Position numbers and translations under genes: made by a program. A stretch of 64,000 bases of DNA from Candidatus Latescibacterota bacterium (GTDB taxonomy: Bacteria > Latescibacterota > UBA2968). The notes beneath the pieces are model-generated. The model saw only the letters and a list, made by a program, of their open reading frames with translations, was not told the DNA's origin and did not search any database. This document shows, piece by piece, positions 1-64,000 of the stretch (positions are counted from its first letter, which is position 1; every line of letters begins with the position of its first letter). The stretch spans positions 5,280,001 to 5,344,000 of the forward strand of contig OZ242311.1 of the NCBI GenBank assembly GCA_965207885.1. Reading direction: 5' to 3'.

Positions 1-1
1 T

Positions 2-451
2 ACACAGGAAGAGTCGGATGCGCGGACGATTGTGGTACATCTGGTGCTGAGAAATGTGCTGGATGAGGGTACGCATAAACCAGAAATTCTGGTCGATTTG
101 CTGGATTCCGACAATGTGGCGATGTTTGAAGATTACGATAGCGAGGTATTGATTACGCCCCTGATTGCAAGCCATGTGCTGGCACAGGTTGCGTTGCGTC
201 GAGAGATCAATGTCGTTTATGAAGAGTTGTTTGCCGCTGGCGGTGCAGAGATTTGCTTTCGCCGGGTTTCAGATTACGGCATAGCAGGTCAAAATGTGAA
301 TTTTGGAGAACTCCAGGAGATGTCGGCATGTCGGGACGAAATCGCGCTGGGTATTCGTCAAAACGGCGGGGTTGTGCTCAATCCGACGCCTGATGAGCCA
401 TATATACTGAGTGAATTGGATGATCTTATTGTATTGATTCGGGAGAATTAA
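2..451 (+). CDS. CASTOR/POLLUX-like ion channel, C-terminal RCK region (5' partial)
   Basis: Frame is open from the window edge (TQEESDARTI...). Contains ESDARTI, LAQVA..RE...VYEELF..GG.EI and LNP motifs typical of this family. Confidence 0.7.
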   Translation, partial: TQEESDARTIVVHLVLRNVLDEGTHKPEILVDLLDSDNVAMFEDYDSEVLITPLIASHVLAQVALRREINVVYEELFAAGGAEICFRRVSDYGIAGQNVNFGELQEMSACRDEIALGIRQNGGVVLNPTPDEPYILSELDDLIVLIREN

Positions 452-453
452 GT

Positions 454-1344
454 ATGAATCCCTGGGATAATTTACGCACGGTAATTGAGGAACCACTCGT
501 CTCTTTCGGCGAAATAGAAATAACACCAGCTACTTTGCTGATTGCTACGCTGATCATCCTCATTGCGTATGCGATATCGCGGTTGTTGCAGCGGATGTTG
601 CGGCGCAATGTGTTTGAACAGATACACCTGCATAAAGGTTCGCAGTCGGCTATTTGTCGTCTATTGCACATTATTATCATGTGCATCGGCGTATTTATCG
701 CCATAGAATATACCGGGATTAATCTGACGACATTGGCGGCGGTTAGTGCGGTATTGTTGGTGGGGATTGGTCTGGGGTTGCAAACTATTACCCACAATTT
801 TATCAGCGGACTCATTATGTTATTTGAGCGCCCCGTGCAGGAGGGAGATTTTGTCGAGGTGGGCGGCGTGCAAGGTAGTGTGCAGGCGGTCAATGCATAT
901 AGCACGAAAGTCGAGACCCTGGATAATGTGACGATTATTGTGCCCAATTCAAAATTTCTATCTGAAAATGTCACAAACTGGAGTTTTCAAGAGTCAAAAG
1001 TGCGTATTCACGTGTTGGTGAGGGTGTCTTACGGTGCCGATGTGGAACTGGTCGCAGAGACACTACTGGAAGTGGGGCGGGCGCATCCAGAGGTTTTGTC
1101 CGATCCCGAGCCGCAGATGCAGTTTCTGGGGTTTGGCGATAGTTCGCTGACCTTTGATTTGCTGGTTTGGATGGAGGATCCTACCCGCCAGTATTTTGTG
1201 ATAAGCGATTTGAATTTTGCAATCGTCCGGGCATTTCGAGAGCGGAATATTACGATTCCATTCCCACAGCGAGATTTGCATGTGCGAAGTGCCGTGCCAA
1301 TGAGTGTGGCTGCACACTCGGATGGTAATGCGGAAAAAGAATAG
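454..1344 (+). CDS. Small-conductance mechanosensitive channel (MscS family)
   Basis: Three TM helices, GIGLGLQ..HNFISG..LFERP..GD, IVPNS, NWS and ITIPFPQRDLH motifs. Confidence 0.92.
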   Translation: MNPWDNLRTVIEEPLVSFGEIEITPATLLIATLIILIAYAISRLLQRMLRRNVFEQIHLHKGSQSAICRLLHIIIMCIGVFIAIEYTGINLTTLAAVSAVLLVGIGLGLQTITHNFISGLIMLFERPVQEGDFVEVGGVQGSVQAVNAYSTKVETLDNVTIIVPNSKFLSENVTNWSFQESKVRIHVLVRVSYGADVELVAETLLEVGRAHPEVLSDPEPQMQFLGFGDSSLTFDLLVWMEDPTRQYFVISDLNFAIVRAFRERNITIPFPQRDLHVRSAVPMSVAAHSDGNAEKE

Positions 1345-1345
1345 G

Positions 1346-1534
1346 TCAATACGTAACCTGATGTCTATCTCTCGTAATCAATCGATACCCCAGATACACC
1401 AGCATCACGGGGATTGCGACCTTCAATGCAAAAATCAAAATACTAAAAATCGTTCCAATGAGAGCCATCAGCAAGCAAAATGCAACAAACCCACCGACGA
1501 CCAGCAAGGCGATGCCGAATAATTTTGCCAACAT
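1346..1534 (-). CDS. Small 2-TM membrane protein, probable PspA partner
   Basis: 62-aa hydrophobic ORF starting 2 nt after the pspA stop, with a GAGGAGG RBS inside the pspA 3' end. Confidence 0.7.
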   Translation of the reverse strand: MLAKLFGIALLVVGGFVAFCLLMALIGTIFSILIFALKVAIPVMLVYLGYRLITRDRHQVTY

Positions 1535-1536
1535 AA

Positions 1537-2208
1537 TTACTTCCCCTCCTCAGATTCACTATTCTGTTCTGCACTTTGTTTTATCTTCTCCTTCAACACC
1601 TGCATCTCCGCCTCGACGCGCTGCTTTCGCTCCAGTTGATCAAACTCCTCTTCCAACTGAGCATCGCCCGCCATCTCGGCATAGATCTCAGCAGTCGCTT
1701 CCTCGCGCGCCACATCCCGAACGAACCGATCATAAGCCTCTACACGCGCATCTTGTCGCATCTCCTGCACCACCACCTGTCTGCGAATCGCCAGCGTGCT
1801 TTGTCGCGCGCGGGCAGACGCCAACTTCGCCTTCAGTTCAGCGAGTCGCTGCTTCAGCGTCGCTGTCACCTCTTCTGCTTCCCCCCGCGCTTTTTGCAGT
1901 GTATCGACCGCTTCATCAACTGCCACCTTCTGAAACAGCGCTTTCCGCGCCAGTTCCTCCTCACCGGCATCCACAGCATCCTCTGCCTTGCGCGCCCACA
2001 AAGCCGACTCTTCCCGCTTCTGTGCAATCCGACGCGCCAGCAACTTCTCACTGGCCATCGCCTGTGCCACAGCAACCACCGCATCATCCAGCGCGTCCTC
2101 CATATCCCGAACCATTTGCCGCACCATCTTCTTTGGATCCTCTATCTTATTCAGAACATCGTCAACCTCAGCGCGGACCACATTGCTTATTCTTGAAAAA
2201 GTACCCAT
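1537..2208 (-). CDS. pspA: PspA/IM30 family phage shock protein
   Basis: MGTFSRISNVVRA amphipathic start, EDP.KM..Q...DME and GEEELARKAL motifs, coiled coil, AGGAG RBS. Confidence 0.92.
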   Translation of the reverse strand: MGTFSRISNVVRAEVDDVLNKIEDPKKMVRQMVRDMEDALDDAVVAVAQAMASEKLLARRIAQKREESALWARKAEDAVDAGEEELARKALFQKVAVDEAVDTLQKARGEAEEVTATLKQRLAELKAKLASARARQSTLAIRRQVVVQEMRQDARVEAYDRFVRDVAREEATAEIYAEMAGDAQLEEEFDQLERKQRVEAEMQVLKEKIKQSAEQNSESEEGK

Positions 2209-2260
2209 GCTATATCTCCTTTTAGTTTTTGGTTATCGATCATATGCACATCTACCTATC

Positions 2261-2276
2261 TGCAATATCTGTGCCA
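2261..2276 (-). promoter_or_regulatory. Sigma54 (-24/-12) promoter of pspA
   Basis: Minus strand reads TGGCAC-AGATA-TTGCA, an exact consensus, about 50 nt upstream of the pspA ATG. pspA is classically sigma54-dependent. Confidence 0.85.
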
Positions 2277-2410
2277 AAACATCTTTCAGATTCTATCTTG
2301 TTGTTTTTTATATAAATAAAGATTTTAAGACACAAAAAAATCGCCTGATATTGGTGATAAAGACCAATGCAGGCGGTTAAATACACCGATAAAGGCGGTA
2401 ATCAAAATAA

Positions 2411-2442
2411 AAAAGGCTGCGATCTTTCGACCGCAGCCTTTT
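2411..2442 (-). terminator. Intrinsic terminator after the PorV-like gene
   Basis: AAAAGGCTGCG...CGCAGCCTTTT hairpin with T tracts on both strands. Confidence 0.8.
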
Positions 2443-2466
2443 GTGTATCTGGTGGGAGAGCTTCAC

Positions 2467-3483
2467 TTAGAAGCCGACGCCAACAGAGACGCGAATGGGA
2501 TATTCATCAAGTGCCTCAGCCCTTGAATACGAAACATCCACACCCACACTCTGGTCGCCCAACTTCTGGCGCAAGCCTGCACCCACTGTCCACGATTCGG
2601 AATCATAACCGATCTTGTAACCACCACGCAACGCCAGCATGTTCTGAACCCATGCTTCCGCGCCAAAGTGATAACGGTTGATCGAATCCGTGAAGAACAT
2701 CTGTTCAACTGCTATCGTGAGCGACAGCGGATCGCCCAGATTCCCATAGACTTCAGCAGCACCCGACAGATTGAACACCATCGGGAAACGCGCTTTCTGA
2801 CCAATCACGTCCTGGTCGCCGCCCAGGTTGCGCATCGACATACCCAGACGCGTGGAATAGAAACCTGTGTAAAAGAGCGTACCAAAATCTATGTCATAAG
2901 ACGAATACGACTGCAAATCCAGATCTTCCTGGACCCAGCGCAGATTACCACCCACACTCAACTTATCCGTCACCTGCTTGGCAATGGTCAACCCAACAGC
3001 CATATCGCCCGCTGTGGCCATACGTCCCGTGCCACCAGGTTGAGAAGAGGTGGTCTCTTCAAACTCATCTGTGGTAAAATACGCAAAGTTGACTGCAAAG
3101 GTCGCCACATTCGTCTTGGCACCAATGGCAAACGTGCCCATTGAGGACCCCACAATCCACTTGAGATAAGAAGCTGTCAGCGCATAACGCTCGATCTGTG
3201 TTGCACCAGCGGGATTGTAAAAGACCGCCGACAGATCATTGCCAACAGACGTATACGCATCGCCCATACCTGCTGAGCGCGCATTGCCCGTCAGCTTCAA
3301 GAAACCATAAGACGTCGTCGTCACACGCGCATACTTAATCAGATCCGTTTCAGGGGGGACGCGCGTCCTATCTACTGGAAAAGGTCCTAATGAAGCCTGG
3401 GTCGGCCGCTCTTCCTGAGCCTGTGCATACATCGGCAGGGCAAGGACAACAGCCAGACCGAAAAGCAGAGCTTTCTTCAACAT
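2467..3483 (-). CDS. PorV/PorQ family outer-membrane beta-barrel
   Basis: Signal peptide, FLKL..NARSAGMGDA and ND.SAVFYNPAG motifs, C-terminal Phe. Confidence 0.85.
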   Translation of the reverse strand: MLKKALLFGLAVVLALPMYAQAQEERPTQASLGPFPVDRTRVPPETDLIKYARVTTTSYGFLKLTGNARSAGMGDAYTSVGNDLSAVFYNPAGATQIERYALTASYLKWIVGSSMGTFAIGAKTNVATFAVNFAYFTTDEFEETTSSQPGGTGRMATAGDMAVGLTIAKQVTDKLSVGGNLRWVQEDLDLQSYSSYDIDFGTLFYTGFYSTRLGMSMRNLGGDQDVIGQKARFPMVFNLSGAAEVYGNLGDPLSLTIAVEQMFFTDSINRYHFGAEAWVQNMLALRGGYKIGYDSESWTVGAGLRQKLGDQSVGVDVSYSRAEALDEYPIRVSVGVGF

Positions 3484-3513
3484 TGTCTTTCTCCTTTCTA
3501 TTGGCCTTGCGCC

Positions 3514-6171
3514 TTACTTGATGATCACAAAAGTGCCAGTTTGCGTTTTGCCTTCTGAACCCGGCATCAGAGACGTAACCTTCCAGAAGTAAATACCCGG
3601 GAACATCGCCTCACCAAAGTTAGACGGACGATTCTCCGCAAGCTGGATATACGTCACTTCGCCCCTCAGAGGATCATGATTGTAGAAGGTCCAGACTCTC
3701 TGACCCGTCACATCGTAAAGGTCGATCTGGCAGCGACCCGGCAGATTCGTAAACCGCATATTCTGCTGACGGTTATACGTATGCAAATCGCTATCCACCT
3801 TAAACGGATTGGGAACCACGCGAACCTGCTCTTCGAGGCGATCAAACACCGCTGCACCCGGAACCACGGGAACAATACCCGAGCGAGAACCATACACAGC
3901 ACCCAAAGAGGTGTTCTGCGCGGCTTCAAGGGCATCGACGCTGCTCACGCCATTCCAATCACCGTGACCAGAGTCATACAGACGCACACTGTACCAGTTG
4001 GGGAAGCCAGCGTTCGTGCCCTGATCGTCAAACAGGTACGTGCCGGGAATTTCGGGACCAGCAGCGGGATTGAGAGCACCATGCTCACCAACATCAGCGT
4101 ACTGGTTGGTTGTAAGTGGAATACCCGTTGGCCAGGAACCGCTCTTAACCGTTGTCCACGTACGAGAAGGTTCATACGAGACACCCGTGGGCAAATTGCC
4201 TGCACGCGCATCCTCGAATGAAAACTCCGTCACATACTCCCACTCGCCCTGATATTCCACATTGGAGCGATAGATGCGATATCCGCGCAAATCCTGTGCC
4301 TCGGCGCCAGAATAATCTGGATCCATGGCTTCTTCGCCAAAGACACTCCACCGAATCTGCGTCTTACCCTGAAGGTTGGAATCCCACGCCACCTTGGTAT
4401 TGGGCGGCTGGTTGGGTAGATCATAACCCCAATTATACCACTTAATGGCATTCTCAAAGTGATCGAACATTACATCTTCACCGAGGGGAATCTCCGGCTG
4501 GCGATCCGCCAACTTCGTAGCCTCAGACCCCCTGCCACCGTAGTGGTTCATCCAGCCCATATTAAAGGGCTGAGCATACTTCTTGTAATCGGCATACTTG
4601 GCGTGATCTGCTGCTAATCCCACCACATAGGCGACCACCACTTTGGCCTTCTCACCTGGTGCCAGCGTGTAAGGACCATAAGACACCAGCGTGGTATAAT
4701 GCCCGGGGGTTCCATTTTCAGCGGTATAACCGCCATTGGCTACTGCGTCGTAAATCTGACCATCGCCCGCACGGTCTGGCGAGGGATAGTCAAAGTCACT
4801 CCGCGAGCGATAGCCGTGGAAGAGCACGGAAGCGGGCTGCTGCATGCTCTCATCGTGCCCTGTGGCCGGATTGTCGTGTGGTGCCACATACATCGCATCA
4901 TCCACGCCGCCATAGCGCATAAACGGCGGGAAGGCATCCACTGTACCCAGGCCAAAATACTGACCGTGCTGAATCATCCCTTCGCGCACCCAGGTCTGCT
5001 CGCGGGTATAGCGCTCACGGGCGATAGAATAGCGATAGGGATCGCCAATGTCATTGATCAGATTGGAAATATGATCGGAGTCCCCATCGTGGTAATAGGT
5101 CATAAAATGACCATCATTGGCAAGATCAACACCCCGCTGCAAACCAGCAGACCTGCCAAGCGCAGAGGTGTAATCCCCACGGCTGACGCCGTTGAGATAA
5201 TTGGCTGCCAATGTGTTGCGATAATAATCGTCGCGCGTGTAATCGCGCGGGTGATTCCACGAAGTCTGCCGCCAGCCAGAAGCCTGACCCGCGTGGAAGC
5301 GGTTGGCAAAGGTAATATAAACACCCTCGGCCGTCGAACCCGAATTATTTACCACTTCGTTGTCAACGACAAAATACTCATCGTGATCCGGATGCGCCGT
5401 TGAAAACCACTTGCGCGTCCATTCCAGACCCGTGGCAGAAGAACCGCCTTCTTGAATACCGATCATCTCGGGAAAATCATCGTCGGACAGCGACTCTACC
5501 CACGAAGGCGCGCTGTATTGCGGCAATTCCCCAGAACCAATGCGGTTAGCAAAAGGCTCATTGCTGTTGTAGCGACCAAAACGGAAGTTCCAGACCACAA
5601 CTGCCCTATTCGTTCCAGGCGTTACCGGAGCAACGCCGTGGGCTTCGGGCCACCAGTTGGTTATGCGGTCGGCAACCGTAGATCCCGCGATATAGGGTGC
5701 ATCGCGACCACTATCTCTGCGAATCGCCATTGCCCAGGACCCATCTTCTACAACGCCTACATAGGCTTCGGGCATCTGCGTCATATCGTGGGGACGACCA
5801 ATCAGGTCTGAAGACGTAATACGCGGACCAGCATACGTACCGTGTGGGCTGCCACCCGTATTGGAAAGCACCCAGAAACCTTCACCACCTGTATTTGACT
5901 TGGCATTCCAGCCTTCGCGCTCAGAACCGCCCGAATACACCTTGATATTGCGGCCTTGAGGATACGAAAACGAAGACTGTGCCAGCTTTGTCTCGTTGTC
6001 TTTCTTTCCCGTCATGCCCGGGTTGTGGAGCGTGTGACCGATCTGACCCCGGGACATCGAGATTCTGGCATTGCCGGGCCATTGAGCCTGAGCCTGTGTG
6101 ACCAGACCCGCCAGGCACATGCCAACTCCGGCGAAAAATCCGGAAGCGTAAAACCAGAGCTTTTTGGACAT
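3514..6171 (-). CDS. Large secreted protein with a T9SS/FlgD-like C-terminal sorting domain
   Basis: Signal peptide, DLRGYRIYRS FN3-like segment, C-terminal VRVVPNPF...RFTNLP...GIYFW...FVIIK. Confidence 0.75.
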   Translation of the reverse strand: MSKKLWFYASGFFAGVGMCLAGLVTQAQAQWPGNARISMSRGQIGHTLHNPGMTGKKDNETKLAQSSFSYPQGRNIKVYSGGSEREGWNAKSNTGGEGFWVLSNTGGSPHGTYAGPRITSSDLIGRPHDMTQMPEAYVGVVEDGSWAMAIRRDSGRDAPYIAGSTVADRITNWWPEAHGVAPVTPGTNRAVVVWNFRFGRYNSNEPFANRIGSGELPQYSAPSWVESLSDDDFPEMIGIQEGGSSATGLEWTRKWFSTAHPDHDEYFVVDNEVVNNSGSTAEGVYITFANRFHAGQASGWRQTSWNHPRDYTRDDYYRNTLAANYLNGVSRGDYTSALGRSAGLQRGVDLANDGHFMTYYHDGDSDHISNLINDIGDPYRYSIARERYTREQTWVREGMIQHGQYFGLGTVDAFPPFMRYGGVDDAMYVAPHDNPATGHDESMQQPASVLFHGYRSRSDFDYPSPDRAGDGQIYDAVANGGYTAENGTPGHYTTLVSYGPYTLAPGEKAKVVVAYVVGLAADHAKYADYKKYAQPFNMGWMNHYGGRGSEATKLADRQPEIPLGEDVMFDHFENAIKWYNWGYDLPNQPPNTKVAWDSNLQGKTQIRWSVFGEEAMDPDYSGAEAQDLRGYRIYRSNVEYQGEWEYVTEFSFEDARAGNLPTGVSYEPSRTWTTVKSGSWPTGIPLTTNQYADVGEHGALNPAAGPEIPGTYLFDDQGTNAGFPNWYSVRLYDSGHGDWNGVSSVDALEAAQNTSLGAVYGSRSGIVPVVPGAAVFDRLEEQVRVVPNPFKVDSDLHTYNRQQNMRFTNLPGRCQIDLYDVTGQRVWTFYNHDPLRGEVTYIQLAENRPSNFGEAMFPGIYFWKVTSLMPGSEGKTQTGTFVIIK

Positions 6172-6412
6172 GGATACTGCTCCTCTATGGAGTGATTGAT
6201 GACATCTTTACTACTTGCGATCTACTGCGTTTCCCCGGCGACTTCAAGCGAAAATATGTATCATCCCTCCTCTCTGCGTGAAGCCGGCGGTGTGCAGGCG
6301 CCCCTGCACACCACTCAAATTCTCAGTTTTATAGTACAATATAAACCAATAATTGGGATTAAAAGTTCCCGGTTTTTTTAGAAGGGCGCAAAATACCGCG
6401 CCCTTCCGCGAT

Positions 6413-9400
6413 CTACCACTTAATGCGCAAGCTGAAATTCATCTCGCGCGGAGAATCCCAATAGTTGCCGATATCGTTGATTTCCGGTGCTTGCAGACCC
6501 AGCGCAACAATATCGACATTGGTAGGCTCTAAGCCCATGATACCATACTTCTGATAGCGGTCGGAATCCCAATCTTCTGGAACCCCGCCAAGGCTATTCT
6601 GGCGCCAGTCCTTCTGATTGAACAAATTGTAGATCTCCACAGCCACGGTTATGTTCACGCCCGACATATTGCCAAATACCTTCTCGGCATTGAAGTCCGC
6701 ACGCGTATGGAGGGGACCCTGACGGAATCCCTGAATACCACCCGTGCTATACGTAAACCTGTTACCCGCGTAGAGATAATACACCAGATTGGAGCGAATA
6801 TTGCCCAGTGCTTTGCCCCCAAAAGGACCGTAGTTCGCCGGCGTGGCAAACAAGAACGTAATCGAACCGAAACTGCGGCGGTCAGCGGTCAGCGGAGCGC
6901 GCTCGCCCGATTCCTGGTTGTGCGCCACCGACAGGGTGCCTTCGCCACTTCCCGGATTGCCGGGATGGTTGCCAGCGCGTTCCCAAAATTCTCTGTCTCC
7001 ATCGTCGTAATGGCCCAGACTCGTACGGGCTTCATTGGCGACAAACTGCGCGCCCTCTGCCGAATAGTGCGAATACCACGGAATCCACGACCACGCACCA
7101 CCTCTGCCGTCGAAATTCAATATTCGGGTATGTTGAGACCGCAAATAAATATTCGCCTGTCTTCCATACGCCTCAATGTAGTGATCCTCGGGTAACCCTT
7201 CGCGACGGGCTTTTTCCCGCAGTGATACGGGCGTCTCTACGCCCGTCGTAGGATCGACATCCCAGGTGTTAAAGTAGTACCCACTGGCTACGAACTGAGA
7301 GTCTGGCCATACATCGCGGCGGTGCGCGCTATTGCGACCTCCGTCTGCCCACTGCAGGTTGTAGCCCACATTGAACGAGAACATGTTCGAGAATTTCTTC
7401 CGCAAATTGATCTCGAAACCGCGAACATCGCGCCAATTGCCCGGCCCATGGCCTTGAACACCCGTCACATACTGATGGCCTCCTGGATCAATCCACTGCT
7501 GTGAGGCGCTTCTGATCTCATTGCCCGACGCCTTGTAATAAGTCGTCAGCCCGAGCACGTAATCACCCACAAAGTTCCAGTCCAGACCCACCTCAAAAGA
7601 AGTGGTTTCTTCGGGAGGCAAATACGGAGTGCCGTGCCGTGAGCCAGAGTCATTGAACTCGTTGAACTGTTCGCCGGGATCGATCGAACCATTGCCATTC
7701 AGATCCCTATCCACGGCCTCATTGGACGTGAACTCGTTCATGAACATTTCGTGGAATTGCGGGCGCTGCACAAACCGACCGTAGAAAAAGCGCACGAGGC
7801 TCTTTTCCGTAATCGGGTGCGACACGCCAATGCGAGGCTGAACTGCTTTGATCGTGGGTCCCTTGGTTGTGGGAATATAGGCGGAACGCGTCATGCCATT
7901 CCAGGGCGCCTTAGCACCGTACCAGGCATCGGAGTCTTTGATATAGGTGTTCGGGAAGAAAATCTCGCCCCTCATGCCCGCATTCACAATCATCCCCTCA
8001 AACTCGATCTTGTCCTGAATATAGACACCAAAGTCAAGGGGATTGAGGCCCACATTGTTTCCACTGGGCCAGAATGCCGTATCTGTATAGTTCTGGGAGA
8101 ACCAGCGCAAACGACGGTGCGTGGGACCATTTGACCACCGCTGCTGATACCAGTTGTTGTAGCGAATCACTTCCACGCCGGCTTTCACAAAGTTCTGCTT
8201 GTTCACCTGGCTGGAAAGATCTGCCTTAAAGCTCACCCGGTTGTAGCTATACATGCTCCAGTTGTGCGTTTCGCGGTAAATCGTGTAGTGCCCTGCCGCA
8301 TCCTTCACACTCGAAGACGTCAGTTTATCATCTACGATAAAGTGGCGATGAAAGCCCGTGGTGTCGCGGTCCGTCGTCGAATAGCCCAGATTTACTTCGT
8401 AAAAAGTCTTGGGAGACAGGGAATGCGTCACAGCACCGTAAAACAACGCATCTGTGGTAACGAGGTTACCCGTTGGATTTACGACGTGTAAAAAGATATT
8501 TTTTCCACTGTTGCGCAAATCCAATCTGCCGCCATCGCTCGGGCCACCAAAGGTCCCTTCACTGCTATTGTAAATCCCCCCTGCTCGCAACTTCAAGCTG
8601 GGAGACGCAGAAAATGTCAACTTCGCCGTATTGCGCGTATTCCGGGGCGTGGTCAAATTGGCATTCAACAATGCCGCAGGCTCTTTGCGCCAGACCGTAC
8701 TGGCAAAAAATGTCATGTCCTGACTCAGAGGACCCGCGATATTGCCATCGATGCGATGCCCCATTTTGCCCGTGTAGTCCAGACGCTTGTGCGCCTGCAC
8801 GATATCGTTGGAACCATCGCCATCGAGGTCAGCGGGGATCTCGATCTGCTCTGCAACCCAGTCGGCATTATCCCACCTGTTATTGCCCCGGTGCATGGGC
8901 GAATCGTACACATTTGCACCCCAGTGCTTCTGTCCCGAAGGTGTGAATCGATAGTCCAGCATACCGCTGTATGACGAACCACCATCGCGCGTCACCATCG
9001 AAACCACACCACCCTGGGCATTGCCATACTCGGCGTTGTAACCGCCCGTAATCACCTGGAGTTCCTGAACCGCACTCTTGTTCAGGCTTCGTCCAATACC
9101 CGTGCGAGAACCATAGGAGTCAGTCGTTGAAATGCGAACGCCATCCACGATGTATGCCACATGGTCGCGGTCGCCGCCGCGAATCATAATCTCATCGCCT
9201 TCGGCATCGACGGAAACACCAGCCTGAAGCTCGATGAAATCACCCATATCGCGCACGATGGGTACGGCTTCGAGATCCTCGGCACTCATAATATACTTAC
9301 TCGTCGTCTTATCCGGCTCAACGGGCGGGCGCTCTGCAATCACCGTGATTTCGCCCAATTCCAGAGCTGCCTCTCGAATCTGGAAATCAACCGTCGTCGT

Positions 9401-9688
9401 CAAGTCAGTTTGAACCCTGATGTCGGTCTGACGCTGTGCATCATAACCCACTAACGAGGCCGTCATCGCATACGTGCCGGGATCGACGAGCAAAATGACA
9501 AAAAAGCCATCGGGATCGGTGACTGCACCGCGCTGTGTGCCTTCAATCACCACATTGGCACCCGGCAATACCTCACCCGTCTGCGCGTCGCGCACTGTCC
9601 CCTGCACTTTTCCCGTTGTCGCGGCATGTGAAACACCCGCGCTAACAAGCAAGGACAGCACAACTATTGAAAGTATCTTTCGCATCAA
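6413..9688 (-). CDS. TonB-dependent receptor with an N-terminal carboxypeptidase-regulatory-like domain
   Basis: GKVQGTVRDAQTGEVLPGANV, IRGG...YIVDG, TGGYNAEYGNAQGGVV and QPRIGVSHPI motifs, terminal Trp. Confidence 0.9.
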   Translation of the reverse strand: MMRKILSIVVLSLLVSAGVSHAATTGKVQGTVRDAQTGEVLPGANVVIEGTQRGAVTDPDGFFVILLVDPGTYAMTASLVGYDAQRQTDIRVQTDLTTTVDFQIREAALELGEITVIAERPPVEPDKTTSKYIMSAEDLEAVPIVRDMGDFIELQAGVSVDAEGDEIMIRGGDRDHVAYIVDGVRISTTDSYGSRTGIGRSLNKSAVQELQVITGGYNAEYGNAQGGVVSMVTRDGGSSYSGMLDYRFTPSGQKHWGANVYDSPMHRGNNRWDNADWVAEQIEIPADLDGDGSNDIVQAHKRLDYTGKMGHRIDGNIAGPLSQDMTFFASTVWRKEPAALLNANLTTPRNTRNTAKLTFSASPSLKLRAGGIYNSSEGTFGGPSDGGRLDLRNSGKNIFLHVVNPTGNLVTTDALFYGAVTHSLSPKTFYEVNLGYSTTDRDTTGFHRHFIVDDKLTSSSVKDAAGHYTIYRETHNWSMYSYNRVSFKADLSSQVNKQNFVKAGVEVIRYNNWYQQRWSNGPTHRRLRWFSQNYTDTAFWPSGNNVGLNPLDFGVYIQDKIEFEGMIVNAGMRGEIFFPNTYIKDSDAWYGAKAPWNGMTRSAYIPTTKGPTIKAVQPRIGVSHPITEKSLVRFFYGRFVQRPQFHEMFMNEFTSNEAVDRDLNGNGSIDPGEQFNEFNDSGSRHGTPYLPPEETTSFEVGLDWNFVGDYVLGLTTYYKASGNEIRSASQQWIDPGGHQYVTGVQGHGPGNWRDVRGFEINLRKKFSNMFSFNVGYNLQWADGGRNSAHRRDVWPDSQFVASGYYFNTWDVDPTTGVETPVSLREKARREGLPEDHYIEAYGRQANIYLRSQHTRILNFDGRGGAWSWIPWYSHYSAEGAQFVANEARTSLGHYDDGDREFWERAGNHPGNPGSGEGTLSVAHNQESGERAPLTADRRSFGSITFLFATPANYGPFGGKALGNIRSNLVYYLYAGNRFTYSTGGIQGFRQGPLHTRADFNAEKVFGNMSGVNITVAVEIYNLFNQKDWRQNSLGGVPEDWDSDRYQKYGIMGLEPTNVDIVALGLQAPEINDIGNYWDSPREMNFSLRIKW

Positions 9689-9700
9689 TTTTTACCTCCT

Positions 9701-10474
9701 TTAATCCCAGAAATAGAATTTGAACCCGGCACTCAGATCAAACATCTGAAGCGGAAATGCCTTGTCCAAGCCCCATGCATCTCGAGGGCGGAGTTCGCCG
9801 AGAATAAAATGATACCGCGCACGCACATCCAGCGCGATCGTCTGCGTCACATGCGCTTCCAGCCCCAACCCCAACACCGCGGTCACGGCCGTGCGCGTAT
9901 CTTCCTGGCGGTCCATCACCACCTGGGGCAAAATATCGCCCTGGGCATCCACATTCGTCGCATCTACACCGCTGGCATCGGTCGGACTCTGACCGGGCCA
10001 AACGATATTTTCTGCTATGGTCTTGTGATCGTACACACCGCCACCCGCAACGATATAAGGCGAAAAACTCCCCTCATCCATTGAACGGTCCGCATTAAAA
10101 AACCACAACCCGGACAATAGCACACTATTAAAGCGATTCGTGTGCGAACTATTCGGGTTGATATCTTTGCTGCTATATTGCTTGGCTGTCAAAGCCTTGG
10201 GGGACCAGGTAAACTCACCGGATTCCAGAGCGCCACCATCCATCTGAGTGTGGTGAAACTCGGCTTCAACGGTCAGGCGAGAGCTACTCACGCGACTGGC
10301 TGTAAGCCCCCATTTATCCACACCACTCCCAAACCGCTCACCAAAGGTGAACAGGGGATTGGTATAGCTGACAAACCCGCCCAGGCCCCACTTACCGGCA
10401 ACCTGAGCCGAAGACATGCTTGCCGAAGCTAGTACACCTGCAACGACAAAACCTAAAACTTTAAACCATCTCAA
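9701..10474 (-). CDS. Outer-membrane beta-barrel protein (OmpA/OmpW-like)
   Basis: Signal peptide, SPYIVAGGG, LGLGLE and alternating beta pattern, ends GFKFYFWD. AGGAGGT RBS with a TTG start. Confidence 0.75.
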   Translation of the reverse strand: MRWFKVLGFVVAGVLASASMSSAQVAGKWGLGGFVSYTNPLFTFGERFGSGVDKWGLTASRVSSSRLTVEAEFHHTQMDGGALESGEFTWSPKALTAKQYSSKDINPNSSHTNRFNSVLLSGLWFFNADRSMDEGSFSPYIVAGGGVYDHKTIAENIVWPGQSPTDASGVDATNVDAQGDILPQVVMDRQEDTRTAVTAVLGLGLEAHVTQTIALDVRARYHFILGELRPRDAWGLDKAFPLQMFDLSAGFKFYFWD

Positions 10475-10695
10475 AGTGCTACCTCCTTTCGCAAACTGCG
10501 AAAAATGAACGACTTAACAACTTTAACTATGCAACGCAAAAAAATCTATCTCTATTCATCACCTCCTTTTGTTTGTTATCACATCTGAAACATACAGCAC
10601 AAAAACAGCCATCAAGACATAATAGATTGAAAATTTGTTTCAAAAATGTTTCTAAAAATTCAATTTAATGTAAAAAAAAATTACGCGCTATGCAA

Positions 10696-11895
10696 TCATT
10701 TTTTTGCCTCTAACCGCAACCGCCTTGCCTCCGTGCGGATCTTATCCATCTCCATCTTCATCCGCACGATACCCTCCCAATGCGTATAATCTGGCGAATG
10801 GTGATACGCCGCCTTAAATGTAGTCGCGTGATAAAACTTGAACAACCTGAAAAACGCCTGCTCAATCTCCGATGTATTTTCGTACAACTGCTGCCCGCCC
10901 AGTTCAAAAGCGTGTCCAACCACCGGATTGGCCGGACGGTCTTCGGGCATGGGATCCAGCGCTCCTTCATCGTACAGCGCCTTAATCACCGCATAAGACT
11001 CTGCAACCAGCGCGTCGGCCTCGCGCTTAATCGCATCTGCACGCTCCAGGCTCTCTCGGGAAAACCGATTGGAATGACAGGGCGCACACACCTGCAACAT
11101 CGCATTCCGATTCGCTTCAAACTCCTCTTTTGTCAAACGTTTCATCGCCAGATGCGGCAAAAAATCCTCCTCGAGCACTGCCCCCGTAAACACCGCACCC
11201 AACCCGATATTTGCCACATGCCCGTGATCGCCATTGGGCATGTGGCACGTCACGCAACTCGGCGACTTCTCGGCATCTCTATCCGCATAATACAAAACCC
11301 CGTGAATACTCGTCTTATACGCCTCCATCACCGGATGGTCCGGACCGCCGTGACAAACGGCACATGCCTCTGGCTCTCGCGCAAGCGCCGCGCTAAATTC
11401 ATGACTCGGATGACAGGTGTTGCACCCTCCCACGCTGCCATCGGCAAACCGCGCGCCAATGCTGTGGCACCCCATACACCCCTCTTCTTGCATCGCGCGC
11501 GACTGTGCCAAAAAACGCGCATCTGACAACGCAGCCAATTCCGCATCGGCATGCCCGCTCTCTGCAAATGCCTCGACCTCTTCTGCGTGACATTTGCCAC
11601 ACATCCCCGCCGACACCTGCCCCCGAACAGCAAAAACCGTCTCGTGGTTCTCACCGTGGCAATCCGCACACCCCACATTGGCTCGAAAATGGGCACTCTC
11701 GCGCCACTGTTTATCCATACCCGGATCGATATTCCGATGGCACCCCTCGCACGACTGGTCACTCTGGATGCGCCACAAAAAACCCGGGCGAGCGGCAAAC
11801 CGAACCGCCTCTTCCGGCTGCAACACATAAAACACACCAAAAGCGCAACCCAATACCAGCACGCCAATGCCAACAATTTTCATCCAGCGCTTCAC
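10696..11895 (-). CDS. Membrane-anchored octaheme cytochrome c, hydroxylamine-oxidoreductase-like
   Basis: Eight CxxCH motifs (CEGCH, CADCH, CGKCH, CMGCH, CNTCH, CAVCH, CVTCH, CAPCH), HEFS...AREPEAC, GPDHP and HHSPDYTHWEG. Confidence 0.85.
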   Translation of the reverse strand: MKRWMKIVGIGVLVLGCAFGVFYVLQPEEAVRFAARPGFLWRIQSDQSCEGCHRNIDPGMDKQWRESAHFRANVGCADCHGENHETVFAVRGQVSAGMCGKCHAEEVEAFAESGHADAELAALSDARFLAQSRAMQEEGCMGCHSIGARFADGSVGGCNTCHPSHEFSAALAREPEACAVCHGGPDHPVMEAYKTSIHGVLYYADRDAEKSPSCVTCHMPNGDHGHVANIGLGAVFTGAVLEEDFLPHLAMKRLTKEEFEANRNAMLQVCAPCHSNRFSRESLERADAIKREADALVAESYAVIKALYDEGALDPMPEDRPANPVVGHAFELGGQQLYENTSEIEQAFFRLFKFYHATTFKAAYHHSPDYTHWEGIVRMKMEMDKIRTEARRLRLEAKK

Positions 11896-14657
11896 AATTC
11901 ACGCCCTTCCAATTCGCGCAACAAATCGCGCACCTGCACATTGCCCGGCTCTCGCGCAATCACGCGCCTCAAAATCGCAACCGCACTATCTCGCTGCCCG
12001 CCTATGGCATAAGCCTGTCCCATAAACAACTCCAACCCCTGCGCTTCTGGCTCCAGCACCCACGCCTGTCGATATACAGACAGCGCACCTCCTATATCGC
12101 CGCGCTCCTGTAAAACCGTACCCAGCACAGTAAGCGCAGGCACATAAAAAGGATCGACAATCAACGCATCCACCAAAAGAGATTCCGCAACCTCTAACTC
12201 GCCCAAATCAGCCCGAATAAGCCCCTGCATCGCATACACATCAGCGCGGTTGGCATGGTATTTCACCGCAACTTCAAAATGCGGCAACGCATCTGCGAGC
12301 GCACCCTGCACATAGACGCGGTGCCCGGCGGCAAAAACCGAATCCGATTTTGCGATCCCCACATCTCGCGCCTGCCTGCCCAAACCAAATAAACCCGTAC
12401 CCGCATCCTCCATTTCCAGCGCCCTGCCATAAGCCGCGCGCGCCAACGCCCAATCGCCCGACAGCGCATGTGCCGTCCCCCTTTCCACCCAATCGCCTAT
12501 CGGCATCTCGTCCCACTCATAATCATCGCGCACCTCGCCATCGCCAGCCGAAAACGCCAATAACGCGAGTTGTCGAATCGCCGGAACATATCCCGACGCA
12601 ATTGCAAGTGCGCGGCGATAGGCTTCGATAGCATCTGCGCGATCCCCACTACCCCACAGCGCATTACCCACAGCGGTATGCAAAACGGGCGAACCCTCGC
12701 GCACATCATCAAAAGTTGTCGCAGCATCTGCATAGCGTCCATGGTGCAACAGCAATGCACCTGCGCGCAACCGGGAAGTCAAATCGCTCTTCTCCCTGAG
12801 CAACGCCCTCATCTGCTCAAAACGCTTCTGTTTTTGCGCCAATCGCGCCAGATCTGCCGCGGTCTCCGGATGCCGGGGGTCTAACTTTGCAACAATCTCA
12901 AACTCCCGCCTCGCATCTTCAAAAAGCCCCTGCGCTTCATAGACCTGCCCCAAACCCTCGTGAAAGCCCGGATCGTCGCCCTGCACGCCATACACCACAT
13001 CGCGATGCTCCTCAAGTGCCCGGCGGAACGCATCGCCCACAGCGGAACCATCCGGCAAATAGCCAATATCCATCAACGCAAACGGCGCTTGCACCCGCAC
13101 AATGCGCGCCGAATCGGACAACGCATCCAAAAGCGCTGGCAAACCGCGCACATCGCCCAAACGCCCCAGCGAAATCGCCGCCTTCATCCGCACCATCGCA
13201 TGCGAATCACCCATCGCCTCAACCAGTGCCGGCACCGCACGCGCATCCTCCACCCCCCCCAGCAAAGACGCAGCCGTTGCACGCCAAACTGCACTCTCAC
13301 GCCCATCGTTTACCAACTTCATCAACGGCGCCACATCACCGCCCTTTTGCCCATTCGCAATCGCCGTTGTACGCGCCACAATTTCGCGCTGATAATCGCC
13401 GTACCACTGCTTTGCCCAGGCAGAAGCCCATTGAGCGGACTTATCTTCGTGACACTGATTGCACGCATTGGGCACCCCATTGACCACCGTATTTTCCGGC
13501 GCAGGGGATGCAATGCGGTGATCCGTCAAATTTTCTCCCGTCACATAGTGATATGGCATGTGACACTGCACGCATTGATTGCCCACACTGCCCGCGCGGT
13601 GATGCCCATGCGCGACCGGATCGGCTGCGACATCACCATGACACGTTTCGCACAACTCCACGCCATTTCGGTCCGCCAACAGATCTACATCGCGCGCTGT
13701 TCCGTGCGCGTCGTGGCACGTCGTACACGTCAATTCACCCTGAATATAACACGCACTCATCAAATGCAATGCCGCCGGATATAAATAAACCCGGGGCTGT
13801 CCATCGGGATAAAAAATCGCCTCGTCATCTGGCAACACAAGAGAATAATAATCGTAAAAATTCTCACCCGGCAAATACCCGGTCGCCACAATTTCCTTGG
13901 CGGAATGACACTGTGCACACACCTCAACAGACCGTTCCTTATCCAGCGACCGCAACAACAGCAAATGCAGCGGGGCATCGACCTGTCCGCGCGTCTCATC
14001 GTGTTTGCCCGACGGCCCGTGGCACGCCTCGCAATCAATACTCAGACTGCCCACAGTCGTGCGATAAGTCTGAGTAGGCACATCGTAATGCTTTTGCACC
14101 CGGCTGGCATGGCAATCAAAACAGTGAAAATTCCACGTGCGCCCCGCATTCGTCCAATAATAATAATCTTCTCCCGCAAGGGGCCGCGACTGAGCCACCA
14201 CCCCTCCTTCTTGTGCATCAACCCAATCATTTGTCGCGCCATCGTGATACAGCGGCAACACCTGCCACCGCCCATTGGGAAAAGCCGTCAAATAAGCCTG
14301 ATGCTGCCGCTTGCCAATCGCGTAATCCACGCGATGTGCTCTAACGCGCCCATCCTCATCCTCAGTCTGCATATAATACGCATCGCCTCTGCGAAACATG
14401 CGCGAACGCACACCGCCATACACATGGGACACATTGCCAAAATCGCCCACAATCGTCGAATCACTCGGCACAGTCATAGCGACGCTGTGCAAACTCTGCC
14501 GCCACTCGGCATACTTGTCGGTATGGCAGGCAGCGCACCGTTCCAGCCCCGTAAACCCCGGCTCAGAAGCGCGCACCAAATTGGGCACCTCGCGCTCCCG
14601 GCTGCACGACGCAAACACCAGAATCACCCATAAAATGTGAAATATCCCAAACCGCAT
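11892..14657 (-). CDS. Lipoprotein: octaheme cytochrome c plus HEAT repeats plus TPR repeats
   Basis: Lipobox FASC, eight CxxCH motifs, HEAT repeats (AVPALVEAMGD) and C-terminal TPRs. Confidence 0.85.
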   Translation of the reverse strand: MRFGIFHILWVILVFASCSREREVPNLVRASEPGFTGLERCAACHTDKYAEWRQSLHSVAMTVPSDSTIVGDFGNVSHVYGGVRSRMFRRGDAYYMQTEDEDGRVRAHRVDYAIGKRQHQAYLTAFPNGRWQVLPLYHDGATNDWVDAQEGGVVAQSRPLAGEDYYYWTNAGRTWNFHCFDCHASRVQKHYDVPTQTYRTTVGSLSIDCEACHGPSGKHDETRGQVDAPLHLLLLRSLDKERSVEVCAQCHSAKEIVATGYLPGENFYDYYSLVLPDDEAIFYPDGQPRVYLYPAALHLMSACYIQGELTCTTCHDAHGTARDVDLLADRNGVELCETCHGDVAADPVAHGHHRAGSVGNQCVQCHMPYHYVTGENLTDHRIASPAPENTVVNGVPNACNQCHEDKSAQWASAWAKQWYGDYQREIVARTTAIANGQKGGDVAPLMKLVNDGRESAVWRATAASLLGGVEDARAVPALVEAMGDSHAMVRMKAAISLGRLGDVRGLPALLDALSDSARIVRVQAPFALMDIGYLPDGSAVGDAFRRALEEHRDVVYGVQGDDPGFHEGLGQVYEAQGLFEDARREFEIVAKLDPRHPETAADLARLAQKQKRFEQMRALLREKSDLTSRLRAGALLLHHGRYADAATTFDDVREGSPVLHTAVGNALWGSGDRADAIEAYRRALAIASGYVPAIRQLALLAFSAGDGEVRDDYEWDEMPIGDWVERGTAHALSGDWALARAAYGRALEMEDAGTGLFGLGRQARDVGIAKSDSVFAAGHRVYVQGALADALPHFEVAVKYHANRADVYAMQGLIRADLGELEVAESLLVDALIVDPFYVPALTVLGTVLQERGDIGGALSVYRQAWVLEPEAQGLELFMGQAYAIGGQRDSAVAILRRVIAREPGNVQVRDLLRELEGREL

Positions 14658-14749
14658 AACACGTCCTGTTGATGCGCCAATAAAAAATGTAAACCGTCAC
14701 CCCCACAAGAGCAACGGCCACCAATGCGATGACAATAGCAGTGTCGCAC

Positions 14750-15616
14750 TTAAGGCTCTCCCCGCGCACACCGAAACCCAATATGGGCAAATATTTCATA
14801 AGTATCAAAATCGTCGCGCGACAGAGCTTGCTCTTCCATAATCAAAACCGTACTCCGCACAAACACGCGGATACTGGGTTGTGGTGAAAACCAACTCCCA
14901 CCGCGCAACGTGCGATCTGGCCCATCTTTCATACCTGAATTTTCTAAATTAACCGGATTGTGCCTGGGGCTATTTGCGTAATACGTATGCTGGTATTCAT
15001 CCAGCGTCCACTCCCACACATTGCCCGCCATATCCATCGCGCCATAAGGACTTGCACCATTCGGATAGCTGCCCACGGGCATGGGACCCGAACTGAAATT
15101 AAAATTGCACAGCGATTCACTCGCAGGCTCATTGCCCCAGGGAAACACGCGCCCATCTATACCCGCAGCGGTCAATTCCCACTGCGCCTCGCTCGGCAAT
15201 TGCAAACCCGCCCACTGGCAATAATCTCGCGCTTGAGACCACAAAACCCCCACCGCTGGCTGATCGGGTCGATCAAACCCCTCTATTCGAAAGTACTGCG
15301 GTTCTTCATTTCCCGTAGCCTCCACAAAAGCCAAATACTGCGCGTTGGTGACCTCGTATTTATCAATATAAAAAGCGTCGAGCATCACCTCGTGCGGCGG
15401 GCGCTCATTCGAAGGCCCATCGCTCGACCCCATCGTAAAGGTGCTGGCCGGAACAAAAACCTGCACATGCTCCGTACCCGCAGGCGTGGTCACAACAGAT
15501 TCTTCAATCACATATTCTGGATCGACCGCCTTGCTACAAGCCATGGCCAATGCAATACCCAAAACGCCGAATCGATAAACCGTTTTTGGTATCATGACGC
15601 ACTCCATCACGTCCAA
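14750..15616 (-). CDS. FGE-sulfatase/SUMF1 domain lipoprotein
   Basis: FTMGS, P.HEV.L..FYIDKYEVTN, LPSEAQWE, DMAGNVWEW, RGGSW and GFRCA motifs, lipobox-like AMAC. Start codon uncertain. Confidence 0.9.
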   Translation of the reverse strand: MDVMECVMIPKTVYRFGVLGIALAMACSKAVDPEYVIEESVVTTPAGTEHVQVFVPASTFTMGSSDGPSNERPPHEVMLDAFYIDKYEVTNAQYLAFVEATGNEEPQYFRIEGFDRPDQPAVGVLWSQARDYCQWAGLQLPSEAQWELTAAGIDGRVFPWGNEPASESLCNFNFSSGPMPVGSYPNGASPYGAMDMAGNVWEWTLDEYQHTYYANSPRHNPVNLENSGMKDGPDRTLRGGSWFSPQPSIRVFVRSTVLIMEEQALSRDDFDTYEIFAHIGFRCARGEP

Positions 15617-16644
15617 ACAATATAATTGCCCGAATCCACCATAATGCGATGCACATACGTCTCGATCATGGCGTGATCCCGCTCGTGTTCTGCGGTCTTT
15701 AAACTAAATGGCCGCAACACTGGAATTTGCATCTCTGGATCTGTCCAATCTTGCACATAAACCGAATTTTTCATACCGCTCAACACAACCTGAATATCGG
15801 TTATCAAATCATCCGTAAAATGATTGGGCAAATCCCAAAGCGCTATCTCAGTATCAAAAGACTGCAAATCAGATACAAACCGCGTTTTGTGACTCTGAAC
15901 AGTCTCATTAAACGCCCTCTGCAACGCCATGCGCCCATCCAAATGCGTGCATGTACGCACCAGAGGTCCCAAATCTTTGGGACACACCACCGCGTGAACC
16001 GTCGTCACCTTCTCATTTTCTCCCGGCACAGCCACAGCCAGCATCTTCTCTGTAACGCGAGGGGAAAAACCCGTCAAATTCGGATCGATAAATTGCCGGT
16101 GTTCCAACCCGGGCCAGTAAAAATGCCTCCCCACATCCAGGTGCTCGTGCATCTCCAGCAAACCGTGAAACACGCACTCCAGCACAGTATTGCCCGCCGA
16201 GACCCCATTTGCCGAATCATTCAAATGCGGCACATCCGACACCTTCATATTGGACGGCACAAGCTCTACATCGGAAGTCAACTCATAAATGGGAGTCTCC
16301 CTCCCGCTCGCCAGCGCATCAAAAAACGAAATGCGCTCGACCGCCTCTGCCATCGCCCCGGCCAGCACTTGCTGTTTGGAAAGCCCCTTGCCCATCGTTC
16401 GAAGCGCGATACCCTCCATCAGAGGCCCTTCGTATTTGCGAAACAGTGCCGACTGCACGTAATCCGTATAACAATCGGCGATCCACACCGTATCGTAAAA
16501 CCGCCGCGCGCGCGTTTGAAACCGACACTTTTTGGACAGCGCCTCCCCAAACCGCGCAATGGTCTCTTCAAACGGAACCGTGCGATCGGCAACAACAATG
16601 CTTGTGCCGTAATGATTGAATACGGTATGATGCGACTCGCTCAT
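15607..16644 (-). CDS. Stand-alone YcaO-like protein
   Basis: GKGLS...AGAMAEAVER, SANGVSAGNT...GLLEMHEHLD and AFNETVQS match YcaO ATP/Mg motifs, with some substitutions. Confidence 0.8.
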   Translation of the reverse strand: MSESHHTVFNHYGTSIVVADRTVPFEETIARFGEALSKKCRFQTRARRFYDTVWIADCYTDYVQSALFRKYEGPLMEGIALRTMGKGLSKQQVLAGAMAEAVERISFFDALASGRETPIYELTSDVELVPSNMKVSDVPHLNDSANGVSAGNTVLECVFHGLLEMHEHLDVGRHFYWPGLEHRQFIDPNLTGFSPRVTEKMLAVAVPGENEKVTTVHAVVCPKDLGPLVRTCTHLDGRMALQRAFNETVQSHKTRFVSDLQSFDTEIALWDLPNHFTDDLITDIQVVLSGMKNSVYVQDWTDPEMQIPVLRPFSLKTAEHERDHAMIETYVHRIMVDSGNYIVWT

Positions 16645-17774
16645 TGCGCCCGTGCCCGATTCATATCTTCAACCGCCTCGGCAAATCGCCCCATTTGACG
16701 AAACGTCTCCGCGCGGAGTTCTCGTGCCCATCCATTTTCGGGATCAATATCCAACGCCCGTGTAAAATCTGAAACCGCTGACTCATACTGCCCCAGCATT
16801 CGTCGAGACTCCCCGCGATTTGCCCAAATCCACGCATCCCTGTTCTCCAGCATCACCGCCCGATCAAAATCGATCAGCGACGCCTCGGGATCATTTTCCA
16901 TCCGCAATGCAACGCCTCGCCCCATAAGTGCCCAAAGATGATCGGGAAAAATCTCCAGCGCCCGTGTAAAATCGCGTATTGCTTCGGCACTTCTCCCCAA
17001 TTGCCGCAACATATCACCCCGCGCGGCCAACAAATCCGGGTCGTCAGATGCGATAATGAGTGCGCGATCAAAATCCAAAAGCGCGTCCTCCACTTGACCG
17101 ATCTCTCGCAGCACCTCGCCCCGCCCGATCAATGCACCCAGATGATCGGGCATCACCTTCAAAGCCTGCCCAAACATCTCCATCGCGGCCTCAGCCTCAC
17201 CAGCCTGACGGTAGATCTCCGCCCGCCCGGCAAACGCATCCGGATGCCCATTGCCCACTGCAATCGCCCGGTCAAAATCGACCGCAGCCGCGTTAAACTG
17301 CCCCAACTGCATCAACACATGCCCGCGACTGATCAGCGCGCCAAAATAATCCGCATCCAACGCCAAAACCCGATTGAGATCCCCCAAAGCCTCCTCAAAC
17401 CTCCCTACCTCGCGCAAGGTCTCTCCCCGACTCGCAAGAGCCTGCGTATTTTCCGGATCGAGCGCAACAGCTTTTCCAAAACTATCTATCGCCGCATCAA
17501 ACTGCCCCATCAACCCGCAGGCAATCGCGCGATTGCTCCACACATAGGGATCATCTGGTGCCAGAGCAATTGCGCGGTCAAAATCCGCAATCGCCGCATC
17601 AAATCTCCCCAATTGCCCATAAGTAATCCCGCGCTGAACAAACACAGCGGGATCGCCATCGCGGATTGCAACAGCCGCATCAAAACCCGCAACAGCCGCT
17701 TCCAGATCGCCGCCATCGCGGAGCGCGATAGCGCGCTGAACCACAGATTCAAAGTCATTTATAGATAGAGACAT
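16641..17774 (-). CDS. TPR repeat protein
   Basis: About 11 regular TPRs (RG...LG.F.AA..DFDRAI.L.P). Probable start MSLSINDF at 17774; the ORF extends to 17864. ATGA overlap with ycaO. Confidence 0.88.
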   Translation of the reverse strand: MSLSINDFESVVQRAIALRDGGDLEAAVAGFDAAVAIRDGDPAVFVQRGITYGQLGRFDAAIADFDRAIALAPDDPYVWSNRAIACGLMGQFDAAIDSFGKAVALDPENTQALASRGETLREVGRFEEALGDLNRVLALDADYFGALISRGHVLMQLGQFNAAAVDFDRAIAVGNGHPDAFAGRAEIYRQAGEAEAAMEMFGQALKVMPDHLGALIGRGEVLREIGQVEDALLDFDRALIIASDDPDLLAARGDMLRQLGRSAEAIRDFTRALEIFPDHLWALMGRGVALRMENDPEASLIDFDRAVMLENRDAWIWANRGESRRMLGQYESAVSDFTRALDIDPENGWARELRAETFRQMGRFAEAVEDMNRARAQ

Positions 17775-17920
17775 AGAAAAAAAAGTGGGAACCCCGAAAC
17801 AGCCCAAACGTGAACACAATGTAGATAAACAAAACCCCAAAATCAAGCGCAAACCCCGTGACATTTTGCGCGCGATTTAGTATATTAGCAATCAGCTATC
17901 AGCAGTCAGCTAAAAACCTT

Positions 17921-18023
17921 CTGGATCGCGGCTCAAGCATGCCCCGTAGTGCTTCTATACGGGGACCATGCCGCGATGACGATTGCTACTTGTCACACCT
18001 GCATGCTTTGAGCAGGTGTCCAG
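17921..18023. repeat. Composite REP-like palindromes
   Basis: CTGGATCGCGGC...GCCGCGATGAC with a nested CCCCGTA...TACGGGG hairpin, followed by ACACCTGC...GCAGGTGT. Same family as 29919 and 31860. Confidence 0.6.
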
Positions 18024-18053
18024 GATGAAGCTCTCACCTTATGGAGGAACACC

Positions 18054-19364
18054 ATGAAACACCTGCGAATGCGTATTTTCTCTATCGCCCTATTTTTGGG
18101 CTTATGCACAACAGCTTTTGCCCAGTCCGGAGTGGGTGAAAAAGTAAACGAATTTCAACTTCAAGCCACCGATGGCAGATCTTATGGCGTCAGCCATTCG
18201 ACCAACACGGTCTCCGTCCTCTTTTTTGTAGGTTACAACTGAGGGACTTGCATAGGGGCGGGTCCCGCCTTTGAAAAAGATGTTCACCAACGCAACAAAG
18301 ACAAAACCGGCATACAGATCCTCACACTCGACAGATACGACGGCAACCGCACACAGGCAACATCCTATCTGACGCGATCCAGTGTCACGACGCCCATGCT
18401 CACAAGTGCCTCTGGCGTCTCCGCAACTCTCGGCACTCGCAACGAGGACATCCTCGTCATCGACCAAGGCGGCATCCTGCGCCTCAGAACCACAGCAATC
18501 GCCACTGGCTCTGCTGACCTGGTCAACGCGCAAGTCGATGCACTACTCAACAAAACGCCTGTTATTTCCCTCTTCCCATCAGAGATCTACTTTGGCAGAA
18601 CCCTTGAAGTAGGGCAATCCAAAACCGTAGAATTTAAAATCGAAAACACCGGTGCAGGACCCCTCGAAATCACCGGATACTCGGCTCCCGAAGGCATCAC
18701 AATGGAGCCATCCACACTGACCATAGCTCCTGGCGAAAGCAAAACCGTACAAATCACCCTGACGCCAATGCAAGCCGGCACATTTTCGGGTAAAATCACC
18801 CTCCAACACGGCGAACAAAGTGTTGGCACCCTGGAAATACCCGTTCTCGACCTCACCATCGAAGCGTCCCCGCTCCCGATCATTTCACTAATTCAGGAAA
18901 ATTTGAGTTTGGGTGAAATCGAAATGGGCAGAGGCATCACAACAACATTTACCATCACAAATACTGGTACAGGCCCACTCAACATCACAGACATCCAATC
19001 CGACATCGCGGGCATTGCGCTTTCAGAAACCCAATTAACAGTGCCACCCGGTCAATCTCAGGACATCACCGTGACTTTCAATCCGCCAGCTCCAGGTCCA
19101 ATTACCGGCACCATCGACATAATCTCAAACGACCCGGAAAAAGCCTCAATCAGCCTGACCATCACCGGTTCGGCCATCTTCATCCCCGCTGATCCACGCA
19201 CCGACTTCAATGGTTCGCTCACCGTTGACTTTTATGACTTCCTCCTATTCTCAGAAGCCTTTGGCACGGCCAATGCAAACTTTGATCTCGACGGGTCCGG
19301 CACTGTTGACTTTCCCGACTTTCTCATATTTGTCGCAAGCTTTGGAAAAGCAGTCAACGGATGA
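18054..19364 (+). CDS. Secreted selenoprotein: redoxin (UxxC) domain, two Ig-like (ASH/choice-of-anchor D) domains and a dockerin/EF-hand-like tail, 436 aa
   Basis: ORFs 18054-18242 and 18396-19364 are in one frame, separated only by TGA 18240-18242. Read-through gives VLFFVGYN-U-GTC, and a hairpin follows the TGA directly. The tail DFNGSLTVDFYDFLLF is repeated. Confidence 0.85.
18243..18266 (+). promoter_or_regulatory. Candidate bacterial SECIS hairpin
   Basis: GGGACTTGC-ATAGGG-GCGGGTCCC forms a 9-bp stem (two G-U pairs) immediately 3' of the UGA. Confidence 0.6.
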
Positions 19365-19529
19365 TCAGGATGTGCAGAGCCTGCACTGGAACGCCTCTAT
19401 CCAGTGATGAAAGGGTGAACAGGATGAGCCCCCGTCTCAGCCCCCCAGTTCCCAGACCCCTTCTTTTCATCCTGCACTACTTCTTTAATTCACAACTATG
19501 TCCATCTGTGTTAATCCGTGTTCCTTTCC

Positions 19530-20231
19530 ATGTCCCACCGTCAAACGCTCACCAACGCATTCAAACGCATCCTCGAAATAGCGGATCACAACCATCTCTA
19601 TTTGCCCTTTCAACGCGACAGCAAACTGCGGGCAAAACACTTTCCCGGTGCAGGGGCTAAAATCGGGCGGAAAAAACTCATCGACGCATATCTCCAGGAA
19701 TTTGGCGACACAAACCCCGATGAAAAATTACTCCAACACGTCACCTATCCCTGGATTCACGGGTACGACGCCAGCCTCACACATATTCTCGACGACCTTC
19801 GAAAACACCAAAAAAAAGCACCCGCCGAACTTTCTCTTGAGCGCAAACGCGCACTCGAAAAGAAATTTACCCGCACGGGTGCCGAAGAAATCTCCGCCTT
19901 TTGGAGCGTATATGCCGCTGCTGACAACAGCTATCGCAAAAGCGTCATAAAAATGCTCGCCCGCGTCAAACCTCCCGAAACGGCCCCTCCAACCATTCAG
20001 CCGACACAAAAGCCCACAATCCACGATTATCCTCAGCCCGAATCCGCCACACAATCGATATATGCATTGTTGGGCACGCTCATCTTCTTTGTCCCCGCCC
20101 TTATATTTGTTATAATACAATACTGGCGACTCCCGAACGAAAGCCACTACATCGCCCTATCAATCGCCGGATTTTTTGGGCTAATCACACTCATTTTTCT
20201 CATCGACTACCTGCGAAAACGCAACATTTGA
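19530..20231 (+). CDS. Hypothetical membrane protein with two C-terminal TM helices
   Basis: Long ORF with a Pro-rich linker and two hydrophobic segments. Start uncertain (19518 or 19530). Confidence 0.65.
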   Translation: MSHRQTLTNAFKRILEIADHNHLYLPFQRDSKLRAKHFPGAGAKIGRKKLIDAYLQEFGDTNPDEKLLQHVTYPWIHGYDASLTHILDDLRKHQKKAPAELSLERKRALEKKFTRTGAEEISAFWSVYAAADNSYRKSVIKMLARVKPPETAPPTIQPTQKPTIHDYPQPESATQSIYALLGTLIFFVPALIFVIIQYWRLPNESHYIALSIAGFFGLITLIFLIDYLRKRNI

Positions 20232-22024
20232 TCACAATGAAACGCCCTCTCGTCATCGCACTCTTTCTCGCCTTCCCGATTTGCCCCTGGGCCGCTCCCC
20301 TCCAAATCGGCGATACCCTCAATGACTTTATCCTTGCCGACCTCAACGGCTCGCCCGTTACCCTCAGTGATTTATCCCAGGACCGCGCACTCGTCATCAT
20401 CTTCGGTTCCGTCGTCTGCCCTGCCTCGCTAAAATACGACATACATCGAACACAAATACACGATCGGTATGCTCCCAAAGGCGTACACCTGATATCTGTA
20501 AATGCCAATTTTAACGAAACCGACAAAGACATCAAAGAACACTACGCCCAAAACCCCGTACCCTTCACCATCCTGCGCGACCCGCACAACAAACTCGCCG
20601 ATCACCTCGGCGCGACCCACACCCCCCACGCCTTTCTCTTTGACGCCCAGCGCCGCCTGCGCTACAAGGGAGAAATCGACAACGGCTGGGGCATCCCCGA
20701 AGATACGACCTCGCGCGGATTGTGGGACGCCCTCAATGCACTGCTCGCCAACCGCAAAATCGCCAACACCAGCCTCCCCAGTTTTGGCTGTGAAATCAGA
20801 CGCACGCCCCGGCAAACAACTGTCGCGAACACCTCCACCCCAACATTTTATCGCGACATCCTGCCCCTGCTCCAAAATCGCTGCCAGAACTGTCATCGCC
20901 CCGGCGGCATTGGTCGCGTACCCTTTTTCGACTACACAGAAGTACTCGCATGGGCCTATCAGATGCGCGACTCCATCGAAGCCCGCATCATGCCACCCTG
21001 GAAAGCGCGCCCCGAATACGGCGACTTCAAAAATTCCCGCAGACTCACAGACGCCGAAATCCTCACCTTCGCGCAATGGGTCAACAGCGGCATGCCAGAG
21101 GGCAATCCCGCCGACCAGCCCGAACCCATTGCATTTTCCAAAAGCTGGACCCTGGGCACGCCCGACCTGATCCTCGAACCCAAAGCACCCTATCCACTCG
21201 AAGCTGTGGGCCGCGACGAATACCGCTGCTTTGTCTTGCCCACAAAACAGGACACGGGCAACTACGTATCGGCCATTGAAGTCCTGCCCGGAGCGCGCGA
21301 AGTTGTCCACCACGTCAGCGTGTACATCGACATCTCTGGCAAAGCACGCCTGCAACAGGAAAACGCGTCCGCGCCGGGCTACCCTTGCTTTGGCGGCATT
21401 GGCGTACCCATCTACGAATCCCTGGGCGGCTGGGCACCCGGCAACACCCCCTTTGTTCTTCCAGATGGCATAGGTCGCGATTTACCGCCCAACAGCGACA
21501 TCATCCTCCAGATCCACTATCACAAAATTGGCCGCGCCGTAAAAGATCATTCTCGATTGGGCATCTACTTTGCCCAAAAACCCGTACAAAAACAGCTCCG
21601 CGAAGAAGTCATCAACAGCCGCTTGCTCTTCATTCCCCCCAACATCAAACGACACAGAGTAACCGGCGCAATCACCATCACACGCAACCAGCACCTGCTC
21701 GGTATTTTGCCTCACATGCACTTGCTCGGCACGGAAATGAAAATAACCGCAACCTATCCCAACGGCACCCAAAAACCCCTGATATGGGTCAAACCCTGGG
21801 ACTTTAACTGGCAAGAAACCTACGTGTACAAAACACCCATCGCACTCCCGCGCGGCACCCGCATCGCGCTCGAAGCCTTTTACGACAACTCTGCCGACAA
21901 CCCCCAAAACCCCAACAATCCACCCAGGCTGGTGCGATGGGGCGAAAAATCAACCGATGAAATGTGTACCGCATTTCTCTATGTCACACACGATGATGAA
22001 AACTTAGAGGCAAGTAAGAAGTGA
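20228..22024 (+). CDS. Redoxin, monoheme cytochrome c and copper type II (PHM/DBH-like) monooxygenase fusion
   Basis: AhpC/TSA-like N-terminus (CP, ATHTPHAF, YKGEIDN), CQNCH, and Cu-ligand motifs VVHH, QIHYH, PHMHLLG and DEMC. Confidence 0.8.
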   Translation: MITMKRPLVIALFLAFPICPWAAPLQIGDTLNDFILADLNGSPVTLSDLSQDRALVIIFGSVVCPASLKYDIHRTQIHDRYAPKGVHLISVNANFNETDKDIKEHYAQNPVPFTILRDPHNKLADHLGATHTPHAFLFDAQRRLRYKGEIDNGWGIPEDTTSRGLWDALNALLANRKIANTSLPSFGCEIRRTPRQTTVANTSTPTFYRDILPLLQNRCQNCHRPGGIGRVPFFDYTEVLAWAYQMRDSIEARIMPPWKARPEYGDFKNSRRLTDAEILTFAQWVNSGMPEGNPADQPEPIAFSKSWTLGTPDLILEPKAPYPLEAVGRDEYRCFVLPTKQDTGNYVSAIEVLPGAREVVHHVSVYIDISGKARLQQENASAPGYPCFGGIGVPIYESLGGWAPGNTPFVLPDGIGRDLPPNSDIILQIHYHKIGRAVKDHSRLGIYFAQKPVQKQLREEVINSRLLFIPPNIKRHRVTGAITITRNQHLLGILPHMHLLGTEMKITATYPNGTQKPLIWVKPWDFNWQETYVYKTPIALPRGTRIALEAFYDNSADNPQNPNNPPRLVRWGEKSTDEMCTAFLYVTHDDENLEASKK

Positions 22025-22091
22025 GAAGTCCACCCAACACCGCCCCAAGACAGGTGCTTCTTCAAACTTCACATATCACCGGACTTTCACC

Positions 22092-23687
22092 ATGAAAAAA
22101 CTCCTCAAACTCAGCATGCTCATCACCCTGATCCACGCGCCTGTCCACGCCCAATGGAACATCGCCGTATTGCCCCATGAAAACACATTGGGCGACCCGC
22201 AGTGGAATTGGCTCTCCGCAGCCATTGTCGAAGGATATGTCAATGCCTATTACCACGTACCGAAAATACATGCCGTTGACGAAGAATATCTGCGCCACAA
22301 ACTCGGAGACACGCCGGTAAGCTCCTCTGATCTCGCAAAAAAATTGGACATCCACCTGATTTTAAGCGGGCGTTATCACATTGTGGGATCGCGCATCCAA
22401 ATCGAAACCGATTTGATTCATACAACCACGGGCGAAGTCATCGAAACCTTTACAGGCCAGGCCTCTACCTCTGCACCGCTCGACGCCATCTTGCCCGTGC
22501 TCTACGCCATTTCAAATCAGTTGAACATAACCCTTACACCCCATGAAAAAACCCGTCTGCAAATGCCCATGTTTCACGATGCAGAAGCACTCCGCATGGC
22601 AACTGAAAGCATGATGGCACTGTATCGGGCACTGCGACAATTTCCCATTGACAACGCTCAACTTACACAAGCTGAAAGCAGTCTAAAACGTGCCGTCCAA
22701 CGCGATGCCAAAAGCGCGATGCCCCACTATTATCTCGGGCGCATCTACGAAACACGCGACAAAATAACAGAAGCGGAAAATGCCTATCGCAACGCCCTCA
22801 AAATCGACTTTGAACACGTTGTTGCGCGCTATCGCCTGGCCTTGATCCTCAAAAAGCGCGGACACACAGAAGAAGCCATGAGCGAACTCGAACAGGCCCT
22901 CCAGCAGTCGCCCATAAATCCCGATATTCAGGCAGCTTTATCCGGCATGTTCTTCAATCAATACGCCCAAACCTTTGAAACAATCACCGCCCAACTTCGC
23001 CAGGCCATTCAGGCCAATCCCGATGATCCCATAGCCTGTTATGAATTGGCCAATGCTTATAACGAACTCGACCGCATTGACGAAGCCACAAAATACTACC
23101 ATCAAGCCCTGCAACGCGATTCCACACTCGCCGATGCACATTTCAAACTCGGCATGATCGCACACCGCAAAGGGAACCACGAAAAAGCCGTTGACCACCT
23201 CCAAAAAGCCGCGGCGCACAACACCCAATTCACCCGCGTCCATTTTCGCCTCGGCACCATATTCCACCTGATCGAACGCTATGACGCGGCGATCAAAGCC
23301 TTTTCAAAAGCTATCGAAGTCGAACCCAATTACGTCATCCCGCGCTATCACCTGGGCCTGAGCTATCTCGCAACCGCGCAGACAGACAGCGCCTATGAAG
23401 CCTTTCAGAAATACGCCGAACGCACCTCAGACGACCACCGACCGCATTTTCAAATGGCCGAGATCGCCCGCCAAAAAGGAGAACAGGAACGCGCAATAGA
23501 CGGATATATGCGCGCAATCGCCATCAGCCCTGTCCACGTACCGTCACACATACGCCTGGGCTATCTCCATGCCGAGCACCAGCGCTTTGACCTCGCCATC
23601 CAGCAATTGCAAACCGCGCTGCGCTTGCAACCCGAGCACCCCGATGCCGAAAAAATCCTCACCGACATCCAGAAATGGACACCGTGA
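22092..23687 (+). CDS. Secreted TPR protein with a CsgG/FlgO-like N-terminal domain
   Basis: Signal peptide, IAVLPHEN...WLS, multiple TPRs. Confidence 0.8.
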   Translation: MKKLLKLSMLITLIHAPVHAQWNIAVLPHENTLGDPQWNWLSAAIVEGYVNAYYHVPKIHAVDEEYLRHKLGDTPVSSSDLAKKLDIHLILSGRYHIVGSRIQIETDLIHTTTGEVIETFTGQASTSAPLDAILPVLYAISNQLNITLTPHEKTRLQMPMFHDAEALRMATESMMALYRALRQFPIDNAQLTQAESSLKRAVQRDAKSAMPHYYLGRIYETRDKITEAENAYRNALKIDFEHVVARYRLALILKKRGHTEEAMSELEQALQQSPINPDIQAALSGMFFNQYAQTFETITAQLRQAIQANPDDPIACYELANAYNELDRIDEATKYYHQALQRDSTLADAHFKLGMIAHRKGNHEKAVDHLQKAAAHNTQFTRVHFRLGTIFHLIERYDAAIKAFSKAIEVEPNYVIPRYHLGLSYLATAQTDSAYEAFQKYAERTSDDHRPHFQMAEIARQKGEQERAIDGYMRAIAISPVHVPSHIRLGYLHAEHQRFDLAIQQLQTALRLQPEHPDAEKILTDIQKWTP

Positions 23688-24397
23688 ACCTCCTCAAAAA
23701 ATGTAGTGCCGAATTCATCGGCGCATTTGCCATCGTCTTTGGCGGATGCGGAGCCGTCGCCATCAATCAGCTATCCGAAGGCGCCATCACCCACGTGGGC
23801 ATAGCAACGTCCTTTGGCCTCATCGTCATGACAATGGTTTACGCCACCGGGCACATCTCGGGCGCGCACTTCAACCCCGCCGTCACCACTGCCTTTGCCT
23901 TCACCCGCCACTTTCCCAAACGCGAAATCCTGCCCTACATCGCAGCGCAATGCCTCGGAGCCATCGCCGCCAGCGGCATTCACCTGTGGTCCCTCACACC
24001 TATCTTAAAGGCAAAACACCCACAGCAGACCCTCAACCTGGGTGTTACACAACCGATGGATAATTTGTTTGCCACAGCTTTTATCTGGGAATTTTTGCTC
24101 ACCTTCTTCTTAATGCTCGTAATCATGGCCGTTGCCACAGACTACCGCGCCACAGGTCAGGCAGCTGGCCTGGCCATTGGCGGCACCATCTGGTTTGAGG
24201 CCATGTTTGCCGGTCCGCTCTGTGGCGCCTCTATGAATCCAGCGCGCAGCCTTGGACCCGCTCTGGCCGCTGGTGATTGGACCCATTTTCCCGCTTACGT
24301 ACTCGGTCCCATTCTCGGCGCAACTGCAGGCGCGTTTTTTTACGAATTTATCCGCTGCCATTCCGACCCCGGCACAGACGCCAAAGGTTGTTGTTAA
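23675..24397 (+). CDS. MIP family aquaporin/aquaglyceroporin (NIP-like)
   Basis: AEFIG, GHISGAHFNPAVT and GASMNPARSLGPA motifs. Confidence 0.95.
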   Translation: MDTVNLLKKCSAEFIGAFAIVFGGCGAVAINQLSEGAITHVGIATSFGLIVMTMVYATGHISGAHFNPAVTTAFAFTRHFPKREILPYIAAQCLGAIAASGIHLWSLTPILKAKHPQQTLNLGVTQPMDNLFATAFIWEFLLTFFLMLVIMAVATDYRATGQAAGLAIGGTIWFEAMFAGPLCGASMNPARSLGPALAAGDWTHFPAYVLGPILGATAGAFFYEFIRCHSDPGTDAKGCC

Positions 24398-24414
24398 TCC
24401 ATGAAAGCCATCCC

Positions 24415-24837
24415 ATGAACCGCGTACTCATCCTCTGCACGGGCAACTCCTGCCGCAGCCAAATGGCGCAAGGGCTATTTAGCCATCTGAGCGATGGCAC
24501 CTATGAAGCCCATAGCGCTGGCGTCAGCCCCACAACCGTCAACCCACTGGCCATTCGCGCCATGCGTGAAGTCGGCATCGACATATCCCACCACACATCC
24601 GACAGCATCGACCTCTATCTCAATCGAGACTTTGATCTCGTCATCACCGTTTGCGACAACGCCAAAGAAAATTGTCCGATCTTCCCAGGCGCCAAAAACA
24701 CGCGACATTGGCCCTTCGAAGACCCCGCTGATGCCCAGGGCACAGAAGAAGAGCGCCTGCGCGTATTTCGCAAAGTACGCGACGAAATACGCGATAAAAT
24801 CGCAAACTTCCTCCAAAAAAGAAAAGCCCCGAGATAA
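24415..24837 (+). CDS. arsC: Arsenate reductase, thioredoxin-type (LMWP fold)
   Basis: LCTGNSCRSQMA, ITVCD...CP.FPG and HWPFEDP motifs. Confidence 0.92.
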   Translation: MNRVLILCTGNSCRSQMAQGLFSHLSDGTYEAHSAGVSPTTVNPLAIRAMREVGIDISHHTSDSIDLYLNRDFDLVITVCDNAKENCPIFPGAKNTRHWPFEDPADAQGTEEERLRVFRKVRDEIRDKIANFLQKRKAPR

Positions 24838-24851
24838 CTCGAGGCTTTTTT
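24822..24851. terminator. Bidirectional terminator between convergent genes
   Basis: AAAAGCCCCGAG-ATAA-CTCGAGGCTTTTT hairpin. Confidence 0.65.
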
Positions 24852-24868
24852 ATATTCTCAAAAACTTT

Positions 24869-25957
24869 CTATTCCCATACCACGCGCGGCCCATCCACAT
24901 AATCCAAAAAGCGATTTGCAATATCGGCCTGCGCCGTATCCCCCGTATGCACAATTACGCGCCAGCGAAACATCATAGACGCGCCCTCGGGCAAATGGTG
25001 ATCGGGCTTGAACATCCAGCAATTGGGCGCGAACAACCCATAACCGCGCACATGCCATGTGGTTGGATATCGGAAATTCTGCGGATGATCAAAAATGGCA
25101 AACCCAGCCACCTCATCGCCCACAGGACCGTAGTAATCCATCCAGTGTGAAGGCAGCGACCAGCACCCCATCTCATCCGTTGCGCCATAGGCATTGCGCA
25201 TCTCCCCATCGGCACTGGCATTCATCGACGGATTCACGCGAATACACAAAAATCCGCCCTCCTTCGTATCCCCAATCGTCACCGCACCGTGCGAAGCCTT
25301 AAGAGTAAGCGCAATATCCAGAACCGCGGCATCTCGGCTCGAATCGTACAACCGATACCAACGACTATCGCTCATCAAGGCACGGTCGCCTTCATACCAC
25401 GTATTTTCAGAAGCGATCACCAGAGACAATGCATTGTGCGAAATAGAAATGTCATCCTGCGCCGTGCGCCCATATCCCGGTTGGTTGGGCCGCTCATTCC
25501 AGCAATCCACCCCATTAATCGCACCCTGCATCAGGGTCAACCCCCGCTGCCAGGGATGTTCCCCCTCCCCCCATGCCGCCATTGGCTCGCGCAACATATT
25601 GGTCCCATTCGGCGTCAAAATCGGATTGATAACCGGCTTGGGATAATCCGTCGTGTGGTGAAACGTCATAAATGGCGAACCCGACAGAGAAACACGTAGC
25701 TCGCCATCGGCATCCTGCGACGAAATCCCCGCAGCCGCATCTGCACTATCCAATTCCAACACCTCAAAACTCGCTTCCTCGCCCCCGGCCAACGCGGGCA
25801 GATTCACGTGATAAACAGGCGCAGACGGATCGCGTTCAGCAATCAGCACCTCACCTCTCCCTTTCAACTGCAACAACGGCGCTTCACATCCCTCTGGGGC
25901 GGAAAAACTCGCCAGATGCGCCGGACGAGAACGCGGAATTGAAAGCGTCAATTTCAT
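24869..25957 (-). CDS. PmoA-family (DUF6807-like) soluble beta-sandwich protein, not methane monooxygenase
   Basis: KP.I.P..TP.G, HPWQRGL, GDTKEGG, FDHPQN..YPT.WHVR.YG motifs. GGAG RBS before MKLTLS. Confidence 0.8.
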   Translation of the reverse strand: MKLTLSIPRSRPAHLASFSAPEGCEAPLLQLKGRGEVLIAERDPSAPVYHVNLPALAGGEEASFEVLELDSADAAAGISSQDADGELRVSLSGSPFMTFHHTTDYPKPVINPILTPNGTNMLREPMAAWGEGEHPWQRGLTLMQGAINGVDCWNERPNQPGYGRTAQDDISISHNALSLVIASENTWYEGDRALMSDSRWYRLYDSSRDAAVLDIALTLKASHGAVTIGDTKEGGFLCIRVNPSMNASADGEMRNAYGATDEMGCWSLPSHWMDYYGPVGDEVAGFAIFDHPQNFRYPTTWHVRGYGLFAPNCWMFKPDHHLPEGASMMFRWRVIVHTGDTAQADIANRFLDYVDGPRVVWE

Positions 25958-26049
25958 GTGCCAAAACTCCTCCACAGTAATGAAAAAAATGATCCTGCTA
26001 TTGAAAAAAATGACCAAAAAACGACCAAAATCTGGCACAATATCTCTTT

Positions 26050-26065
26050 TGCAAAAACCGTGCCA
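26050..26065 (-). promoter_or_regulatory. Sigma54 promoter of the PmoA-family gene
   Basis: Minus strand reads TGGCAC-GGTTT-TTGCA, about 90 nt upstream of the ATG. Confidence 0.75.
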
Positions 26066-26067
26066 GA

Positions 26068-28404
26068 CTACGGATTCAGTTCCAATCTGCTCTGTAAATT
26101 TCCCACTATATCTTCCCAATCCATCAGCAGGGGATGGTACTCATCGGCGGCCCACAACTCGGACTGCGTGCGGTAATTTGGACTGATCGGATGCCCGGAC
26201 TGTCCACCTGCCGCCGTCGCCATACTCTGCGCCGGATTGCTCATATCCACCACCATCCGATAGGTCGAAAGCGAACCAACCTCAAACAGCTTGCCAAAAT
26301 TATACCCCGTCGCGCGCACAGTACCCGTACTCCCCGACGACTCAAAAGGCCCCACATCGAACATCTTTGACAACGCCCCGCCATCACTCAGCGGATGCCG
26401 AAAAGTCACAGTGTGCAAACGCCCCCAGCGCCACTGCGATTTGCGCGGACCCACGCGGCGGCACAACCAATCAAGCGCATCGCTCAATGCCGCATGCACC
26501 TCCCCATCCAGATCCCAATCATCCGGCGTCCAATCCAGCGCCTGGCCCGTCAACACGCACCGCGCCACACTGCCACCTCGCCCCACCACCAGTTGAGCCA
26601 CATGATTGGGAAACCGAACCCGCACCACCCGCCGCACCCAGTGCTCCCAAAAAGCCGTAAACACCGTCGCCGCGACCGAATCAACCGAATACGCACCATC
26701 CCAGCCGCGCAATAACTCACCCAGATCGCGCAAGCGTTTATTACCCGCTCTCATTGCAATCTCTGCGACAACTGGCCCCAGATCTTCTCCTCGCCCATGT
26801 ACGACATCGGCATGAATAGCACCCGTACTCTCCTGCGTATGCGTCTCCAATTCCTCAATACGCGCCACAATCCGCCGAAAGCGGTACCCATCTGACCACG
26901 AACCCAGCGACAGATAAGGACCTCGACCACCCCACGGTGGATTATTTGCCGTCGCCACCCAATTCCGCTCGGGATCCACCAGATGCGGCAACGCGTCAAA
27001 AGCGTGCGGCGCGCCCCATTCGCAATCCGGATCACGGAACCCAAAATCCCCCGCCCTGCGCGTTGGCACATGCCCAACCACATGATATCCAAGCCGTCCA
27101 TCGGAATCGGCAAACACAAAATTCAAAATAGGCATCGGCCATTGGGCGAGCGCATCCAGAACCTCTGCGACATTTTTTGACCGCATCAGCCCCAGCATCG
27201 CCTCAAACCCCGTTGTCGCCTCAGACCCTATCCAGCGCATAGACAGCACAGATTGCTCCCCATCACCTACAGCAGGCACAAACTCATTGACAACCGGACC
27301 GCGACGGGACCGGCGAATCACCAGCACATCCGCTGCGGCATCGCGCACGGGAATCGCCTGCTCCTCCACCACAAACGGACGCCATGCATCGCCATCCCGG
27401 TACAAATTCTCATCCTCCTTCGACACATCTTCAACGTACAAATCGCGCACCGAAGCCGCGTGATTGGTCACGCCCCACGCCGTATCGCGCGTATGCCCCA
27501 GATAAATACCCGGCGTCCCCAAAAAAAACGCGCCCACAGCATCCATACCCGGCGCGCGAACCTGCGCCTGGTACCACTGCCGGCACATACTCACATCATT
27601 GTGCGGATCCGTTGCCAGCACGGGTTTGCCATTCGCCGTCCGCTCGCCCCCAATCACCCAGTTATTGCTGCCAATCCCCGTATCGTATCCCCCCACACCG
27701 GCCGGTTCATCAGACGGAACAATAGTTTCTTCTGAAGCCTCTGTAGTCAAAAACAAATCGAACAAATCGGGAGGCAAATAGCGTTTGGCCGCCTCATTCA
27801 CCGCAACCGCACTCAGCCGTCCCGTCAGCATCCACCACCGCCATTTCCATATCGCAATCGAATCCACCACCGTCCACGGCGCGGGATCGTAATCCAGCAA
27901 ATCGAACTCAACACAACGCCGATCACCCATCGCTTCCATCCACGCATTGATACCGCCGCCCAGCGACTGCAAAACCATCTTCACCTCATCCGACATCTCC
28001 GAAGCCGCCCCCTGTGCCGCACGCGTCAAACCAATCGTTCGATGCAAGCGATCCTCCCCCAGATAATCCGCTCCCAAAATCTCCGACAATTGCCCGTGTG
28101 CCAACCGCCGCATATAATCCATCTGCCACAGCCGATCCTGCGCCATAGCATATCCCAGCGCAGTAAAACAATCCGCCATCGAAGCCGCCTCGATATGCGC
28201 CACGCCCCACCGGTCGCGCAACACCGTCACCTGCTGATCCACTGGTGCTTTTACCCTCTCCTCCGTCCCGGGCAATTTCTGGCGCAAAAACCGCCGTTGA
28301 AAATCCCGAAACGACCGGCGCAAAATACCCAATTGATTGGCTGCCCCATCAACAGTAATGTCCCCGCGCATCGCCTGCATCAAAATAGTTTTTCTGTCTG
28401 CCAT
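26068..28404 (-). CDS. Penicillin acylase family Ntn-hydrolase (cytoplasmic)
   Basis: RDRWGVAHI, AQDRLWQM, GSNNW nucleophile, TANN and GQSGHP motifs. Confidence 0.92.
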   Translation of the reverse strand: MADRKTILMQAMRGDITVDGAANQLGILRRSFRDFQRRFLRQKLPGTEERVKAPVDQQVTVLRDRWGVAHIEAASMADCFTALGYAMAQDRLWQMDYMRRLAHGQLSEILGADYLGEDRLHRTIGLTRAAQGAASEMSDEVKMVLQSLGGGINAWMEAMGDRRCVEFDLLDYDPAPWTVVDSIAIWKWRWWMLTGRLSAVAVNEAAKRYLPPDLFDLFLTTEASEETIVPSDEPAGVGGYDTGIGSNNWVIGGERTANGKPVLATDPHNDVSMCRQWYQAQVRAPGMDAVGAFFLGTPGIYLGHTRDTAWGVTNHAASVRDLYVEDVSKEDENLYRDGDAWRPFVVEEQAIPVRDAAADVLVIRRSRRGPVVNEFVPAVGDGEQSVLSMRWIGSEATTGFEAMLGLMRSKNVAEVLDALAQWPMPILNFVFADSDGRLGYHVVGHVPTRRAGDFGFRDPDCEWGAPHAFDALPHLVDPERNWVATANNPPWGGRGPYLSLGSWSDGYRFRRIVARIEELETHTQESTGAIHADVVHGRGEDLGPVVAEIAMRAGNKRLRDLGELLRGWDGAYSVDSVAATVFTAFWEHWVRRVVRVRFPNHVAQLVVGRGGSVARCVLTGQALDWTPDDWDLDGEVHAALSDALDWLCRRVGPRKSQWRWGRLHTVTFRHPLSDGGALSKMFDVGPFESSGSTGTVRATGYNFGKLFEVGSLSTYRMVVDMSNPAQSMATAAGGQSGHPISPNYRTQSELWAADEYHPLLMDWEDIVGNLQSRLELNP

Positions 28405-28424
28405 AGCCCCTCCAATACCTCATC

Positions 28425-29882
28425 TCACCGTTCACAATAAGGGTTGGAATCTGGATCGTACCACGCGAACAACCGCTCCTGCAAATCCGCGCGAACAGCT
28501 GCAAAATCTCGATTATCGATCAAATTGATACACTCGCCCGGATCATTTTCCAAATCGTATAATTCATGCCGCGAACCCCCATCATTATAAACGTACTTAA
28601 ACCGTTCGCCCCGCACCATATATTGGGGCATATGAGAACGCAACCCATGCTCGGAAAACGCGGCATCGGGACCCTGGGTATTGGGATCGCCCACAACACT
28701 GGCAAAACTCTCCGCATCCATTGTCTCGCAAGCACCTTCAAAATCCATCAGCGTCGTCCGGTCTGGTGCCGACAATCCACACAACTCTGAAAGCGTGGGA
28801 TACAGACCAAAATATTCGGTCAGCGCAGAAGCCACTCGACCCTCTGGAAAACGAGACGGACAACTCACAATCAAAGGCACCTTCACCGCAGGCTCAAACA
28901 TACAAAACTTCTGATACAACCCGTGCTCACCTCCCATCTCACCGTGATCCGAAGTATAGACCACAATCGTATCTTCCACCAGCCCCAACTCCTCCAGCCC
29001 ATCCAGCACGCGCCCGATACAATAATCGACAAAAGATAGATTGCCCATATACCCCGCCTTATGCGCCCGAAGACGTTTTTCACCCATACCCTGCGTCCTA
29101 TCAATACGCTGTTGTATATGCCTCGGATATTGCGAACTATCCCCCACCTCCACCAGATCTACCGATTCCGGCGAAAACTGCTCTGCCCATTCGCGAGGCG
29201 GATAAAAAGGTGGATGGGGCTTCATAAAACTCGCCACCAGAAAAAACGGCTGATCGCGATATTCGCGCATAAACTTCACAGACTCGCGCGCCACAAACAT
29301 ATCCAGATGATCTTCTGCATCGAGCGGCGAAGCCGTACTCGAAAAATCCCACCGCGCCACATTGCCCGCCCATGGGCTTGCGCCATCCCACAGCAACGAC
29401 ACATCGGGAAACCCACTACCCGTATCAAAAACCGAATTGAAAAACCCCTCGCTTATCGCGTGATTGGCAATCTCATTCGCATAATGCCCCACCTTCGGAC
29501 CCAAATACATCAACCAATCGTTAATCGACAAATACGACGCAAACCCGTGGTTATGTGCATCGTTAAAATGCATCTTACCGATCAAACTCGTCAAATATCC
29601 GTGATCGGAAAAATGGTGCGCCACCGTGCGATAGCGCCAATCCAACCTATCGCTATTATTAATAGCCCCCGTATTATGAGCGTACAAACCCGTCAACAGC
29701 GACATACGCGAAGCCGTACACACCGGATAGGGACAATAGGCATTCTCAAACCGCACCCCACGCGCAGCCACGCGATCTATCATCGGCGTAGGCACCGTAT
29801 TATTCCCGGCACACGTCATCCAATCCGCGCGGTGTTGATCGCTCATCAAAATGAGAACATTGGGACGATTATTGTGATCCAC
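28425..29882 (-). CDS. Sulfatase (choline-sulfatase-like)
   Basis: RPNVL..MSDQHR, CTASR, GKMH, SDHGEM and ELYDL motifs. Confidence 0.92.
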   Translation of the reverse strand: MDHNNRPNVLILMSDQHRADWMTCAGNNTVPTPMIDRVAARGVRFENAYCPYPVCTASRMSLLTGLYAHNTGAINNSDRLDWRYRTVAHHFSDHGYLTSLIGKMHFNDAHNHGFASYLSINDWLMYLGPKVGHYANEIANHAISEGFFNSVFDTGSGFPDVSLLWDGASPWAGNVARWDFSSTASPLDAEDHLDMFVARESVKFMREYRDQPFFLVASFMKPHPPFYPPREWAEQFSPESVDLVEVGDSSQYPRHIQQRIDRTQGMGEKRLRAHKAGYMGNLSFVDYCIGRVLDGLEELGLVEDTIVVYTSDHGEMGGEHGLYQKFCMFEPAVKVPLIVSCPSRFPEGRVASALTEYFGLYPTLSELCGLSAPDRTTLMDFEGACETMDAESFASVVGDPNTQGPDAAFSEHGLRSHMPQYMVRGERFKYVYNDGGSRHELYDLENDPGECINLIDNRDFAAVRADLQERLFAWYDPDSNPYCER

Positions 29883-29918
29883 GAAATTATCTCCAAACTC
29901 ATTGGTTTTTGAAAAAGA

Positions 29919-29950
29919 CTGGATTGCGGCTAAAACCCTGCCGCAATGAC
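29919..29950. repeat. REP-like palindrome
   Basis: CTGGATTGCGGCTAAAACCCTGCCGCAATGAC, nearly identical to 31860-31891. Confidence 0.7.
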
Positions 29951-29959
29951 AACCAATAC

Positions 29960-30790
29960 CTATTCCTTCTCCTCAGGCATCTCAACCGGCAAATCCAGCC
30001 GGTCACCCCACTCTTTCCACGACCCGATATAATTTCGGACCTTTTCATAACCCAGCAACCTCAGTGCCAGGTACGTTTGGGAAGAGCGGTACCCGCCCTG
30101 TCAGTAAGGCACAATTTCCTTATCGGGCGAAATACCCACAGCCTCGTACATCGCCCGCAATTCATCCGCTGGCTTAAACGCCCCCGTCTCATCCAGATTA
30201 TTCACATACTCAACATGCACAGCACCTGGAATAGCACCACCTCGCGTAGCCCGCACATTGCGCCCGAAATACTCATCATCACCCCGCGTATCCAGAGGCA
30301 CAACATCCTCGCGCCCCAAAAGACCATTTAAGGCATCGGCGCCCATATGACGCTCCGGCACCGAGGTTATCACAAACTCCGCGGGCGCGGCCTCCTCACA
30401 ATCCGTCGTCAATTCATAACCCATGGCCGTCCAGGCATTGCATCCCCCATCCAGCACGCGCACATCGGGATGGCCCAGATATTCACAAATCCAAAAACCG
30501 CGCGACGCGCGCACCCCGGAATCATCCTCGTACCAGACCACCGTCTTATCCGTACCAATACCCCGGTTACTGAACAAATAACCGAGCATCCACATAAACG
30601 CCTCAAAAGCCTGTTCGCGGGTATCGTTCAAACTGATTGAATAAAGATCCAGATGAAGCGCACCCGGAATATGCCCGGCGTGATATGCATGCGTCGGCCG
30701 CGTATCCACAATACAGATATCGGCAGCCCTCTCATACAAATCCCGCGGCGAAATCAACAACTCGGGATTCGCATACCCTTTATCGCTCAT
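29960..30790 (-). CDS. Selenocysteine-containing tandem-domain rhodanese/sulfurtransferase, 276 aa
   Basis: GHIPGA and VLDGG motifs. An in-frame TGA (30101-30103) lies at the catalytic Cys position, giving Y-U-QGGYRSS, followed by [12 protein letters not shown] up to TAG 29960. GGAGGTG RBS. Confidence 0.9.
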
Positions 30791-30906
30791 AATCACCTCC
30801 TTGCAATTTTCAAAACCCGAACCAAAAACCAACTCATGTGTTCTATCACTTGACAATATCCCATACCAGCATCCATATTTAACGCCTAAACCTCAGGAGA
30901 CACTAT

Positions 30907-31773
30907 ATGAAAGGCATCTTACTCGCAGGAGGGGCTGGCACCCGCCTCTATCCCATCACGCGCGTGGTCAGCAAACAACTCCAGCCAGTTTACGACAAAC
31001 CCATGATCTACTATCCCCTCTCCGTCCTCATGCTGGCTGGCATCCGGGATATATTGATCATCTCCACCCCCCACGACCTGCCCCTCTACAGGCGTTTATT
31101 CAATAACGGCTCTTATCTCGGCCTCAACATCACATACGCCGAACAACCGCGCCCCGAAGGCGTCGCCCAGTCATTTGTGATCGGAAGCGATTTTATAGGC
31201 ACCGACCCCGTCTGCCTAATTTTCGGCGACAACATCTTCTACGGCCATGGCCTCGGCGCAATATTAGATCGAGCCGGACAACTCACCGAAGGCGGACTCA
31301 TCTTTGGATATGCAGTAACCGACCCCGAGCGATATGGCGTCATCGAATTTGACGACGAAGGCCGCGTCATCAGTATAGAAGAAAAACCCGAACACCCCAA
31401 ATCGCGCTACGCCGTGCCCGGCCTCTATTTTTACGACAACCAGGTCGTTGACATCGCCCGCAACCTCACGCCCTCAGCGCGTGGAGAATACGAAATCACC
31501 GATGTAAACGAAGAATATCTCAAACGCCAACAACTCGAAGTCGAATTGCTCGGCCGCGGGTATTGCTGGCTCGACACCGGCACATTTGAATCGCTTCACC
31601 AGGCATCGGGATTTGTGCAGGCAATTCAAGAACGCCAGGGCCTCAAAATTGCGTGCATCGAAGAAATCGCCTATCGCCGGGGATACATCGACGCCGCACA
31701 ACTCGAACAACTCGCACAAACCATGGCGCAAAACAGCTACGGCCAATTCCTCTTATCTGTCCTGAACGAATAG
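30907..31773 (+). CDS. rfbA: Glucose-1-phosphate thymidylyltransferase
   Basis: [45 protein letters not shown] and WLDTGT motifs. Confidence 0.97.
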
Positions 31774-31812
31774 ACGGAGCGGTGTACAACTGGCCACTTC
31801 TCAGGCCAGTTC

Positions 31813-31935
31813 ATAGACGAATAGACGAATAGACGAACCCCACCCAACCACCAAAACCTCTGGATTGCGGCTAACACCATGCCGCAATGACGGCTTTCAT
31901 GTACATTACCTATTTCATTGATTCGTTGATTCGCG
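31813..31935. repeat. Dispersed octamer-array inverted repeat element with a nested REP palindrome
   Basis: (ATAGACGA)x3, CGAACCCCACCCAACCACCAAAACC, REP at 31860-31891, then (TTGATTCG)x2. Related copy at 38792-38884. Confidence 0.65.
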
Positions 31936-31939
31936 GTTT

Positions 31940-34744
31940 TCATAATATCGGATGCATCGCGTGCCAATCCGTAGCCTGTTCATAAGCGCGTGCAACAGCG
32001 AGAATCGTCGCCTCATCGTACAAATTGCCCAAAAAAGTCAACCCTCTCGGCGTACCCTCTGCAAACCCACAGGGCAAAATAACCGCAGGATGGCCCGTCA
32101 AATTAGTCACAGCCAAACTCGTCCTACCACCGCGCGGCACCAACACCGCATCCCAGTCTTGCATCACCTGCGCCACATCGCGCATCAACAGAGCACGCAA
32201 ACGCTGCGCCCGCAAATACTCCACAGCCGTCACCGTGCGCGCCGCTCGAAAATTATCGGGCCACGAACTCTTATCCGCCTCCGTCATCACATCCAGTTCT
32301 CCGCGCAGAGTTGCATCGTCAAACATCGCGGAAGACTCAACCCGAAGCACCATCATAATCGCATCCGTTGGATAATCCGGCAGCGAAACGGGTTGTAAAT
32401 CAGCGCCCAAACCGCGCATCACGTCCAGCGCAGCGGCATAAACGCCAGTGGGATCTTCGCCATCTGCCTCCTTCCGAAACTCAGACGCCAGATATCCAAT
32501 CCGCAACCCGGATAAATCCACATCGGGACACCAGTTAAAAGGCGCATCCACCACCGAGCGATCCCTTCCATCCGGTCCACAAATCGCGTGAAACACAGCA
32601 GCACAATCCTCCACACTGCGACACATAGGACCCAATTTATCCATAGTCCAGCTCAGCGCCATAGCCCCATAACGACTCACCCGCCCATAAGTCGGGCGCA
32701 ACCCAACCACACCGCATGTGTGACTGGGCGAAACAATAGAACCGTGCGTTTCAGACCCGATACTGAACCCCACCAACCCCGACGCAGTTGCAGCGCCAGA
32801 CCCGGCCGACGACCCGCTCGATCCCGTATCGGTATCCCAAGGATTGCGCGTCATACCCTCAAACCACGTCGGCCCCGACGCCAGCGCACCCAGTGACAAC
32901 TTGGCAACCAGCACAGCACCCGCCTGTCTCAATTTTTTCACCACACTCGCATCCTCATCCGGCACTTGATCCCTAAACGGCGTAGCCCCCCACGTCGTGC
33001 GAATCCCCTTTGTACTCAACAGATCTTTCGCGCCCCAGGGAATACCGTGCAACGGACCTCTATAATCGCCCCTTGCGATCTCCGCCTCAGCGGCTTTTGC
33101 CTGTTCCATCGCCAGATCTTCTGTCAACGTAACCACACACTTCAACTTCTCCCCATAACGCGCGAGGCGACCCAGGTACAACCGCGTCAACTCAACCGGT
33201 GAAATCTCCCTCTGTGCAATCAAACGCGCAAGAGAACTCACCGGCAAAAAAGCCAGCTCATCATCGGCATCTGGCCGCGCAATATTGGCGTCACTCAGCG
33301 CAAACGGCTGCTGTTCGCCCTCGGGCACCTCCCCTGGCACAAACACCAGAGGTGGCTCGACATCATACCCCACCGACACATTGCGCAAAGCGACATATTG
33401 CCGCCCCTGCTTTTCAATTTGCCCCCGCACCTTTTGCCATTGCGCCCTGGAAAACGGCAACCGGGCAACATCTCCCAACCCCGACACCGCGCGATCCACC
33501 AGTGCATTCTCGCGCTCGGCAACCTCGTCCAAAAACACATGCCGAATTTCCGTATCGATATCCGGGCTGCATCCCTCACCTATCTCGCCGTGCGTGTACA
33601 AAAGCTGGGGAACCCCGATCTCGTTCTCGGGCGTAGCACAACGCTCCAGACTCGGCAACCAATCCGACACCGTATCATCCTCCGGAGAAACCCGATACGC
33701 CTGCCAGGTCTCCCCCACATCCCGCGATACAAACAACACAATAGCATTTGTCGGATCGGCCCAATCCCCGCCGCGCTTACACACCACACCCGCCGCGTAC
33801 AACACCCCATCCTTTGACACACTCAACACACATCGATCTGACATCGCACACCGCCCAAAAACTTTCTCGGCCAAAGGCAAAAAAGACTTGCGCTCCCATT
33901 CCCCTTTTTTCCAGCGATACAAAAACGTCTCGTCAAACTCGCCCTCTCGCCGGTTCAACGTAAAAAGCACCACATCGCCCGCACAGGTCACCACATTGCC
34001 AATGCGGATATCGAACCCATCGCTGTATTCAATCACACACGGAGAATCCGGCGTCACGGGCAAGTCGAGCCTCTCCCCCGCCACTGTCTCCCATGTCTCA
34101 CCCCAATCGCGCGACCGCATAATACCAAAACCGCGGCCCTTTGTATCTCCCGGATTATCCTCATTGCTCCGCGCCAGATGAAAAGACAAATACAGCACAT
34201 CGCCCTCAATGTGGATACAATTCTCAAGATGCACATAAGCCGGTGGTCCCTGAGGATCGACCAGCTTCACCGGCACTGTCCAATCCCCATTCACGGACCG
34301 CTGCTGATAAAACAGCCCCCAGGGCCGCTCGCGCTCATACGCCCCCCGATAACACGCGTGCAACACATCGCGCGCATCACACACCAGACTGGGATACGTC
34401 GCATTCGCACCGCCAAACGAAGGAAGCAGCTTCCACCTGGACGTATCATTGGGATGTACACTCACCGCGTGTTGCATCGGATTGTGATGCGGACCAAACG
34501 CGAGATAGAGAAACCCCTTCGAATCCATTGTCATTGCCGCGCCCGCGTGATTATCAACCCCATCTGCCACAAAAATTGGATCGCTCCACACTTTCGCCTC
34601 GTGACAATACGTTGCCACATACGTCTTGTGAATCTGATCCAACCACACCACATGCGTCTTGCCCTCCTGCGTAATAATTTTATTACTCATCCCATACGCC
34701 GTACCGCGCGTCGAACCAGTCTTTGACAAAACAGTGTATTCCAT
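31940..34744 (-). CDS. BNR/sialidase-like beta-propeller fused to an amidase-signature domain
   Basis: Asp-boxes SRDWGETW and SRDVGETW. Amidase motifs GPLHGIPWGAKD, GSSGSSAG and IGSETHGSI..P. Confidence 0.85.
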   Translation of the reverse strand: MEYTVLSKTGSTRGTAYGMSNKIITQEGKTHVVWLDQIHKTYVATYCHEAKVWSDPIFVADGVDNHAGAAMTMDSKGFLYLAFGPHHNPMQHAVSVHPNDTSRWKLLPSFGGANATYPSLVCDARDVLHACYRGAYERERPWGLFYQQRSVNGDWTVPVKLVDPQGPPAYVHLENCIHIEGDVLYLSFHLARSNEDNPGDTKGRGFGIMRSRDWGETWETVAGERLDLPVTPDSPCVIEYSDGFDIRIGNVVTCAGDVVLFTLNRREGEFDETFLYRWKKGEWERKSFLPLAEKVFGRCAMSDRCVLSVSKDGVLYAAGVVCKRGGDWADPTNAIVLFVSRDVGETWQAYRVSPEDDTVSDWLPSLERCATPENEIGVPQLLYTHGEIGEGCSPDIDTEIRHVFLDEVAERENALVDRAVSGLGDVARLPFSRAQWQKVRGQIEKQGRQYVALRNVSVGYDVEPPLVFVPGEVPEGEQQPFALSDANIARPDADDELAFLPVSSLARLIAQREISPVELTRLYLGRLARYGEKLKCVVTLTEDLAMEQAKAAEAEIARGDYRGPLHGIPWGAKDLLSTKGIRTTWGATPFRDQVPDEDASVVKKLRQAGAVLVAKLSLGALASGPTWFEGMTRNPWDTDTGSSGSSAGSGAATASGLVGFSIGSETHGSIVSPSHTCGVVGLRPTYGRVSRYGAMALSWTMDKLGPMCRSVEDCAAVFHAICGPDGRDRSVVDAPFNWCPDVDLSGLRIGYLASEFRKEADGEDPTGVYAAALDVMRGLGADLQPVSLPDYPTDAIMMVLRVESSAMFDDATLRGELDVMTEADKSSWPDNFRAARTVTAVEYLRAQRLRALLMRDVAQVMQDWDAVLVPRGGRTSLAVTNLTGHPAVILPCGFAEGTPRGLTFLGNLYDEATILAVARAYEQATDWHAMHPIL

Positions 34745-34764
34745 AACACAACCTCTCTGTCTTG

Positions 34765-34793
34765 TTGCGTTCTTACCCTCCACCTGCTATAAT
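34765..34793 (+). promoter_or_regulatory. Sigma70-type promoter of the SDR gene
   Basis: TTGCGT-17 nt-TATAAT with an extended TG, 32 nt before the ATG. Confidence 0.55.
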
Positions 34794-34825
34794 AGACATC
34801 ATCAACTTCACACGAAAGGAAGAAT

Positions 34826-35653
34826 ATGTCCAATCTCAAAAACAAAGTCGCCCTGATAACCGGTGCTGGAGGTGAACACGGTATCGGACGTGCAATAGCG
34901 CTGCGTTTTGCGCGAGAAGGTGCCGATATTGTTATCTGTGATATAGATGCAAATGCCCGCGGCGACTGGGCTGGATTGCCCGCGGTTATCGAAGAAATCG
35001 AAGCAATGGGACGACGGGTTCTCGCAACAGAAGTCGATGTAACCAGCGCAGAGCAAGTCGAACAAATGGTACAGGCTGCACTCGCGCGCTTTGGCAAAAT
35101 CGACATCCTCGTCAACAACGCGGGTGCCCCTGCCGGACCGGACCGCGTACCCGTTGCCGAATTAGAAGAAGACGTCTTCGACCATGTTCACCGCGTAAAT
35201 GTCAAAGGCACCTTCTTGTGTTCCCGCGCCGTTGTCCGCCACCTCATCAAACGGAACAACGGGGGCAAAATTATCAACATCTCATCGACCTCGGGACTGC
35301 GCGGAATCGCCAGATTCGCGGCCTATTGCTCCTCAAAATTTGCCGTCATCGGATTCACGCAAAGCCTCGCCCATGAAATGGGGCCCTACGGCATTCAGGT
35401 CAACGCAATTTGCCCCGGCCTGATTGAAACCGAACGCCTGCACGGCATAGCCAGCGGATTAAAACCCAGCGGAACATCAATCGAAGACTTTAGAGCGCAA
35501 ATGGTCGAACGCACCTCTCAGAACAATCCACTCGGACGCATTGGGCAGCCAGAAGATGTTGCAAACGTCGCGGCATTTCTGGCCTCTCCCGATGGCGATT
35601 ACATGACCGGACAGGCAATCAGCGTATCGGGCGGAGCGGCCATGGTGCATTAG
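34826..35653 (+). CDS. SDR family oxidoreductase
   Basis: TGAGGEHGIG, NNAG, YCSSK and NAICPG motifs. Confidence 0.95.
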   Translation: MSNLKNKVALITGAGGEHGIGRAIALRFAREGADIVICDIDANARGDWAGLPAVIEEIEAMGRRVLATEVDVTSAEQVEQMVQAALARFGKIDILVNNAGAPAGPDRVPVAELEEDVFDHVHRVNVKGTFLCSRAVVRHLIKRNNGGKIINISSTSGLRGIARFAAYCSSKFAVIGFTQSLAHEMGPYGIQVNAICPGLIETERLHGIASGLKPSGTSIEDFRAQMVERTSQNNPLGRIGQPEDVANVAAFLASPDGDYMTGQAISVSGGAAMVH

Positions 35654-36486
35654 TACAGAATGCGCTGATCGCTCAAATCCTTGCCGCCGACCGTGCGCGT
35701 AAGCGACCCACCCAAATACTCCACAACCTCCAAATCGGCCAGCGCATTGACAATATTATACATCGTAGGCAAATCTTCCCAACGCGCGCGGTTCCACGCA
35801 ATACACCCATCGCCAACCAGGTGCTCTTCAACCTTTCGATGCCCCCCCTTCGCCGGCGTAATAACCGGATAGGCAATATCCTCCTTACCCCATACGCCTG
35901 TCCGCGGCATATATTTGTAGTGAAGCGTCCCATCGACTTTCGCGCCACCGCCCTTCGCAGGTGTCGGATTTTCAGACGGTGACTTCAGATTCGTCACCGA
36001 AATATCCAGAAAATTGAACCCCAACCAACCCGCAACAGCCTGCGCCTCATTGCTCGTAATACGCGGCTCGGGCATCTCGCAATAGATCTTTGAAAACCCG
36101 AGTTCCTCGCGCCCGGTAATAATCGGATCACAGAGATTCTCCCAGAGCACAGAAAGAAAAGGCCCGCGAACATGGTCTCTCGCCCCCTTAAACACCGCCG
36201 GAAAAGAAACACCCAAAATATTGTAACCGCGCCCTGCCAGCCACTCAATTTCCTTCATATAACTGGCGTACACCGACACAACAGGCTCTCCGCCGAGTTC
36301 AAAACACTCGGGCAAAAGCGCCTTGAGTTGCTCCGCATTTGAAAGAAACGACACCGAAATCGAAGTATTCTTCGGATTATCCACACATTCAAATTTGCGA
36401 CCATCTGGACCCTGACGAGGCCCCATAAGCGGACCGAAATGCGTGGGCATGCGATACATCTTACCGGGTTGAAATTTATAAGCCAT
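35650..36486 (-). CDS. Acetoacetate decarboxylase family protein
   Basis: WLAGRGY and PIITGREELGFSK (Schiff-base Lys) motifs. Confidence 0.85.
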   Translation of the reverse strand: MAYKFQPGKMYRMPTHFGPLMGPRQGPDGRKFECVDNPKNTSISVSFLSNAEQLKALLPECFELGGEPVVSVYASYMKEIEWLAGRGYNILGVSFPAVFKGARDHVRGPFLSVLWENLCDPIITGREELGFSKIYCEMPEPRITSNEAQAVAGWLGFNFLDISVTNLKSPSENPTPAKGGGAKVDGTLHYKYMPRTGVWGKEDIAYPVITPAKGGHRKVEEHLVGDGCIAWNRARWEDLPTMYNIVNALADLEVVEYLGGSLTRTVGGKDLSDQRILY

Positions 36487-36511
36487 AAAAACTCCTTTTT
36501 TGTGTTTTCAC

Positions 36512-37324
36512 CTACACCTCATTCAAATTGTCATACATAGACAGCGGCGACCCTGCGAACAGCCCGGCATCCACGGGCAAGACCACGCCCGAAATCCAGC
36601 GCGACTCATCACTGCCCAAAAACACGGCAGCCCAGGCAATATCCCACGCATTTCCCTCTGTGCCCAGCGGCGCAATTTTGCGGCGGCGCTCTCGCGACTC
36701 CTGGGGAATATTGCCGACAAAAGTCGTGTGAAGATGCCCGGGCGCAATACTATTCACGCGCACATTTTCGCGCCCGTGGTGAACCGCAGCCAGCCGCGTC
36801 AGCGTAATAATCCCTCCCTTGGTAATGCCATAGGGAACATTGCGCGAATTGCCAGCGCGCATACCGTCAATAGACGAAATATTAATAACAGAACCGCCGC
36901 CGGAAGCCGCCATCTCGGGAATCGCGTACTTACATAAAAAAACCATACTCTTAAGCCCCACATCCATCACGCGATGCCAATTTTCTTCTTCGACTTCTGT
37001 CACCCTCCCAGGCCCGTGAATCCCCACATTATTAAACAGAACATCCAACTTCCCATAGTGTTCAATCGCCGCATCTACAATCGCCCGACACTGATCCGTC
37101 TTTGAAACATCGGCCAAAACGACCTCTGCCTCTCCACCCTCCGCCCGAATCTCCGCCCGGGTCCTCTCCGCATTTTCCCCGTCAATATCCGCCAGAATGA
37201 CCCTCGCACCTTCGCGGGCAAAAAGCACCGCAGTCGCACTCCCTATCCCTCTCAATTTCCGATCCTCAACCTCGCGCGTCCCCGCACCCGTAACAATAGC
37301 GACCTTGTCTTTCAAACGATCCAT
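36512..37324 (-). CDS. SDR family oxidoreductase
   Basis: TGAG...GIG, NNVG, YGITK and RVNSIAPG motifs. Confidence 0.95.
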   Translation of the reverse strand: MDRLKDKVAIVTGAGTREVEDRKLRGIGSATAVLFAREGARVILADIDGENAERTRAEIRAEGGEAEVVLADVSKTDQCRAIVDAAIEHYGKLDVLFNNVGIHGPGRVTEVEEENWHRVMDVGLKSMVFLCKYAIPEMAASGGGSVINISSIDGMRAGNSRNVPYGITKGGIITLTRLAAVHHGRENVRVNSIAPGHLHTTFVGNIPQESRERRRKIAPLGTEGNAWDIAWAAVFLGSDESRWISGVVLPVDAGLFAGSPLSMYDNLNEV

Positions 37325-37334
37325 AAACAGTCCC

Positions 37335-38779
37335 TCATCTCCTCAAATTTACCCATCGCTGGTATTTGTCGTGATCAAATCGATCGCGCAGTGGCCCAAT
37401 ATGCGTCTCAATCAAATCCTGGCGAACCGACTCAAGCCCCGCATCTTCCACCAGATTATTCAACTCCTCCGGATCAGCCTCAACATCATACAGTTCAACT
37501 GGCCTCTCCGAAACCGATTCCACCCCGAGTTTATATCGCCCGTCAAAAACCATCGTATGGCCTAAAACCTCGCTAATAACAGCATCCTTTCCCCTCTGCG
37601 CCCCCTCTGCATCGACCCCTCCTTGAACCTGTGGAACAAAAGACTGCCCATCGGTCTGCAACGGTTCGGCATCCGCAATATCAACAACCGAAGCAACCAC
37701 ATCAATCACATCCGTCAACGCCCCGGTTTGCCACCCCGCGAACCTCCCGGCGGACGCACAATCAACGGAACGCGAACAGACGCATCGTAAAAAACGATCT
37801 TATTATACAACATGTGATCGCCCAGCATCTCGCCGTGATCTGAATTGTAAATCACCCATGTATTATCCGCGAGACCGGTCTCCTCAAGCGCGTCGAGCAT
37901 CTCGCCAATATAGTGATCGATAAGCGTAATCTTCGCGAAATAATTAACCATCATGATTTGTTTTTGCTCAACCGTCATACCCGACAGATTCTTGCTCCTC
38001 TGCATACGTCGAACATTAAGCGGAACGGGATCACCCGGCGCATCCATAATACCAGCCGGCATATCCCCGGGATCGTACATATCCCGGTACTCCTGCGGAG
38101 AATCAAACGGATCGTGGGGACCGGGACAAAGAACCTGCAAATAAAAAGGCTTATCGCCCTTGTAATCGCGAATCCAGTTCGCCGCAGTACGCCCCGTATA
38201 ACTATCTAAATGCGCCTCAGTAGGCAGTGGACAGGGAGGTTCCTCCCACGGCTTGAGCGTCCCGCTTTGCCAGGGAATGCGAAAATCATTGATAAATTTT
38301 CGATGCGTCTCCAACAGACCCAACTCATCGAGATAATCGGTATAAGGCGAACTGTGTTTGCCCGAAGCAATCGGACCGTGAAGCTCGTGCGGATCTTCAA
38401 ACCCCCACGCATTGAGCACATCGACGCGATCTCTGCTATGCGAAGCCGGTACCCCCCCGTGGAGATAGAGATGTGACTTCCCGATCAAAGCCGTATGATA
38501 ACCCGCATCGCGCACCTGACGCACATGGCTGGGATCTTCACAATCGGCGTCCTGATCATTTGCCCACAGCCCGTGTTCCCGGGGATACAGACCGCTCATC
38601 ATAGATGCGCGAGACGGCATACACAGCGGACAATTGGTATAGCACTGCGTATAAGTAACACTCTCAGACGCGAGGCGATCCAGATTCGGCGTCTTAACCG
38701 CCGGATGCCCGACGCACCCCATTGCATCGCCGCGATGCTGATCGGAAAAGATATAGAGAATATTGGGTTGATCAGCCAT
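37335..38779 (-). pseudogene. Sulfatase split by a 1-nt frameshift (pseudogene or sequencing error)
   Basis: CMPSR, GKSH and SDHGEM lie in 37715-38779, ELYDV..DPEE in 37335-37718. Adding one G in the run at 37734-37737 restores ...SRGWQTGALTDVIDV. Confidence 0.8.
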
Positions 38780-38791
38780 AAAAACTCCTTG

Positions 38792-38884
38792 CGAATCAAC
38801 GAATCAACGAATCAGCGAACCCCGCCCATCCTCCAAAACCAGTATGTATCTCCATTCGTCTATTCGTCTATTCGTCTATTCGTC
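38792..38884. repeat. Dispersed octamer-array inverted repeat element
   Basis: (CGAATCAA)x2-3, CGAACCCCGCCCATCCTCCAAAACC, then (ATTCGTCT)x3-4. Overlaps the 3' end of the Gfo/Idh/MocA gene. Confidence 0.65.
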
Positions 38885-39912
38885 ATCGCGACCCTGCGCC
38901 CCCTCGACATCAGCGCCGCCTCATAAACCTTCATAACAGACAGCGCGAACTCCAGGGACCCGACCTCCGCCGTCCTATCCTCCAGAACACAGTCGCAGAA
39001 ATAGCGCATCTCATCGTAAAAGCCCTGCGTAAAAAGCGCCTTATTCTCAAGGGTCCCCAGCGTGTCTTGAGGCTCCCATGAGATCGCACCAGACTCCAAA
39101 CCCGTGGGAATATAACTTCTCGTACTTGAATAATTAAAAGGAATACCGCGTTCCAGAGTCACGCGAAGATCTTTGTCAATCGCCACATGCTGCTGCCCCC
39201 AAAATGCATACCGCTCGCATCCACGACGCGCAGAAACCAGATTAAAAGACCCCACGACACCACTCGCAAATTCGAGAATACACACACCAGTGCCGTGATC
39301 GCTTCTGTGCATAGTAACAGCCGAAACATCCCCTCCAACAGCGAGAAGCAGCGAAAGCGGATGGCAGCCATTCTTCAGCCAGTTGGGCGCTTCGCGCGTT
39401 CTGAGCACCTGCTCTCCATCCTCGGGAATCGTCATCGGATATTCTGCGGAAAGTCCCCTGAGCGGACCGCAATCCTCTGTCCCCATCAACTCAATCACCT
39501 TCCGGGTCGCCGGCATAAATGCCTTCTTGAACCCCACAACGACCACGCGATCCCCGCGATGGCGCATCATGGTTTCCACCTCAGAAGCCAGCGTAGCAGG
39601 CGGCTTCTCCATCCACACGTGCAGCCCGGCATCAAGCGCCTCGCACGCCAGTTCTGGATGTGCTTCTGGAGACACACAGATAAAAACGCAATCCAGATCT
39701 TCACCCGCGTACATATCCGCAGTGCTGGCATAGCAAGCATCCACGCCGTATTCCTCCGCCGTCGCCTTCGCGAGATCCAGCCTCAAATCGCAAAAAGCCT
39801 TAAGCCTCACCGGAAGATAATGCATCGCAGGCAGGATATTCCTGTAGCAATGTGACCCCACGCCAACAACGCCGACATTCAGCCGGCTTTCAAACTCTCT
39901 CTGATAACTCAT
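38860..39912 (-). CDS. Gfo/Idh/MocA family oxidoreductase
   Basis: VGVVGVG and [17 protein letters not shown] motifs. Confidence 0.92.
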
Positions 39913-39917
39913 AGCTG

Positions 39918-40322
39918 CTATCTGGCAAAACTGGAGCGCAATTTAATACCCCATCTGCCATCCTCATACGTAAGAACATAAAGTGAATCGTGAGCGGCAA
40001 TCACCGAACCGTCTTCGCGGTAGCGGGTAAATTGCGTATCAACGTGAATCTTCTCATCCGAACAATGGACAATTTCGCGCCGGGTCCAAACACTGTAGTG
40101 CCAGCCGATATTGCCCAACCCCGTCCTCACACGCGCGATAAATGTATCGTCCATATCTGCGTCTTCCCATCGGTGCATAATTCCCGAAGCCAGACGAAAA
40201 TGTGGAAAATGCATCGTCGCCTTCCACGCCTGGAGATCCAGCGCATTAAAACCGACCATCCACGCATCCAGCACGGGAATCGCCCGTTCTCTCGCCTGTG
40301 CAACCGCCTCTTCTGATGGCAT
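39918..40322 (-). CDS. NTF2/SnoaL-like small protein
   Basis: HFPH.R, KIHV...FTRYREDGS and DGRWGI motifs. RBS and tight operon spacing. Confidence 0.7.
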
Positions 40323-40335
40323 AAGCCCTCCAATC

Positions 40336-42810
40336 CTAACCGTGTGGCAAATAATACTTGTGAAGTTGCTCTTTCGCCACGCCCTTTGCGATCAGACCGT
40401 CAACATAGTCGTCATCATAACCCAATTCCCCGAGAATCTCCCTCGTATGCGCACCCTGTTTGGGACAAGCGTAGAGCAATTGAACAGGCGCGTTTTTCAG
40501 ACGCACATAAGCGGGCGGCGCGAGATCGACAGCACTGCCAGCCGGGTGATCCGTAAAGCGAACAATAGAAATGGAGCGCCCATCATCCCATGTGTCCAAA
40601 TTATCGTCACACACCTCGTGCAAAAACATCTCGCGAATATCCTCAAGCGAATCAATGCGGTGCCCGGCCAGCTCCACCTCGTTAAAAACATTAACCCAAT
40701 GGCCTACATCGCGTTTTTTGATCTCACCCTCTAAAAATTCGCCCGCATCCTCATCAGGTGTATTCTCCAACCCCGCAACACACCTCAACTTATCCATCTC
40801 ATGCTCCAACCCACCCAGGAAAACCCAGCCATCGCGCGCGCGATACATGCGGTGAAGCGCGTGTTCACCAACAGCATCTTGTCCCGCTGGTTCATCGCCC
40901 GAGCACCCGGCTTCGCAAGCATACATAAAAGGCGCCTGCACGAGTTGCCCCCCCTGAGCGAGCGAAGTCGTCACAAAATCGCCACCATCGGGCACGCCAC
41001 TGCGCCTGCGCTTGAGCAACGCCAGCACTGCGCCATAAGTTGCCGAATATCCCGTAATATAATCGATACACGACGCCCAACCGTGCAAGATCGGTTTATT
41101 ACCCTCGCCAGCATAGCGCATTTGTATCCCCGTCGAACCCTGAAGCAAAGGATCAAAACCCGGTCGATTCATCCACGGACCAGGGCGCGGACCATTAAAC
41201 GCCGTCAAATTGAGATACACAATATCGGGTTTGCATCTCTTAACAGCATCGTAGTCAATACCCAAACTTTGCGCAACCCCGGGCCGGAAATTGTGAACAA
41301 TAACATCGGCGGTTTCAACCAGCTTCATAAAAGCTGCCCTGCCAGCCTCGTCTTTCAAATTCAAAATCACACTGCGCTTGCCGGGGCTAACTTCCAGGGG
41401 AAACCAACTGGAAATGCGCGGCCCAAAATAGGGTTCTGGCGGATCGATCTTAATAACCTCCGCGCCGTATTCCGCCAACGTGCGCGCACTGGCTGGTCCC
41501 GCGAGCACATTGGACAAATCCAGAACGCGAATACCTTTTAGAATGGGTTGTGCAGCTTCCATAGATTTGGATTCACCGCCACCTGCAAAAGATTCATCTG
41601 CGTTCATCTGCGTCATCTGCGGATACGCTTCTAACGGTCTCGACGGCCTGGGAACCGCGCATTCATCGGGCGTCTTGGCAAGCCACGTCTGCACCCCGAG
41701 TTGCCGCATAGGTCCATACTCGGGATCATCAACCACAACCGTCAAAGCCGCTTCTTCAGTCTCGGATTTGTGCAACCACTCCTGTGCCGTGCGCTGAATC
41801 GTACACGGCACGCCAGCAGCCGTCAAAACATCGACCCAGTGTTGTGCGGGTTCACTTGCCAGCACACTTTCAATTTTTTCGCGCGCTTTGAGATTCCATT
41901 CGCTGGACAAATGGGATGAATCGGGAATATTATTCGTCAGATGGAGATTCTCATAAACCGGCACATCGACCATCCCCTCTGCGATCAAATCATCGTACAC
42001 CTCCAGCGCTTTGACCAGTGACCGACTATTTCGGGAATGTCCAGCCGTAATAATATAAAGCCATTGCCCATCGCTCGCCCGAAACGTACCAATAAAAGGC
42101 GACCCCGCGCCACTGGATTGTTTCTGGCGACCAGCATTGGCTGGCGTGCCATATCGCGCGGGTTTATCCGCCACATCCAGCATAATAACCGCCATAGCAG
42201 ACATCGCCGCACCAACCAGAGAAACCTCAATCACATCGCCGCGCCCACTCTCTTCACGCGCATACAACGCAAGTGTAACAGCGATAGCACCGTGAATCGC
42301 CCCATAAGTCGAACCCAATGGCATCGGCGTATAAACAGGCGGCAAATCCGATCTTCTACTTTGAAGATCTGTATATTGACCTATAGCCGCGCTGATAATA
42401 CCTTCAAATGCGCGAATAGACGCTCTTTCATCCGTCGAAGCAAAACCCGGCAAAGAGAGATAAACCAACTCCGGATTCAGCGTAGTCATCTCTTCTGCCC
42501 CCAAACCCAATCGCTGCATAACACCCGGGCGGAAATTTTCAATAACCACATCTGCCGAACGGATTAAATTCACCGCAGTCGCGAGATTATCTGCATTTTT
42601 CAGGTCCAGGGTAACGCGCTGTTTGCCCCGATTAAAAACGCCATTTGCCGGCGTATCGTAATCCGGTTTGCCCGGCCGATCCACCTTAATCACCTCAGCA
42701 CCCTGATCTGCGAGCAACATCCCCGTCAAAGGCCCGGCAATATAATGACCGAAATCGACAACGCGGATCCCGGTCAATGGCGCTTGCTTATCGCGTTCTG
42801 GATTCATCAA
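40336..42810 (-). CDS. Double-domain CaiB/BaiF class III CoA-transferase
   Basis: Two L.GIRV.D...AGP...LA..GAEVIK.D domains, each with NFRPGV. Confidence 0.92.
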   Translation of the reverse strand: MMNPERDKQAPLTGIRVVDFGHYIAGPLTGMLLADQGAEVIKVDRPGKPDYDTPANGVFNRGKQRVTLDLKNADNLATAVNLIRSADVVIENFRPGVMQRLGLGAEEMTTLNPELVYLSLPGFASTDERASIRAFEGIISAAIGQYTDLQSRRSDLPPVYTPMPLGSTYGAIHGAIAVTLALYAREESGRGDVIEVSLVGAAMSAMAVIMLDVADKPARYGTPANAGRQKQSSGAGSPFIGTFRASDGQWLYIITAGHSRNSRSLVKALEVYDDLIAEGMVDVPVYENLHLTNNIPDSSHLSSEWNLKAREKIESVLASEPAQHWVDVLTAAGVPCTIQRTAQEWLHKSETEEAALTVVVDDPEYGPMRQLGVQTWLAKTPDECAVPRPSRPLEAYPQMTQMNADESFAGGGESKSMEAAQPILKGIRVLDLSNVLAGPASARTLAEYGAEVIKIDPPEPYFGPRISSWFPLEVSPGKRSVILNLKDEAGRAAFMKLVETADVIVHNFRPGVAQSLGIDYDAVKRCKPDIVYLNLTAFNGPRPGPWMNRPGFDPLLQGSTGIQMRYAGEGNKPILHGWASCIDYITGYSATYGAVLALLKRRRSGVPDGGDFVTTSLAQGGQLVQAPFMYACEAGCSGDEPAGQDAVGEHALHRMYRARDGWVFLGGLEHEMDKLRCVAGLENTPDEDAGEFLEGEIKKRDVGHWVNVFNEVELAGHRIDSLEDIREMFLHEVCDDNLDTWDDGRSISIVRFTDHPAGSAVDLAPPAYVRLKNAPVQLLYACPKQGAHTREILGELGYDDDYVDGLIAKGVAKEQLHKYYLPHG

Positions 42811-43056
42811 CTATCTCCTCAAATAAGGTCCTCTGATGACTCATTAACTGACGTTACGCATAGATCGCCTGTCATTCCCATTTCATAAGCATGACAAGAT
42901 ATAGAGTTGCTACGTAAGGTCAAATATATTTAAATACCGACCTGTCTGTCAGATGCACAGGCTGATGGCAAAACCGTATTGATCGATGTGCAAACCAGCA
43001 TGGAGAGTAAACAATCGCGGTTTTAATCTCTGTCAAAAATACCAGAAGTATAAACC

Positions 43057-43087
43057 AAAAAACCACGCCCAAAGGACATGGTTTTTT
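43057..43087 (-). terminator. Intrinsic terminator ending the RiPP export operon
   Basis: Minus strand CCATGTCC-TTT-GGGCGTGG followed by T6. The G-U pairs work only on the minus strand. Confidence 0.7.
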
Positions 43088-43147
43088 GTTAATAGAAGAT
43101 ACAACTAAAAATAGGAAATTACATACAAAAGTGACAAAGGTAATTCA

Positions 43148-43969
43148 CTACTCCTCTGAGACATTCACATCCTCTTTGGGAAGCGCGTCCTCTGTACATA
43201 TCGAATCCAAGAATGGGTAAGATATGTGGTTTCGTTTTGCCTCGCGTCTTAAACGGAGTTGATAGAGTTCCTGCACACAACGCGCTTTTGTAGCTTCATC
43301 GAGCACAGCGAGGCAGTGTTGTTGAATATAGTACAGCGCATAGCCCGTTTCCACTTTTATGGGACCAATCACCTCACCTACCTCAGCGGCAAATAATAGG
43401 GACGCAACTTCAGCGGGCAAGTCTCGTCGGCTCTGGCGACCGAGATAACCACTTGCAGGGCGCGTGTGCTCATCGAGGGAATATTGACGCGCGAGGGTGT
43501 GAAAATCTCGCCCACCATCCTTGATCTGCATCGCAATCTCTTCGGCAATGTCCTGTTCATTGACCAGAATCCAGCATATTTCCCGACGTTCAGACGCCAG
43601 TTTCTGGCTTGCAAAATGCGTTTGAATCGCTTCAGTAGTGATTTGCGCTTTCAAACGCTCCTGGAGCATCTGATATTCAATTTCCCGTGCCATGTCAGTG
43701 AAGGTGATATTGCGTTGTGATAACCAGTTTTCCGTATCTTCAACACTTTCCAATCTGTTTTTGTACCGCCATTGGTCTATCCCCTTTTGCAGTTCATTTT
43801 GAGGAATTTTAATTTTTTCTCGTTGGGCGATTTGAAAGACCAGACCGCGTTGCGTAAAGAGCTCGTGCAAGCTGTCCTTGTTAGTCGCCCGCATTGATTT
43901 CACGATATGGGACAAGCGAATTTGTGTCTCGTTTATTTGAATGATGACGGGGTCAATTGAATTTGCCAT
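43148..43969 (-). CDS. PpiC-type peptidyl-prolyl isomerase associated with T1SS/bacteriocin export
   Basis: DFHTLARQYS, GYLG and GEVIGPI rotamase motifs. Starts 1 nt after the HlyD stop. Confidence 0.88.
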   Translation of the reverse strand: MANSIDPVIIQINETQIRLSHIVKSMRATNKDSLHELFTQRGLVFQIAQREKIKIPQNELQKGIDQWRYKNRLESVEDTENWLSQRNITFTDMAREIEYQMLQERLKAQITTEAIQTHFASQKLASERREICWILVNEQDIAEEIAMQIKDGGRDFHTLARQYSLDEHTRPASGYLGRQSRRDLPAEVASLLFAAEVGEVIGPIKVETGYALYYIQQHCLAVLDEATKARCVQELYQLRLRREAKRNHISYPFLDSICTEDALPKEDVNVSEE

Positions 43970-43970
43970 T

Positions 43971-45320
43971 TTATTTTTCAGCCTCTGGAGAAAGCGCGGC
44001 CAGGTCGCGCAATTGCCGCAGTGGATTGAGTGCGAGCATCAAAATGGACTGGCGGTCTGTTATGATTTCTGCCGCGCCCTTCATGCCAAACATAAATGCT
44101 TTTTCCTCGCCGTGTACAAGAATGGTCGTGTACTCCAGATCAATAATGCCTCTAAACACAGTTCCCGAACCGTCATCGCCCATTGCGTCAGGTGAAATCT
44201 GTCTCAAATAGCCGTGCTGGATGCCGTAGTCCTGAAATGGAAATGCTTCAAATTTGAGCTTTACCTTTTGTCCAGATGACAGCAGGCCCACGTCTTTATT
44301 TAATATCAGGGCTTCGGCTACAATCGGCGTCGAGGCCGGTGCAATAGTTACCAGTGTCTGGCCTTTATTGACCACTTGACCTGGTGTATTGACCAGAACT
44401 TGTGTGACGATTCCCGGTTCAGGTGCAAGAATTAGATCGATGTCTGCATCAACAGATCGATTAACCGTTTGTTTCGCTTGTTTGAGTCTGATTTCTGCAA
44501 TGTCATAAGCATTTTGGAAGTTTGCCCGAGTGCGTTCGAGTTCGAGTCGTTCTTCGAGAATTTGGCGTTTTAAGTCCTTTAGGGAAACCTCATAACGATT
44601 GATCTCTGCCATCCGCGCGGGCAGTTCTGCCAATGCGCTCAGATAGCGGACTTTGGCTTCATCGCGTGCCGCAAGGCTGATGAGTCTCTTTTCGTACAAT
44701 TTTTGGTTTTGTTCATATTGTTGTTTCAAATGTTCTACTTCTGCGGAACGGAATTGTATTTCGATCTCAAGGTCGGGGGGTTGAGACGTTTCTGTGTGTT
44801 TTCCAAGTGCTTCCCGGTAGGTCTGCATTGCTGTTTGCATGACGTGAACGCGATGCTCAAGCGCGGAGATGGTCTCTTTTGCCAAAATTCTTTTTTGCGG
44901 CAGGGTTTGTTGCAGATCAAATTCTGCTTTTTTGAATGCGATTTCTGCTTGTTCCAGTTCGCGGAACTCCTTGAGGGTTTCTTGCGAGCGGAGTCTGAAT
45001 AAGATCTGCCCTTCAGCAATCAGGTCCCCCGAATGGATAGCGATTTCCTGGATTTCGCCAGAACGCGGTGCCTGGATGTTCTGAACCTTTCCCAATGGGA
45101 CCAGACGAAATGGGGCTGTTGCGACAACATCGACCTGACCGTACCAGGCCCATGCTATGGAGATGGCAATAAAAAGCAGCAGAATATAAATAAGCGCGCG
45201 GCTGAAAAAAGGGTGTAATGATCCTAAAAACTCGATGGTGCTTTCGGCCAAATCCGTTTCGTTTTCAAGCGGTTTTTCGCGTGGTTCTATTGGCAATTTT
45301 TCAATTTGAGCTTCGGCCAT
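43971..45320 (-). CDS. HlyD family membrane fusion protein
   Basis: N-terminal TM, coiled coil, K.K.EAFPFQDYG...G...ISPDA and GM.G.AEI motifs. Confidence 0.93.
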   Translation of the reverse strand: MAEAQIEKLPIEPREKPLENETDLAESTIEFLGSLHPFFSRALIYILLLFIAISIAWAWYGQVDVVATAPFRLVPLGKVQNIQAPRSGEIQEIAIHSGDLIAEGQILFRLRSQETLKEFRELEQAEIAFKKAEFDLQQTLPQKRILAKETISALEHRVHVMQTAMQTYREALGKHTETSQPPDLEIEIQFRSAEVEHLKQQYEQNQKLYEKRLISLAARDEAKVRYLSALAELPARMAEINRYEVSLKDLKRQILEERLELERTRANFQNAYDIAEIRLKQAKQTVNRSVDADIDLILAPEPGIVTQVLVNTPGQVVNKGQTLVTIAPASTPIVAEALILNKDVGLLSSGQKVKLKFEAFPFQDYGIQHGYLRQISPDAMGDDGSGTVFRGIIDLEYTTILVHGEEKAFMFGMKGAAEIITDRQSILMLALNPLRQLRDLAALSPEAEK

Positions 45321-45358
45321 TGAAATTCCGTTTTTTGTAATGTGTTAGCACGCTCGCG

Positions 45359-48325
45359 TTACACGACCTGCAATTGTTGTCCCGATAGATTGCAATAAAG
45401 TCCTTGTTCTGCGATGAGTGTATCGTGCGTGCCCTGTTCAATAATGTTCCCGTCATCCAGTACAAGGATCAAATCCGCATCTTTTACTGTGCTCACCCGG
45501 TGGGCGATGATAAACGCGGTCTTACCTTCCAGCATGGTGTCTAACCCTTCCTGAATCGCTCGCTCGGACTCTGTATCCAGAGCATTGGTGGCCTCATCAA
45601 AGATGATAATTTTGGGGTCGCCATATAGTGCTCTGGCAATGGACAGGCGTTGTCGCTGACCACCGGAAAGTCCCACACCCTGTTCCCGAATTTTGGTTTC
45701 ATATCCCATTGGCAGGTCTTTGATAAAGTCGTGGGCATAAGCGAGTTTGGAAACTTCCATCAAACGATCCATATCGACATCTTTGACCCCTATGGCGATA
45801 TTTTCGGTGATGGTGGCATTGAACATGACGGGTTCTTGCAAAACCATCCCCACCTGACGCCGCAACCATCCAGGATCAAATTCGCGCAGGTCTGTGTCAT
45901 CGAGGGTAACGCACCCCTCTGTGGGATCAAATAGTCGGGGTATGAGTTTTACCAGTGTTGTCTTGCCCGCACCGCTACGGCCTACTATGGCTACTTTCTG
46001 GCCGGACGATATGTCCAAATTTATGTCGCTTAAGACATAAGGTTCTGTCGATCCCGATCCATACCGGAAGAATACATCGTCAAATGCGATGTGTCCTTCT
46101 ACGTCTGTGAGTTGAACCGAATAGTTGCGGTTGCGCGATGACTCGGTTCGCATATCGTAGATATCGTTTAATCGGTCCAGCCCCATTTTTGCCAGTTGAA
46201 TCTGCGGCCACAGGTTAATCAATCCCATAATTGGTCCCAATACCCTGCCACTGAGCATATTGAATGCGATTAGTTGACCGACAGATAAGTCGCCCTGAAT
46301 GACCAGGTTCGCGCCATACCAGAGCACGATGGTGCTGCCCAAAACATTGTTTAGCTGTCCAAAAGACCCAAATAGCATATTTGTTTTGATTGCAGTAAAA
46401 CCAATTTTTATTTCCTGGGTCAAGCGTTCTTCCCAGGACCATCGCGTGGATTTTTCGACTGCGAGGGTTTTTATGACTTCAATGCCGCGTAGAGAATCAA
46501 TGAGTAAGGATGACCATTCTGAGCGGGCGAGAAAAGAGCGCTGGTTGATGGACTTGAGGATTGGGGTGTAGATTAAGGTCAGGATAATGCTAAACGGTAT
46601 GAATGCCAGAACATAGAGTGTCAAAGTGGTGTGGTAATAGAACATCAAGCCCAGATAGACAAAGATCATGATTGCATCAAGGACGGCTGAAATAGCCGTT
46701 TCTGTCAACAAGCTCCTCAAGTATTGGCTCTCTCGAAATCGCGTCATGATTTCACCGGTTCTGCGGAGGGCGAAAAACCGCATGGGCAGACGGAGGAGAT
46801 GGTGGTAGATGTGTGATAACATCGAGATGCTGATGCGCGCTCCCACATATCCAATCAGGTAGTTGCGCAGTGATGATGTGGCGATCCGAAATAAGGTGAT
46901 GATGATCATGCCTAAGAGCAGGAGATTGAGCAGACTATTATCCTGGTGAACGAGGACTTGATCGAGGATCATCTGGGTGAACAGAGGAGAAGCAAGGCCA
47001 AAGAGGTTCAGTACAAGGGAGGCGATCAGGATTTCGATGAGAATGCCGAGGTATGGACGGGCGAGTGGGAAAAACCGCCTGAACGATGATTTTCTTCCCC
47101 TGTATCTTGCGACCTTGTCGGTGTATTCAAGTATTAAGGCGAGTTTGGACCACTTGTCTTCAAATTCTTTGCGGGAGATTTTTCGGCGTCCAAGTGCAGG
47201 GTCGGCGATCCATGCGTATTTTGAACTGATGCGATACAGAACGACAAAGTGATAGCCTTCCCAGTGTGCGATAAGCGGCAGGTCTCTTTCTCCGATTTCA
47301 CTGTATCCAATCCGCACGCCGCGCGTTAAAAAGCCCAGGTTTTCAGCGGCTTCGGCAAGTGCGGATAGGGATGTGCCTTCCCGCGAGACATTGGCCATGT
47401 CTCGAAGTCGGTTTAATCCAATGGATTGTCCATAATATTGACAGATCATGCCGAGGCAGGCCGCGCCGCAATCGGTCTCATCGTGTTGCTTGATGTAGGG
47501 AAATGTGATGTAATTTCGCAGTTTTCGAGGGCTTTGATCAGAGATGCTATTTTCAGGCTCGATTTCTATTGTTTTAATTCGACCATTTTGCGGCACTGTC
47601 TCGCGCGGCTCTTCTTGTTCATTTTTCTCGAAGATCCGAATGAGTTGGGGAGCACTTTCAAGCACTCTGGCAAAGTCGCTGTGCGAAAGGGTGTAGAGCA
47701 CGACTTCTGTTTCTGTTTCAATAGTGATTTCATCACACTGCATGCCGCTAAAAAAGTCGCCCGGCTTTAACCTTTTGGAAGGCTGGTTCCCCTCTCTCAA
47801 CTGCAAGGTTCCGCGGCCAATGAGATAGAGTTTTTTTGCTTCTTCATCCTGCCATACTGCTTTTTCTCCTTCCGCAATAACCTTCCGCGCCAGACATTGG
47901 AAAAAGAGCTGCATAACCTCCTGGAGGTTTACGGTGTCCAGCGCTATGAATTTTGTGAAGTTTCGATAGGCGATGTCTCGCACTTGATCGAGCAGGTATG
48001 GAGTCAGTTCCCGATGCTCTGATACGAGGGCGTGAAAGTTGCCCTGAGAAATTTTCAGTACGATTGAGGATTCAACCGCTCGAACCGTTGCCCTGCGCGG
48101 TTTGCCCGTGAGCAATGCGCCTTCTCCGCAATGGTCGCCGGGAAAGAGATAACCGAGGGTCTGCATCTCATCATTGCTGTCTCTCGTTAAAACCCTGAGT
48201 TGCCCGGATACGACATAGTAAAAGCAATCGCCCCTGTCGCCTTCATAAAACAAAACCTCTCCGAGATTGACCTGCATTTCCTCTGCATGAGGTCTCAGAG
48301 AGGCATATAGATCGGTTCGTTTCAT
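45359..48325 (-). CDS. Peptidase C39-containing ABC exporter with N-terminal cNMP-binding domains
   Basis: QHDETDCGAACL (catalytic Cys), HWEGYHFVV, Walker A GRSGAGKT, LSGGQRQR and FDEAT motifs. Confidence 0.95.
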   Translation of the reverse strand: MKRTDLYASLRPHAEEMQVNLGEVLFYEGDRGDCFYYVVSGQLRVLTRDSNDEMQTLGYLFPGDHCGEGALLTGKPRRATVRAVESSIVLKISQGNFHALVSEHRELTPYLLDQVRDIAYRNFTKFIALDTVNLQEVMQLFFQCLARKVIAEGEKAVWQDEEAKKLYLIGRGTLQLREGNQPSKRLKPGDFFSGMQCDEITIETETEVVLYTLSHSDFARVLESAPQLIRIFEKNEQEEPRETVPQNGRIKTIEIEPENSISDQSPRKLRNYITFPYIKQHDETDCGAACLGMICQYYGQSIGLNRLRDMANVSREGTSLSALAEAAENLGFLTRGVRIGYSEIGERDLPLIAHWEGYHFVVLYRISSKYAWIADPALGRRKISRKEFEDKWSKLALILEYTDKVARYRGRKSSFRRFFPLARPYLGILIEILIASLVLNLFGLASPLFTQMILDQVLVHQDNSLLNLLLLGMIIITLFRIATSSLRNYLIGYVGARISISMLSHIYHHLLRLPMRFFALRRTGEIMTRFRESQYLRSLLTETAISAVLDAIMIFVYLGLMFYYHTTLTLYVLAFIPFSIILTLIYTPILKSINQRSFLARSEWSSLLIDSLRGIEVIKTLAVEKSTRWSWEERLTQEIKIGFTAIKTNMLFGSFGQLNNVLGSTIVLWYGANLVIQGDLSVGQLIAFNMLSGRVLGPIMGLINLWPQIQLAKMGLDRLNDIYDMRTESSRNRNYSVQLTDVEGHIAFDDVFFRYGSGSTEPYVLSDINLDISSGQKVAIVGRSGAGKTTLVKLIPRLFDPTEGCVTLDDTDLREFDPGWLRRQVGMVLQEPVMFNATITENIAIGVKDVDMDRLMEVSKLAYAHDFIKDLPMGYETKIREQGVGLSGGQRQRLSIARALYGDPKIIIFDEATNALDTESERAIQEGLDTMLEGKTAFIIAHRVSTVKDADLILVLDDGNIIEQGTHDTLIAEQGLYCNLSGQQLQVV

Positions 48326-48358
48326 GATGTTTTCCAGCCCCGCTTTGCATAAAGTCTT

Positions 48359-48931
48359 TTACTCAGCTTCAAATACACGCCACTTTGAGTCGGGTGACTT
48401 CTTGAGCACTGTCTTGTCCGAAAGCAGAACCTGAAATATGTATCGACTGCCATTAACAGGCATCTGTGCATGGACTGAATAGCAACGCCGGCACGCCTTT
48501 ATCTTGATCTCTGTGTCACAGGGGATACAGTCCATGTGTCCTGAAGGGTTTCTTTTACATCGCAGGCACTCAATTTGTTCGATCAGGTTTTTGTTCCGTT
48601 CCTGGTATTTCACCAACTCGCCAGGAGCTATCATGGCACCTATATACTCCAGACCTGCAGAGTGACACTCTTTGCAGTACCATCCTGAAAAGTCGCCGTA
48701 CACGAGTTGACAATTACCACATATGGAAATGTACTCCACATCTGGCTCGCGATTCTCAAAACGCCTGAAGTATGCCAGAATATCGGCCTTATCATCATCG
48801 GACAATTTCTCAAATGGCTGTAGTTTGGATCCACACTCCTGGCAGGGGTCGCCAAAGAAACGTTTTGCCCAGAGACCACCAATTCCCAGGACTACAATAA
48901 TGAGAATGGTCAAAATAATAAACGCTTCCAC
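48359..48931 (-). CDS. Membrane-anchored Cys-rich protein with six CxxC pairs
   Basis: N-terminal TM, then CQEC, CGNC, CKEC, CLRC, CIPC and CRRC. GAGGA RBS with a GTG start. Confidence 0.7.
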   Translation of the reverse strand: MEAFIILTILIIVVLGIGGLWAKRFFGDPCQECGSKLQPFEKLSDDDKADILAYFRRFENREPDVEYISICGNCQLVYGDFSGWYCKECHSAGLEYIGAMIAPGELVKYQERNKNLIEQIECLRCKRNPSGHMDCIPCDTEIKIKACRRCYSVHAQMPVNGSRYIFQVLLSDKTVLKKSPDSKWRVFEAE

Positions 48932-49074
48932 AGTAGGGTCCTCTTGTCAGTGTTTATTGCTATGTCCTCTGCCCTACGGGTTTTCGTCTCTATCCATCTG
49001 TGTCCATCTGCATAAAACGCTCAAATGGACCGCTGCGCAATTATACACCGTTCACTCGCGTTTTTTTTGCGGAT

Positions 49075-50430
49075 CTATTCAATCAATTCTTTGACATCGT
49101 GAATGCGAATATCAACCTCAGGCAAGTGTTTATTCAGAATGTCTATGATGTAATCTTTCGGACCGAGAAAAAGCATGATCATATTCTCCTGTACAAAGAA
49201 TTTTTCGAGAAAAGCTCGCACCTCAACATCGGTGACGGAATCATAACCGCCTTTGTGAGTTGGCGAATTATAGATGGCTTGATATACCTCATTGTCCAGT
49301 CTTCGCTGTAGTGTCAACAACTCATGAGCATAGATGACATTGCGACTTTCACGCAACTCTTTTATTGCCGCCCAAAAGCGGGGATTGTCGGGCAGTTTTC
49401 GGATGAAATCGGACATTTTTACGATCAACGCTTCACTATTATGGAATTGAGGATCAGCAAAAATTTCAAGAAACATGATTCCCTCTGATGATGACAAATT
49501 GCAAGAAGGGCCATAGACCAATCCCAACTCTTCTCTGAAATGTGTATTGAGCAAGCCTTGAGTACCATATCGTACAAGTATCCTGGATATCATTTTTGGA
49601 ATATAGCTCTCTTCTTTTTCTAAATTTCCACAAGGTATCAGCCAAAAACAAAAAATACTTTTTACGCCTGAAAAATTAAATACAAAAGCTGTAGGACCGA
49701 TATTATAATCCGTTATTGGAAATTTCGGTGAATGCACAAACCCCCCTGCCTGTCCGTGTTGCAGCAAGTGGGTCTCTCGCTTTTCTATAACTGGACGAAG
49801 TAGTTTCGAGATCTCAGTAGAATCGAGGTCTGAAATCACCTTAAAAAACACCACGTCTGTTTTCAGCAGTTGATCATAATATTGCGTGATGTCCTTAAGC
49901 GAGAGATTTTTGAGCGTTTTTAAAGATATATGTTTCTTTATGCCTTTTGTTTTTGAAAGTGCAAAATTTTTTATAAACGTATAATCCCGCAGGTAAGCCC
50001 GGTAATCAGCAACCAGCCCTTTTTTTATATCTTGTAATTCAGACTCAGAAAACTCGAGATTATATATGAAATCGCGGACTATTTTTATAGATCTGCCACT
50101 ATTCTCAGATAAGCCATAAATGGATATTGTTCGGTATAGGGTATTAGTAGTGATATTCAGACGAGTACCTAATGCTTCTAATTGATCCATATACCCCTGC
50201 TTTTGGACAGCCTTCCAGATCAATTGTGAGACTACCATTGCAAGCCCAGCTTGATATGGCTGTTCCGCACCGCTCCCAGCTCCGAGGAAGATAATCTCAA
50301 TTTTGGTCAATGGCGCGCGTTTGTCCTGGCGATAAAAAATTTGGTGGTTAGGTATCTCTGCAAAAGCGGGCAGGATACTAACCACGCAGCACAGAGCAAA
50401 ATTAAGTATCACTTTCAGAAACATATTCAT
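49075..50430 (-). CDS. M16 peptidase-like subunit lacking the catalytic motif
   Basis: Signal peptide, AGS..E...AGLA and REELGLVY motifs. No HxxEH. Confidence 0.75.
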   Translation of the reverse strand: MNMFLKVILNFALCCVVSILPAFAEIPNHQIFYRQDKRAPLTKIEIIFLGAGSGAEQPYQAGLAMVVSQLIWKAVQKQGYMDQLEALGTRLNITTNTLYRTISIYGLSENSGRSIKIVRDFIYNLEFSESELQDIKKGLVADYRAYLRDYTFIKNFALSKTKGIKKHISLKTLKNLSLKDITQYYDQLLKTDVVFFKVISDLDSTEISKLLRPVIEKRETHLLQHGQAGGFVHSPKFPITDYNIGPTAFVFNFSGVKSIFCFWLIPCGNLEKEESYIPKMISRILVRYGTQGLLNTHFREELGLVYGPSCNLSSSEGIMFLEIFADPQFHNSEALIVKMSDFIRKLPDNPRFWAAIKELRESRNVIYAHELLTLQRRLDNEVYQAIYNSPTHKGGYDSVTDVEVRAFLEKFFVQENMIMLFLGPKDYIIDILNKHLPEVDIRIHDVKELIE

Positions 50431-50549
50431 TGGTCTTTCGAGAGAACTTCCTACGTAAATTTTTTATCTATAAACAGTGTGACAAGACCACCCAGCAGCG
50501 TTAGAAAATCTACGCCTGTCAATATCATAATTCCATAGTGTAAGGATGT

Positions 50550-51887
50550 TCACGGAGGTGACATTTTCTTTTTTGACACCGTTAGAGAATAGGTTATGGA
50601 ATTGTCATCCGTCATGTACTGGTCTATAATGCGAGGGATGTCTTCTCTGCGAATGGATTTGAGGTCTTTTATCAATTTGGGATATAGGAGGGGATCGTTG
50701 GCGTGGGCAAATGCCTGTCCAAATGAATAAGCCATGTTTGAACGGTTGTAAAATGCGGAATACATTGTGGTCAACTGCTGGTTTCGAGCCGTATTGAGTT
50801 CTGCGTCGGAGATGGATTTCAGATTCTCCAACTCTTTGCTGATCATGTTCTGGAACCTATTTCTGGACGTATCATAGGGTAGTTCTGCATAGCAATGCAT
50901 CAAGCTAAATCCTTTATAGCTGCTGAGTTCCACCTGAAAAACACTTGCGAGCTTAGAACCAACGACGGTAGATCGCAAAGAATTTGAGGACTTATCCAAG
51001 ATATAGTCCAGAATAAGCAGGCCAGCGTAGTCGCGATGTCCTAAATTGGGTGTGTACCAGCCCTTTCTGAATATAGTAACAATGAGATTTTTTAAAGTGT
51101 GTTTTAATCTTTTTCCGAGCACTTCACGGTTCGGATATTGGGGAGAATACGGTTTGCTCGGTATTTGCTCATTGCCATAAGCTTCGTCCAATTTTTTCAA
51201 GACCTGGTCAACATCCACATCGCCGATCACGACAATCAGTCTCTTTTGACGGCGCAGAAAATTCTCATAATACGCTTTCAAATCATCAGATTCGAGTTGT
51301 GTAATAAAAGCCTCAGTACCAAGGTCATTAAAATTCTTTTTTTTGTAAATTAAAGAAAAAAAAGAATTCTTGTGTCTAAGTTTTAAACTTGATAATCTAT
51401 GACTTCTTTCCGTCAGTACGATTTTCTTTTCTTTTTTTATAATTTCCTCATTGATCACTGTGTTGTAATATCTTTCCGAATCTATCTTAACCGCGAGATC
51501 AAACTTATCCTTCGGAAATTTTAGTATAAAGCATGTAAAATGATAATCAGTAAAGGCTTTTTGTTCTCCTTCATTATCTGCGATAATTTGATTGAGTTTC
51601 CCCGGCGCATAGCTGCCAATGCCCGCTATGACATGCTCTAAAAAATGTATCCGTCCTTGTTGACCTTCCTCTTCATCTGCCGAGCCAGCATCATAAAAGG
51701 TATGGTATTCAAAGGTTGGGATTGTTCGATCTACAACAATAACAGCGTCGAGGTTGGGATTGATGGTATAATATTGCGCGACGAGTTCTTCAGATAATGT
51801 GGCTGTGCCAACAAGATCGTAGGCAACGCAAATGCCCGTTGGCAAGACGCATACAAGGAATGAGGTGAGTGCGTAAGTTTTCATCAT
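50550..51887 (-). CDS. M16 (insulinase/pitrilysin) metallopeptidase, catalytic subunit
   Basis: AGSADE..G..G..HFLEH, AFT and EKKIVLTE motifs, signal-peptide-like N-terminus. Confidence 0.85.
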   Translation of the reverse strand: MMKTYALTSFLVCVLPTGICVAYDLVGTATLSEELVAQYYTINPNLDAVIVVDRTIPTFEYHTFYDAGSADEEEGQQGRIHFLEHVIAGIGSYAPGKLNQIIADNEGEQKAFTDYHFTCFILKFPKDKFDLAVKIDSERYYNTVINEEIIKKEKKIVLTERSHRLSSLKLRHKNSFFSLIYKKKNFNDLGTEAFITQLESDDLKAYYENFLRRQKRLIVVIGDVDVDQVLKKLDEAYGNEQIPSKPYSPQYPNREVLGKRLKHTLKNLIVTIFRKGWYTPNLGHRDYAGLLILDYILDKSSNSLRSTVVGSKLASVFQVELSSYKGFSLMHCYAELPYDTSRNRFQNMISKELENLKSISDAELNTARNQQLTTMYSAFYNRSNMAYSFGQAFAHANDPLLYPKLIKDLKSIRREDIPRIIDQYMTDDNSITYSLTVSKKKMSPP

Positions 51888-51969
51888 GTTTGATACTCAG
51901 CAAAGTTGGGAATGGCTGCCTCGCCTATATATATCTGGATACATTCTTGCACTGCACAGTATAAAATCT

Positions 51970-52002
51970 GAAGGTTCTTCCAGCAGGCCTGAAAGAACCT
52001 TC
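51970..52002 (-). terminator. Stem-loop or terminator downstream of the GG-leader gene
   Basis: GAAGGTTCTTCCAG...CTGAAAGAACCTTC inverted repeat followed by a short T run on the minus strand. Confidence 0.55.
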
Positions 52003-52059
52003 TTAGTCATGTAATCCCTGAGAAACCGGACTATGTAGTGTTAAACGTGTACAATGGTA

Positions 52060-52656
52060 TCAGTTACCTACTCTCGTATTATCTTGTCCGGTTGTCTCAA
52101 ATCCATCAAAAAGTCCATTCTCATCCTCCTCACCCCCCTCATCATTGGTACCACAATTACCATCACAATTCTCATCATCACAATTCTCACAATTCTCATT
52201 ATCATCTTCTCCCTCACCTTCTCCCTCACCTTCTCCCTCACCACAATCCCCACTGTCGCCATCCTCTGGTCCTGCCATCTGATCACTATAAAAAAACTCC
52301 TCAGCAGCATCTGGATTAACAGGCTGGTTTATTTGCGTCCAGTCGGGTAACTGATCCCCTTCCCTATACATCTCGAGTGGTGATATCTGTGGTCCATTGT
52401 CCCCAAAATTAGGTGATGGTGGTAGCCCAGGTTCAGGAGAACCAAAAACAGAGGTGACAATATCCCAGATGGTAGGTCCCGTGTTCCAATCTATTGGGTC
52501 TTCATCTTTGCATTTACTTTTCCCCCCATCCCCACCCCGAGCCATGTTCATTTCTTGTATTGAAATGGTCTCGGAGAGGATAGAGAGCGGTTTACAAGTA
52601 AGTCCTGTAATGGATGTGGTGATACCTTCACTCTGTTCAGAAATATTTTTTGACAT
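52060..52656 (-). CDS. Double-glycine-leader acidic Cys-rich protein (putative exported RiPP precursor), 198 aa
   Basis: AGGAG RBS. ETISIQEMNMARGG fits the [I/L]S..E[M/L]....GG leader consensus. Core is Asp/Glu/Gly-rich with 6 Cys. Confidence 0.75.
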   Translation of the reverse strand: MSKNISEQSEGITTSITGLTCKPLSILSETISIQEMNMARGGDGGKSKCKDEDPIDWNTGPTIWDIVTSVFGSPEPGLPPSPNFGDNGPQISPLEMYREGDQLPDWTQINQPVNPDAAEEFFYSDQMAGPEDGDSGDCGEGEGEGEGEGEDDNENCENCDDENCDGNCGTNDEGGEEDENGLFDGFETTGQDNTRVGN

Positions 52657-52667
52657 AATACTATCTC

Positions 52668-53538
52668 CTAGGTAGTGTCTGAAAAGTAAGCTTTGAAGAG
52701 TTGTCTGATACAGGCCAGCTTGACCATAGTGAGAAAATGAGTCGCCTTTTTTTCAAATCGGGTCACAATCCGTCGGCAGTGTTTAAGCCAACCAAAGAGA
52801 CGCTCCACGATATTGCGTTTGGCATATAATCTTTTATCACACTTAGGCCGTGGTCCTCTCTTACGCCGTTTTCTGCCTTTGGGAATCGCCTTGTTTGGGA
52901 TAGCAGCCTTGATACCCCGTTTGCGTAGATAGACTCTGATGCGTGAGACATCATAAGATTTATCAGCTACCAGATACTTGGGTCGGTTTCTTGGACGCCC
53001 TCGTTTGGTGGGTATGCATACCTTTGACAGTAGCCTTTCAGCCTGTGTGGATTCTGACTGGTTACCAGGGAGAAGATCCACTGCTAAAGGATGCCCGACT
53101 GCATCGCAAAGAAGATGGATTTTCGTGGTCAAACCGCCACGAGAGCGTCCTAAAGCGTGATCTGGGGGCTCTTCTTCACCCTTTTTGCCCTTTTTTTTTC
53201 GCTCCTGCCGCGGCTTGTGTGGCTCGAATATGGGTTGCATCCATCATCCAGGTCGCATAATCTAAAAGACCATCTTCACCCAATTTGAGATGTAGCTTTT
53301 CTACAATGCGATCAAAGGTGCCATCCTGTTTCCATTTGCAGAATCGGTCAAAGGCTGTCTGCCAAGGACCATATCGTTCTGGCAGGTCGCGCCAAGCTGC
53401 ACCTGAACACAATATCCAGAAGATCCCGTTGAATAATGTACGATCATCCCGACGGGGACGACCCATCTTCTTCGGCGGTGGGAACAGGTCTTGGATCAGA
53501 TGCCAAGCCTCGTCGCGCAGTTCATATCTCCGTTGCAT
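52668..53538 (-). CDS. IS5 transposase expressed by programmed -1 frameshift (orfA 53176-53538, orfB 52668-53240)
   Basis: WRDLPERYGPWQT, MDATHIRA, GRSRGGLTTKIH, ADKSYD and RNIVER.F..LK..RRI.TRFEK motifs. A9 slippery run at 53191-53199. Confidence 0.92.
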
Positions 53539-53610
53539 ATCATACTCCTTGGTTTAGGGCGTATGCTGCAACTAAAATACATACTTTACGACTTTTCAGA
53601 CACTACCTAG
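52668..53610 (-). mobile_element. IS5-family insertion sequence (IS427-like, two ORFs)
   Basis: Perfect terminal inverted repeats GTAGTGTCTGAAAAGT / ACTTTTCAGACACTAC, each flanked by CTAG (target duplication CTAG or TA). Coordinates include the flanks. Confidence 0.93.
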
Positions 53611-53642
53611 TAAGGGTTATTACTTGTGGATTGATTAAAATC

Positions 53643-54586
53643 TCACTTAAGAAATTTTGCTGTCTCGCCATCTTTACACGTACGATCTCTGTCGTGAAAA
53701 AATAGAAAGTTGCGAAAAAACGTATTGACGATTGTCATATAACAGGCATTCTGTTTTCTTTTTTGAGCTTCTGGTGGAAGATCCGTGAACTCCTGGATGC
53801 GCTCAGGTGTCACCCCATGGATGTCGCGAATGGTATTGAACAGACCAATCAGATCTGTTTCACAGCAGTTATTCGCTTTAGCCAGCACGCTCAAATACAC
53901 ATCATCAACATGCGATAATGCCTTTGCAATTCGGGTGCGAGTCTCACTGACAGACTGAACATCCGAAAGCCTATCAGGCGCATCCCAACACGGTGTCACG
54001 GATTTGATCTTACGCAGCACGGCCAGATGGTGGTCTTCGCGGATAATCTCCACAGCAAAACTACTGGGATAGACGGACAGCCAGTTCTCGACAATTTGCT
54101 TCTCATAAGACCTTCTGAAATCGTCCAGAATGACCAGACCACCAATCTTGATCTGGTCATAAACCTGGTAAAGGCATGCCTCCCGACCTCGCAAGGTATA
54201 GACTGGCGGACCATCAATAACCACGCAATCTATCTCTTCCTTCCAAAACACCCCATCTTCATAAGTCAAAAATTCCGTATCTCCATAAGATTCAAGGGTA
54301 ATTGGACGATGTTTGATCGATAGATTGCGCTTATCCCAGAATGTTTGCATCAGACTCAGGGTCTCTGCAAAATTCCGCCAGTCGCCTTCTATAGACAGAA
54401 CCTCGGTTCCAAAAACGCCATCGCCAGACGGATAGAACTCGGACCACTTCCAAATTCGAGAATTCTTTCTACTGGAGACATCTGAAGAAGCGTGGTTGCG
54501 ATTCTCTCAAACGCTGTCTCACCAATGCTCCAGCCCGCGTCCAGATTAAGCCGATCCGGTATTTTGAGGTCGGAAATTTTATGCAT
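53643..54586 (-). pseudogene. Class I SAM-dependent methyltransferase, frameshifted near 54405-54415
   Basis: ILEFGSGPSS in ORF 54389-54586. The other frame continues TEVLSIEGD...VIDGPP...GG.VILDD..R..E. One base is missing. Confidence 0.8.
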
Positions 54587-54589
54587 GCC

Positions 54590-56032
54590 TTACTTCTTTA
54601 CTTCAGATACCACTTCCAGATCATATCGTCGCTGCAACAAAGACGCATCTTCCTCTGCAATCTCCATACACATCTCCATCGCCAATTCATAGCGATAGCG
54701 CGTCTGTTCACAAGCAACAGGGTTGGGATACATCGGATCACCCGTTGTCGTCCGCGCCTCCCAAAGACATCCGCCACCACACAGGTTGCGCGCCCAGCAC
54801 GTCTTGCACTCAGGACGATTATTCACATTGAACTGCGCGTCAAAATGCTGCTGCTTTTCGCGGTCAATACCCGCAAACACATCACCCATCTTAAACTCGG
54901 GCGCATCGGCCAAACTCGAACAAAAATAAATCGACCCATCTGCTGCAATAGCCAGATACTGCTTGCCACCCAGGCATCCATGACAGGATTTCTGGCGCGT
55001 CAACAGTTTCTGAATCCGCGGATCAAACTCTTCACTCTCTTCACCATTTAGAATGGCTTTGAGCGCACGCCTACTCCGCTTGTAAATTTGCTGCTTCAAC
55101 GCAGGTATGTGTTCTTCCCGAATCGCATAAGGCGCATCCGGTGAAACAACAGCCGGACCAACAAGCGCGTTATCAGTACCCAGAGAACGCAACGCATCGG
55201 CAATCTGATCCTCGTCCATATCATACGCTGTCATAACAGCCTGCAAATACACCCTCTCGGGAACCTCAGCAGTCAATTTCTGTACATTCTTTGCCACAAC
55301 ATCATAAGTGCCAGAACCATTGTGAAACTTGCGAATGCGGTCCTGTGTCTGACGCCCACCATCCAGACTGACCTTAATTTGAAACTTTTCATCAACCAAA
55401 AACTGCTTCATCTCGTCGGTCAACAACGTGCCATTGGTCACAATGCCAAAACCAACCTGCACACCCAATCGCGCTGATAGGGATTTGGCAAATGGGACAA
55501 GCTCCTGCATCAATGGAAAATTCAGAAGCGGCTCTCCGCCAAAAAAATCAATCTGGCATCGTCCCAATACCTGAGCCTCGGCAACAATCCAGCGTATGGC
55601 TTGCTCGGCAACATCTATTTGCATCAGCATCGCCTTACCGCCATAATCTCCACCGTGGGCAAAGCAATAAGCACACTGAATATTGCAAGTATGGGAAACG
55701 TGCAAAGACACCTGCAACCGATCTGTCTGCGATACGCCACAGGCTGCCACCCCTTCTGTCGTCGGCACACTGGATACCAGAGGCAAAGCACCATCCGAAA
55801 TCAAACCCACCTGGGACAGTTCCTCAATGGCCTCGACAATTTCTTCTGCCTCGTATTGATCAGCCAACCTCTGAACAACCTGCGAAACAGACAAACCCTC
55901 GCAACACTCTAAAATCGCCTCGAAAAGAGTATCCAATTTAAAAAATAGACCCGTCTCAATCTGATAGACAATCGGTTGTTCTTGCTCTTCTGTTTGAAAA
56001 AGATGCATTTCACATTTCTGAATGCACAGCAT
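54590..56032 (-). CDS. Radical SAM/SPASM peptide maturase with a probable N-terminal RRE (CteB/PapB/QhpD-like)
   Basis: CNIQCAYC, FFGGEPLLN, TNGTLL and SLDG motifs. SPASM C..C.GG...DG.IY.C...C..CWARNLCGGGC...C. GAGGAG RBS 8 nt before the ATG at 56032. Confidence 0.93.
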   Translation of the reverse strand: MLCIQKCEMHLFQTEEQEQPIVYQIETGLFFKLDTLFEAILECCEGLSVSQVVQRLADQYEAEEIVEAIEELSQVGLISDGALPLVSSVPTTEGVAACGVSQTDRLQVSLHVSHTCNIQCAYCFAHGGDYGGKAMLMQIDVAEQAIRWIVAEAQVLGRCQIDFFGGEPLLNFPLMQELVPFAKSLSARLGVQVGFGIVTNGTLLTDEMKQFLVDEKFQIKVSLDGGRQTQDRIRKFHNGSGTYDVVAKNVQKLTAEVPERVYLQAVMTAYDMDEDQIADALRSLGTDNALVGPAVVSPDAPYAIREEHIPALKQQIYKRSRRALKAILNGEESEEFDPRIQKLLTRQKSCHGCLGGKQYLAIAADGSIYFCSSLADAPEFKMGDVFAGIDREKQQHFDAQFNVNNRPECKTCWARNLCGGGCLWEARTTTGDPMYPNPVACEQTRYRYELAMEMCMEIAEEDASLLQRRYDLEVVSEVKK

Positions 56033-56056
56033 AGCACGCACTCCTCAAAACCCAAA

Positions 56057-56245
56057 TCACTTAGCCTGATCATCAACCTGTTCGAAATCGTCCCAATCGT
56101 CATCATCGGGAAAGGGCAGAGGGGGAACGCCAAAATCACCGGAGGGACAGAGCACTTCAAAACTATGCACAGTTTGGTACATAAGGATGCTACCTTCTTG
56201 ATCTATCGTTCCATTGATCAAAGTCAACTTACGTCGCGTTGTCAT
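56057..56245 (-). CDS. Putative RiPP precursor peptide, 62 aa
   Basis: AAGGAG RBS. First gene after the sigma54 promoter and directly upstream of the rSAM gene. Single Cys in CPSGD and an acidic tail PDDDDWDDFEQVDD. Confidence 0.75.
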   Translation of the reverse strand: MTTRRKLTLINGTIDQEGSILMYQTVHSFEVLCPSGDFGVPPLPFPDDDDWDDFEQVDDQAK

Positions 56246-56291
56246 GTTACTCTCCTTGATAATGCAAAAATCTTAGATGCCGTTACTATAT

Positions 56292-56307
56292 TGCAAGATC
56301 CGTGCCT
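56292..56307 (-). promoter_or_regulatory. Sigma54 promoter of the RiPP operon
   Basis: Minus strand reads AGGCAC-GGATC-TTGCA (GG-N10-GC), about 46 nt upstream of the precursor ATG and next to a bEBP gene. Confidence 0.8.
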
Positions 56308-56411
56308 AAAATCGCCTCAGCACAAAAAAAAGCACTTGAAAATGCTCAAGTGCTTGAAAAACAAAGAGATAAAATTTAAAAATTATTTGTATTGTAAATG
56401 CGGCATCCAAA

Positions 56412-56533
56412 TATATGTGTATCTAATAGATACGCATATAACCGTTCATTTAGGCAAAATATGTATAAATGATTGATTAATATAAAAATAAATTAAAGTG
56501 CATCTAAATGATACATTGTCACAAAATGATACA
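56412..56533. promoter_or_regulatory. Candidate upstream activator sites (TGTATC-N5-GATACA, three copies)
   Basis: TGTATC-TAATA-GATACG at 56418, TGCATC-TAAAT-GATACA at 56499 and TGTCAC-AAAAT-GATACA at 56517, 110-230 bp upstream of the -24 box. Confidence 0.6.
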
Positions 56534-56545
56534 TTCGTTCAATAT

Positions 56546-59500
56546 CTATCTCAACCCCAAACGATTCATCTTTCTATACAAGCTGGCACGCACCAACCCC
56601 AGTTCTTCGGCCGTACGCTTAATATTACCCTCGTATTTTTCGAGCGCATCCATAATCAACCGTCTCTCATACTCCTGCATACGATCTTGTAAACGCCCTC
56701 CTGCTTGCGTGTGGGCATCCGCCCGTGCAGACAAGTGATATTCGACAAAGATACCCGACACAGCGTGAATGACAGCTTCTGAAAACAAATCAGGCGTAAT
56801 ATCACCCTCTTCTTCTGACAATGCTACCGCACGTCGAATTTCATGCTCCAACTCGCGCACATTACCAGGCCAGTTGTAACTTGTGAGTGCCCTGATTGCA
56901 CCCACTGTCAACCCTCCAACCGACTTTCTTGCCTCTTCTTTTGCTCGAATGAGCAGATGTCCAGCCAATAATGGCACATCTTCAAGGTGTTCTCGTAAAG
57001 GTGGCATATCGATCTGAATCCCGTGCAACCGGTAATACAAATCTTCGCGGAAAGAACCGTTTTCAACTTCTTTTTTTAAGTCTCGATTGGTCGCTGCAAT
57101 AATGCGTACATCCACTTCGCGATCCTCTGTTTCTCCCACACGCCGAATCTCACCTTCTTGCAACACCCGCAACAAACTTCTTTGCAACTGCGGCGGAGCA
57201 TCGGCGATTTCATCGAGAAGAACCGTGCCCCCATCAGCCGCTTCAAAAATCCCCTTATGATCTTCACTCGCGCCAGTAAACGCGCCTTTTTTGTGCCCAA
57301 ACAACTCACCCTGCAACAACTCTGGTGATAGTGTAGCACAATTTTGTGACAAAAATCGTTGATCTTTGCGCCTGCTATTGTAGTGTATGGCACGCGCAGC
57401 CAACTCTTTGCCCGTACCTGTTTCGCCCTGCACAAGTACGGGAATATCACTTTGTGAAGCGCGTTCGATAAGCTGGTAAACCACCTGCATAGCATCACTC
57501 TGCCCGACCAGATCATCAAGCCGGTACCGCCTTTCGACCTGTTGCTGAAAATATTGTGCTTTCTCTTCCAGTTGTTCATACATCCTCGCATTGACCAGCG
57601 CCAGCCCCACCAGATTCGCAAAAGCCTGTAAAAACGTCTGATCTGCTTCAGAAAATGCGTTGTCAATACCGCGATGATCCACATATAGCGCACCGATAAC
57701 ACCTTCCTTAACATGAAAAAGAGGCACACACAATACAGACCGAATGTGGTAGTCTATCACGCTCTGATACCGATTTAATCTTTCGTCTGTCTGGGCATCC
57801 ATGCTCAAAACGGGTTCATTGGTCTCAATAACGCGGCGAATAATACCCCGACTCAGTTCTTCTGCATCATCTGCTTCTACATTGTAGTAGCGCACGGCAT
57901 CAACCACAAAGCCTTTTGGGGTCTCATTTTTAATCGCAATAAGCACCCGCTCTGCTGGATAGACAGCCAACAAATTACCCAGAGTTCGATCCAATAACAC
58001 CTTGACATCGCGCTCTGTGGTCAATTCGTGGCTCACTTCGTAAAGCAAGCTCAAACGATCGACAGACAATGTATCGACTGAAATCCCAGAAATAGATGCG
58101 GCACCTGCTTGCGCGATAGCAGGCAAGTCCTCCTTGCGAGAAGATTTATCCAATTGATTTAATAAAATCCGTGTTTTCTCCAGAAAATAAGACATCTCCA
58201 TCTCTTCAAACGCCTGTTTTGCCGCTTCAAGATGTACTTGCGCTTTTGGTACATCATCGCGCTCGAGATAAAACTCCCCTGCTATCAACAGCGCACGCGC
58301 CCAGTGATCGCCTTTAGATTCTCTTCGGCATTCAATCGCCTGCTCAAAAGCCTCTTCAGCCTCAGCTATCCGCCCTGCATGAGCAAAAGCCGCACCAATA
58401 CCACAATACACCAAGGGCAATATGCCCGTGAACATACCCGATGTTTGTTGCGTACCTTCACTGGCTTTTTCTGCCCATTCAAATGCTGTTTCTGTATCTC
58501 CCATTCTCGCAGCAACCGTTGCCGCAATCGCATAAGCGCGATAGATATAATCTCTTCGCGATATTTGCAAAAACCCCTCCACCGAGGTCTCGGCATATTC
58601 CAATGCCTCGGCAAAATCACCGCGTTCCAGTGCCAATTCTCCCAGATAAAGGAAATTCACTGCCTCCCCATACACAAGTCCTTGCTTCCTCCACTCACCA
58701 ATGACCTCATAGCAAACGGCTTCTGTACGGGTGAGATCTCCCAGATAAAAATAAACCCTTTGAAGCGAATTAAGTGCCCCAATGCGATGATGTTCAAATC
58801 CAAGCTGTTGAGATGTTTTTACAGCCACTTCTAGATATTCTTTGGCTGTTTCAAATCGAAAGTCCACCAATGCAGCTTGACCTTCTCGAACTTGTATAAA
58901 AGCGTCTTTCTGCGGATCTATCAACACACGACGTTTCTCTATTTCCAGACGCATATACTCAAGTGCTTCTTTGTGCCGTCCAGATACATCGCACAAATAA
59001 GCCAAACTGCCCAATGCTTGAACTTCTCCGTCGAGATCATCCAGTTCACGATAAAGTCGCAATGCCTCCAGCATATATTCTTTTGCAATTTCTCCATGTT
59101 GAAGTACGCTGTGAATACCACCTTCATTCCACAAAATACGCGCTTTCAAATCTCTCCGGTCATCGGGCAATAACGCCTTTGCCTCGCCTAAAAGTTCCAA
59201 TGCTTTATTGTGTTGACCACAATTGCGCAACGTATCTGCATAATCGCACAAAAAGTCGATAGCATTTACTTGTGATTCAAAAACGCCATCCGCCTGCTGT
59301 ACAGCCTCAAACCGTCTCAATGCCTGGCGATAAGCGTGTTTTTCCAATGCTTTTTTGCCCGCCATGAGCGTATATTTCACAGCCTTATCTCGTTCTTCTG
59401 CCGCCGCAAAATGATTCGCCAATTCTTCTATCAATTCTTCTGCATCTTCCGAATCTTCCAGAGCATTGCCAATTTCTCGATGCAACAACCGCCGCCGCAC

Positions 59501-61420
59501 ATCTTGCATGCGGTCGTAAATTGCACGCCGACACAACTCCTGTGAAAACCGATATCGATCTTCAGCCTCTCCACAAGCCTCCAAAAGCCCTTCTGCAATA
59601 AGATAGTCCAGCACATCTAACAGTTCTAACTCATCACCGCGCCAAACTGCGGCCAATAGTTCAAAAGAAAAATCACTCAGAAAAACACAGGCGTATTCCA
59701 GCACCCGACGTTGCACAGCAGGCAGAGTAGCTACGCGCCTGTACAAAACCTCTAAAATGCCATCAGACAACAGGGTTTCGGGAAATTCTCCCCACTGCCA
59801 ATCGCCGGACACATTCTGCCAAACCACATCGGCATTGACCAGTGTCCTCATTGCCTCTAAGACAAACAGGGGTTGTCCACCCGTTTCTCTGAATAGGGTT
59901 TGCAAGGCATCAGAAGGTATGGACCGCTCCCCCAACATCGATGCCGCTAAATATCCCACCTCTTCTTGTTGTAAATACTCCAACTGAATCTGAGTCGCCT
60001 CAGCAAGTTCATTGCTGTGTATAAAATTCTCAATTTCCTCTGAAAGCGGTTCCAGGTTAGACCATCGACAAGTCAGGCATAACAAAAACGGACACGGTTC
60101 TGGATCGCGCAACACATACTGCAAAAATTCCAGAATCAATTCATCAAGCCATTGAATATCTTCCAAACTCAATACAATGGGCTGTTTCTGTCGCAGACGC
60201 TTTAATAACTGCGACCAATGCTCCATAATAGAAAACTTGTCCGTCTCTAATGAATCGGGCACTCTCCCCACCAAATCCGTCGTCTTTACCTGCTGAAAAG
60301 CATCAATTAACGCACCGTATATTTGTCCGCCCTCTTCTCGTCCTGCACCTTTCAAACACAGAAAATCATGGATCAAAGCATCGCCCAAGAGTTCTTCAAT
60401 CAGTCTCGTTTTACCCACACCAGACTCACCCGAGATCAGAACTACGCGCTGTTTGCCAGCCTGTACATCCTGCAACATCGCACCCAGTATCTTCATTTCA
60501 GATTCCCGCCCGACAAATTGTGGGCGCACAACTTTTCTATGCACATCGCGCTGCTCGTCCTCCAGCAGCACAAGTTCCGATGGTGCTACATTATTTAAGG
60601 CTTGCACCAACTCCCCTGCCGATTGATAACGATCAACACGATCCTTTGCCAGCAACCTCAGCACAATTTGTTTCATCTGTTCGGGAACAGCGATATTGAC
60701 TTCGTCTATTGGTAGCGGCATCTTTCGAATATGCTTCAGAATAACTGATATGGGATTTTGTCCAGAAAAGGGCGATGCGCCCGTGAGCATCTCGTATAAA
60801 ATCACGCCCAATGAGTACAAATCTGACCGATGATCCACCCACAACCCTTTACCCTGCTCTGGCGACATATATTCTGCTGTACCAATCGTTGCACCCGTCT
60901 GAGTAATGGAAGCACCGTGCAAATGCCTGAATTTCGCCAGCCCCAGATCCAGAATCGTGGTCTCAATCCCCTCTTCTGTTTCCAAAACCATAATATTGGA
61001 TGGCTTGAGATCGCGATGCACCGCACCCTGAGCGTGGACATAAGCCAACCCCTCGGCAATTTGTTGTATCAAATCAAAAAAGTGAGACGCCCGAAATTGC
61101 TCTAACAGTACACGATCAGCAATTATCTTTTCCAATGTCTTTCCGGGCAAATATTCCATTGTAAAATAGGGGCGATCTTCGGCAAAGCCCCAAGTATATG
61201 TGCGCACCAGGCGCGGGTGCTGAAATCTGTTCAACACTTGAAATTCTCTGTGAAAACGGCGGTACACAGCCTTCTGATCCACCATGGTATTCAAGATTTT
61301 GAGCGCGCACTCCTGGCCTTGCTCCAGGTCTAACACCCGATAGACTTCGCCCATGCCCCCGGTTCCCAGGTGCGCCTGGATTTGGTATTTGTTGTCGAGA
61401 ATGGTGCCGATTGCAAACAT
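56546..61420 (-). CDS. Ser/Thr kinase-AAA ATPase-TPR-GAF-sigma54 activator-Fis HTH fusion
   Basis: GTGGMG, HRDLKPSN, DLGLAK, YMSPEQ; FVGRESE and GESGVGKT; GAF SVLCVPL; GETGTGKE, GAFTGA, FREDLYYRL and WPGNVRELE; C-terminal HTH. Confidence 0.93.
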   Translation of the reverse strand: MFAIGTILDNKYQIQAHLGTGGMGEVYRVLDLEQGQECALKILNTMVDQKAVYRRFHREFQVLNRFQHPRLVRTYTWGFAEDRPYFTMEYLPGKTLEKIIADRVLLEQFRASHFFDLIQQIAEGLAYVHAQGAVHRDLKPSNIMVLETEEGIETTILDLGLAKFRHLHGASITQTGATIGTAEYMSPEQGKGLWVDHRSDLYSLGVILYEMLTGASPFSGQNPISVILKHIRKMPLPIDEVNIAVPEQMKQIVLRLLAKDRVDRYQSAGELVQALNNVAPSELVLLEDEQRDVHRKVVRPQFVGRESEMKILGAMLQDVQAGKQRVVLISGESGVGKTRLIEELLGDALIHDFLCLKGAGREEGGQIYGALIDAFQQVKTTDLVGRVPDSLETDKFSIMEHWSQLLKRLRQKQPIVLSLEDIQWLDELILEFLQYVLRDPEPCPFLLCLTCRWSNLEPLSEEIENFIHSNELAEATQIQLEYLQQEEVGYLAASMLGERSIPSDALQTLFRETGGQPLFVLEAMRTLVNADVVWQNVSGDWQWGEFPETLLSDGILEVLYRRVATLPAVQRRVLEYACVFLSDFSFELLAAVWRGDELELLDVLDYLIAEGLLEACGEAEDRYRFSQELCRRAIYDRMQDVRRRLLHREIGNALEDSEDAEELIEELANHFAAAEERDKAVKYTLMAGKKALEKHAYRQALRRFEAVQQADGVFESQVNAIDFLCDYADTLRNCGQHNKALELLGEAKALLPDDRRDLKARILWNEGGIHSVLQHGEIAKEYMLEALRLYRELDDLDGEVQALGSLAYLCDVSGRHKEALEYMRLEIEKRRVLIDPQKDAFIQVREGQAALVDFRFETAKEYLEVAVKTSQQLGFEHHRIGALNSLQRVYFYLGDLTRTEAVCYEVIGEWRKQGLVYGEAVNFLYLGELALERGDFAEALEYAETSVEGFLQISRRDYIYRAYAIAATVAARMGDTETAFEWAEKASEGTQQTSGMFTGILPLVYCGIGAAFAHAGRIAEAEEAFEQAIECRRESKGDHWARALLIAGEFYLERDDVPKAQVHLEAAKQAFEEMEMSYFLEKTRILLNQLDKSSRKEDLPAIAQAGAASISGISVDTLSVDRLSLLYEVSHELTTERDVKVLLDRTLGNLLAVYPAERVLIAIKNETPKGFVVDAVRYYNVEADDAEELSRGIIRRVIETNEPVLSMDAQTDERLNRYQSVIDYHIRSVLCVPLFHVKEGVIGALYVDHRGIDNAFSEADQTFLQAFANLVGLALVNARMYEQLEEKAQYFQQQVERRYRLDDLVGQSDAMQVVYQLIERASQSDIPVLVQGETGTGKELAARAIHYNSRRKDQRFLSQNCATLSPELLQGELFGHKKGAFTGASEDHKGIFEAADGGTVLLDEIADAPPQLQRSLLRVLQEGEIRRVGETEDREVDVRIIAATNRDLKKEVENGSFREDLYYRLHGIQIDMPPLREHLEDVPLLAGHLLIRAKEEARKSVGGLTVGAIRALTSYNWPGNVRELEHEIRRAVALSEEEGDITPDLFSEAVIHAVSGIFVEYHLSARADAHTQAGGRLQDRMQEYERRLIMDALEKYEGNIKRTAEELGLVRASLYRKMNRLGLR

Positions 61421-61831
61421 GACCCGCTCTACTTTCTCCAGATCAACAAGACTTTGGAAGCCATTTTAAAACGTTTGCGAACTGATTGGTAATTTCAAAA
61501 GAATTGGCTGAGGGATGTGCATAATTCAAAAGCAGACTGCCTTGATGTGCGAAGTAGTTCGGAATGGACAATATATTATCTATAAATATTTATAATAGCT
61601 TGATATATTGCTTAATAAACAGTCTTTTAAAGAAAAAACGATACATTGTATTAATCACAATATATCGCCCTTATTAGAGGATCGCAAGCCTATTTTTATA
61701 TTTCGCAATGCGTCAAATTCAGGATTTTTTTAACCTTTTTTGCGACACGGGGCGCAGTTTATTCTGTTGCGATTCACTATAATAATAATTTTATATTACG
61801 GTAGTTAGCCAAAAGCGTCGTGGAGGAACAA

Positions 61832-62061
61832 ATGTCTAAAAACAAATCTCTCGAACAACGAGTCGCTACAATTTTAGAGACCTACGATCAGCAGGGCATT
61901 CACCGAACAGGAACAACAGGAGATACGAAAAACGCACACTATTTGGCCGAGCAAATAAAAGCCGCTGGCCCCTTGCAATCAATCTGCAAAAAATTGTACG
62001 CCTCACCCATGCGTTGACCAAACTGACAGTGCAACTGGCCGACTCAGATGATCTTATGTAG
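61832..62061 (+). pseudogene. Internally deleted gene remnant (possibly M28-like hydrolase)
   Basis: GGAGG RBS and N-terminus YDQQGIHRTGTTGD. A second frame gives a C-terminus-like RWPLAINLQKIVRLTHALTKLTVQLA. Confidence 0.5.
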
Positions 62062-63937
62062 CAACGCGTTTTTGCACCAACACCAGAACGAGAAAAATCG
62101 CCGCTCCAACAGCATGACATACCAGCAAAGGCCAAAGCAACAGCACCGCTGCCGCCAGGAACAAGACGCGATATAATACACTCAGCGACACCATGTGAAA
62201 ACCCTCAGAAGCCGCCGCAAAAGACAGCAGCCCCAGAAGCGTAGCTATCACAGTCTCAATAACGTGCCAGGTCTCCCCCTCAAAAAGGATGGGCGTATAG
62301 CAAAAAAGCAGAGGAATAAAATAAATACCCTTGGCAATGCGCCACGACTCAAAACCCGTACGCAGCGGATTTGCCCCCGCAATACCCGCAGCGGAATACG
62401 CAGCCAGACAAACCGGCGGCGTGACATTGGCATCCTGTGAATACCAGAAAATCAGCAAATGCGCCGCAATCAGACTCACCCCCAGATTGGTCAGCGCAGG
62501 CGCAGCCAGAACTGCCAGCACGATATAAGATGCCGTCACCGGCAAGCCCATACCCAGAATCAGAGACGCAATGGCAATAAGCACAACAGTAATGAGCACA
62601 CTGCTTCCGGCAATCGCCGAAATCAGCAAAGAAAACTTGATCCCAACACCAACCATCAGCACCACACCCACAATAATACCCGCACACAGCAGAATAATAC
62701 CCGTGGTAATCATATTGTGAGCACCCAGCGCAAGTGCATCGACAATATCGCGGATATTCATGCGCGTATTCTTATTCAACCAGCTCGCAACAACAATACT
62801 CGCGGTTCCCGTTGCCGCGGCAAACGTGGGTGTAAAACCGTAGATCAGTGTACCCACCAGCACCATAATAGGAATCGCAAAATGCCAGCCTTCGCGGATC
62901 GTAGCGCGGATATCCGGAAGTTCCGAAGCAGGCAGGGGCGCAATCCCTCTTTTTCGCGCGCGAAAATGAATAAAAAAAGTAACACTCAAAAAATAGATCA
63001 GCGCGGGGATAAAAGACACAGCGACAATAGTCAGATAGGGGATTTGCGTCCACTGACTCATAATAAATGCGCCCGCACCCATAATCGGCGGCATGAGTTG
63101 ACCACCCGTAGATGCCGCCGCTTCGACCGCACCTGAAAACGTAGGCGAAAAACCCGTGCGCTTCATCATCGGAATAGTAAGCGAACCCGACCCCACCGTA
63201 TTCGCCACAGCACTCCCCGAAATTGAGCCGAGCATACCACTGGCAAAAACCGCCATCTTTGCCGGTCCACCCACTGTGCGCCCCAGCAGCGCAAGTGCCA
63301 GACGAATCATAAAATCGCCCGCACCCGAACGCAGGAGAAACGCGCCAAAAAGCACAAAAAGCGCGACAAAAGTAGATGAAATAGTCGCAATCGTCCCAAA
63401 AATCCCATCGGGCGCGAAATACATGCGATATAACAAGCGCGGAAATGACACACCGGGAAACGCCCATATACCCGAAAGATACCGCCCCCAAAAAAGCGCG
63501 TACGTGAGAAACACAAGCGCGAGCAGCGGAATAAAAAAACCAGTCGTACGACGGGTAATCTCGAGCAAAAGGAGAATCGCAATACCCGCAAAAATGAGAT
63601 CAGCCGTATTTGGCACCTCGTTGCGGGCGTGTAGCGCATCCTCAAAAAACACGAGATAAAGGGCGACAACCAGAGAGAGAATGGCGAAAATATAATCGAG
63701 AATCAGCGTGCGCAAGGCATAGCGCGAAGAGACGGGATAAAGCAGATATCCCAAAAAAAGAATGAAGGCATAATGGGTGGCATTGCGCTGCAATTCGGGC
63801 AAAACGCCCAGCGTATTGCTCCACAGGTGAAACAGAGACAGGCAGACCCCCACAACAACCACGAGCACCTGATGCCTGCCAGTAAGCACGCGATGCGGTG
63901 TACTCACTTCGCCGCCCTGTTCAAATTCGGAATTCAA
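62054..63937 (-). CDS. TRAP transporter fused 4TM/12TM permease
   Basis: GGPAK, SGSAVAN, EAAASTGGQLMPPIMGAGAF, GMGLPVTASY and VTPPV motifs. Confidence 0.95.
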   Translation of the reverse strand: MNSEFEQGGEVSTPHRVLTGRHQVLVVVVGVCLSLFHLWSNTLGVLPELQRNATHYAFILFLGYLLYPVSSRYALRTLILDYIFAILSLVVALYLVFFEDALHARNEVPNTADLIFAGIAILLLLEITRRTTGFFIPLLALVFLTYALFWGRYLSGIWAFPGVSFPRLLYRMYFAPDGIFGTIATISSTFVALFVLFGAFLLRSGAGDFMIRLALALLGRTVGGPAKMAVFASGMLGSISGSAVANTVGSGSLTIPMMKRTGFSPTFSGAVEAAASTGGQLMPPIMGAGAFIMSQWTQIPYLTIVAVSFIPALIYFLSVTFFIHFRARKRGIAPLPASELPDIRATIREGWHFAIPIMVLVGTLIYGFTPTFAAATGTASIVVASWLNKNTRMNIRDIVDALALGAHNMITTGIILLCAGIIVGVVLMVGVGIKFSLLISAIAGSSVLITVVLIAIASLILGMGLPVTASYIVLAVLAAPALTNLGVSLIAAHLLIFWYSQDANVTPPVCLAAYSAAGIAGANPLRTGFESWRIAKGIYFIPLLFCYTPILFEGETWHVIETVIATLLGLLSFAAASEGFHMVSLSVLYRVLFLAAAVLLLWPLLVCHAVGAAIFLVLVLVQKRVAT

Positions 63938-63939
63938 AC

Positions 63940-63999
63940 CTATTCCCCTATCAGAGACGGCGGAATATCGATACCCTTCTCGCTATAATAGCGCGCGGC
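63940..63999 (-). CDS. TAXI family TRAP solute-binding protein, C-terminal fragment (partial)
   Basis: Translates to AARYYSEKGIDIPPSLIGE*, the typical TAXI ending, directly upstream of the permease. Confidence 0.7.
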   Translation of the reverse strand, partial: AARYYSEKGIDIPPSLIGE

Positions 64000-64000
64000 A

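Follow-up and report, generated by a model that had tools for sequence, protein, structure and literature searches.

A divergent YcaO with a dedicated TPR gene, encoded among envelope redox genes in one family of Latescibacterota

A stretch of 64,000 nucleotides from a Candidatus Latescibacterota genome (hereafter the window) encodes a minimal, divergent YcaO of 345 aa (15607..16644, minus strand), whose gene directly follows that of a separate TPR protein and precedes those of a lipoprotein and two multiheme cytochromes. Our preferred reading, which we hold tentatively, is that the TPR protein and the YcaO may form a TPR-guided, TfuA-independent two-protein enzyme that would draw its substrate from a co-inherited envelope redox module, with a backbone thioamide as the likeliest product. 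The YcaO of this clade probably modifies a whole protein, and it is probably a thioamidase. A literature search for YcaO together with "multiheme cytochrome" or "sulfatase-modifying factor" found no such pairing, and the available part of a study of Latescibacterota (PMC9426513) does not describe this locus.

Sequence, fold and ATP-site residues of the YcaO

The 345-aa protein is a genuine, very divergent YcaO. It matches PF02624 at 50.2 bits (cut-off 25.7), the match covering only profile positions 92–234 of 325, and it scores 34.1 bits against a cut-off of 75.65 with TIGR00702, the general YcaO domain model of NCBIfam. The predicted structure is of mediocre quality (mean pLDDT 69, pTM 0.75, residues 223–267 below 50); searched with Foldseek against the PDB, this model gave 39 matches at E<=1e-3, the best 38 of which are all YcaO structures (6peu, 4v1v, 4q86, 6pe3 and 6ci7 among the top chains), with TM-scores on the query of 0.54–0.61 for the ten best. 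MJ1094 is the best PDB match by sequence (E 4e-6), and the profile alignment lines up GKG...EAxER, SxGN...E...ExxE and RAxxE with MJ1094, TruD and LynD.

The ATP motif of YcaOs has been published as Sx6-7Ex3Qx3ExxER (Dunbar 2014, as quoted in the available part of PMC7774982). In the window's protein it reads S149-x6-E156-x3-H160-x3-E164-x-x-E167-H168, with E100-x-x-E103-R104 upstream and R243-x3-E247 downstream. Histidine occupies both the Q position (H160), as in MJ1094, and the final Arg position (H168), where it is invariant. The initial annotation had described a short YcaO with EMHEHLD in place of ExxERD, and this description agrees with our reading of residues 164–170 and, as far as sequence and predicted fold can tell, with a real YcaO whose acidic ATP/Mg residues are intact. 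The invariance of these acidic residues and of RAxxE across 19 aligned sequences is the pattern expected of a working active site; altogether 110 columns are invariant in this set, at identities down to 58%. All five cysteines are likewise invariant, C157 lying within the ATP-motif helix next to E156. In the E. coli enzyme, R203 is a residue to which a role in YcaO has been ascribed.

Orthologs are mostly 334–336 aa long, and the window's YcaO has a 9-residue insertion near its N-terminus; of 8000 scored candidates none was a longer or fused form, a negative of little weight. A Pro-rich PxP (PxPxP) C-terminal tail is a mark of azoline-forming YcaOs, and the window's protein lacks it, as had been noted at the outset: its C-terminus (...NYIVWT) contains no proline.

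Gene order and co-inherited neighbors

Five genes, all on the minus strand, form a block at 10696–17774 and encode the TPR protein, the YcaO, a SUMF1/FGE-like lipoprotein, a HEAT/TPR cytochrome and an HAO-like cytochrome. When the sequence was re-read, the coordinates and the three gene overlaps given in the initial annotation were as claimed: an ATGA is common to the TPR stop and the YcaO start (4-nt overlap), a GTGA is common to the stop of the 921-aa heme-HEAT-TPR gene and the start of the HAO-like gene, and the YcaO and SUMF1 genes overlap by 10 nt if SUMF1 begins at its TTG or by 1 nt if it begins at an ATG three codons further. The sole gap within the block, 92 nt between the SUMF1 and 921-aa cytochrome genes, contains a terminator- or attenuator-like hairpin with a T-run (14692..14719, minus strand; a 12-pair stem then TACATTTTTT). 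This hairpin is kept in 8/8 close relatives aligned, and in one of them (L003) both arms differ from those of the window, with, by eye, one compensatory G-C to A-T pair; terminator-like sites in the region number 10 against 11.4 in shuffles, which is no excess. RNA libraries contain a contig over YcaO and TPR (X1 record 8) and another across the YcaO/SUMF1 junction (X2 record 11); neither shows strand, ends or a single transcript, DNA carry-over is possible for both, and parts of the stretch left uncovered in runs X2–X4 are uninformative. The sole match of an Rfam scan of 6000–26000 was a sub-threshold sRNA at 24774–24868, which we take as chance (33.6 bits against a cut-off of 114).

The TPR gene (16641..17774, minus strand) lies immediately upstream of the YcaO gene in all 24 genome loci and in all eight metagenome loci with upstream sequence (32/32). 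It encodes a cytoplasmic protein of 377 aa counted from M31, which TPR families of Pfam match at E down to 1e-65. The frame is open back to 17864, but translation most likely begins at M31 (17774), since 12/12 orthologs examined have an ATG at this exact position. The constant adjacency makes it plausible that, as first proposed, the TPR protein is a partner that recruits the substrate of the YcaO.

YcaO occurs in 27/168 Latescibacterota genomes, and because all of them belong to one GTDB family, the co-occurrence counts given here represent very few independent gains or losses. Orthologs of the SUMF1-like lipoprotein (E<=1e-60) are found in exactly these 27 genomes, apart from one odd partial match (G092). 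A family without assigned function, p237, is likewise found in 27/168 genomes, 26 of them shared with YcaO, and the two mismatched genomes are MAGs that are 82% and 88% complete. Three genomes of the same GTDB family lack YcaO, p237 and the SUMF1 ortholog together. In a distant genus the order SUMF1–cytochrome has become cytochrome–SUMF1 and the Ig gene is inverted, with p237, TPR and YcaO still adjacent. The TPR gene, the SUMF1 ortholog and p237 are tighter companions of YcaO than the cytochromes are.

The SUMF1-like lipoprotein (14750..15616, minus strand; 288 aa from TTG, lipobox Cys27) matches PF03781 at E 2e-48. Its only invariant cysteines in the ortholog alignment are C27 of the lipobox, C133 and C283 (in a GFRC motif), and the alignment shows no FGE-type cysteine pair after RGGSW, where the catalytic pair of an FGE would be expected. 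By its Pfam match the protein belongs to the FGE-sulfatase fold family, but its cysteines do not support a true formylglycine-generating enzyme.

The p237 gene (19530..20231, plus strand) is the divergent neighbor of the TPR-YcaO pair, and its product has a helical cytoplasmic N-domain of ~145 aa that a Pro-rich linker joins to a two-helix membrane hairpin at the C-terminus. Its AF2 model has a pLDDT of ~90 across residues 1–145. The protein has no Pfam match, its model including the membrane hairpin found nothing at E<=1e-3 with Foldseek, and an ESM Atlas search gave no usable match; a wide VIA fold search, again with the hairpin, matched only this C-terminal helical hairpin (Z up to 8.9), which is a common arrangement. 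The family comprises 87 clusters, of which the few named by organism are labeled Latescibacterota, Gemmatimonadetes or plain "bacterium".

Within this neighborhood, linkage to YcaO is loosest for the cytochromes. The larger is a 921-aa heme-HEAT-TPR lipoprotein (11892..14657, minus strand) with an 8-heme c-type domain (eight CxxCH), in which Pfam recognizes HEAT_2, TPR, Paired_CXXCH_1 and Cytochrome_C7; it has a paralog in an unrelated neighborhood of the same genome, and the cytochrome adjoining YcaO in other genera is of a 740–770-aa paralog type with seven CxxCH. The smaller is a membrane-anchored, HAO-like octaheme cytochrome (10696..11895, minus strand; 399 aa from a GTG start, eight CxxCH, PF13447 at 84.7 bits). 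Eight CxxCH and a P460 Tyr cross-link are marks of the hydroxylamine oxidoreductase/hydrazine dehydrogenase family. The best solved relative of the HAO-like protein is the anammox HAO 4n4j (E 3e-33), in an alignment that stops at residue 439 of the 500 in the chain, and the HDH equivalog model gives 106 bits against a cut-off of 900.

The initial annotation had drawn attention to the pairing of a YcaO with multiheme cytochromes, and in this respect the association is kept among homologous YcaOs: a multiheme cytochrome gene lies downstream of YcaO in 21/24 assessable genome loci and 7/7 assessable metagenome loci (28/31). The link is loose, however. In three genomes of the same genus (G087, G081 and G091) the cytochromes are >300 kb from YcaO, with TPR-YcaO in place; 12 genomes from four other families have homologs of the heme domain (27–44% identity) but no YcaO; and the hairpin described above intervenes. 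Heme-domain homologs are nonetheless present in all 27 YcaO-positive genomes (E<=1e-20) and absent from the three YcaO-less genomes of the same family. Neither the YcaO nor the TPR protein has a signal peptide, in contrast to the cytochromes, which are exported.

Candidate chemistry and substrates

By sequence and fold, the best matches of the window's YcaO are MJ1094 of M. jannaschii (6pe3, 6peu) and the YcaO of M. kandleri (6ci7, 6cib). The McrA-thioglycine YcaOs are of similarly small size (361–385 aa) and, like the window's protein, have no fused E1 or TPR; identity to them in the fold alignment is 16–18%, and TIGR03266 (McrA-glycine thioamidation) is the best NCBIfam match, yet at 37.5 bits against a cut-off of 365. 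Unlike them, the window's YcaO has a dedicated TPR gene, His for the final Arg of ExxER and five invariant cysteines, and its host is a bacterium in which MCR is not expected. According to the available part of PMC5589413, TfuA is missing from M. jannaschii and M. kandleri, both of which nevertheless carry the thioglycine, and the protein modified is of full size.

The E. coli YcaO offers a second comparison: it thioamidates uL16, a whole, folded protein, includes a TPR domain of 150 residues that has been suggested to help dimerization and substrate binding, and operates in a genome without TfuA (PMC13063428, available part). Association with a TPR module and absence of TfuA are common to this enzyme and ours; taxon and neighborhood differ, and the 150 residues of TPR are fused C-terminally in E. 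coli (4q84–4q86), whereas in the window the TPR region is a separate upstream protein of 377 aa with canonical TPRs. The E. coli-type model NF040716 gives 16 bits against a cut-off of 700, and the E. coli PDB match has E 0.011. The window's genome (closed, 6.2 Mb and 97% complete by marker genes) encodes a single YcaO and contains 0 matches to TfuA (PF07812), an absence of TfuA that it shares with M. jannaschii, M. kandleri and E. coli, all of them thioamidating according to the portions of these sources available. With the azoline-forming cyclodehydratases (SagD, TruD, LynD, McbD) the window's YcaO shares the fold and the ATP-motif residues, but it differs from them in having no E1-like or RRE partner or domain, no conserved precursor and no dehydrogenase among the neighbors scanned, and no Pro-rich tail, and it scores 15.3 bits against a cut-off of 219.25 with TIGR03604 (azoline TOMM). 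The neighbors scanned included no family of the E1/ThiF or nitroreductase type, and the earlier description of a YcaO with no TfuA, E1/ocin-ThiF or dehydrogenase partner is borne out by these scans and the genome-wide TfuA search.

In our preferred reading, the YcaO would be catalytically competent. The TPR protein would recruit a folded or nascent protein substrate, much as has been suggested for the fused TPR of the E. coli enzyme, and the YcaO would O-phosphorylate a single amide of the substrate backbone at the expense of ATP. The most likely outcome would be a backbone thioamide, because the nearest relatives are the TfuA-less McrA YcaOs and because an E1-like partner, a precursor and a PxP tail are absent. 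The substrate would be part of, or serve, the envelope redox module inherited together with the enzyme; in order of likelihood, candidates are p237, the SUMF1-like lipoprotein before export and the heme-HEAT-TPR cytochromes before export. We place p237 first because its conserved N-domain is the only cluster-encoded domain, besides the TPR protein, in the compartment of the YcaO. Most candidate substrates are exported and the YcaO is cytoplasmic, which counts against this explanation. When YcaO, TPR protein and residues 1–150 of p237 were co-folded, p237 scored 0.00 in both runs, a result that, obtained without controls, neither favors nor disfavors binding.

To our knowledge, only two whole-protein YcaO substrates are known, McrA and ribosomal uL16. 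If the most specific form of our reading, described below, is correct, this would be the first YcaO modification in a bacterial envelope redox system and the third class of protein substrate after these two. As a test case the clade is compact, with a single YcaO in each genome, a separate dedicated TPR partner, no TfuA and few co-inherited candidate substrates. It could reveal how sulfur is delivered to TfuA-less YcaOs, and whether backbone chemistry serves redox proteins of the periplasm or membrane in uncultured bacteria associated with sponges and corals.

An unlikely alternative, though the least unlikely of them, is that the enzyme acts, as in the case of uL16, on a housekeeping protein or another one not linked to the locus, and that the neighborhood is inherited synteny without functional meaning. 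The E. coli ycaO gene is not encoded beside that of its substrate, and its authors expect further protein substrates (PMC13063428, available part); in addition, our loci all come from one GTDB family with generally high synteny, in which even an unspecific Trx-PHM-like gene stays near. The adjacency of TPR, YcaO and p237 through the rearrangements of the distant genus argues against this explanation, as does the common presence and absence of YcaO, p237 and the SUMF1 ortholog within the family, and a clade-restricted enzyme fits a universal substrate poorly. Slightly less probable, taken as a whole, is the most specific form of our TPR-guided reading, in which the TPR protein would dock an envelope protein (p237 through its cytoplasmic FPGAG loop, or the SUMF1-like or heme-HEAT-TPR protein before export) and the YcaO would install a thioamide with sulfur supplied via its own invariant cysteines.

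More doubtful again is the proposal that the YcaO modifies the backbone of a multiheme cytochrome (heme-HEAT-TPR or HAO-like) ahead of its Sec export and thereby tunes a redox or metal site. The recurrence of a cytochrome gene downstream of YcaO and the matching presence of heme-domain homologs within the family speak for it; the distant cytochromes of three genomes, the heme-domain homologs of YcaO-less genomes, the paralog in an unrelated neighborhood and the hairpin between the SUMF1 and cytochrome genes speak against it, as does the lack of a visible HAO-like gene at the loci from the most distant genus. The broader suggestion of the initial annotation, backbone modification of a redox protein, is supported in part: the YcaO is genuine and the link recurs, but the cytochromes are loosely linked and are exported.

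It is less probable still that the YcaO no longer modifies amides and acts at the membrane, in concert with p237 and the TPR protein, as an ATP-binding scaffold, a chaperone, a regulator or an activator of non-peptides. Such a role would accord with the replacement of Arg by His in ExxER, with a Pfam match confined to the central part of the model, and with DVU2210 of Desulfovibrio vulgaris, a YcaO-TPR protein with no assigned function or known peptide substrate, whose phenotype is unrelated to any known peptide (PMC7774982, available part). DVU2210, which we liken to the window's YcaO by its description in that source only, has the fused, E. coli-like architecture and a canonical ...ELVER motif. 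Against a non-modifying role, the acidic Mg/ATP ligands and RAxxE are invariant over the 19 sequences, and the replacement His is itself invariant and not drifting.

Characterized YcaOs mostly act on short precursor peptides, but that the enzyme is a RiPP maturase with an overlooked short precursor gene is very improbable here: no conserved precursor was found among intergenic ORFs of 20–120 aa compared over 12 loci, and Pfam scans of the neighbors found no protease, transporter, dehydrogenase or E1-like protein, even though sponge-associated Latescibacterota are reported, in the available part of PMC9426513, to be rich in RiPP clusters. The small-ORF clusters in this comparison were the first part of a selenoprotein gene, which is the sole genuine conserved case, ORFs antisense to that part, and a few short low-complexity ORFs common to close relatives.

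Other neighboring genes

A gene for a Trx-heme-PHM-like protein (20228–22024) is near YcaO in most loci; we rejected it as a specific companion, its homologs occurring in 72/168 genomes, 44 of them in a YcaO-less family. The Trx-Ig neighbor gene (18054..19364, plus strand), which appears as two ORFs when read with table 11, encodes an exported, thioredoxin-like UxxC selenoprotein (U63-G-T-C) that also carries two Ig-like domains of the DUF1573 family and a tail resembling a dockerin/EF-hand. Its in-frame TGA (18240–18242) is followed by an open frame of ~370 aa in 7/8 loci and, directly 3', by a hairpin, and the window's genome encodes both SelA and SelB.

Gene arrangement and the YcaO active site

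In the window (G000:C1:5280001-5344000, from a closed 6.2-Mb Latescibacterota genome), positions 10696-17864 are filled by five ORFs called on the minus strand. The first encodes a TPR protein and is followed by genes for a 345-aa YcaO (PF02624, scoring 50.2 bits where the cut-off is 25.7, with the profile matched in its central part only), an FGE-sulfatase-fold (SUMF1) lipoprotein (PF03781, E 2e-48), a 921-aa cytochrome lipoprotein with eight CxxCH sites plus HEAT and TPR repeats, and a 399-aa HAO-family protein, also with eight CxxCH sites. Overlaps of 4 nt occur at TPR/YcaO and at cytochrome/HAO, while YcaO and SUMF1 overlap by 10 nt or, with the alternative SUMF1 start, by 1 nt; the genes, families and overlaps described in the initial annotation were thus recovered. 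The TPR ORF is open back to 17864, and the protein almost certainly starts at M31 (17774), since an ATG is present there in 12 of 12 orthologues; with this start the TPR protein is predicted to be cytoplasmic, as is YcaO. In metatranscriptome libraries labelled sponge or coral, whose contigs may include DNA carry-over, one 2321-nt contig from a roughly 95%-identical relative covers YcaO and TPR (15605-17887), and an identical 200-nt contig bridges the YcaO/SUMF1 junction.

The AlphaFold2 model of YcaO (pLDDT 69, pTM 0.75) gave 39 PDB matches at E<=1e-3; YcaO structures fill the first 38 ranks, with M. jannaschii MJ1094, LynD, E. coli YcaO and M. kandleri YcaO at the top. A profile built from 19 family members aligned three motifs (GKG...AEAxER, SxGNxxxECxxHGxxEMxEH and AHLDGxxAxQRAFNE) with MJ1094, TruD and LynD. 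The acidic residues of the published ATP motif, Sx6-7Ex3Qx3ExxER (as quoted in an excerpt of PMC7774982), are all kept and invariant in the family alignment; H replaces the motif Q in both MJ1094 and the window YcaO, and the final R is an invariant H across the family. All five cysteines are invariant down to 58% identity, including C157 directly after the motif glutamate E156. On sequence grounds, we read this as a working active site, bar one odd substitution (final R to H). The window's YcaO also carries a 27-nt insertion (nine residues, TVFNHYGTS) at about 16575-16601, residues about 7-15, which neither the other 18 aligned family members nor the relative's RNA contig shares.

Distribution of the family and its partners

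A word-indexed search of 5.8 billion proteins returned 27 clusters, all at least 58% identical to this YcaO, and HMMER, run exhaustively on 1.84 billion representatives, found 16 matches at E<=1e-3; only four fall below 1e-10, all being family members or their fragments. The gene occurs in 27 of 168 phylum genomes, all in one GTDB family (26 of 30 genomes plus the window's own, versus 0 of 138 elsewhere). The window's closed genome has a single YcaO and no TfuA, and no fused or longer forms of YcaO turned up among the 8000 candidates scored. One carrier locus, L022 (PBWH01000023.1, equal to G067:C34), is labelled Gemmatimonadetes in its record, yet belongs to the same Latescibacterota GTDB family as the window.

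We compared 25 genome and 10 metagenome loci (L038 duplicates L022). A TPR gene lies immediately upstream of YcaO in every locus with upstream sequence (24/24 genome, 8/8 metagenome), and of the loci whose downstream side can be assessed, 21 of 24 from genomes and 7 of 7 from metagenomes have a multiheme cytochrome there. The most divergent genus (YcaO identity 58–64%) has the order TPR, YcaO, a roughly 750-aa cytochrome and SUMF1, followed in L024 and L025, where the contig is long enough, by an FG-GAP protein and a TPR-heme protein; no HAO-like gene was seen in this genus's loci. The FG-GAP assignment comes from a Pfam scan in L024 only, where the two genes (L024:14530-18596) encode an FG-GAP/ASPIC-UnbV protein and an 857-aa TPR protein with a C-terminal 7-heme domain.

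The initial annotation placed YcaO in one operon with octaheme cytochromes. The link is real and recurs, yet it is looser than this. The three loci without a downstream cytochrome (L014, L015 and L019) come from genomes G087, G091 and G081, which keep the 921-aa cytochrome (86–88% identical), a roughly 750-aa paralogue and the HAO-like gene over 300 kb from YcaO, scattered in G091. Of the 168 genomes, 40 have heme-domain homologues, including 12 from families without YcaO, and the window's own genome holds a cytochrome paralogue in an unrelated neighbourhood. The 92-nt SUMF1-cytochrome gap is the site of the region's best terminator-like element, a minus-strand hairpin (14692-14719; 12-pair stem plus T-run) that all 8 close relatives aligned retain; L003 departs from the window in both arms, which by eye looks like a single compensatory pair, G-C to A-T. 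In L014 and L019, the breakpoint of the rearrangement that moved the cytochromes away coincides with this site. Separately, the G091 HAO-like orthologue (G091:C1:2758847-2760037) holds one in-frame TGA, which may mark a selenocysteine, a pseudogene or an error.

SUMF1 and p237, a plus-strand gene at 19530-20231 whose product has no Pfam family, are tighter companions. The genomes with SUMF1 orthologues (E<=1e-60) are the same 27 that have YcaO; one odd partial match comes on top of these. Of the 27 genomes (among 168) that carry p237, 26 also have YcaO; the two genomes that break the pattern are MAGs, 82% and 88% complete. p237 remains adjacent to TPR-YcaO even in loci with an inverted Ig-domain gene, and G066, G070 and G071, three genomes of the carriers' GTDB family, lack YcaO, p237, the SUMF1 orthologue and the cytochrome alike. 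Since all carriers are kin, these co-occurrence counts represent few independent events. There are 87 clusters in the p237 family. Where an organism is named, as in a few of them, the label is Latescibacterota, Gemmatimonadetes or plain 'bacterium'; several homologues share the NCBI label Gemmatimonadetes with the L022 MAG.

Candidate chemistry and substrates

YcaO enzymes are known to form azolines, thioamides and amidines and, in the case of MusD, to cleave peptides. Scans of neighbour families, comparison of small ORFs among the loci and inspection of the YcaO C-terminus found no E1-like partner, precursor or Pro-rich tail, the hallmarks of azoline formation. Sequence and fold both point to McrA thioglycine-forming enzymes as the nearest relatives; their organisms lack TfuA according to an excerpt of PMC5589413. 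Excerpted text of PMC13063428 reports that E. coli YcaO, which carries a TPR domain and acts without TfuA, thioamidates the folded protein uL16. Because azoline hallmarks are missing, the nearest relatives are McrA-type and the E. coli YcaO-uL16 precedent exists, we propose that YcaO and the TPR protein may form a TPR-guided, TfuA-independent protein thioamidase.

We infer an order of candidate substrates, with p237 first, SUMF1 second and the heme-HEAT-TPR cytochromes third. The p237 model has a confident helical N-domain with an invariant F-x-G-A-G loop, a proline-rich linker and a C-terminal two-helix hairpin with a basic tail; its N-domain is the only cluster-encoded domain in the enzyme's compartment, the TPR protein itself excepted. 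SUMF1 and the cytochromes, being exported, would need modification ahead of Sec export.

Our literature search found no paper joining YcaO with 'multiheme cytochrome' or 'sulfatase-modifying factor', and excerpts of a paper on YcaO with Latescibacter- did not describe this locus. New here are the co-distribution of p237 and SUMF1 with YcaO, the finding that the cytochromes can lie apart from YcaO, the terminator-like site at the SUMF1-cytochrome gap, the application of the E. coli TPR precedent to the YcaO-TPR pair, and the predicted selenoprotein beside the locus.

Neighbouring redox genes

Positions 18054-19364 (plus strand) make up a single frame that is interrupted by an in-frame TGA (18240-18242) and joins a small ORF (18054-18242) to the Ig-domain ORF (18396-19364). 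The predicted product has a signal peptide, a thioredoxin-like domain with U63-G-T-C (...FFVGYN-U-GTC...), two DUF1573 Ig-like domains and a dockerin/EF-hand-like tail. Seven of 8 loci share the TGA-x-x-Cys and a frame that stays open for about 370 aa, a 9-bp hairpin begins directly 3' of the TGA, and SelA and SelB adjoin at 4.30 Mb of the window's genome. From its sequence, this product is a putative thioredoxin-fold UxxC selenoprotein.

Further downstream, 20228-22024 (plus strand) encodes a 598-aa exported protein with an AhpC/TSA-type thioredoxin fold (CPAS), one CxxCH heme site and both halves of a copper type II (PHM-like) monooxygenase fold. It has two further paralogues in the window's genome, and homologues in 72 of 168 genomes rule it out as a specific companion of YcaO. 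Downstream of a 531-aa TPR protein, 23675-24837 (plus strand) reads by eye as a MIP-family channel ORF and an overlapping ORF with a low-molecular-weight phosphatase/ArsC-like CTGNSCRS motif.

Follow-up and report, generated by a model that had tools for sequence, protein, structure and literature searches.

Among the closest described relatives of the locus analyzed here is the CteA/CteB (thermocellin) system of the SCIFF type (TIGR03974; structure 5wgg), in which CteB makes a Cys-Thr thioether. Cys-to-Asp/Glu thioethers are the chemistry of QhpD, known with QhpC from quinohemoprotein amine dehydrogenase maturation (TIGR03906), and of PapB, from the freyrasin system (NF047865). Among exporters, HetC of Nostoc and other peptidase-containing ABC exporters (PCATs) join a cNMP-binding domain to a C39 peptidase and an ABC exporter, with GG-leader cargo being the rule for PCATs, and the subtilosin cluster contains an M16 pair, AlbE and AlbF, one with the HxxEH motif and one without. 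The cNMP domain of HetC is required and binds ppGpp, as given in the accessible portion of PMC10986499. For sponge-associated Latescibacterota, the accessible portion of PMC12993501 lists antiSMASH 'ranthipeptide' and 'RRE' clusters in MAGs and calls ranthipeptide function unknown. Those clusters share phylum, habitat and automatic class with module A below, although that portion gives cluster types only and describes neither a peptide family nor a regulator, a copy number or an exporter fusion. In our literature search, this listing, so far as that portion goes, was the sole relevant item, and neither the cassette nor the fused island was found described.

Our locus shares with CteA/CteB the combination of RRE, radical SAM (rSAM) and full SPASM domains in a whole-length match, as well as a leader-bearing small Cys peptide encoded directly upstream of the enzyme. 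It differs in that the peptide has one conserved Cys, as against six in the forty-five residues of the SCIFF precursor, in its control by a giant kinase/STAND sigma-54 activator, and in its host, CteB being from Clostridia. The Asp-rich tail of the peptide recalls the Asp/Glu acceptors of QhpD and PapB, but the Qhp subunit genes are absent nearby and repeated CxxxD motifs are absent from the peptide. The exporter resembles HetC and other PCATs in its domain set, yet differs in having two cNMP domains, in the adjacent HlyD, PPIase, M16 pair and CxxC protein, and in that its cargo genes are visible, encoding hyperacidic proteins of 150-200 aa. Like AlbE/AlbF, the M16 pair unites an HxxEH and a non-HxxEH member in a peptide gene cluster; here, however, both have signal-like N-termini and the pair travels with the exporter, not with the rSAM.

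The window (the whole 64,000-nucleotide stretch analyzed) is from the genome of a sponge-associated Latescibacterota. Every gene that the original prediction listed for positions 43148-61420 was found in an ORF survey, all co-oriented on the minus strand (Table 1), and its claims of lower GC content (0.39-0.49 within the run, 0.52-0.54 in the flanks), of a sigma-54 promoter (GGCACG-N4-TTGCA, 56306-56292) and of a terminator (a 15-bp-stem hairpin after the PPIase gene, 43088-43056) were borne out. The run needed amending in that the methyltransferase gene is broken, an insertion sequence (IS) had been overlooked and two modules are present. We consider it fairly probable that these are tandem modules joined by recombination, of which A would serve rSAM peptide maturation and B acidic-protein export. 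From their genes, module A (54590-61420) appears to encode a small peptide under a regulator's control together with the radical-SAM enzyme that modifies it, and module B (43148-52656) to export very acidic proteins through a peptidase-containing ABC system.

Table 1 Features of the two modules and their junction, listed in the direction of the genes; positions count from the first letter of the window.
Feature	Position	Strand	Basis
Regulator, 1624 aa: Ser/Thr kinase, STAND AAA_16 NTPase, TPR, GAF, sigma-54 AAA+ activator, Fis-type HTH	56546..61420	-	Pfam (Pkinase, AAA_16, TPR, GAF, Sigma54_activat, HTH_8)
UAS 1, candidate activator-binding site: upstream repeats with TGTATC half-sites	56498..56533	-	Sequence reading
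UAS 2, candidate: palindrome GCGTATC-N5-GATACAC	56417..56435	-	Sequence reading, alignment
Terminator-like hairpin with T-run, 3' of regulator gene, just 5' of promoter	56330..56355	-	Folding
Sigma-54 promoter aGGCACG-N4-TTGCA (-24/-12)	56292..56307	-	Motif
Precursor peptide, 62 aa	56057..56245	-	ORF, 21-sequence alignment
rSAM/SPASM maturase with N-terminal RRE	54590..56041	-	Pfam (Radical_SAM, SPASM, PqqD)
Methyltransferase-like gene, broken by 1-nt deletion near 54406	53643..54586	-	Comparison with relatives
IS5-family insertion sequence, 941 bp	52669..53609	-	Pfam (DUF4096, DDE_Tnp_1)
IS orfA	53176-53538	-	
IS orfB	52668-53240	-	
GG-leader cargo protein, 198 aa (p198)	52060..52656	-	ORF, relatives
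Hairpin, 14-bp stem, between cargo gene and M16 genes	51970..52002	-	Folding (-22.2 kcal/mol, z -4.7)
M16 peptidase with HFLEH (residue 81), 445 aa, N-terminal signal-like segment	50550..51887	-	Pfam
M16 partner without HxxEH, N-terminal signal-like segment	49075..50430	-	Pfam
Membrane-anchored protein with six invariant CxxC pairs	48359..48931	-	Alignment A7
PCAT exporter: 2 cNMP-binding domains, C39 peptidase, ABC membrane domain, ATPase	45359..48325	-	Pfam
HlyD-type periplasmic adaptor	43971..45320	-	Pfam; TIGR01843 206.8 (cut-off 208.65)
Parvulin-type PPIase	43148..43969	-	Pfam Rotamase; TIGR04500 69 bits (below cut-off 180)
Terminator-like hairpin ending the run, 15-bp stem	43056..43088	-	Folding (z -5.0)

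The peptide, its likely enzyme and their proposed control

The 62-aa peptide, with AAGGAG 7 nt 5' of its ATG, consists of a leader (RRKLTLINGTID), an invariant Cys33, V40-P41, P44-F45-P46 and an acidic DDDDWDDF tail. Invariant in the 21 aligned peptides are M1, T3, K6, L7, L9, N11, G12, G18 and I20, and in the core and tail C33, V40, P41, P44, F45, P46, D48 and D52; the leader and Cys33, the single conserved Cys, are thus kept in 21/21, and the six residues of the loop that follows the Cys are hypervariable among paralogs. Relatives with an rSAM of ~50% identity have a peptide that keeps the leader (...NG..D..G.I), one Cys and then a Pro-rich stretch, and, besides leader and Pro, the Cys is the sole residue conserved between the two peptide families. 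The acidic tail is missing from these relatives, so that no acceptor residue is common to all. The peptide contains no GG cleavage site and matches none of the NCBIfam precursor models (0 families). The small ORF is retained upstream of the rSAM in related loci, where conservation had been named as a check, and of the findings that the original prediction named as refuting it, none applies to the 62-aa peptide. The peptide is likely the rSAM substrate, and the pair of peptide and CteB-like rSAM is a real, undescribed ranthipeptide-like family.

The rSAM, which carries the motif quoted in the original prediction (LHVSHTCNIQCAYCFAHGGDYGG), likely starts at ATG 56032, giving 480 aa, with the start conserved as MLCIQKC among relatives. 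Its RRE is recognized by Pfam PqqD at residues 25-78 (23.9 bits, cut-off 23.4), followed by the CX3CX2C motif (C119/C123/C126) and a seven-Cys SPASM motif (C356-X12-G-X4-C374, C412-X2-C415-X5-C421-X3-C425, C444); the radical SAM and SPASM Cys are invariant in alignments A1 and A3. The closest solved structure is CteB (5wgg, E 1.5e-61), matched over residues 23-455, that is, full length. In NCBIfam, SCIFF scores highest (267 bits), followed by QhpD (258), nif11 (253) and PapB (229), all of these top models being Cys-thioether maturases, so the enzyme groups with SCIFF/QhpD/PapB-type maturases and not with sulfatase maturases. An assignment as anaerobic sulfatase maturase (TIGR03942) was rejected, as the score is 117 bits against a cut-off of 349, an RRE is present and the anSME structure matches only core residues 115-252 (E 2e-16). 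Even the best of 73 families, SCIFF, stays at 266.7 bits against an equivalog cut-off of 425, QhpD at 258.2 against 453, with neighbors that are not Qhp subunit genes, and PapB below its cut-off of 340. With every match far below its equivalog cut-off, the rSAM reaction could differ from those of the named families.

This should be considered when judging the product, which, going by the enzyme family, is likely a thioether: the enzyme would most probably bond the sulfur of Cys33 to a carbon atom in a residue further downstream, in a ranthipeptide-type linkage, and the N-terminal RRE would, in the model, dock the leader through RKLTLINGTI. The rSAM-peptide complex was modeled with a score of 0.86 (best of three controls, 0.18), a mark reached by 58/80 solved complexes and 2/110 mismatched pairs, although the CteB-CteA complex is already solved and the pass may reflect likeness to it. 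Partner pLDDT is at least 54, and at least 45% of contacts are shared between runs. The model sets leader residues 5-14 against RRE residues 28-37 and 68-75 and places residues 39-46 of the peptide (GVPPLPFP) inside the barrel; Cys33 is missing from its confidently placed contacts. That these confident barrel contacts exclude Cys33, that aromatic and Pro residues around the peptide core are invariant, and that all equivalog cut-offs are missed would suit another radical reaction, such as a C-C or C-O cross-link at Trp, Phe or Pro, or an epimerization. We regard this as unlikely, since Cys-thioether formation is what the closest families and the closest structure have in common, and since the Cys is what the two peptide families conserve besides leader and Pro. 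If the thioether chemistry holds, the peptides would form a new ranthipeptide-type precursor family, marked by a single Cys, a core rich in Pro and an acidic tail.

The regulator contains the motifs HRDLKPSN, DLG, SPE, GESGVGKT and GAFTGA. Upstream of the peptide gene, the TGTATC motif is seen again in 9/9 aligned cassettes, the hairpin that follows the regulator gene (-13.5 kcal/mol, z -3.1) is conserved in the 9-cassette alignment, and the sigma-54 promoter occupies identical columns in the same nine; a sigma-54 site (score of at least 10 of 12) is present in 26/27 cassette intergenic regions. A scan for sigma-70 promoters gave 29 sites against 32 expected, that is, no signal. As read from this architecture, the activator may bind at the UAS 1 and UAS 2 candidates; it would bind the upstream TGTATC repeats and then fire the -24/-12 promoter, whose transcript would encode the 62-aa precursor and the CteB-like rSAM/SPASM enzyme. 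Module A occurs in several copies in uncultivated sponge symbionts and would be controlled by an unusual switch that unites kinase, STAND and sigma-54 activator in one protein, and regulator, promoter, peptide and enzyme make a compact, testable set for ranthipeptide function.

The export system and the junction between the modules

The p198 leader ends in ...EMNMARGG and is followed by a core of 156 aa with a net charge of -38 and 6 Cys, in CxxC/NxxC-like arrangements amid Asp and Asn. Among 8 relatives the leader keeps 64-84% identity, and its ARGG end is conserved in 9/9 family members; the cores are hypervariable. In these cores, 24 LIR-like motifs were observed against 6.7 in shuffles, an excess driven by one motif common to paralogs and thus not independent evidence; acidic-aromatic motifs of WDWL type, reminiscent of eukaryotic short linear motifs, occur in some of the hyperacidic proteins of module B.

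The exporter has the C39 catalytic residues Cys286 and His359 (Pfam C39, 137.6 bits), with DCGAAC at 285, HFVV at 359, Walker A at 782 and Pfam matches to ABC_membrane and ABC_tran; TIGR01193 gives 512.6, just below its cut-off of 523.85. The C39-ABC domain set, with a double-glycine-leader cargo encoded nearby, is that of a PCAT. Both M16 proteins have M16 and M16_C domains and only one subunit has HxxEH, as in heterodimeric M16 peptidases. The CxxC protein, present in 9/10 fetched module B loci, matched no Pfam or NCBIfam family, its best Atlas score of 0.83 is uninformative, and its fold model is poor (mean pLDDT 44.7). Judging by domains and motifs, p198 is the probable exporter cargo: the C39 domain would cut its conserved leader after GG, the ABC-HlyD system would export the hyperacidic protein, the M16 pair, with its signal-like N-termini, would work outside the cytoplasm and the cNMP domains would gate export. 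Module B would thereby offer visible cargo for a HetC-like cNMP-gated PCAT, cargo being the missing piece for HetC.

The methyltransferase-like gene lies in two halves (54389-54586 and 53643-54350), reading GGAA-CCGAG here where three intact relatives have GGAAGCCGAG; an intact 302-aa paralog exists. The protein contains a GxGxG-like ILEFGSGPSS and matches Methyltransf_24 weakly (18.8 bits, cut-off 26.3) over the whole profile (1-105), 25 of 30 feature matches in an Atlas search are clusters with PF13578 (scores up to 0.97), and the fold model is poor (mean pLDDT 45.5). In intact relatives with this gene, the peptide tail is 4 residues longer. The IS, with inverted repeats and a TA duplication, sits in the 50-nt spacer between this gene and the p198 gene, 5 nt before the GGAG Shine-Dalgarno of the latter. 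It was found at 23 genomic places by tblastn, all 14 among the matches listed being 100% identical, and an empty site is seen in L097. Four read runs were examined as contigs, none of which joins across the IS; in run X1 the IS has ~20x the depth of the flank, and contigs from an RNA run, 90-95% alike, reach the methyltransferase, IS and p198 regions only in part and the rSAM not at all. A second species, G012, shares the A-B junction but lacks the IS and, through a deletion, the methyltransferase, and the fusion is seen only in the window and in this relative. The fusion point lies ~25 nt ahead of the first start codon on the B side and at the 3' end of the methyltransferase gene on the A side; through this fusion B probably came under A's promoter, and the IS would then have landed in the junction of this genome, probably weakening the coupling.

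The 1-nt deletion, the IS directly before the p198 Shine-Dalgarno and the loss of the methyltransferase in the fused relative could also mark a decaying remnant, a cassette no longer working. We find this improbable, as the reading frames of regulator, peptide and rSAM and the seven of module B are all open and keep their motifs, and as the methyltransferase is naturally absent from half of the related cassettes. The deletion could, moreover, be an assembly error, though the base is missing as well from a contig assembled independently from the likely source sample. The fusion, the methyltransferase deletion in the relative and the IS also illustrate how such modules get shuffled.

Occurrence of the two modules among genomes

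Module A is found in 16 of the 21 genomes of the genus and in three copies in this genome, where neither of the other two adjoins B genes. Six genomes have both modules, 10 have A without B, 4 have B without A and 1 has neither, so that the modules occur apart in 14/21, and the self-contained island first proposed is not supported. Regulator and rSAM occur together in 25/27 related loci, and within 10 kb of the rSAM in these 27 no M16, CxxC, HlyD or PPIase gene was found (0/27). The gene order of module B is conserved in 10/10 fetched loci, although these were picked from DNA matches and the conservation is thus by construction. L096 and L099 have a receiver-AraC gene 5' of module B, and L100 has a truncated one; before the p198-like genes, no sigma-54 promoter was found in L096, L098 or L099, and one lies 657 nt upstream in L100. 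On this comparison, module B appears to be conserved on its own, normally behind a receiver-AraC regulator.

The view of two precursors in one pathway, in which the rSAM would cross-link both the 62-aa peptide and p198, the M16 pair trim and the C39 exporter secrete both, should be weighed against these data. The genes are co-oriented, only 50 nt lay between the methyltransferase and p198 genes before the IS, the same fusion survives in a second species, and the p198 core has its CxxC/NxxC-like Cys among Asp and Asn. Furthermore, the module B loci in which p198-like leader ORFs were found all come from genomes with module A (the window and L096-L100), and none was found in L101-L104 (genomes without A) or L105, which could hint at an A-B link. 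Nonetheless, we hold a single pathway to be very unlikely, given the modules' separate occurrence in most genomes of the genus, the lack of module B genes near related rSAM genes, the unrelated leaders of the two products, a 62-aa peptide without a GG site and a junction gene damaged in both fused loci. The single-pathway reading is thus supported only in part, for the 62-aa peptide and the rSAM, while p198 belongs to a separately conserved exporter module and nothing ties it to the rSAM; the gene combination that had seemed unfamiliar is explained as a lineage-specific fusion. In 7 loci an AraC-type regulator also comes after the methyltransferase of module A, which may mean that the two modules are coupled over a distance; an AraC-mediated link was checked in L018 and L024, where no module B genes lie downstream.

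A more speculative reading, to which we give little credence, sees in module A not antibiotic clusters but a set of peptide circuits orthogonal to one another, in which the cross-linked peptide would be the ligand of its own activator, and of which one circuit would, in this lineage, have captured a module for the secretion of hyperacidic proteins. If true, such a circuit would control export of possible host-directed proteins by a sponge symbiont. In each module A paralog, a STAND/TPR sigma-54 activator is paired with a peptide and has operator half-sites of its own that have diverged, and regulator paralogs of 80-81% identity adjoin both other cassettes of this genome. In copy 1 of G000, the TGTATC sites are all altered, to TGCATCC/ATGCAC.

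Gene content of the run and its interrupted middle

The original prediction had read positions 43148-61420 as one co-oriented run, and as an observation of sequence this was largely right: all of its ORFs exist on the minus strand, the domains and the promoter were found, and the interior is AT-richer (GC of 0.39-0.49 inside vs 0.52-0.54 in the flanks, where genes for a TRAP DctM protein and a family III CoA-transferase lie). The 1624-aa regulator retains intact kinase motifs, STAND Walker A and GAFTGA loop. The C39 domain of the exporter keeps its catalytic Cys and His, HxxEH is found in only the 445-aa member of the M16 pair, and both M16 proteins carry a hydrophobic signal-like segment at the N-terminus, as judged by eye.

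Coordinates of the features considered in the window
Feature	Position	Strand	Content or basis
Regulator, 1624 aa	56546-61420	-	Pfam: Pkinase, AAA_16, TPR/MalT-like TPR, GAF, Sigma54_activat, AAA lid, HTH_8
TGTATC half-site repeats	56533-56498 and 56435-56417	-	sequence reading
Hairpin + T-run	56355-56330	-	folding, z -3.1
Sigma-54 promoter, aGGCACG-N4-TTGCA	56307-56292	-	sequence motif
rSAM, 483 aa	54590-56041	-	Pfam: PqqD (residues 25-78), Radical_SAM, SPASM
Methyltransferase-like gene	54389-54586 and 53643-54350	-	split over two frames
IS5-family element, 941 bp	52669-53609	-	orfA DUF4096, orfB DDE_Tnp_1
p198, 198-aa GG-leader cargo	52060-52656	-
M16 proteins	50550-51887 and 49075-50430	-	Pfam: Peptidase_M16 + M16_C each
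ABC exporter, 988 aa	45359-48325	-	Pfam: two cNMP_binding stretches, Peptidase_C39, ABC_membrane, ABC_tran
HlyD protein	43971-45320	-	Pfam: HlyD
PPIase	43148-43969	-	Pfam: Rotamase

The run is not uninterrupted, as an IS5-type element between the methyltransferase and p198 genes had been missed. The element sits within the 50 nt that separate the methyltransferase stop from the p198 gene, 5 nt before the GGAG of the latter, with 17-nt inverted repeats, a TA duplication in its CTAG target and an A-run listed between orfA and orfB. By tblastn it is found at 23 places in the genome (the window and 22 others); the 14 matches listed are all 100% identical at the protein level, and such identical copies point to a recent burst. 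Three further genomes of this genus have copies of about 95% identity, and the empty site is visible in G012, a relative.

The predicted methyltransferase gene is present but frameshifted by one missing base (GGAA-CCGAG for GGAAGCCGAG, as compared with a paralog and two orthologs). In X1, a sequencing run that is probably from the source sample, position 54406 is found in one contig with the base and in one without it, which fits paralogs with the base and a window copy without it. There are 280 unnamed homologs in this family, and identity is at least 81% throughout the best 120. A third gene of this type in the genome (81% identical; G000:C1:215042-219015, outside the window) has no peptide or rSAM beside it; it follows an ORF resembling a histidine kinase and a sigma-54 response regulator of 451 aa.

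Two modules and their junction

The run had been taken for a single self-contained pathway with two precursors. This is not supported when the regulator, promoter, 62-aa peptide and rSAM (module A) and the genes from the cargo to the PPIase (module B) are followed separately: among the 21 genomes of the genus, both modules are present in six, only A in 10, only B in four and neither in one, such that 14 genomes have one alone, and the two are adjacent only in the window and in G012. Neither module needs the presence of the other. In these two genomes, homology to native module B starts about 25 nt ahead of the start codon of the cargo gene, where it abuts the methyltransferase gene at its 3' end. 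As this junction is shared, one recombination set module B behind module A and left the regulator of module B out. The methyltransferase gene was lost or broken later (in G012 only the first 28 nt and the last 94 nt of it remain), and in the window the IS element then entered the joint. What is new in the window is the fusion of the cassette to a cargo-bearing PCAT module, together with the later damage.

The comparison establishes gene and domain content, conservation, the promoter, the modularity and how the junction arose; beyond these, a functional link between the modules may exist, considering that AraC-type genes, known from module B, also lie 3' of module A in seven loci and that every genome in which p198-like ORFs were seen also has module A. 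Of the 27 loci related to the cassette, none has M16, CxxC, HlyD or PPIase genes within 10 kb of the rSAM, with a cNMP-ABC gene (50% identical) 8 kb away in one. The 62-aa peptide is without a GG site, and no exporter is linked to it in any other cassette examined, G012's excepted.

The regulator-peptide-rSAM cassette

The cassette is found in three copies in the genome of the window (at 5.33, 1.39 and 1.89 Mb) and at high identity in 16 of the genus's 21 genomes, usually as two or three copies. Related public records are labelled as Latescibacterota MAGs and a few as Gemmatimonadota, and the sequencing runs containing the stretch are mostly sponge metagenomes. In PMC12993501, clusters that antiSMASH classes as 'ranthipeptide' and 'RRE' are reported for MAGs of sponge Latescibacterota, with their function given as unknown; the literature searched yielded no account of the cassette. 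The regulator lies upstream in 25/27 related loci, one of the others beginning at a contig edge and one having no regulator, while the rSAM is followed by a methyltransferase-like gene (often with an AraC-type regulator thereafter) or by a 340-aa sigma-54 activator.

In the window, the end of the regulator at 56546 is followed by the TGTATC repeats, the hairpin, the promoter, AAGGAG and the peptide ATG at 56245. We surveyed 27 intergenic regions (that of the window, those of the two further copies in its genome and 24 from related loci), counting a sigma-54 site at 10 or more matches to the 12 consensus positions. Such a site was found in 26, the sole exception being L044, which also lacks the regulator gene. 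In the nine aligned cassettes the site occupies the same columns and the upstream half-sites are kept (9/9). The activator would bind the TGTATC repeats and open the promoter. Paralogous cassettes within one genome have different half-sites (TGTATC vs TGCATCC; window 56417-56533, L011 5320-5655): in the first paralog every half-site reads TGCATCC...ATGCAC, a matched change on both arms. Such divergence would insulate the paralogous activators from one another.

The 62-aa peptide is, judging by its conservation, a real gene. Common to 21 aligned peptides are M1, T3, K6, L7, L9, N11, G12, G18, I20, C33, V40, P41, P44, F45, P46, D48 and D52, and the six residues separating Cys33 from Val40 vary freely; the other peptides are 60-78% identical to that of the window and their enzymes 90-94%. 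In relatives with an rSAM of about 50% identity the peptide has a comparable leader, and its single invariant Cys precedes W-P-x-F-P-hydrophobic-L-P-P-P; there is no acidic tail. Against 1.84 billion representatives, a profile search recovered no more than 13 proteins, every one from this lineage and several being frame errors. After ...F-D/E-Q, a six-residue tail is found in 9/10 peptides of methyltransferase-bearing cassettes and a two-residue tail in 10/10 with the small activator; as the loci compared are kin, the four extra C-terminal residues (e.g. VDDQAK vs AE; 9/10 vs 0/10; L018-L038, window 56057-56075) should be considered a lead only. In distant cassettes (rSAM 42-52%; L014, L015, L017, L039, L041-L044), a second rSAM/SPASM of about 25% identity lies directly 3' of the first.

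The predicted rSAM class held, as thioether-maturase models lead the NCBIfam ranks (SCIFF maturase 266.7 bits, QhpD 258.2, nif11 rSAM 252.6, ScfB-related 238.8, PapB 229.0) and the sulfatase maturase model scores only 117. Since all of these scores are below the cut-offs, the enzyme represents a new subfamily of the SCIFF/QhpD/PapB-type clade, and the cassette appears to be of the ranthipeptide kind. CteB (5wgg) is the best solved relative (E 1.5e-61, residues 23-455), whereas the anSME structure matches the core only (2e-16). All aligned enzymes keep the CX3CX2C motif and the seven SPASM cysteines, and the conserved start MLCIQKC places the real start at ATG 56032.

A complex of enzyme, peptide, three clusters and SAM was modeled in three runs with three controls, giving a score of 0.86 (runs 0.86, 0.85 and 0.87) vs 0.18 for the best control. 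This mark was reached by 58/80 solved complexes and 2/110 mismatched pairs, although, as a CteB-leader complex is already solved, the result may reflect likeness to CteB. Partner pLDDT is at least 54, with no less than 45% of contacts agreeing between runs. As modeled, leader residues 5-14 rest on RRE residues 28-37 and 68-75, and peptide residues 39-46 sit inside the barrel; Cys33 is not among the confident contacts. The RRE would dock the leader, and we lean slightly towards the enzyme making a Cys33 thioether.

The cargo-bearing export module

The order cargo, M16, M16, CxxC, ABC, HlyD, PPIase is kept in 10/10 module B loci, these having been picked from DNA matches, and the ABC gene is found at 79% identity or more in 10 of the 21 genomes. 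The cargo family has a conserved leader of 38-42 residues ending in R/Q-G-G and hypervariable cores of 109-156 residues (net charge -29 to -51, 2-8 Cys), with four family genes in a row in G012. Its leader forms 12 unnamed clusters among 5.8 billion proteins and has no NCBIfam match. The exporter would cut this hyperacidic cargo after GG and export it, and the M16 pair would work outside the cytoplasm. HetC is likewise a cNMP-domain PCAT, its cargo being given as unknown in PMC10986499. In front of the cargo gene, L096 and L099 each have a receiver-AraC regulator and conserved leader DNA of about 220 nt, and L100 has a shortened copy of the regulator. At the module B loci L101-L105, the genomes of which lack the rSAM cassette, no p198-type leader ORF was found upstream of the M16 genes; short acidic remnants are seen there in L102 and L104.

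Several cores share E/D-D-V/I/M-W-D-W-L-T followed by an acidic run (L097 2141-7443; L098 5888-6439), beside which the DDDDWDDF of the 62-aa peptide (window 56060-56110) can be set; a likeness to eukaryotic acidic W-x-x-L motifs is an impression only. A second PCAT-HlyD-PPIase set at 2.05 Mb of the same genome (G000:C1:2052464-2058610, outside the window) is 57%, 49% and 38% identical to the window's cNMP-C39 ABC, HlyD and PPIase proteins and has no M16 or CxxC genes; directly upstream of it, two ORFs (75 and 126 aa) are acidic and resemble GG-leader cargo.

Follow-up and report, generated by a model that had tools for sequence, protein, structure and literature searches.

Cyanobacterial group II clusters, as catalogued by Wang et al. 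(2011; PMC3140520), bring together a long-type transporter with CAP_ED and C39 domains, an HlyD adaptor, a SurA-like protein, an M16 peptidase and double-glycine (GG) precursors of 39 to 152 aa, and that report describes NHLP and N11P precursors as mostly negatively charged. Large PCAT cargos that are not bacteriocins include MAM of Faecalibacterium (PMC12184118) and EbfG1-4/PteB of Synechococcus elongatus (PMC4997328), which have envelope or biofilm roles. MAM is described as a 135-aa helical protein that forms hexamers according to AlphaFold modelling (PMC12184118).

This report concerns a locus of Candidatus Latescibacterota contained in a window, i.e., the whole stretch of DNA that was analysed, of 64,000 nucleotides. 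A transporter, an HlyD adaptor, a SurA-like rotamase, M16 proteins and a double-glycine precursor are encoded there on one strand, between positions 43148 and 52656, as in group II clusters:

52060..52656, minus strand: gene of a 198-aa double-glycine-leader precursor (ORF and translation)
52531..52656, minus strand: leader codons (residues 1-42)
52063..52530, minus strand: core codons (residues 43-198)
51970..52002, minus strand: conserved stem-loop and U-rich tail, located after the precursor gene and before the first M16 gene (terminator-like site call)
50550..51887, minus strand: M16 peptidase, active subunit, with HFLEH zinc motif and N-terminal hydrophobic signal-like segment (Pfam Peptidase_M16 and M16_C)
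49075..50430, minus strand: M16 peptidase-like inactive subunit, without HxxEH, with signal-like N-terminus (Pfam)
48359..48931, minus strand: 190-aa protein with an N-terminal membrane helix and six CxxC pairs, conserved cassette member
45359..48325, minus strand: 988-aa exporter with two cNMP-binding domains, a C39 domain (about 47120..47503), an ABC membrane domain and an ATPase (Pfam, NCBIfam)
43971..45320, minus strand: HlyD-type periplasmic adaptor (Pfam, NCBIfam, synteny)
43148..43969, minus strand: PpiC/SurA-like rotamase protein without signal-like N-terminus (Pfam Rotamase, synteny)

The likeness to group II clusters extends to the presence of one to several double-glycine precursors per cluster and to transposase-linked rearrangements (PMC3140520). 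The differences lie in the phylum (Candidatus Latescibacterota here, cyanobacteria there), in a leader that matches no NHLP, Nif11, HetP or other Pfam/NCBIfam model, in precursor lengths of 150 to 219 aa, i.e., extending above the maximum of 164 aa given in PMC3140520, and in a Cys-rich membrane protein, a 133-aa protein and a REC-AraC regulator that are additional in the cassette described here.

The precursor gene is a genuine open reading frame, unbroken and with its ribosome-binding site retained. It codes for a leader (residues 1-42) whose C-terminal end is ISIQEMNMARGG and for a core of 156 aa containing 43 D+E and 5 K+R (net charge -38), six Cys (positions 49, 138, 156, 159, 164, and 168), a (GE)6 run and a NCENCDDENCDGNC stretch. 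All that the earlier note had described of this protein (42-aa leader, 156-aa acidic core, six Cys, (GE)6 and repeats) is literally in the sequence. A seventh Cys, C21, absent from that note, is located inside the leader. The AF2 model has hardly any secondary structure (mean pLDDT 51, pTM 0.12) and is too poor for a fold search; it suggests that the core, which is very acidic, is probably unstructured, although the low pLDDT may stem from the shallow 16-row alignment instead of true disorder. A search of the ESM Atlas with the core as query gave no usable match, and an RNA look-up for 51900..52700 (expression) listed none.

Fifteen homologs of the precursor were found among 5.8 billion proteins, and a leader profile recovered 31 clusters at E ≤ 1e-10 among 1.84 billion representative proteins; all 31 have the leader at residues 1-42, and the next matches, which are unrelated, appear at 5e-8. 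The search for the leader elsewhere, which the earlier note had proposed, found it conserved (pN/pS 0.26 over 14 copies), and the family is present in 8 of 61 related genomes, all of one genus (this genome and 7 of the 20 others) whose records are labelled Candidatus Latescibacterota. None of 16 members has a Pfam or NCBIfam match: at E up to 5 the matches are scattered, each in one member only, and NHLP, Nif11, HetP and other curated leader models match 0 of the 16. The literature search likewise found no description of this family. As far as sequence comparison can tell, it is a small, sharply bounded new leader family, restricted to one genus among the 61 genomes compared. The cores behind this leader are hypervariable and mosaic, with modules that reappear in differing combinations and short recurring blocks connected by G/S/P-rich linkers. 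Among the 46 family cores of at least 100 aa, D+E exceeds K+R by at least 15 in 44, the Cys count is even in 38, and two have no Cys at all; since family members are akin to one another, these counts are not independent.

The C-terminal half of the leader bears the residues I31 (-12), E35 (-8), M36 (-7), A39 (-4) and G41/G42 (-2/-1), among which I31, E35, M36, G41, and G42 are invariant in alignments of 16 and of 14 members. The same -12/-8/-7/-4/GG pattern is the PCAT-substrate signature quoted in PMC12184118. Nearby, the exporter matches Pfam Peptidase_C39 at 3e-40, and its C39 domain aligns to those of LahT150 (6mpz, E 1.6e-21) and PCAT1 (2.6e-19) with the catalytic Cys, His and Asp conserved, as expected of an ABC transporter that would cleave double-glycine substrates. 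Exporter orthologs, with 92-94% identity, are found in 7 of the 8 family-bearing genomes and in 0 of the 13 others of the genus. A model of the leader-C39 complex scored 0.77 against 0.38 for the best control, similar complexes having been solved, so that the score may reflect likeness alone. It passes the docking mark, as did 58 of 80 solved complexes but only 2 of 110 mismatched pairs. Contacts agreed between runs to at least 81%, with a partner pLDDT of at least 55, and the modelled interface involves leader residues 27-31, 33, and 35-45 and includes residues around the catalytic Cys and His. Taken together, the GG signature, the C39 catalytic residues, the co-occurrence of the exporter and the docking score relative to controls uphold the view, already expressed in the earlier note, that the precursor is likely exported by the C39 transporter.

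Compared with PCAT1-CtA and LahT150 (6mpz, 4ry2, 6v9z), the predicted system is alike in the residues of the C39 catalytic triad and in the leader pattern, and the docking model would put GG at the active site. On the other hand, the exporter described here has two additional cNMP-binding domains at its N-terminus and is accompanied by HlyD. The leader, of 38-42 aa, is also conserved in its N-terminal half (residues 13-26, with C21 invariant), which falls outside the modelled C39 interface, and the cargo is a polyanion of 156 aa. The likeness to MAM and EbfG1-4 is of another kind: all of these are proteins and not short antimicrobial peptides, with a GG leader and dependence on, or co-occurrence with, a C39 transporter. 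No sequence relationship exists between this precursor and MAM or EbfG1-4, and the core differs from MAM by its predicted lack of structure and its much greater acidity.

Among the 14 family genes, distributed over nine loci, 11 are located directly upstream of a pair of M16 genes (M16a and M16b); two of the remaining three belong to a tandem array before an M16 pair and one precedes a decayed pair. In related loci the M16 pair is followed by the exporter, HlyD and PpiC genes, and the cassette also includes the 133-aa protein and the REC-AraC regulator. The HxxEH motif occurs in 14/14 M16a and 0/14 M16b copies, and the two subunits co-vary (Mantel rho 0.69, P 2e-4). Their only family matches, to YfmH/YfmF, are weak. 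M16B heterodimers are found beside peptide precursors in the case of PqqF/PqqG and of AlbE/AlbF of subtilosin. As in these pairs, one HxxEH subunit and one without the motif are encoded beside a ribosomal precursor; the subunits described here differ in that both have signal-like N-termini and in that there is one pair per precursor cassette. Core similarity did not significantly follow the similarity of the adjacent M16 pair among 11 cassettes (Mantel rho 0.13-0.15, P 0.13-0.15), which argues against core-specific proteases. A tripartite exporter would lead past the periplasm, the usual place of M16 proteins that bear signals, which makes the M16 step uncertain. For the 190-aa Cys-rich protein, Pfam gives a sub-threshold zinc-ribbon match alone and the AF2 model is unusable (pLDDT 37); the PpiC-like protein has a weak match to TIGR04500 (putative peptide maturation system protein), at 69 bits against a cut-off of 180.

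The stem-loop is present upstream of M16a in 14 places. Its 13 predicted pairs are never broken across the 14 sequences and four of them are changed on both sides; the window copy has an MFE z of -4.6, and Rfam has no match for the stem-loop or anywhere in the window. The element looks like a terminator or attenuator. A sigma-54 promoter was considered for the conserved palindrome and was dropped, its spacing being a misfit by eye.

Starting from the observed family, synteny and motifs, we regard the following route as rather probable. Through its C-terminal half, which contains the -12/-8/-7/-4/GG residues, the leader would dock into the C39 domain of the cNMP-gated ABC exporter, whose gene lies 4 kb downstream of that of the precursor. 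The exporter would cleave after G42, and the 156-aa polyanionic, largely unstructured core would leave through it and the HlyD adaptor. Outside the cytoplasm, the core Cys, even in number, would pair as disulfides, and the M16 heterodimer, composed of an active and an inactive subunit that both bear Sec-type signals, would trim or degrade the core. The stem-loop after the gene would set the ratio of precursor to machinery transcripts. The radical SAM (rSAM) protein encoded next door would act elsewhere, its module (kinase/sigma-54 regulator, 62-aa peptide, rSAM, methyltransferase) having presumably joined upstream in an ancestor common to this and one other genome. As to the exported polyanion, our guess is that it binds cations, forms part of a matrix or of the surface, or interacts with a host or with competitors.

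The region upstream of the precursor gene contains this module and an insertion sequence (IS):

52669..53610, minus strand: IS5-type insertion sequence of 942 bp with inverted repeats, CTAG flanks and two transposase frames (Pfam DDE_Tnp_1, DUF4096)
53643..61420, minus strand: adjacent separate module (Pfam, NCBIfam)
53643..54586, minus strand: methyltransferase-like gene, frameshifted near 54407
54590..56041, minus strand: rSAM/SPASM maturase (Pfam, NCBIfam)
56057..56245, minus strand: 62-aa peptide
56546..61420, minus strand: 1624-aa Ser/Thr-kinase/sigma-54 activator (Pfam, NCBIfam)

The earlier note had raised the possibility that the core is multiply stapled by thioethers. On this reading, the adjacent rSAM/SPASM protein would install several Cys-to-Asp/Glu bridges before export, and the result would be a giant ranthipeptide-like product. 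The maturase, with radical SAM, SPASM and PqqD-like domains, resembles those of ranthipeptide, QhpC and SCIFF systems (PapB, QhpD, ScfB): its best NCBIfam scores, although below every family cut-off, are to the thioether-forming SCIFF, QhpD, Nif11-type and PapB maturases. Both this genome and G012 have its module directly upstream and on the same strand, the rSAM gene would be separated from the precursor start codon by no more than the methyltransferase-like gene and about 40 bp if the IS were removed, and the six core Cys have D/E-rich surroundings. Co-transcription and cross-talk in these two genomes are thus conceivable. However, the maturase has its own partner, the 62-aa peptide, whose gene is just upstream of it in 35 of 37 places (the other two are fragments at contig ends). 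The pair occurs in 16 of the 21 genomes of the genus, and the module is present in three copies in this genome, each after a kinase/sigma-54 gene of about 1600 aa. Across the 21 genomes, precursor family and rSAM do not go together: six have both, two have the family alone (G009 and G018, where neither rSAM nor 62-aa peptide was matched), ten have rSAM alone and three have neither. In four further genomes (G002, G006, G019, and G020) the family locus and the closest rSAM are separated by 105 kb or more. Adjacency is confined to this genome and G012, where the shared junction counts as a single event, and the window rSAM is no more distinct than other copies (88-94% identity). The precursor and the 62-aa peptide show no significant similarity, leaders included (best E 0.37).

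PapB is specific for CX3D motifs. Asp or Glu does stand at +4 of C49, C138, C156, and C168, as the earlier note stated, yet not beyond what composition provides: shuffled cores contain a mean of 1.6 such Cys, with P(≥4) = 0.046, five of the six core Cys fall within a stretch of 38% D/E, offset -6 also gives four Cys and several other offsets give three, and over the 46 family cores 57 of 168 Cys (34%) have D/E at +4 against 29% D/E overall. The same spacing, likewise pointed out earlier, is indeed present in the 62-aa peptide (CPSGD), but is kept in only 3 of the 28 family copies that reach the Cys. With two Cys-free cores and mostly even Cys counts added to this, stapling of the precursor is highly improbable, and the rSAM most likely acts on a different peptide. 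Another alternative concerns the state of this copy of the locus. The IS is inserted on the same strand 12 bp upstream of the precursor start codon and has 23 copies of 99.7-100% identity in the genome, which indicates recent activity. Since it cuts the gene from its upstream region, the copy may be silenced or driven by read-through alone, and the locus could be heading for decay, as suggested by the frameshift in the adjacent methyltransferase-like gene and by the broken exporters, lost precursors and transposases at the loci of G001, G016, G009, and G018. Against this stand the intact precursor ORF with its ribosome-binding site, the intact state of all window genes downstream of it and the co-orientation of the transposase frames, which makes read-through possible; a silenced or decaying copy is quite unlikely in our view. 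The uninterrupted junction, without the IS, is found in one relative, and Logan contigs from four runs (two samples of one study), none of which skips the IS, bridge the precursor gene into the IS end.

Two further readings accept export and assign the product another purpose. The precursor and its neighbors might form a bacteriocin and immunity cassette, the acidic protein or a fragment of it harming competitors while the producer is shielded by the extracytoplasmic M16 pair and the Cys-rich membrane protein, which would degrade or block it; the diversity of the mosaic, hypervariable cores would then reflect an arms race. Consistent with this, the precursor-M16a-M16b-Cys-rich cassette is repeated two to three times in tandem before one exporter (G019, G012, and G018), the M16 pairs are only 58-86% identical among themselves compared with 92-94% for the exporter, a REC-AraC regulator gene precedes the precursor gene in L020, L022, L023, L024, and L026, and this cluster type was first classed as bacteriocin-like (PMC3140520). 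We nevertheless hold this reading to be unlikely: no stretch of the core is cationic, amphipathic or hydrophobic in the manner typical of membrane-active bacteriocins, and core similarity does not co-vary with that of the adjacent M16 pair. The earlier statement that the protein is not a cationic antibacterial is likewise supported. Alternatively, the acidic chain could be the carrier part of a pro-protein, out of which the M16 heterodimer would excise short modules, e.g., the Cys-rich, Trp-rich acidic or C-terminal blocks, to function in signalling or in metal binding. Unstructured peptides are the preferred substrates of M16 enzymes, the cores consist of short blocks and linkers, and a response regulator gene adjoins in most loci. 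Wang et al. also take M16 domains to imply cleavage sites beyond the GG site (PMC3140520). With no conserved cleavage motif found between core blocks, no histidine kinase or receptor in the cassette and M16 pairs that do not track core type, we give the pro-protein little credence.

A further possibility, which we consider rather unlikely, is that the family constitutes a recombining repertoire of secreted disordered polyanions with an extracellular role. Shuffled Cys-knot, acidic-Trp and acidic-Cys blocks would then bind cations or minerals, build a matrix or interact with hosts or competitors, and the M16 pair would be an extracellular processing or clearance step. Recognition of the N-terminal leader half, in which the Cys is invariant, would fall to a second cassette protein; the Cys-rich membrane protein, the 133-aa protein and the PpiC-like protein are candidates. 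If true, C39 exporters would carry a type of cargo that has not been described for them.

The locus provides a new leader family with a long, polyanionic and mosaic cargo in an uncultured phylum, within a cluster type (cNMP-gated C39 exporter, HlyD, SurA-like protein and M16 pair) whose products have been uncharacterised since it was catalogued in cyanobacteria. Being well conserved, the leader makes the family a clean substrate set, which bears on the cargo size and charge limits of such exporters and on the action of M16 pairs in these clusters. With an rSAM gene next door, gene-cluster mining would label the precursor a large ranthipeptide precursor, in spite of the 62-aa partner of that rSAM and the lack of CX3D/E enrichment in the precursor; the comparative data correct this tempting mis-assignment and point to two independent modules side by side. 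AntiSMASH "ranthipeptide" calls are mentioned without detail for sponge-associated Latescibacterota MAGs (PMC12993501).

The 198-aa precursor and the features that surround it are placed as follows in the window.

52060..52656, minus strand: ORF of the 198-aa precursor, by translation
51970..52002: stem-loop of 13 pairs with a U-rich tail, between the precursor gene and M16a
52669..53610: 942-bp element of the IS5 type with CTAG on either side, placed 12 bp before the precursor start codon
54590-61420: module of kinase/sigma-54 activator, 62-aa peptide and radical SAM/SPASM enzyme (rSAM); also at 1383513-1391397 and 1886192-1893984 of the same genome (G000)

The leader (residues 1-42) ends in ISIQEMNMARGG and is followed by a 156-residue core with a net charge of -38 (D+E 43, K+R 5) that contains 25 Gly, 13 Pro and six Cys (49, 138, 156, 159, 164, and 168), along with a (GE)6 run and a NCENCDDENCDGNC stretch; a seventh Cys, C21, lies inside the leader. 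The earlier note had described the leader end, the acidic core, these repeats and the D/E at +4 of four of the six core Cys accurately. Across the (GE)n repeat (52206-52242), contigs of the runs X1 and X4 carry alternative sequence, which suggests length or sequence variants in the population.

Searching 5.8 billion proteins brought up 15 homologs of the precursor, one of them under the NCBI name Gemmatimonadota, and in their alignment the first 38-42 residues are almost invariant while divergence extends throughout the sequence after the GG. A leader-only profile built from 14 copies and scored against 1.84 billion representative proteins retrieved 31 clusters at E ≤ 1e-10 (40-213 aa, leader at residues 1-42 in all), below which the score falls to two unrelated repetitive proteins (5e-8 and 4e-7). 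The family was present in 8 of 61 related genomes, all of a single genus (the window's genome and 7 of 20 others), at one to five copies each, and no Pfam or NCBIfam model was matched by any of the members searched. Since pN/pS over a 30-codon block of the leader is 0.26 (pS 0.33, pN 0.085, computed on non-independent pairs), the leader is conserved as protein.

Among 52 distinct family members compiled, 46 have a core of at least 100 aa, and the excess of D+E over K+R reaches at least 15 in 44 of these; the two low-charge outliers look frameshifted. Their D+E share ranges from 11% to 47%, and 38 of the 46 have an even Cys count: 20 cores with four, 9 with two, 6 with six, 1 with eight and 2 without any. 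Short blocks recur in varied combinations, namely C-x3-C-x3-CC, NCExCDDENC and LDGMEGDF (11 of 46 cores each), WDWLT (13), PDEENS and ADSSGTQD (9 each), and the cores are thus mosaic. An AF2 model of the precursor from a shallow, 16-row alignment has a mean pLDDT of 51, a pTM of 0.12 and just three short helices, which fits a disordered core.

The earlier note had also taken the Cys-X3-Asp/Glu spacing as a motif through which the protein might be stapled by thioethers, the neighbouring rSAM acting as the stapler. Within the precursor the spacing carries little weight because at least four Cys with D/E at +4 arise in 4.6% of shuffled cores, five of the six core Cys lie in a segment of 38% D/E, and the offset -6 scores four as well (several others score three). 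Across the 46 cores, D/E stands at +4 of 57 of 168 Cys (34%), vs 29% D/E overall. The rSAM itself (54590..56041; radical SAM, SPASM, and PqqD-like domains) has its best scores, all below cut-off, with SCIFF, QhpD, Nif11-type and PapB maturases, and it does stand beside the family locus in G000 and in another genome of the genus, G012, but in these two only; in G002, G006, G019, and G020 the nearest rSAM lies from 105 kb to megabases away. Of the 21 genomes that represent the genus, 6 have family and rSAM together, 2 (G009 and G018) the family without rSAM, 10 rSAM without the family, and 3 neither. The rSAM, found in 16 of the 21 genomes in two or three copies (88-94% identity), has a partner of its own, a 62-aa peptide of identical genus distribution whose gene lies just upstream in 35 of 37 places, the other two being contig-end fragments (read from listings). 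All three copies in G000 are, moreover, preceded by a ~1600-aa Ser/Thr kinase/AAA/TPR/GAF/sigma-54 activator. The rSAM therefore belongs to a module separate from the family, and a thioether-stapled giant peptide is a very improbable reading of the 198-aa protein.

The 62-aa peptide, which the earlier note had called unrelated, has no significant similarity to the 198-aa precursor (best E 0.37). Throughout its family one Cys is invariant, a VPPLPFP block is kept and the tail is acidic, of the DDDDWDDF type; just 3 of 28 copies have D/E at +4 of that Cys, and a conserved Asp at that position is not the cross-link partner. An acidic-Trp-acidic theme, not alignable, is common to this tail and many family cores (EDWEDF, WDWLT).

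For export, the evidence runs in favor of the proposal that the 198-aa protein is a substrate of the C39 transporter. In the leader, position -12 is I, -8/-7 are E-M, -4 is A (A or V family-wide) and -2/-1 are G-G, a pattern that PMC12184118 quotes as the signature of PCAT substrates. When aligned to LahT150 (6mpz, E 1.6e-21) and PCAT1, the C39 domain of the exporter shows the catalytic Cys, His, and Asp at the expected positions. A complex model of this domain with the leader alignment scored 0.77 vs 0.38 for the best control (among 80 solved complexes 58 attain the mark for such models, among 110 mismatched pairs 2), with at least 81% of contacts agreeing between runs and partner pLDDT of at least 55; because similar complexes are already solved, it speaks for likeness rather than proof. 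The modelled contacts involve leader residues 27-31, 33, and 35-45, with G41 beside the catalytic His. Cleavage after G42 followed by export is the probable mechanism. Residues 13-26, including C21, are equally conserved and lie outside the modelled interface, from which we infer that they may serve a second partner. As guesses, the exported polyanion could have a cation-binding, matrix or interaction role.

In 20-kb stretches around family genes from seven other genomes, the recurring order is a REC-AraC regulator, the precursor, M16a and M16b (M16 peptidase subunits with and without the HxxEH zinc motif), in some loci a 133-146-aa protein without a Pfam match, then a 190-200-aa Cys-rich membrane protein, the cNMP-C39 ABC exporter, HlyD and a PpiC-like protein; G019, G012, and G018 carry two or three tandem copies of the precursor/M16/Cys-rich cassette. 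Eleven of 14 family genes (nine loci) lie directly upstream of an M16 pair, two belong to a tandem array that precedes such a pair, and the remaining gene precedes a decayed pair. HxxEH is found in 14 of 14 copies of M16a and 0 of 14 of M16b, and both N-termini bear hydrophobic, signal-like segments, read by eye. Similarities of M16a and M16b co-vary (Mantel rho 0.69, P 2e-4); across 11 cassettes, core similarity did not track that of the adjacent pair (rho 0.13, P 0.15; rho 0.15, P 0.13). The stem-loop recurs upstream of M16a at 14 places with 0 pairs broken and 4 changed on both sides, and no Rfam family matches it. Exporter orthologs (92-94% identity) occur in 7 of 8 family-holding genomes, G018 having a fragment only, and in 0 of 13 others of the genus. 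In L076 (G001) and L077 (G016) the cluster is decayed: the precursor gene is gone, transposase genes break HlyD and the exporter (84-85% identity), and what persists is the stem-loop, the Cys-rich protein and M16 pairs. A conserved 130-146-aa protein (L025 10770-11171, L019 14502-14924, L024 6885-7307, L026 15663-16055), without a Pfam match, is encoded in several relatives just upstream of the Cys-rich protein or exporter gene and is missing from the window.

Upstream of the precursor, loci L020, L022, L023, L024, and L026 have the REC-AraC gene and a conserved ~150-nt region that includes a strong ribosome-binding site as well as a short frame starting at ATG; in the window and G012 the rSAM module has taken the place of both. 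There, ~90 bp of a methyltransferase 3′ end are fused ~35 nt upstream of the precursor start codon in place of that region, and this junction, the same in G000 and G012, is counted as one event. Behind one rSAM copy in G000 stands an intact methyltransferase-like gene of 302 aa; the window's version downstream of its rSAM (53643-54586) is split by a frameshift near 54407 relative to that gene, and short run contigs span the site without differences. The IS5-type element, with two transposase frames on the strand of the precursor gene, is one of 23 copies (99.7-100% identity) in the 6.2-Mb genome and so reflects very recent activity; the upstream sequence in G012 is uninterrupted, and contigs from four runs (two samples of one study, possibly the source sample) bridge gene and IS end. 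The precursor's ribosome-binding site is retained, and the region upstream is displaced, so expression of the window copy is uncertain.

The machinery matches that of cyanobacterial "group II" putative bacteriocin clusters, which comprise a long-type CAP_ED+C39 transporter, HlyD, SurA, and M16, with precursors of 39-152 aa (at most 164 aa overall) and mostly negatively charged NHLP/N11P precursors (PMC3140520). Known larger non-bacteriocin GG cargo includes MAM (PMC12184118) and EbfG/PteB (PMC4997328). New here are the leader family, the phylum, cargo length, charge and mosaic nature. At ~2.05 Mb in G000 (L078), a cluster of a cNMP-C39 exporter paralog (54% identity), HlyD and a PpiC-like protein has two ORFs in front of it, one of 75 aa (9465-9692) that combines a GG site with an acidic core containing Cys and Trp, the other of 126 aa and acidic (9786-10166); related exporters from the same paralog group (55-58% identity) occur across the genus and in a sister family.

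Follow-up and report, generated by a model that had tools for sequence, protein, structure and literature searches.

A single-cysteine, proline-rich peptide as the very probable precursor of a thioether-type radical SAM-SPASM maturase in Latescibacterota

Directly upstream of a gene for a radical SAM (rSAM)-SPASM enzyme, an open reading frame (ORF) of 62 codons with a single Cys codon lies in a 64,000-nucleotide stretch of a Candidatus Latescibacterota genome (assembly GCA_965207885.1, contig OZ242311.1, positions 5,280,001 to 5,344,000; hereafter the window). The locus raises the question of whether this ORF encodes the precursor of the adjoining enzyme and, if so, to which residue its only Cys is linked. 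An initial annotation had proposed one Cys-X3-Asp thioether ring. Its description of the ORF holds: the peptide starts with MTTRRKLTLING, has its lone Cys in C-P-S-G-D, continues with PPLPFP, ends in the tail DDDDWDDFEQVDD, and lacks a Gly-Gly before the Cys, the sequence there being EVLC. The following features could be assigned to the ORF and its upstream region:

56057..56245, minus strand: ORF of the very probable precursor peptide, 62 amino acids plus stop (ORF listing; conserved in homologous loci)
56168..56236, minus strand: part of the leader (residues 4-26, KLTLINGTID...) that a complex model predicts to contact the RRE, with invariant K6, L7, L9, N11 and G12
56147..56149, minus strand: codon of the invariant Cys33 (33/33 loci, and also a 21-row alignment with the sister group)
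56129..56146, minus strand: hypervariable six-residue cassette PSGDFG, containing Asp37 (Cys+4 highly variable; no third-position excess)
56108..56128, minus strand: V-P-x-x-P-F-P motif, residues 40-46 (V40, P41, F45 and P46 invariant; strong third-position excess)
56060..56107, minus strand: acidic tail DDDDWDDFEQVDDQAK (D48 invariant; D49, D50, D52 and F54 in at least 90%)
56252..56257, minus strand: Shine-Dalgarno site AAGGAG, 6 nt 5' of the ATG (SD-like site within the last 20 nt at 33/33 loci)
56293..56306, minus strand: sigma-54-type -24/-12 promoter element GGCACGgatcTTGC (motif match, conserved in 33/33 loci)
56546..61420, minus strand: 1624-aa regulator with Ser/Thr kinase, STAND AAA, TPR, GAF, sigma-54 activator and HTH domains (Pfam)

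Since 127 ORFs of at least 40 amino acids were listed in 16 kb, the 62-aa ORF by itself is within chance expectation. Its frame is kept, together with the Shine-Dalgarno site and the sigma-54 element, at 33/33 homologous loci. Pairwise differences at codon positions 1, 2 and 3 amount to 368, 232 and 1390 in the codons of the VPxxPFP motif and to 1793, 2033 and 3438 in those of the leader, while the five codons after the Cys (1660, 1074 and 1432) have no third-position excess. These differences imply that the frame is under purifying selection except in the hypervariable cassette, and on such comparative grounds the ORF is a real gene. The precursor itself matches no Pfam or NCBIfam model.

A scan of one genome per species revealed 56 rSAM loci, which could be sorted into a close group of 31 loci (87-94% identity), a sister group of six (rSAM 42-53% identical), 18 Bacillota ScfB genes (about 30% identity, several with ordinary SCIFF precursors upstream) and L058, where only a C-terminal rSAM fragment (about 64% identity) is present. 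The close group consists of Latescibacterota metagenome-assembled genomes, its labels including one Poribacteria and one given as 'uncultured bacterium' only. The source genome (6.23 Mb, one contig) harbors two further rSAM copies, 94% and 93% identical to that of the window and both preceded by a paralogous peptide. The 33 full precursors compared here are thus those of the window, its two paralogues and 30 from other genomes. The order activator, precursor, rSAM is kept at 32/32 loci outside the window, and as judged from gene arrangement these three genes are a conserved module.

Beyond these loci, a profile search of 5.8 billion proteins returned 260 matches at E ≤0.01, none of which carries a Pfam domain, the named ones being called 'hypothetical protein'; motif counts in homologues refer to the 119 motif-fitting sequences among the best 120 of the 260 matches. 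The whole family appears to be small, since HMMER returned only 20 matches at E ≤0.001 among 1.84 billion representatives. Within the phylum, the close-group peptide was found in 16 of 168 genomes (38 copies in total, two to three per genome). All 16 carriers belong to one genus, in which 15 of the 20 other genomes were positive, and the peptide was found in 0/10 genomes in the rest of the family and in 0/137 in other families. Genomes of the carrier genus derive largely from sponge and coral samples.

The sigma-54 element is located 57-79 nt 5' of the start codon at 33/33 loci. Its pattern, GGCAC-N5-TTGC, has five matches in the window versus 0.75 expected, with five or more in 0/100 shuffles, and a variant element, GG[CT]A[CT]-N5-TTGC, is present at 4/4 sister-group loci. 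Directly 5' of the precursor lies the gene for the 1624-aa regulator, with a homologue in the same place at 32/32 other loci, and a TPR-GAF-sigma-54 activator is also present at the sister-group loci. The precursor and the rSAM gene would be transcribed from the sigma-54 promoter, presumably driven by the upstream kinase-TPR-GAF activator. To our knowledge, RiPP operons are not usually tied in this constant way to a sigma-54 promoter and a kinase-fused activator of 1,600 aa.

When paralogues were compared, the variable peptide segment was the most divergent (mean pairwise distance 0.55), followed by the activator C-terminus (0.29) and the rSAM (0.09). Across 32 loci (L009, whose activator is cut by the contig end, was left out), peptide distance was correlated with activator distance given rSAM distance (partial r 0.23, a value reached in 0/2000 permutations) and did not track rSAM distance (r -0.04). 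Co-evolution of peptide and activator was considered as a reading of this correlation and set aside, since the loci are kin and the shared descent of linked genes suffices.

The adjoining enzyme occupies the following interval:

54590..56041, minus strand: rSAM-SPASM maturase with an N-terminal PqqD-like RRE, 483 amino acids (Pfam/NCBIfam, structure match, alignment)

Its true start is likely the ATG at 56032, which has GAGGAG 5' of it, so that the rSAM gene starts 24 nt 3' of the precursor on the same strand. Within the protein, a PqqD-like RRE at residues 25-78 is combined with the rSAM core and a SPASM domain. The top NCBIfam match is the SCIFF maturase TIGR03974 (266.7 bits versus a cut-off of 425) and the second best is QhpD (TIGR03906; 258.2 versus 453); the nif11-type rSAM maturase model (252.6 versus 518.7) and the PapB model (NF047865; 229 versus 340) were also matched, and the cyclophane-type models YhhB and FxsB gave 89 bits (cut-off 445) and 75 bits (cut-off 370). 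The maturase is under the cut-off of every NCBIfam family that it matched and therefore belongs to no curated family. The best-matching families with known chemistry all make Cys thioethers. The nearest solved structure is that of CteB (5wgg; E 1.5e-61 over residues 23-455), and CX3CX2C (C119, C123 and C126) as well as seven SPASM cysteines remain invariant when 22 relatives, the most distant 28% identical, are aligned with it. By these family, structure and alignment matches the maturase is a member of the thioether-forming clade that includes CteB, PapB and QhpD; lying outside all characterised families, it could do something else.

The initial annotation had suggested modelling the leader in complex with the RRE. 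The complex scored 0.78 versus 0.00 for the best control; among 80 solved complexes 58 attained this mark, and among 110 mismatched pairs only 2 did. The three model runs share at least 46% of contacts, with a partner pLDDT of at least 48. Leader residues 4-15 and 18-26 are predicted to contact RRE residues 24-78, the closest pairs joining L7-G12 with enzyme residues 31-35, and the modelled leader also touches enzyme residues 346-349 and 455-480. The leader (approximately residues 4-26, with the core K-L-x-L-I-N-G) would thereby lie as a strand against the PqqD-like RRE, like the CteA leader in CteB. Since the CteB-CteA complex has already been solved, a docking pass may show likeness and is no proof. 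Moreover, the model positions the leader only, the core having no confident placement, and is hence of no use for choosing an acceptor.

The family matches, the CteB structure and the docking make it very probable that the 62-aa ORF encodes the precursor of the adjoining thioether-type rSAM; this part of the earlier reading stands, and the Cys-X3-Asp ring that had been attached to it falls. In common with ranthipeptides and sactipeptides at the class level, the locus combines a thioether-clade rSAM-SPASM enzyme bearing an RRE with an adjoining Cys-containing precursor whose leader docks on that RRE in the model. The thioether is attached to C-alpha in sactipeptides and to C-beta or C-gamma in ranthipeptides.

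Alignment of the 33 precursors revealed a rigid frame around a variable cassette. Residues M1, K6, L7, L9, N11, G12, C33, V40, P41, F45, P46 and D48 are invariant in the 33 loci, and Cys33 is the sole Cys in 102 of the 119 homologues (best 120 of 260). The C-x6-VP spacing is present in all 119, the 120th having Ile-Pro at the same place, and in 32 of the 33 loci, with x5 in L003. As read off the alignment, an acidic residue is found at Cys+16 in 33/33 close-group loci, namely Asp in 32 and Glu in L032. A double-glycine leader is no constant of the family: in the window copy the Cys is preceded by V-L, and among the best 120 of the 260 matches GG stands at the leader/core boundary in 40/119 homologues and GG, GS or GA in 61/119.

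The sister group has the same activator-peptide-rSAM order with an rSAM that is about 50% identical. In its peptides the leader follows the shared motif L-x-x-I/V-N-G/A-x-x-D-x-x-G-x-I, one Cys is again conserved, and the core reads C-x-W-P-x-F-x-x-L-P-P-P, followed by a variable, non-acidic tail. Only L7, N11, C33 and P46 are invariant across both groups (21-row alignment); what they have in common is the Cys and, 4-6 residues after it, a P-x-L-P-x-P stretch. An Asp run is limited to the close group, the sister group having no acidic tail. A comparison of acceptors across the two groups, which depends on whether a two-residue gap is allowed, yielded no conserved acceptor side chain beyond Pro and aliphatic positions. 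Only roughly every second sister-group peptide has Thr at +13, and under either alignment no aromatic position is common to both groups.

In the best explanation of these data, to which we assign a probability of roughly 0.6, the ORF would encode the RiPP precursor of the rSAM and Cys33 would form one thioether to something other than Asp37. By homology, Cys33 would be the sulfur donor for a single radical-SAM-made thioether, and in CteB a substrate Cys is described as binding to a vacant site of auxiliary cluster I (PMC6231123). The acceptor would be defined by its position in the frame C-x6-V-P-x-x-P-F-P-(Asp run). It may be a residue in or beside the proline-rich motif, joined through its C-alpha (a sactionine) or through an aliphatic side chain, and a link of either kind would need no conserved side chain. 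Ranthionine links to Pro or aliphatic residues have little precedent; for non-acidic ranthionine acceptors, the motifs ACAGM, CAVD and CPLVL are on record (PMC13692751). Alternatively, an Asp of the acidic run may be the acceptor, which would close a ring of some 15-17 residues over the proline-rich loop; with the acidic residue at Cys+16 the ring would have about 17 residues, but this residue has no equivalent in the sister group.

The ring originally proposed, a PapB-like ranthionine between Cys33 and Asp37, is very improbable. The window copy does contain C-P-S-G-D, PapB is among the best family matches of the rSAM, and PapB is reported to tolerate changes within CX3D (PMC10739248, PMC9413430). 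However, the PapB score is below its cut-off, and Asp is found at Cys+4 in only three loci (L018, L033 and the window) out of 33 and, among the 119 homologues from the best 120 of 260, in 17. Cys+4 is in fact the most variable position of the peptide, with W in 37 of these homologues, S in 12, V in 12, T in 11, G in 10, P in 8, R in 8, A in 2, L in 1 and F in 1. In place of Asp37, Ser and Thr occur in the two paralogues of the source genome, whose rSAMs are 93-94% identical to that of the window, and the matching position of the sister group is occupied by Pro, Trp or Arg. The initial annotation had itself made the ring depend on a conserved Cys/Asp spacing, which the homologues do not have, and the cross-link is probably made elsewhere than in Cys-X3-Asp. 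We also regard it as improbable that the rSAM makes no thioether at all and instead cross-links Trp, Phe or Pro through a C-C or C-O bond, epimerises a residue or oxidises the Cys; the Cys might, on this view, serve just to hold the peptide at auxiliary cluster I. Such a reaction would be consistent with an enzyme below every family cut-off, with the aromatic residues conserved near the Cys (F45 in the close group; W+2 and F+5, both invariant, in the sister group) and with the finding that in CteB a Cys that is not cross-linked ligates auxiliary cluster I (PMC6231123). The cyclophane families score far lower, however, than the thioether families (75-89 versus 229-267 bits), no aromatic position is shared by the two groups, and Trp51 is replaced by Arg in 5 of the 33 loci and in 10 of the 119 homologues (best 120 of 260). 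The latter substitution also weakens the aromatic cross-link on W-D-D that had been kept as an alternative: Trp51 is present in 27/33 loci (absent in one) and in 99/119 homologues, and the sister group has no such tail. Comparing CxxxD with WxD, as had been recommended, thus left neither invariant.

The remaining alternatives concern the genes on the far side of the maturase, which are arranged as follows:

53643..54586, minus strand: methyltransferase-like gene, frameshifted near 54407, with its 3' end replaced by an IS (locus comparison with L003)
52668-53538: IS4/5 element
52060-52656: gene for an acidic 198-aa protein
50550-51887 and 49075-50430: M16 pair
45359-48325: cNMP-C39-ABC exporter
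43971-45320: HlyD
43148-43969: PpiC-like protein (TIGR04500 match, 69 bits versus a cut-off of 180)

The methyltransferase-like gene carries a 1-nt deletion near 54407 relative to the paralogous locus L003, where it is intact (302 aa); a gene of this kind follows the rSAM at 12 of the 32 loci outside the window, and its product has a weak Pfam match to Methyltransf_24 (E 0.003, below the cut-off). The acidic 198-aa product begins with a leader of 42 residues, the last three being R-G-G. This leader is conserved to 84% in L023, whereas the core, rich in Cys, Pro and acidic residues, is entirely different in L023, the only other contig on which the rSAM, the acidic-protein gene, M16a and M16b directly adjoin one another in this order.

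That the precursor is matured and exported by these downstream genes, with the M16 pair as leader peptidase, C39-ABC/HlyD as exporter and the PpiC-like protein as isomerase of the prolines, is unlikely. This reading is in line with their location on the same strand, 2.7-13 kb away in the downstream direction, with the succession in L023 and with the presence of G-G, G-S or G-A right before the Cys in 61/119 homologues (best 120 of 260). On the other hand, the window copy has no Gly before its Cys, the IS and the broken methyltransferase-like gene stand between the rSAM and the M16/C39/PpiC gene set, and the linkage on which proline isomerisation and M16 processing had been proposed is not conserved: an M16a homologue lies within 100 kb of 0/12 rSAM copies in five other complete genomes (the nearest at about 105 kb), and in the source genome one of the three rSAM copies is near M16, with further M16 pairs elsewhere that have no precursor nearby. 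The cluster also has a candidate cargo of its own, the acidic 198-aa protein, which by its conserved double-glycine leader is a more natural cargo for the C39 exporter than the 62-aa peptide. The M16/C39/PpiC cluster is therefore treated as a neighbouring system, separate from the precursor module; in the 33 loci and five complete genomes, no leader peptidase or exporter is conserved beside the activator-precursor-rSAM module. The presence of this acidic protein, also rich in Cys and Pro, raises the further alternative that it or another protein is the substrate of the rSAM and that the small ORF encodes a regulatory or accessory protein. We consider a substrate elsewhere scarcely probable, given that the ORF and the rSAM adjoin at 33/33 loci whereas the acidic protein stands beside the rSAM in only two places (the window and L023), that its leader is unrelated to that of the 62-aa peptide, and that the complex model, whose controls were clean, places the leader of the 62-aa peptide on the RRE.

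Among characterised systems, SCIFF (ScfB-CteB; thermocellin, in Clostridia) is similar to the Latescibacterota module in its three-part enzyme (RRE, rSAM core and seven-Cys SPASM) and in its precursor gene just upstream, which encodes a short basic leader, often with Gly-Gly-Cys at the boundary (compare GG in 40/119 homologues here, best 120 of 260). Nevertheless, the rSAM is only about 30% identical to ScfB and stays below the SCIFF cut-off, and the precursor differs by its single Cys in place of six and by its proline-rich motif, hypervariable cassette and Asp run; the true SCIFF precursors at L043-L060 are quite different from the 62-aa family. Presumed control by sigma-54 and an activator in a Latescibacterota genus, as opposed to Bacillota, is a further difference. 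PapB/PapA (freyrasin) has an rSAM-SPASM enzyme of the same thioether clade, and the window copy contains one CX3D. PapA carries repeated CX3D motifs, whereas the single CX3D of the window copy is not conserved, and the PapB model scores below its cut-off. CX3D is named as the PapB motif in PMC10739248.

QhpD/QhpC, the second-best family match at a score below its cut-off, is a precedent for Cys-to-acidic links beyond CX3D, with three ring sizes in QhpC. Its substrate is a dehydrogenase subunit, in contrast to the 62-aa single-Cys peptide, and no dehydrogenase genes were seen in the module among the window ORFs and the homologous loci. QhpD is described as making Cys-Asp and Cys-Glu thioethers with the use of an RRE and a leader (PMC13692751). 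According to the same source, ranthisynthases of this clade such as CrpC (CrpC/CrpA, in methanogens) can use non-acidic acceptors near the Cys; CrpA is a 28.8-kDa protein with many motifs, unlike the 62-aa precursor, and is likened to it by description only (PMC13692751). Triceptides and three-residue cyclophane RiPPs of the YhhB and FxsB type are also made by rSAM-SPASM maturases; theirs act on aromatic-x-polar triads, and in the present family both model scores are far below their cut-offs and the Trp of the triad is not invariant.

On the best reading, then, the module represents a new family of precursors that are acid-tailed and rich in proline, have a single Cys and a hypervariable cassette, and are invariably combined with a sigma-54 promoter and a giant activator fused to a kinase; the product would bear a thioether of the ranthipeptide/sactipeptide type. 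A precursor family, its invariant frame and its regulatory wiring are thereby defined for the 'ranthipeptide' clusters of sponge-associated Latescibacterota. With its single Cys the peptide is about as simple a substrate as a CteB-like enzyme could have: a single -2 Da event would suffice to define the reaction, and the tolerance of the enzyme is naturally tested by the hypervariable cassette. The case also indicates that a CX3D motif read from a single copy is an unsafe inference. In the passages that mention them, antiSMASH 'ranthipeptide' clusters of sponge-associated Latescibacterota are listed with their function called unknown and without a named precursor (PMC12993501, PMC11832590). The literature on ranthipeptides of Latescibacterota and sponge symbionts, supplements lying outside the coverage, contains antiSMASH-level mentions only, with the precursor family undescribed.

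More speculatively, the activator and the peptide may form paired signal-sensor modules, in which each activator would sense its own matured peptide through the hypervariable cassette in a pherotype-like manner and the peptide would bear a new cross-link; we consider this rather unlikely. In this cross-link the Cys would bridge the proline-rich loop and be joined to a carbon that is aliphatic or part of the backbone, or it would close a ring of about 16 residues with the Asp run. The proline-rich stretch and the acidic-Trp tail of the close group resemble eukaryotic proline-rich and acidic 'DDW'-type ligand motifs and, by this analogy, could in a remoter variant confined to the close group act on the sponge host.

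Sequences related to the module are present in public RNA libraries, of which 16 runs match a 1.8-kb stretch in small shares (0.05-0.15). Contigs of four of the RNA runs, all from sponge metatranscriptomes, cover most of the rSAM with 85-99% likeness. The precursor part that has no contig cover (about 56108-56200) is the hypervariable part, so that its absence says nothing. Such libraries can contain DNA, and their contigs, which come from relatives, are no proof of transcription; contig X8 (2,587 nt, depth 161.6, from a relative about 90% alike), which matches 54612-56104 and 56201-56249 and carries both the precursor start and the rSAM of that relative, is compatible with a single precursor-rSAM transcript.

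Divergence was compared between the window, its two paralogous loci in the same genome (L002 and L003) and 29 other close-group loci. Between paralogues, the rSAM-SPASM maturase (rSAM) has diverged much less than the C-terminus of the sigma-54 activator or the variable peptide segment, with mean distances of 0.09, 0.29 and 0.55, respectively. Among the close-group loci and the window, peptide distance was not tracked by rSAM distance (r = -0.04). Gene conversion among the rSAM copies might lie behind their low divergence.

Twelve of the 32 other loci carry a methyltransferase-like gene after the rSAM, and across loci its presence mostly coincides with a longer precursor tail (DQ-A/V-D-D/E/N-...). 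The window's copy lacks 1 nt present in L003 and is thereby frameshifted, and its 3' end has been lost to an IS4/5-family element:

53643-54586 (-), methyltransferase-like gene, broken (deletion near 54407)
52668-53538, IS4/5-family element (DUF4096 and DDE_Tnp_1 in two overlapping frames)

Two further layouts were found among the homologous loci:

L005 2480-2949 and L026 2535-3001, precursor-rSAM gap with an extra ORF
L041 1263-4050 and L042 9-2511, tandem rSAM-SPASM gene pairs of distant Latescibacterota loci

In L005 and L026, the precursor stops directly after the D-run/F motif, and ~300 nt inserted between precursor and rSAM hold a 52-aa ORF (MSVQ[KT]LIKKRD...). The tandem genes of L041 and L042 share 42-49% and ~25% identity with the query rSAM; in L041 they are preceded by a sigma-54 activator fragment, and the upstream 55-aa ORF lacks the precursor family motif.

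Several database proteins matched the precursor profile in unusual ways. Both P0132 (913 aa) and P0134 (642 aa) match its leader part repeatedly, in 11 and 5 stretches, respectively, which may represent a repeat resembling the leader motif N-G-x-x-D-x-x-G-x-I. Five other proteins (P0125, P0129, P0130, P0137 and P0138) combine a normal leader with a core that is out of frame or devoid of Cys, through either gene decay or misassembly.

The M16 pair of the window, M16a/M16b, occurs twice more in the same genome, with 57-69% identity:

L061 8760-11568, M16a/M16b pair
L062 7542-11194, M16a/M16b pair

One of these is accompanied by a 190-aa zinc-ribbon protein, and no precursor lies near either. The N-termini of M16a and M16b appear by eye to be hydrophobic and signal-like; if they truly are, the two proteins would act outside the cytoplasm.

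Besides the precursor's own element, the sigma-54 pattern GGCAC-N5-TTGC is matched exactly at four more sites in the window:

2262-2275 (-), pattern match
4287-4300 (-), pattern match
26051-26064 (-), pattern match
30055-30068 (-), pattern match

A probable exporter cargo is encoded in the window, with a counterpart in L023:

52060-52656 (-), acidic 198-aa protein
L023 2141-2614 (+), its counterpart

No match to this protein was found in Pfam or NCBIfam. Its leader comprises 42 residues ending in R-G-G and is 84% conserved between these two loci, whereas the Cys/Pro/acid-rich core, which in the window contains C-E-N-C-D-D-E-N-C-D-G-N-C, is completely different. The cNMP-C39-ABC exporter (45359-48325) probably carries the protein as a double-glycine cargo.
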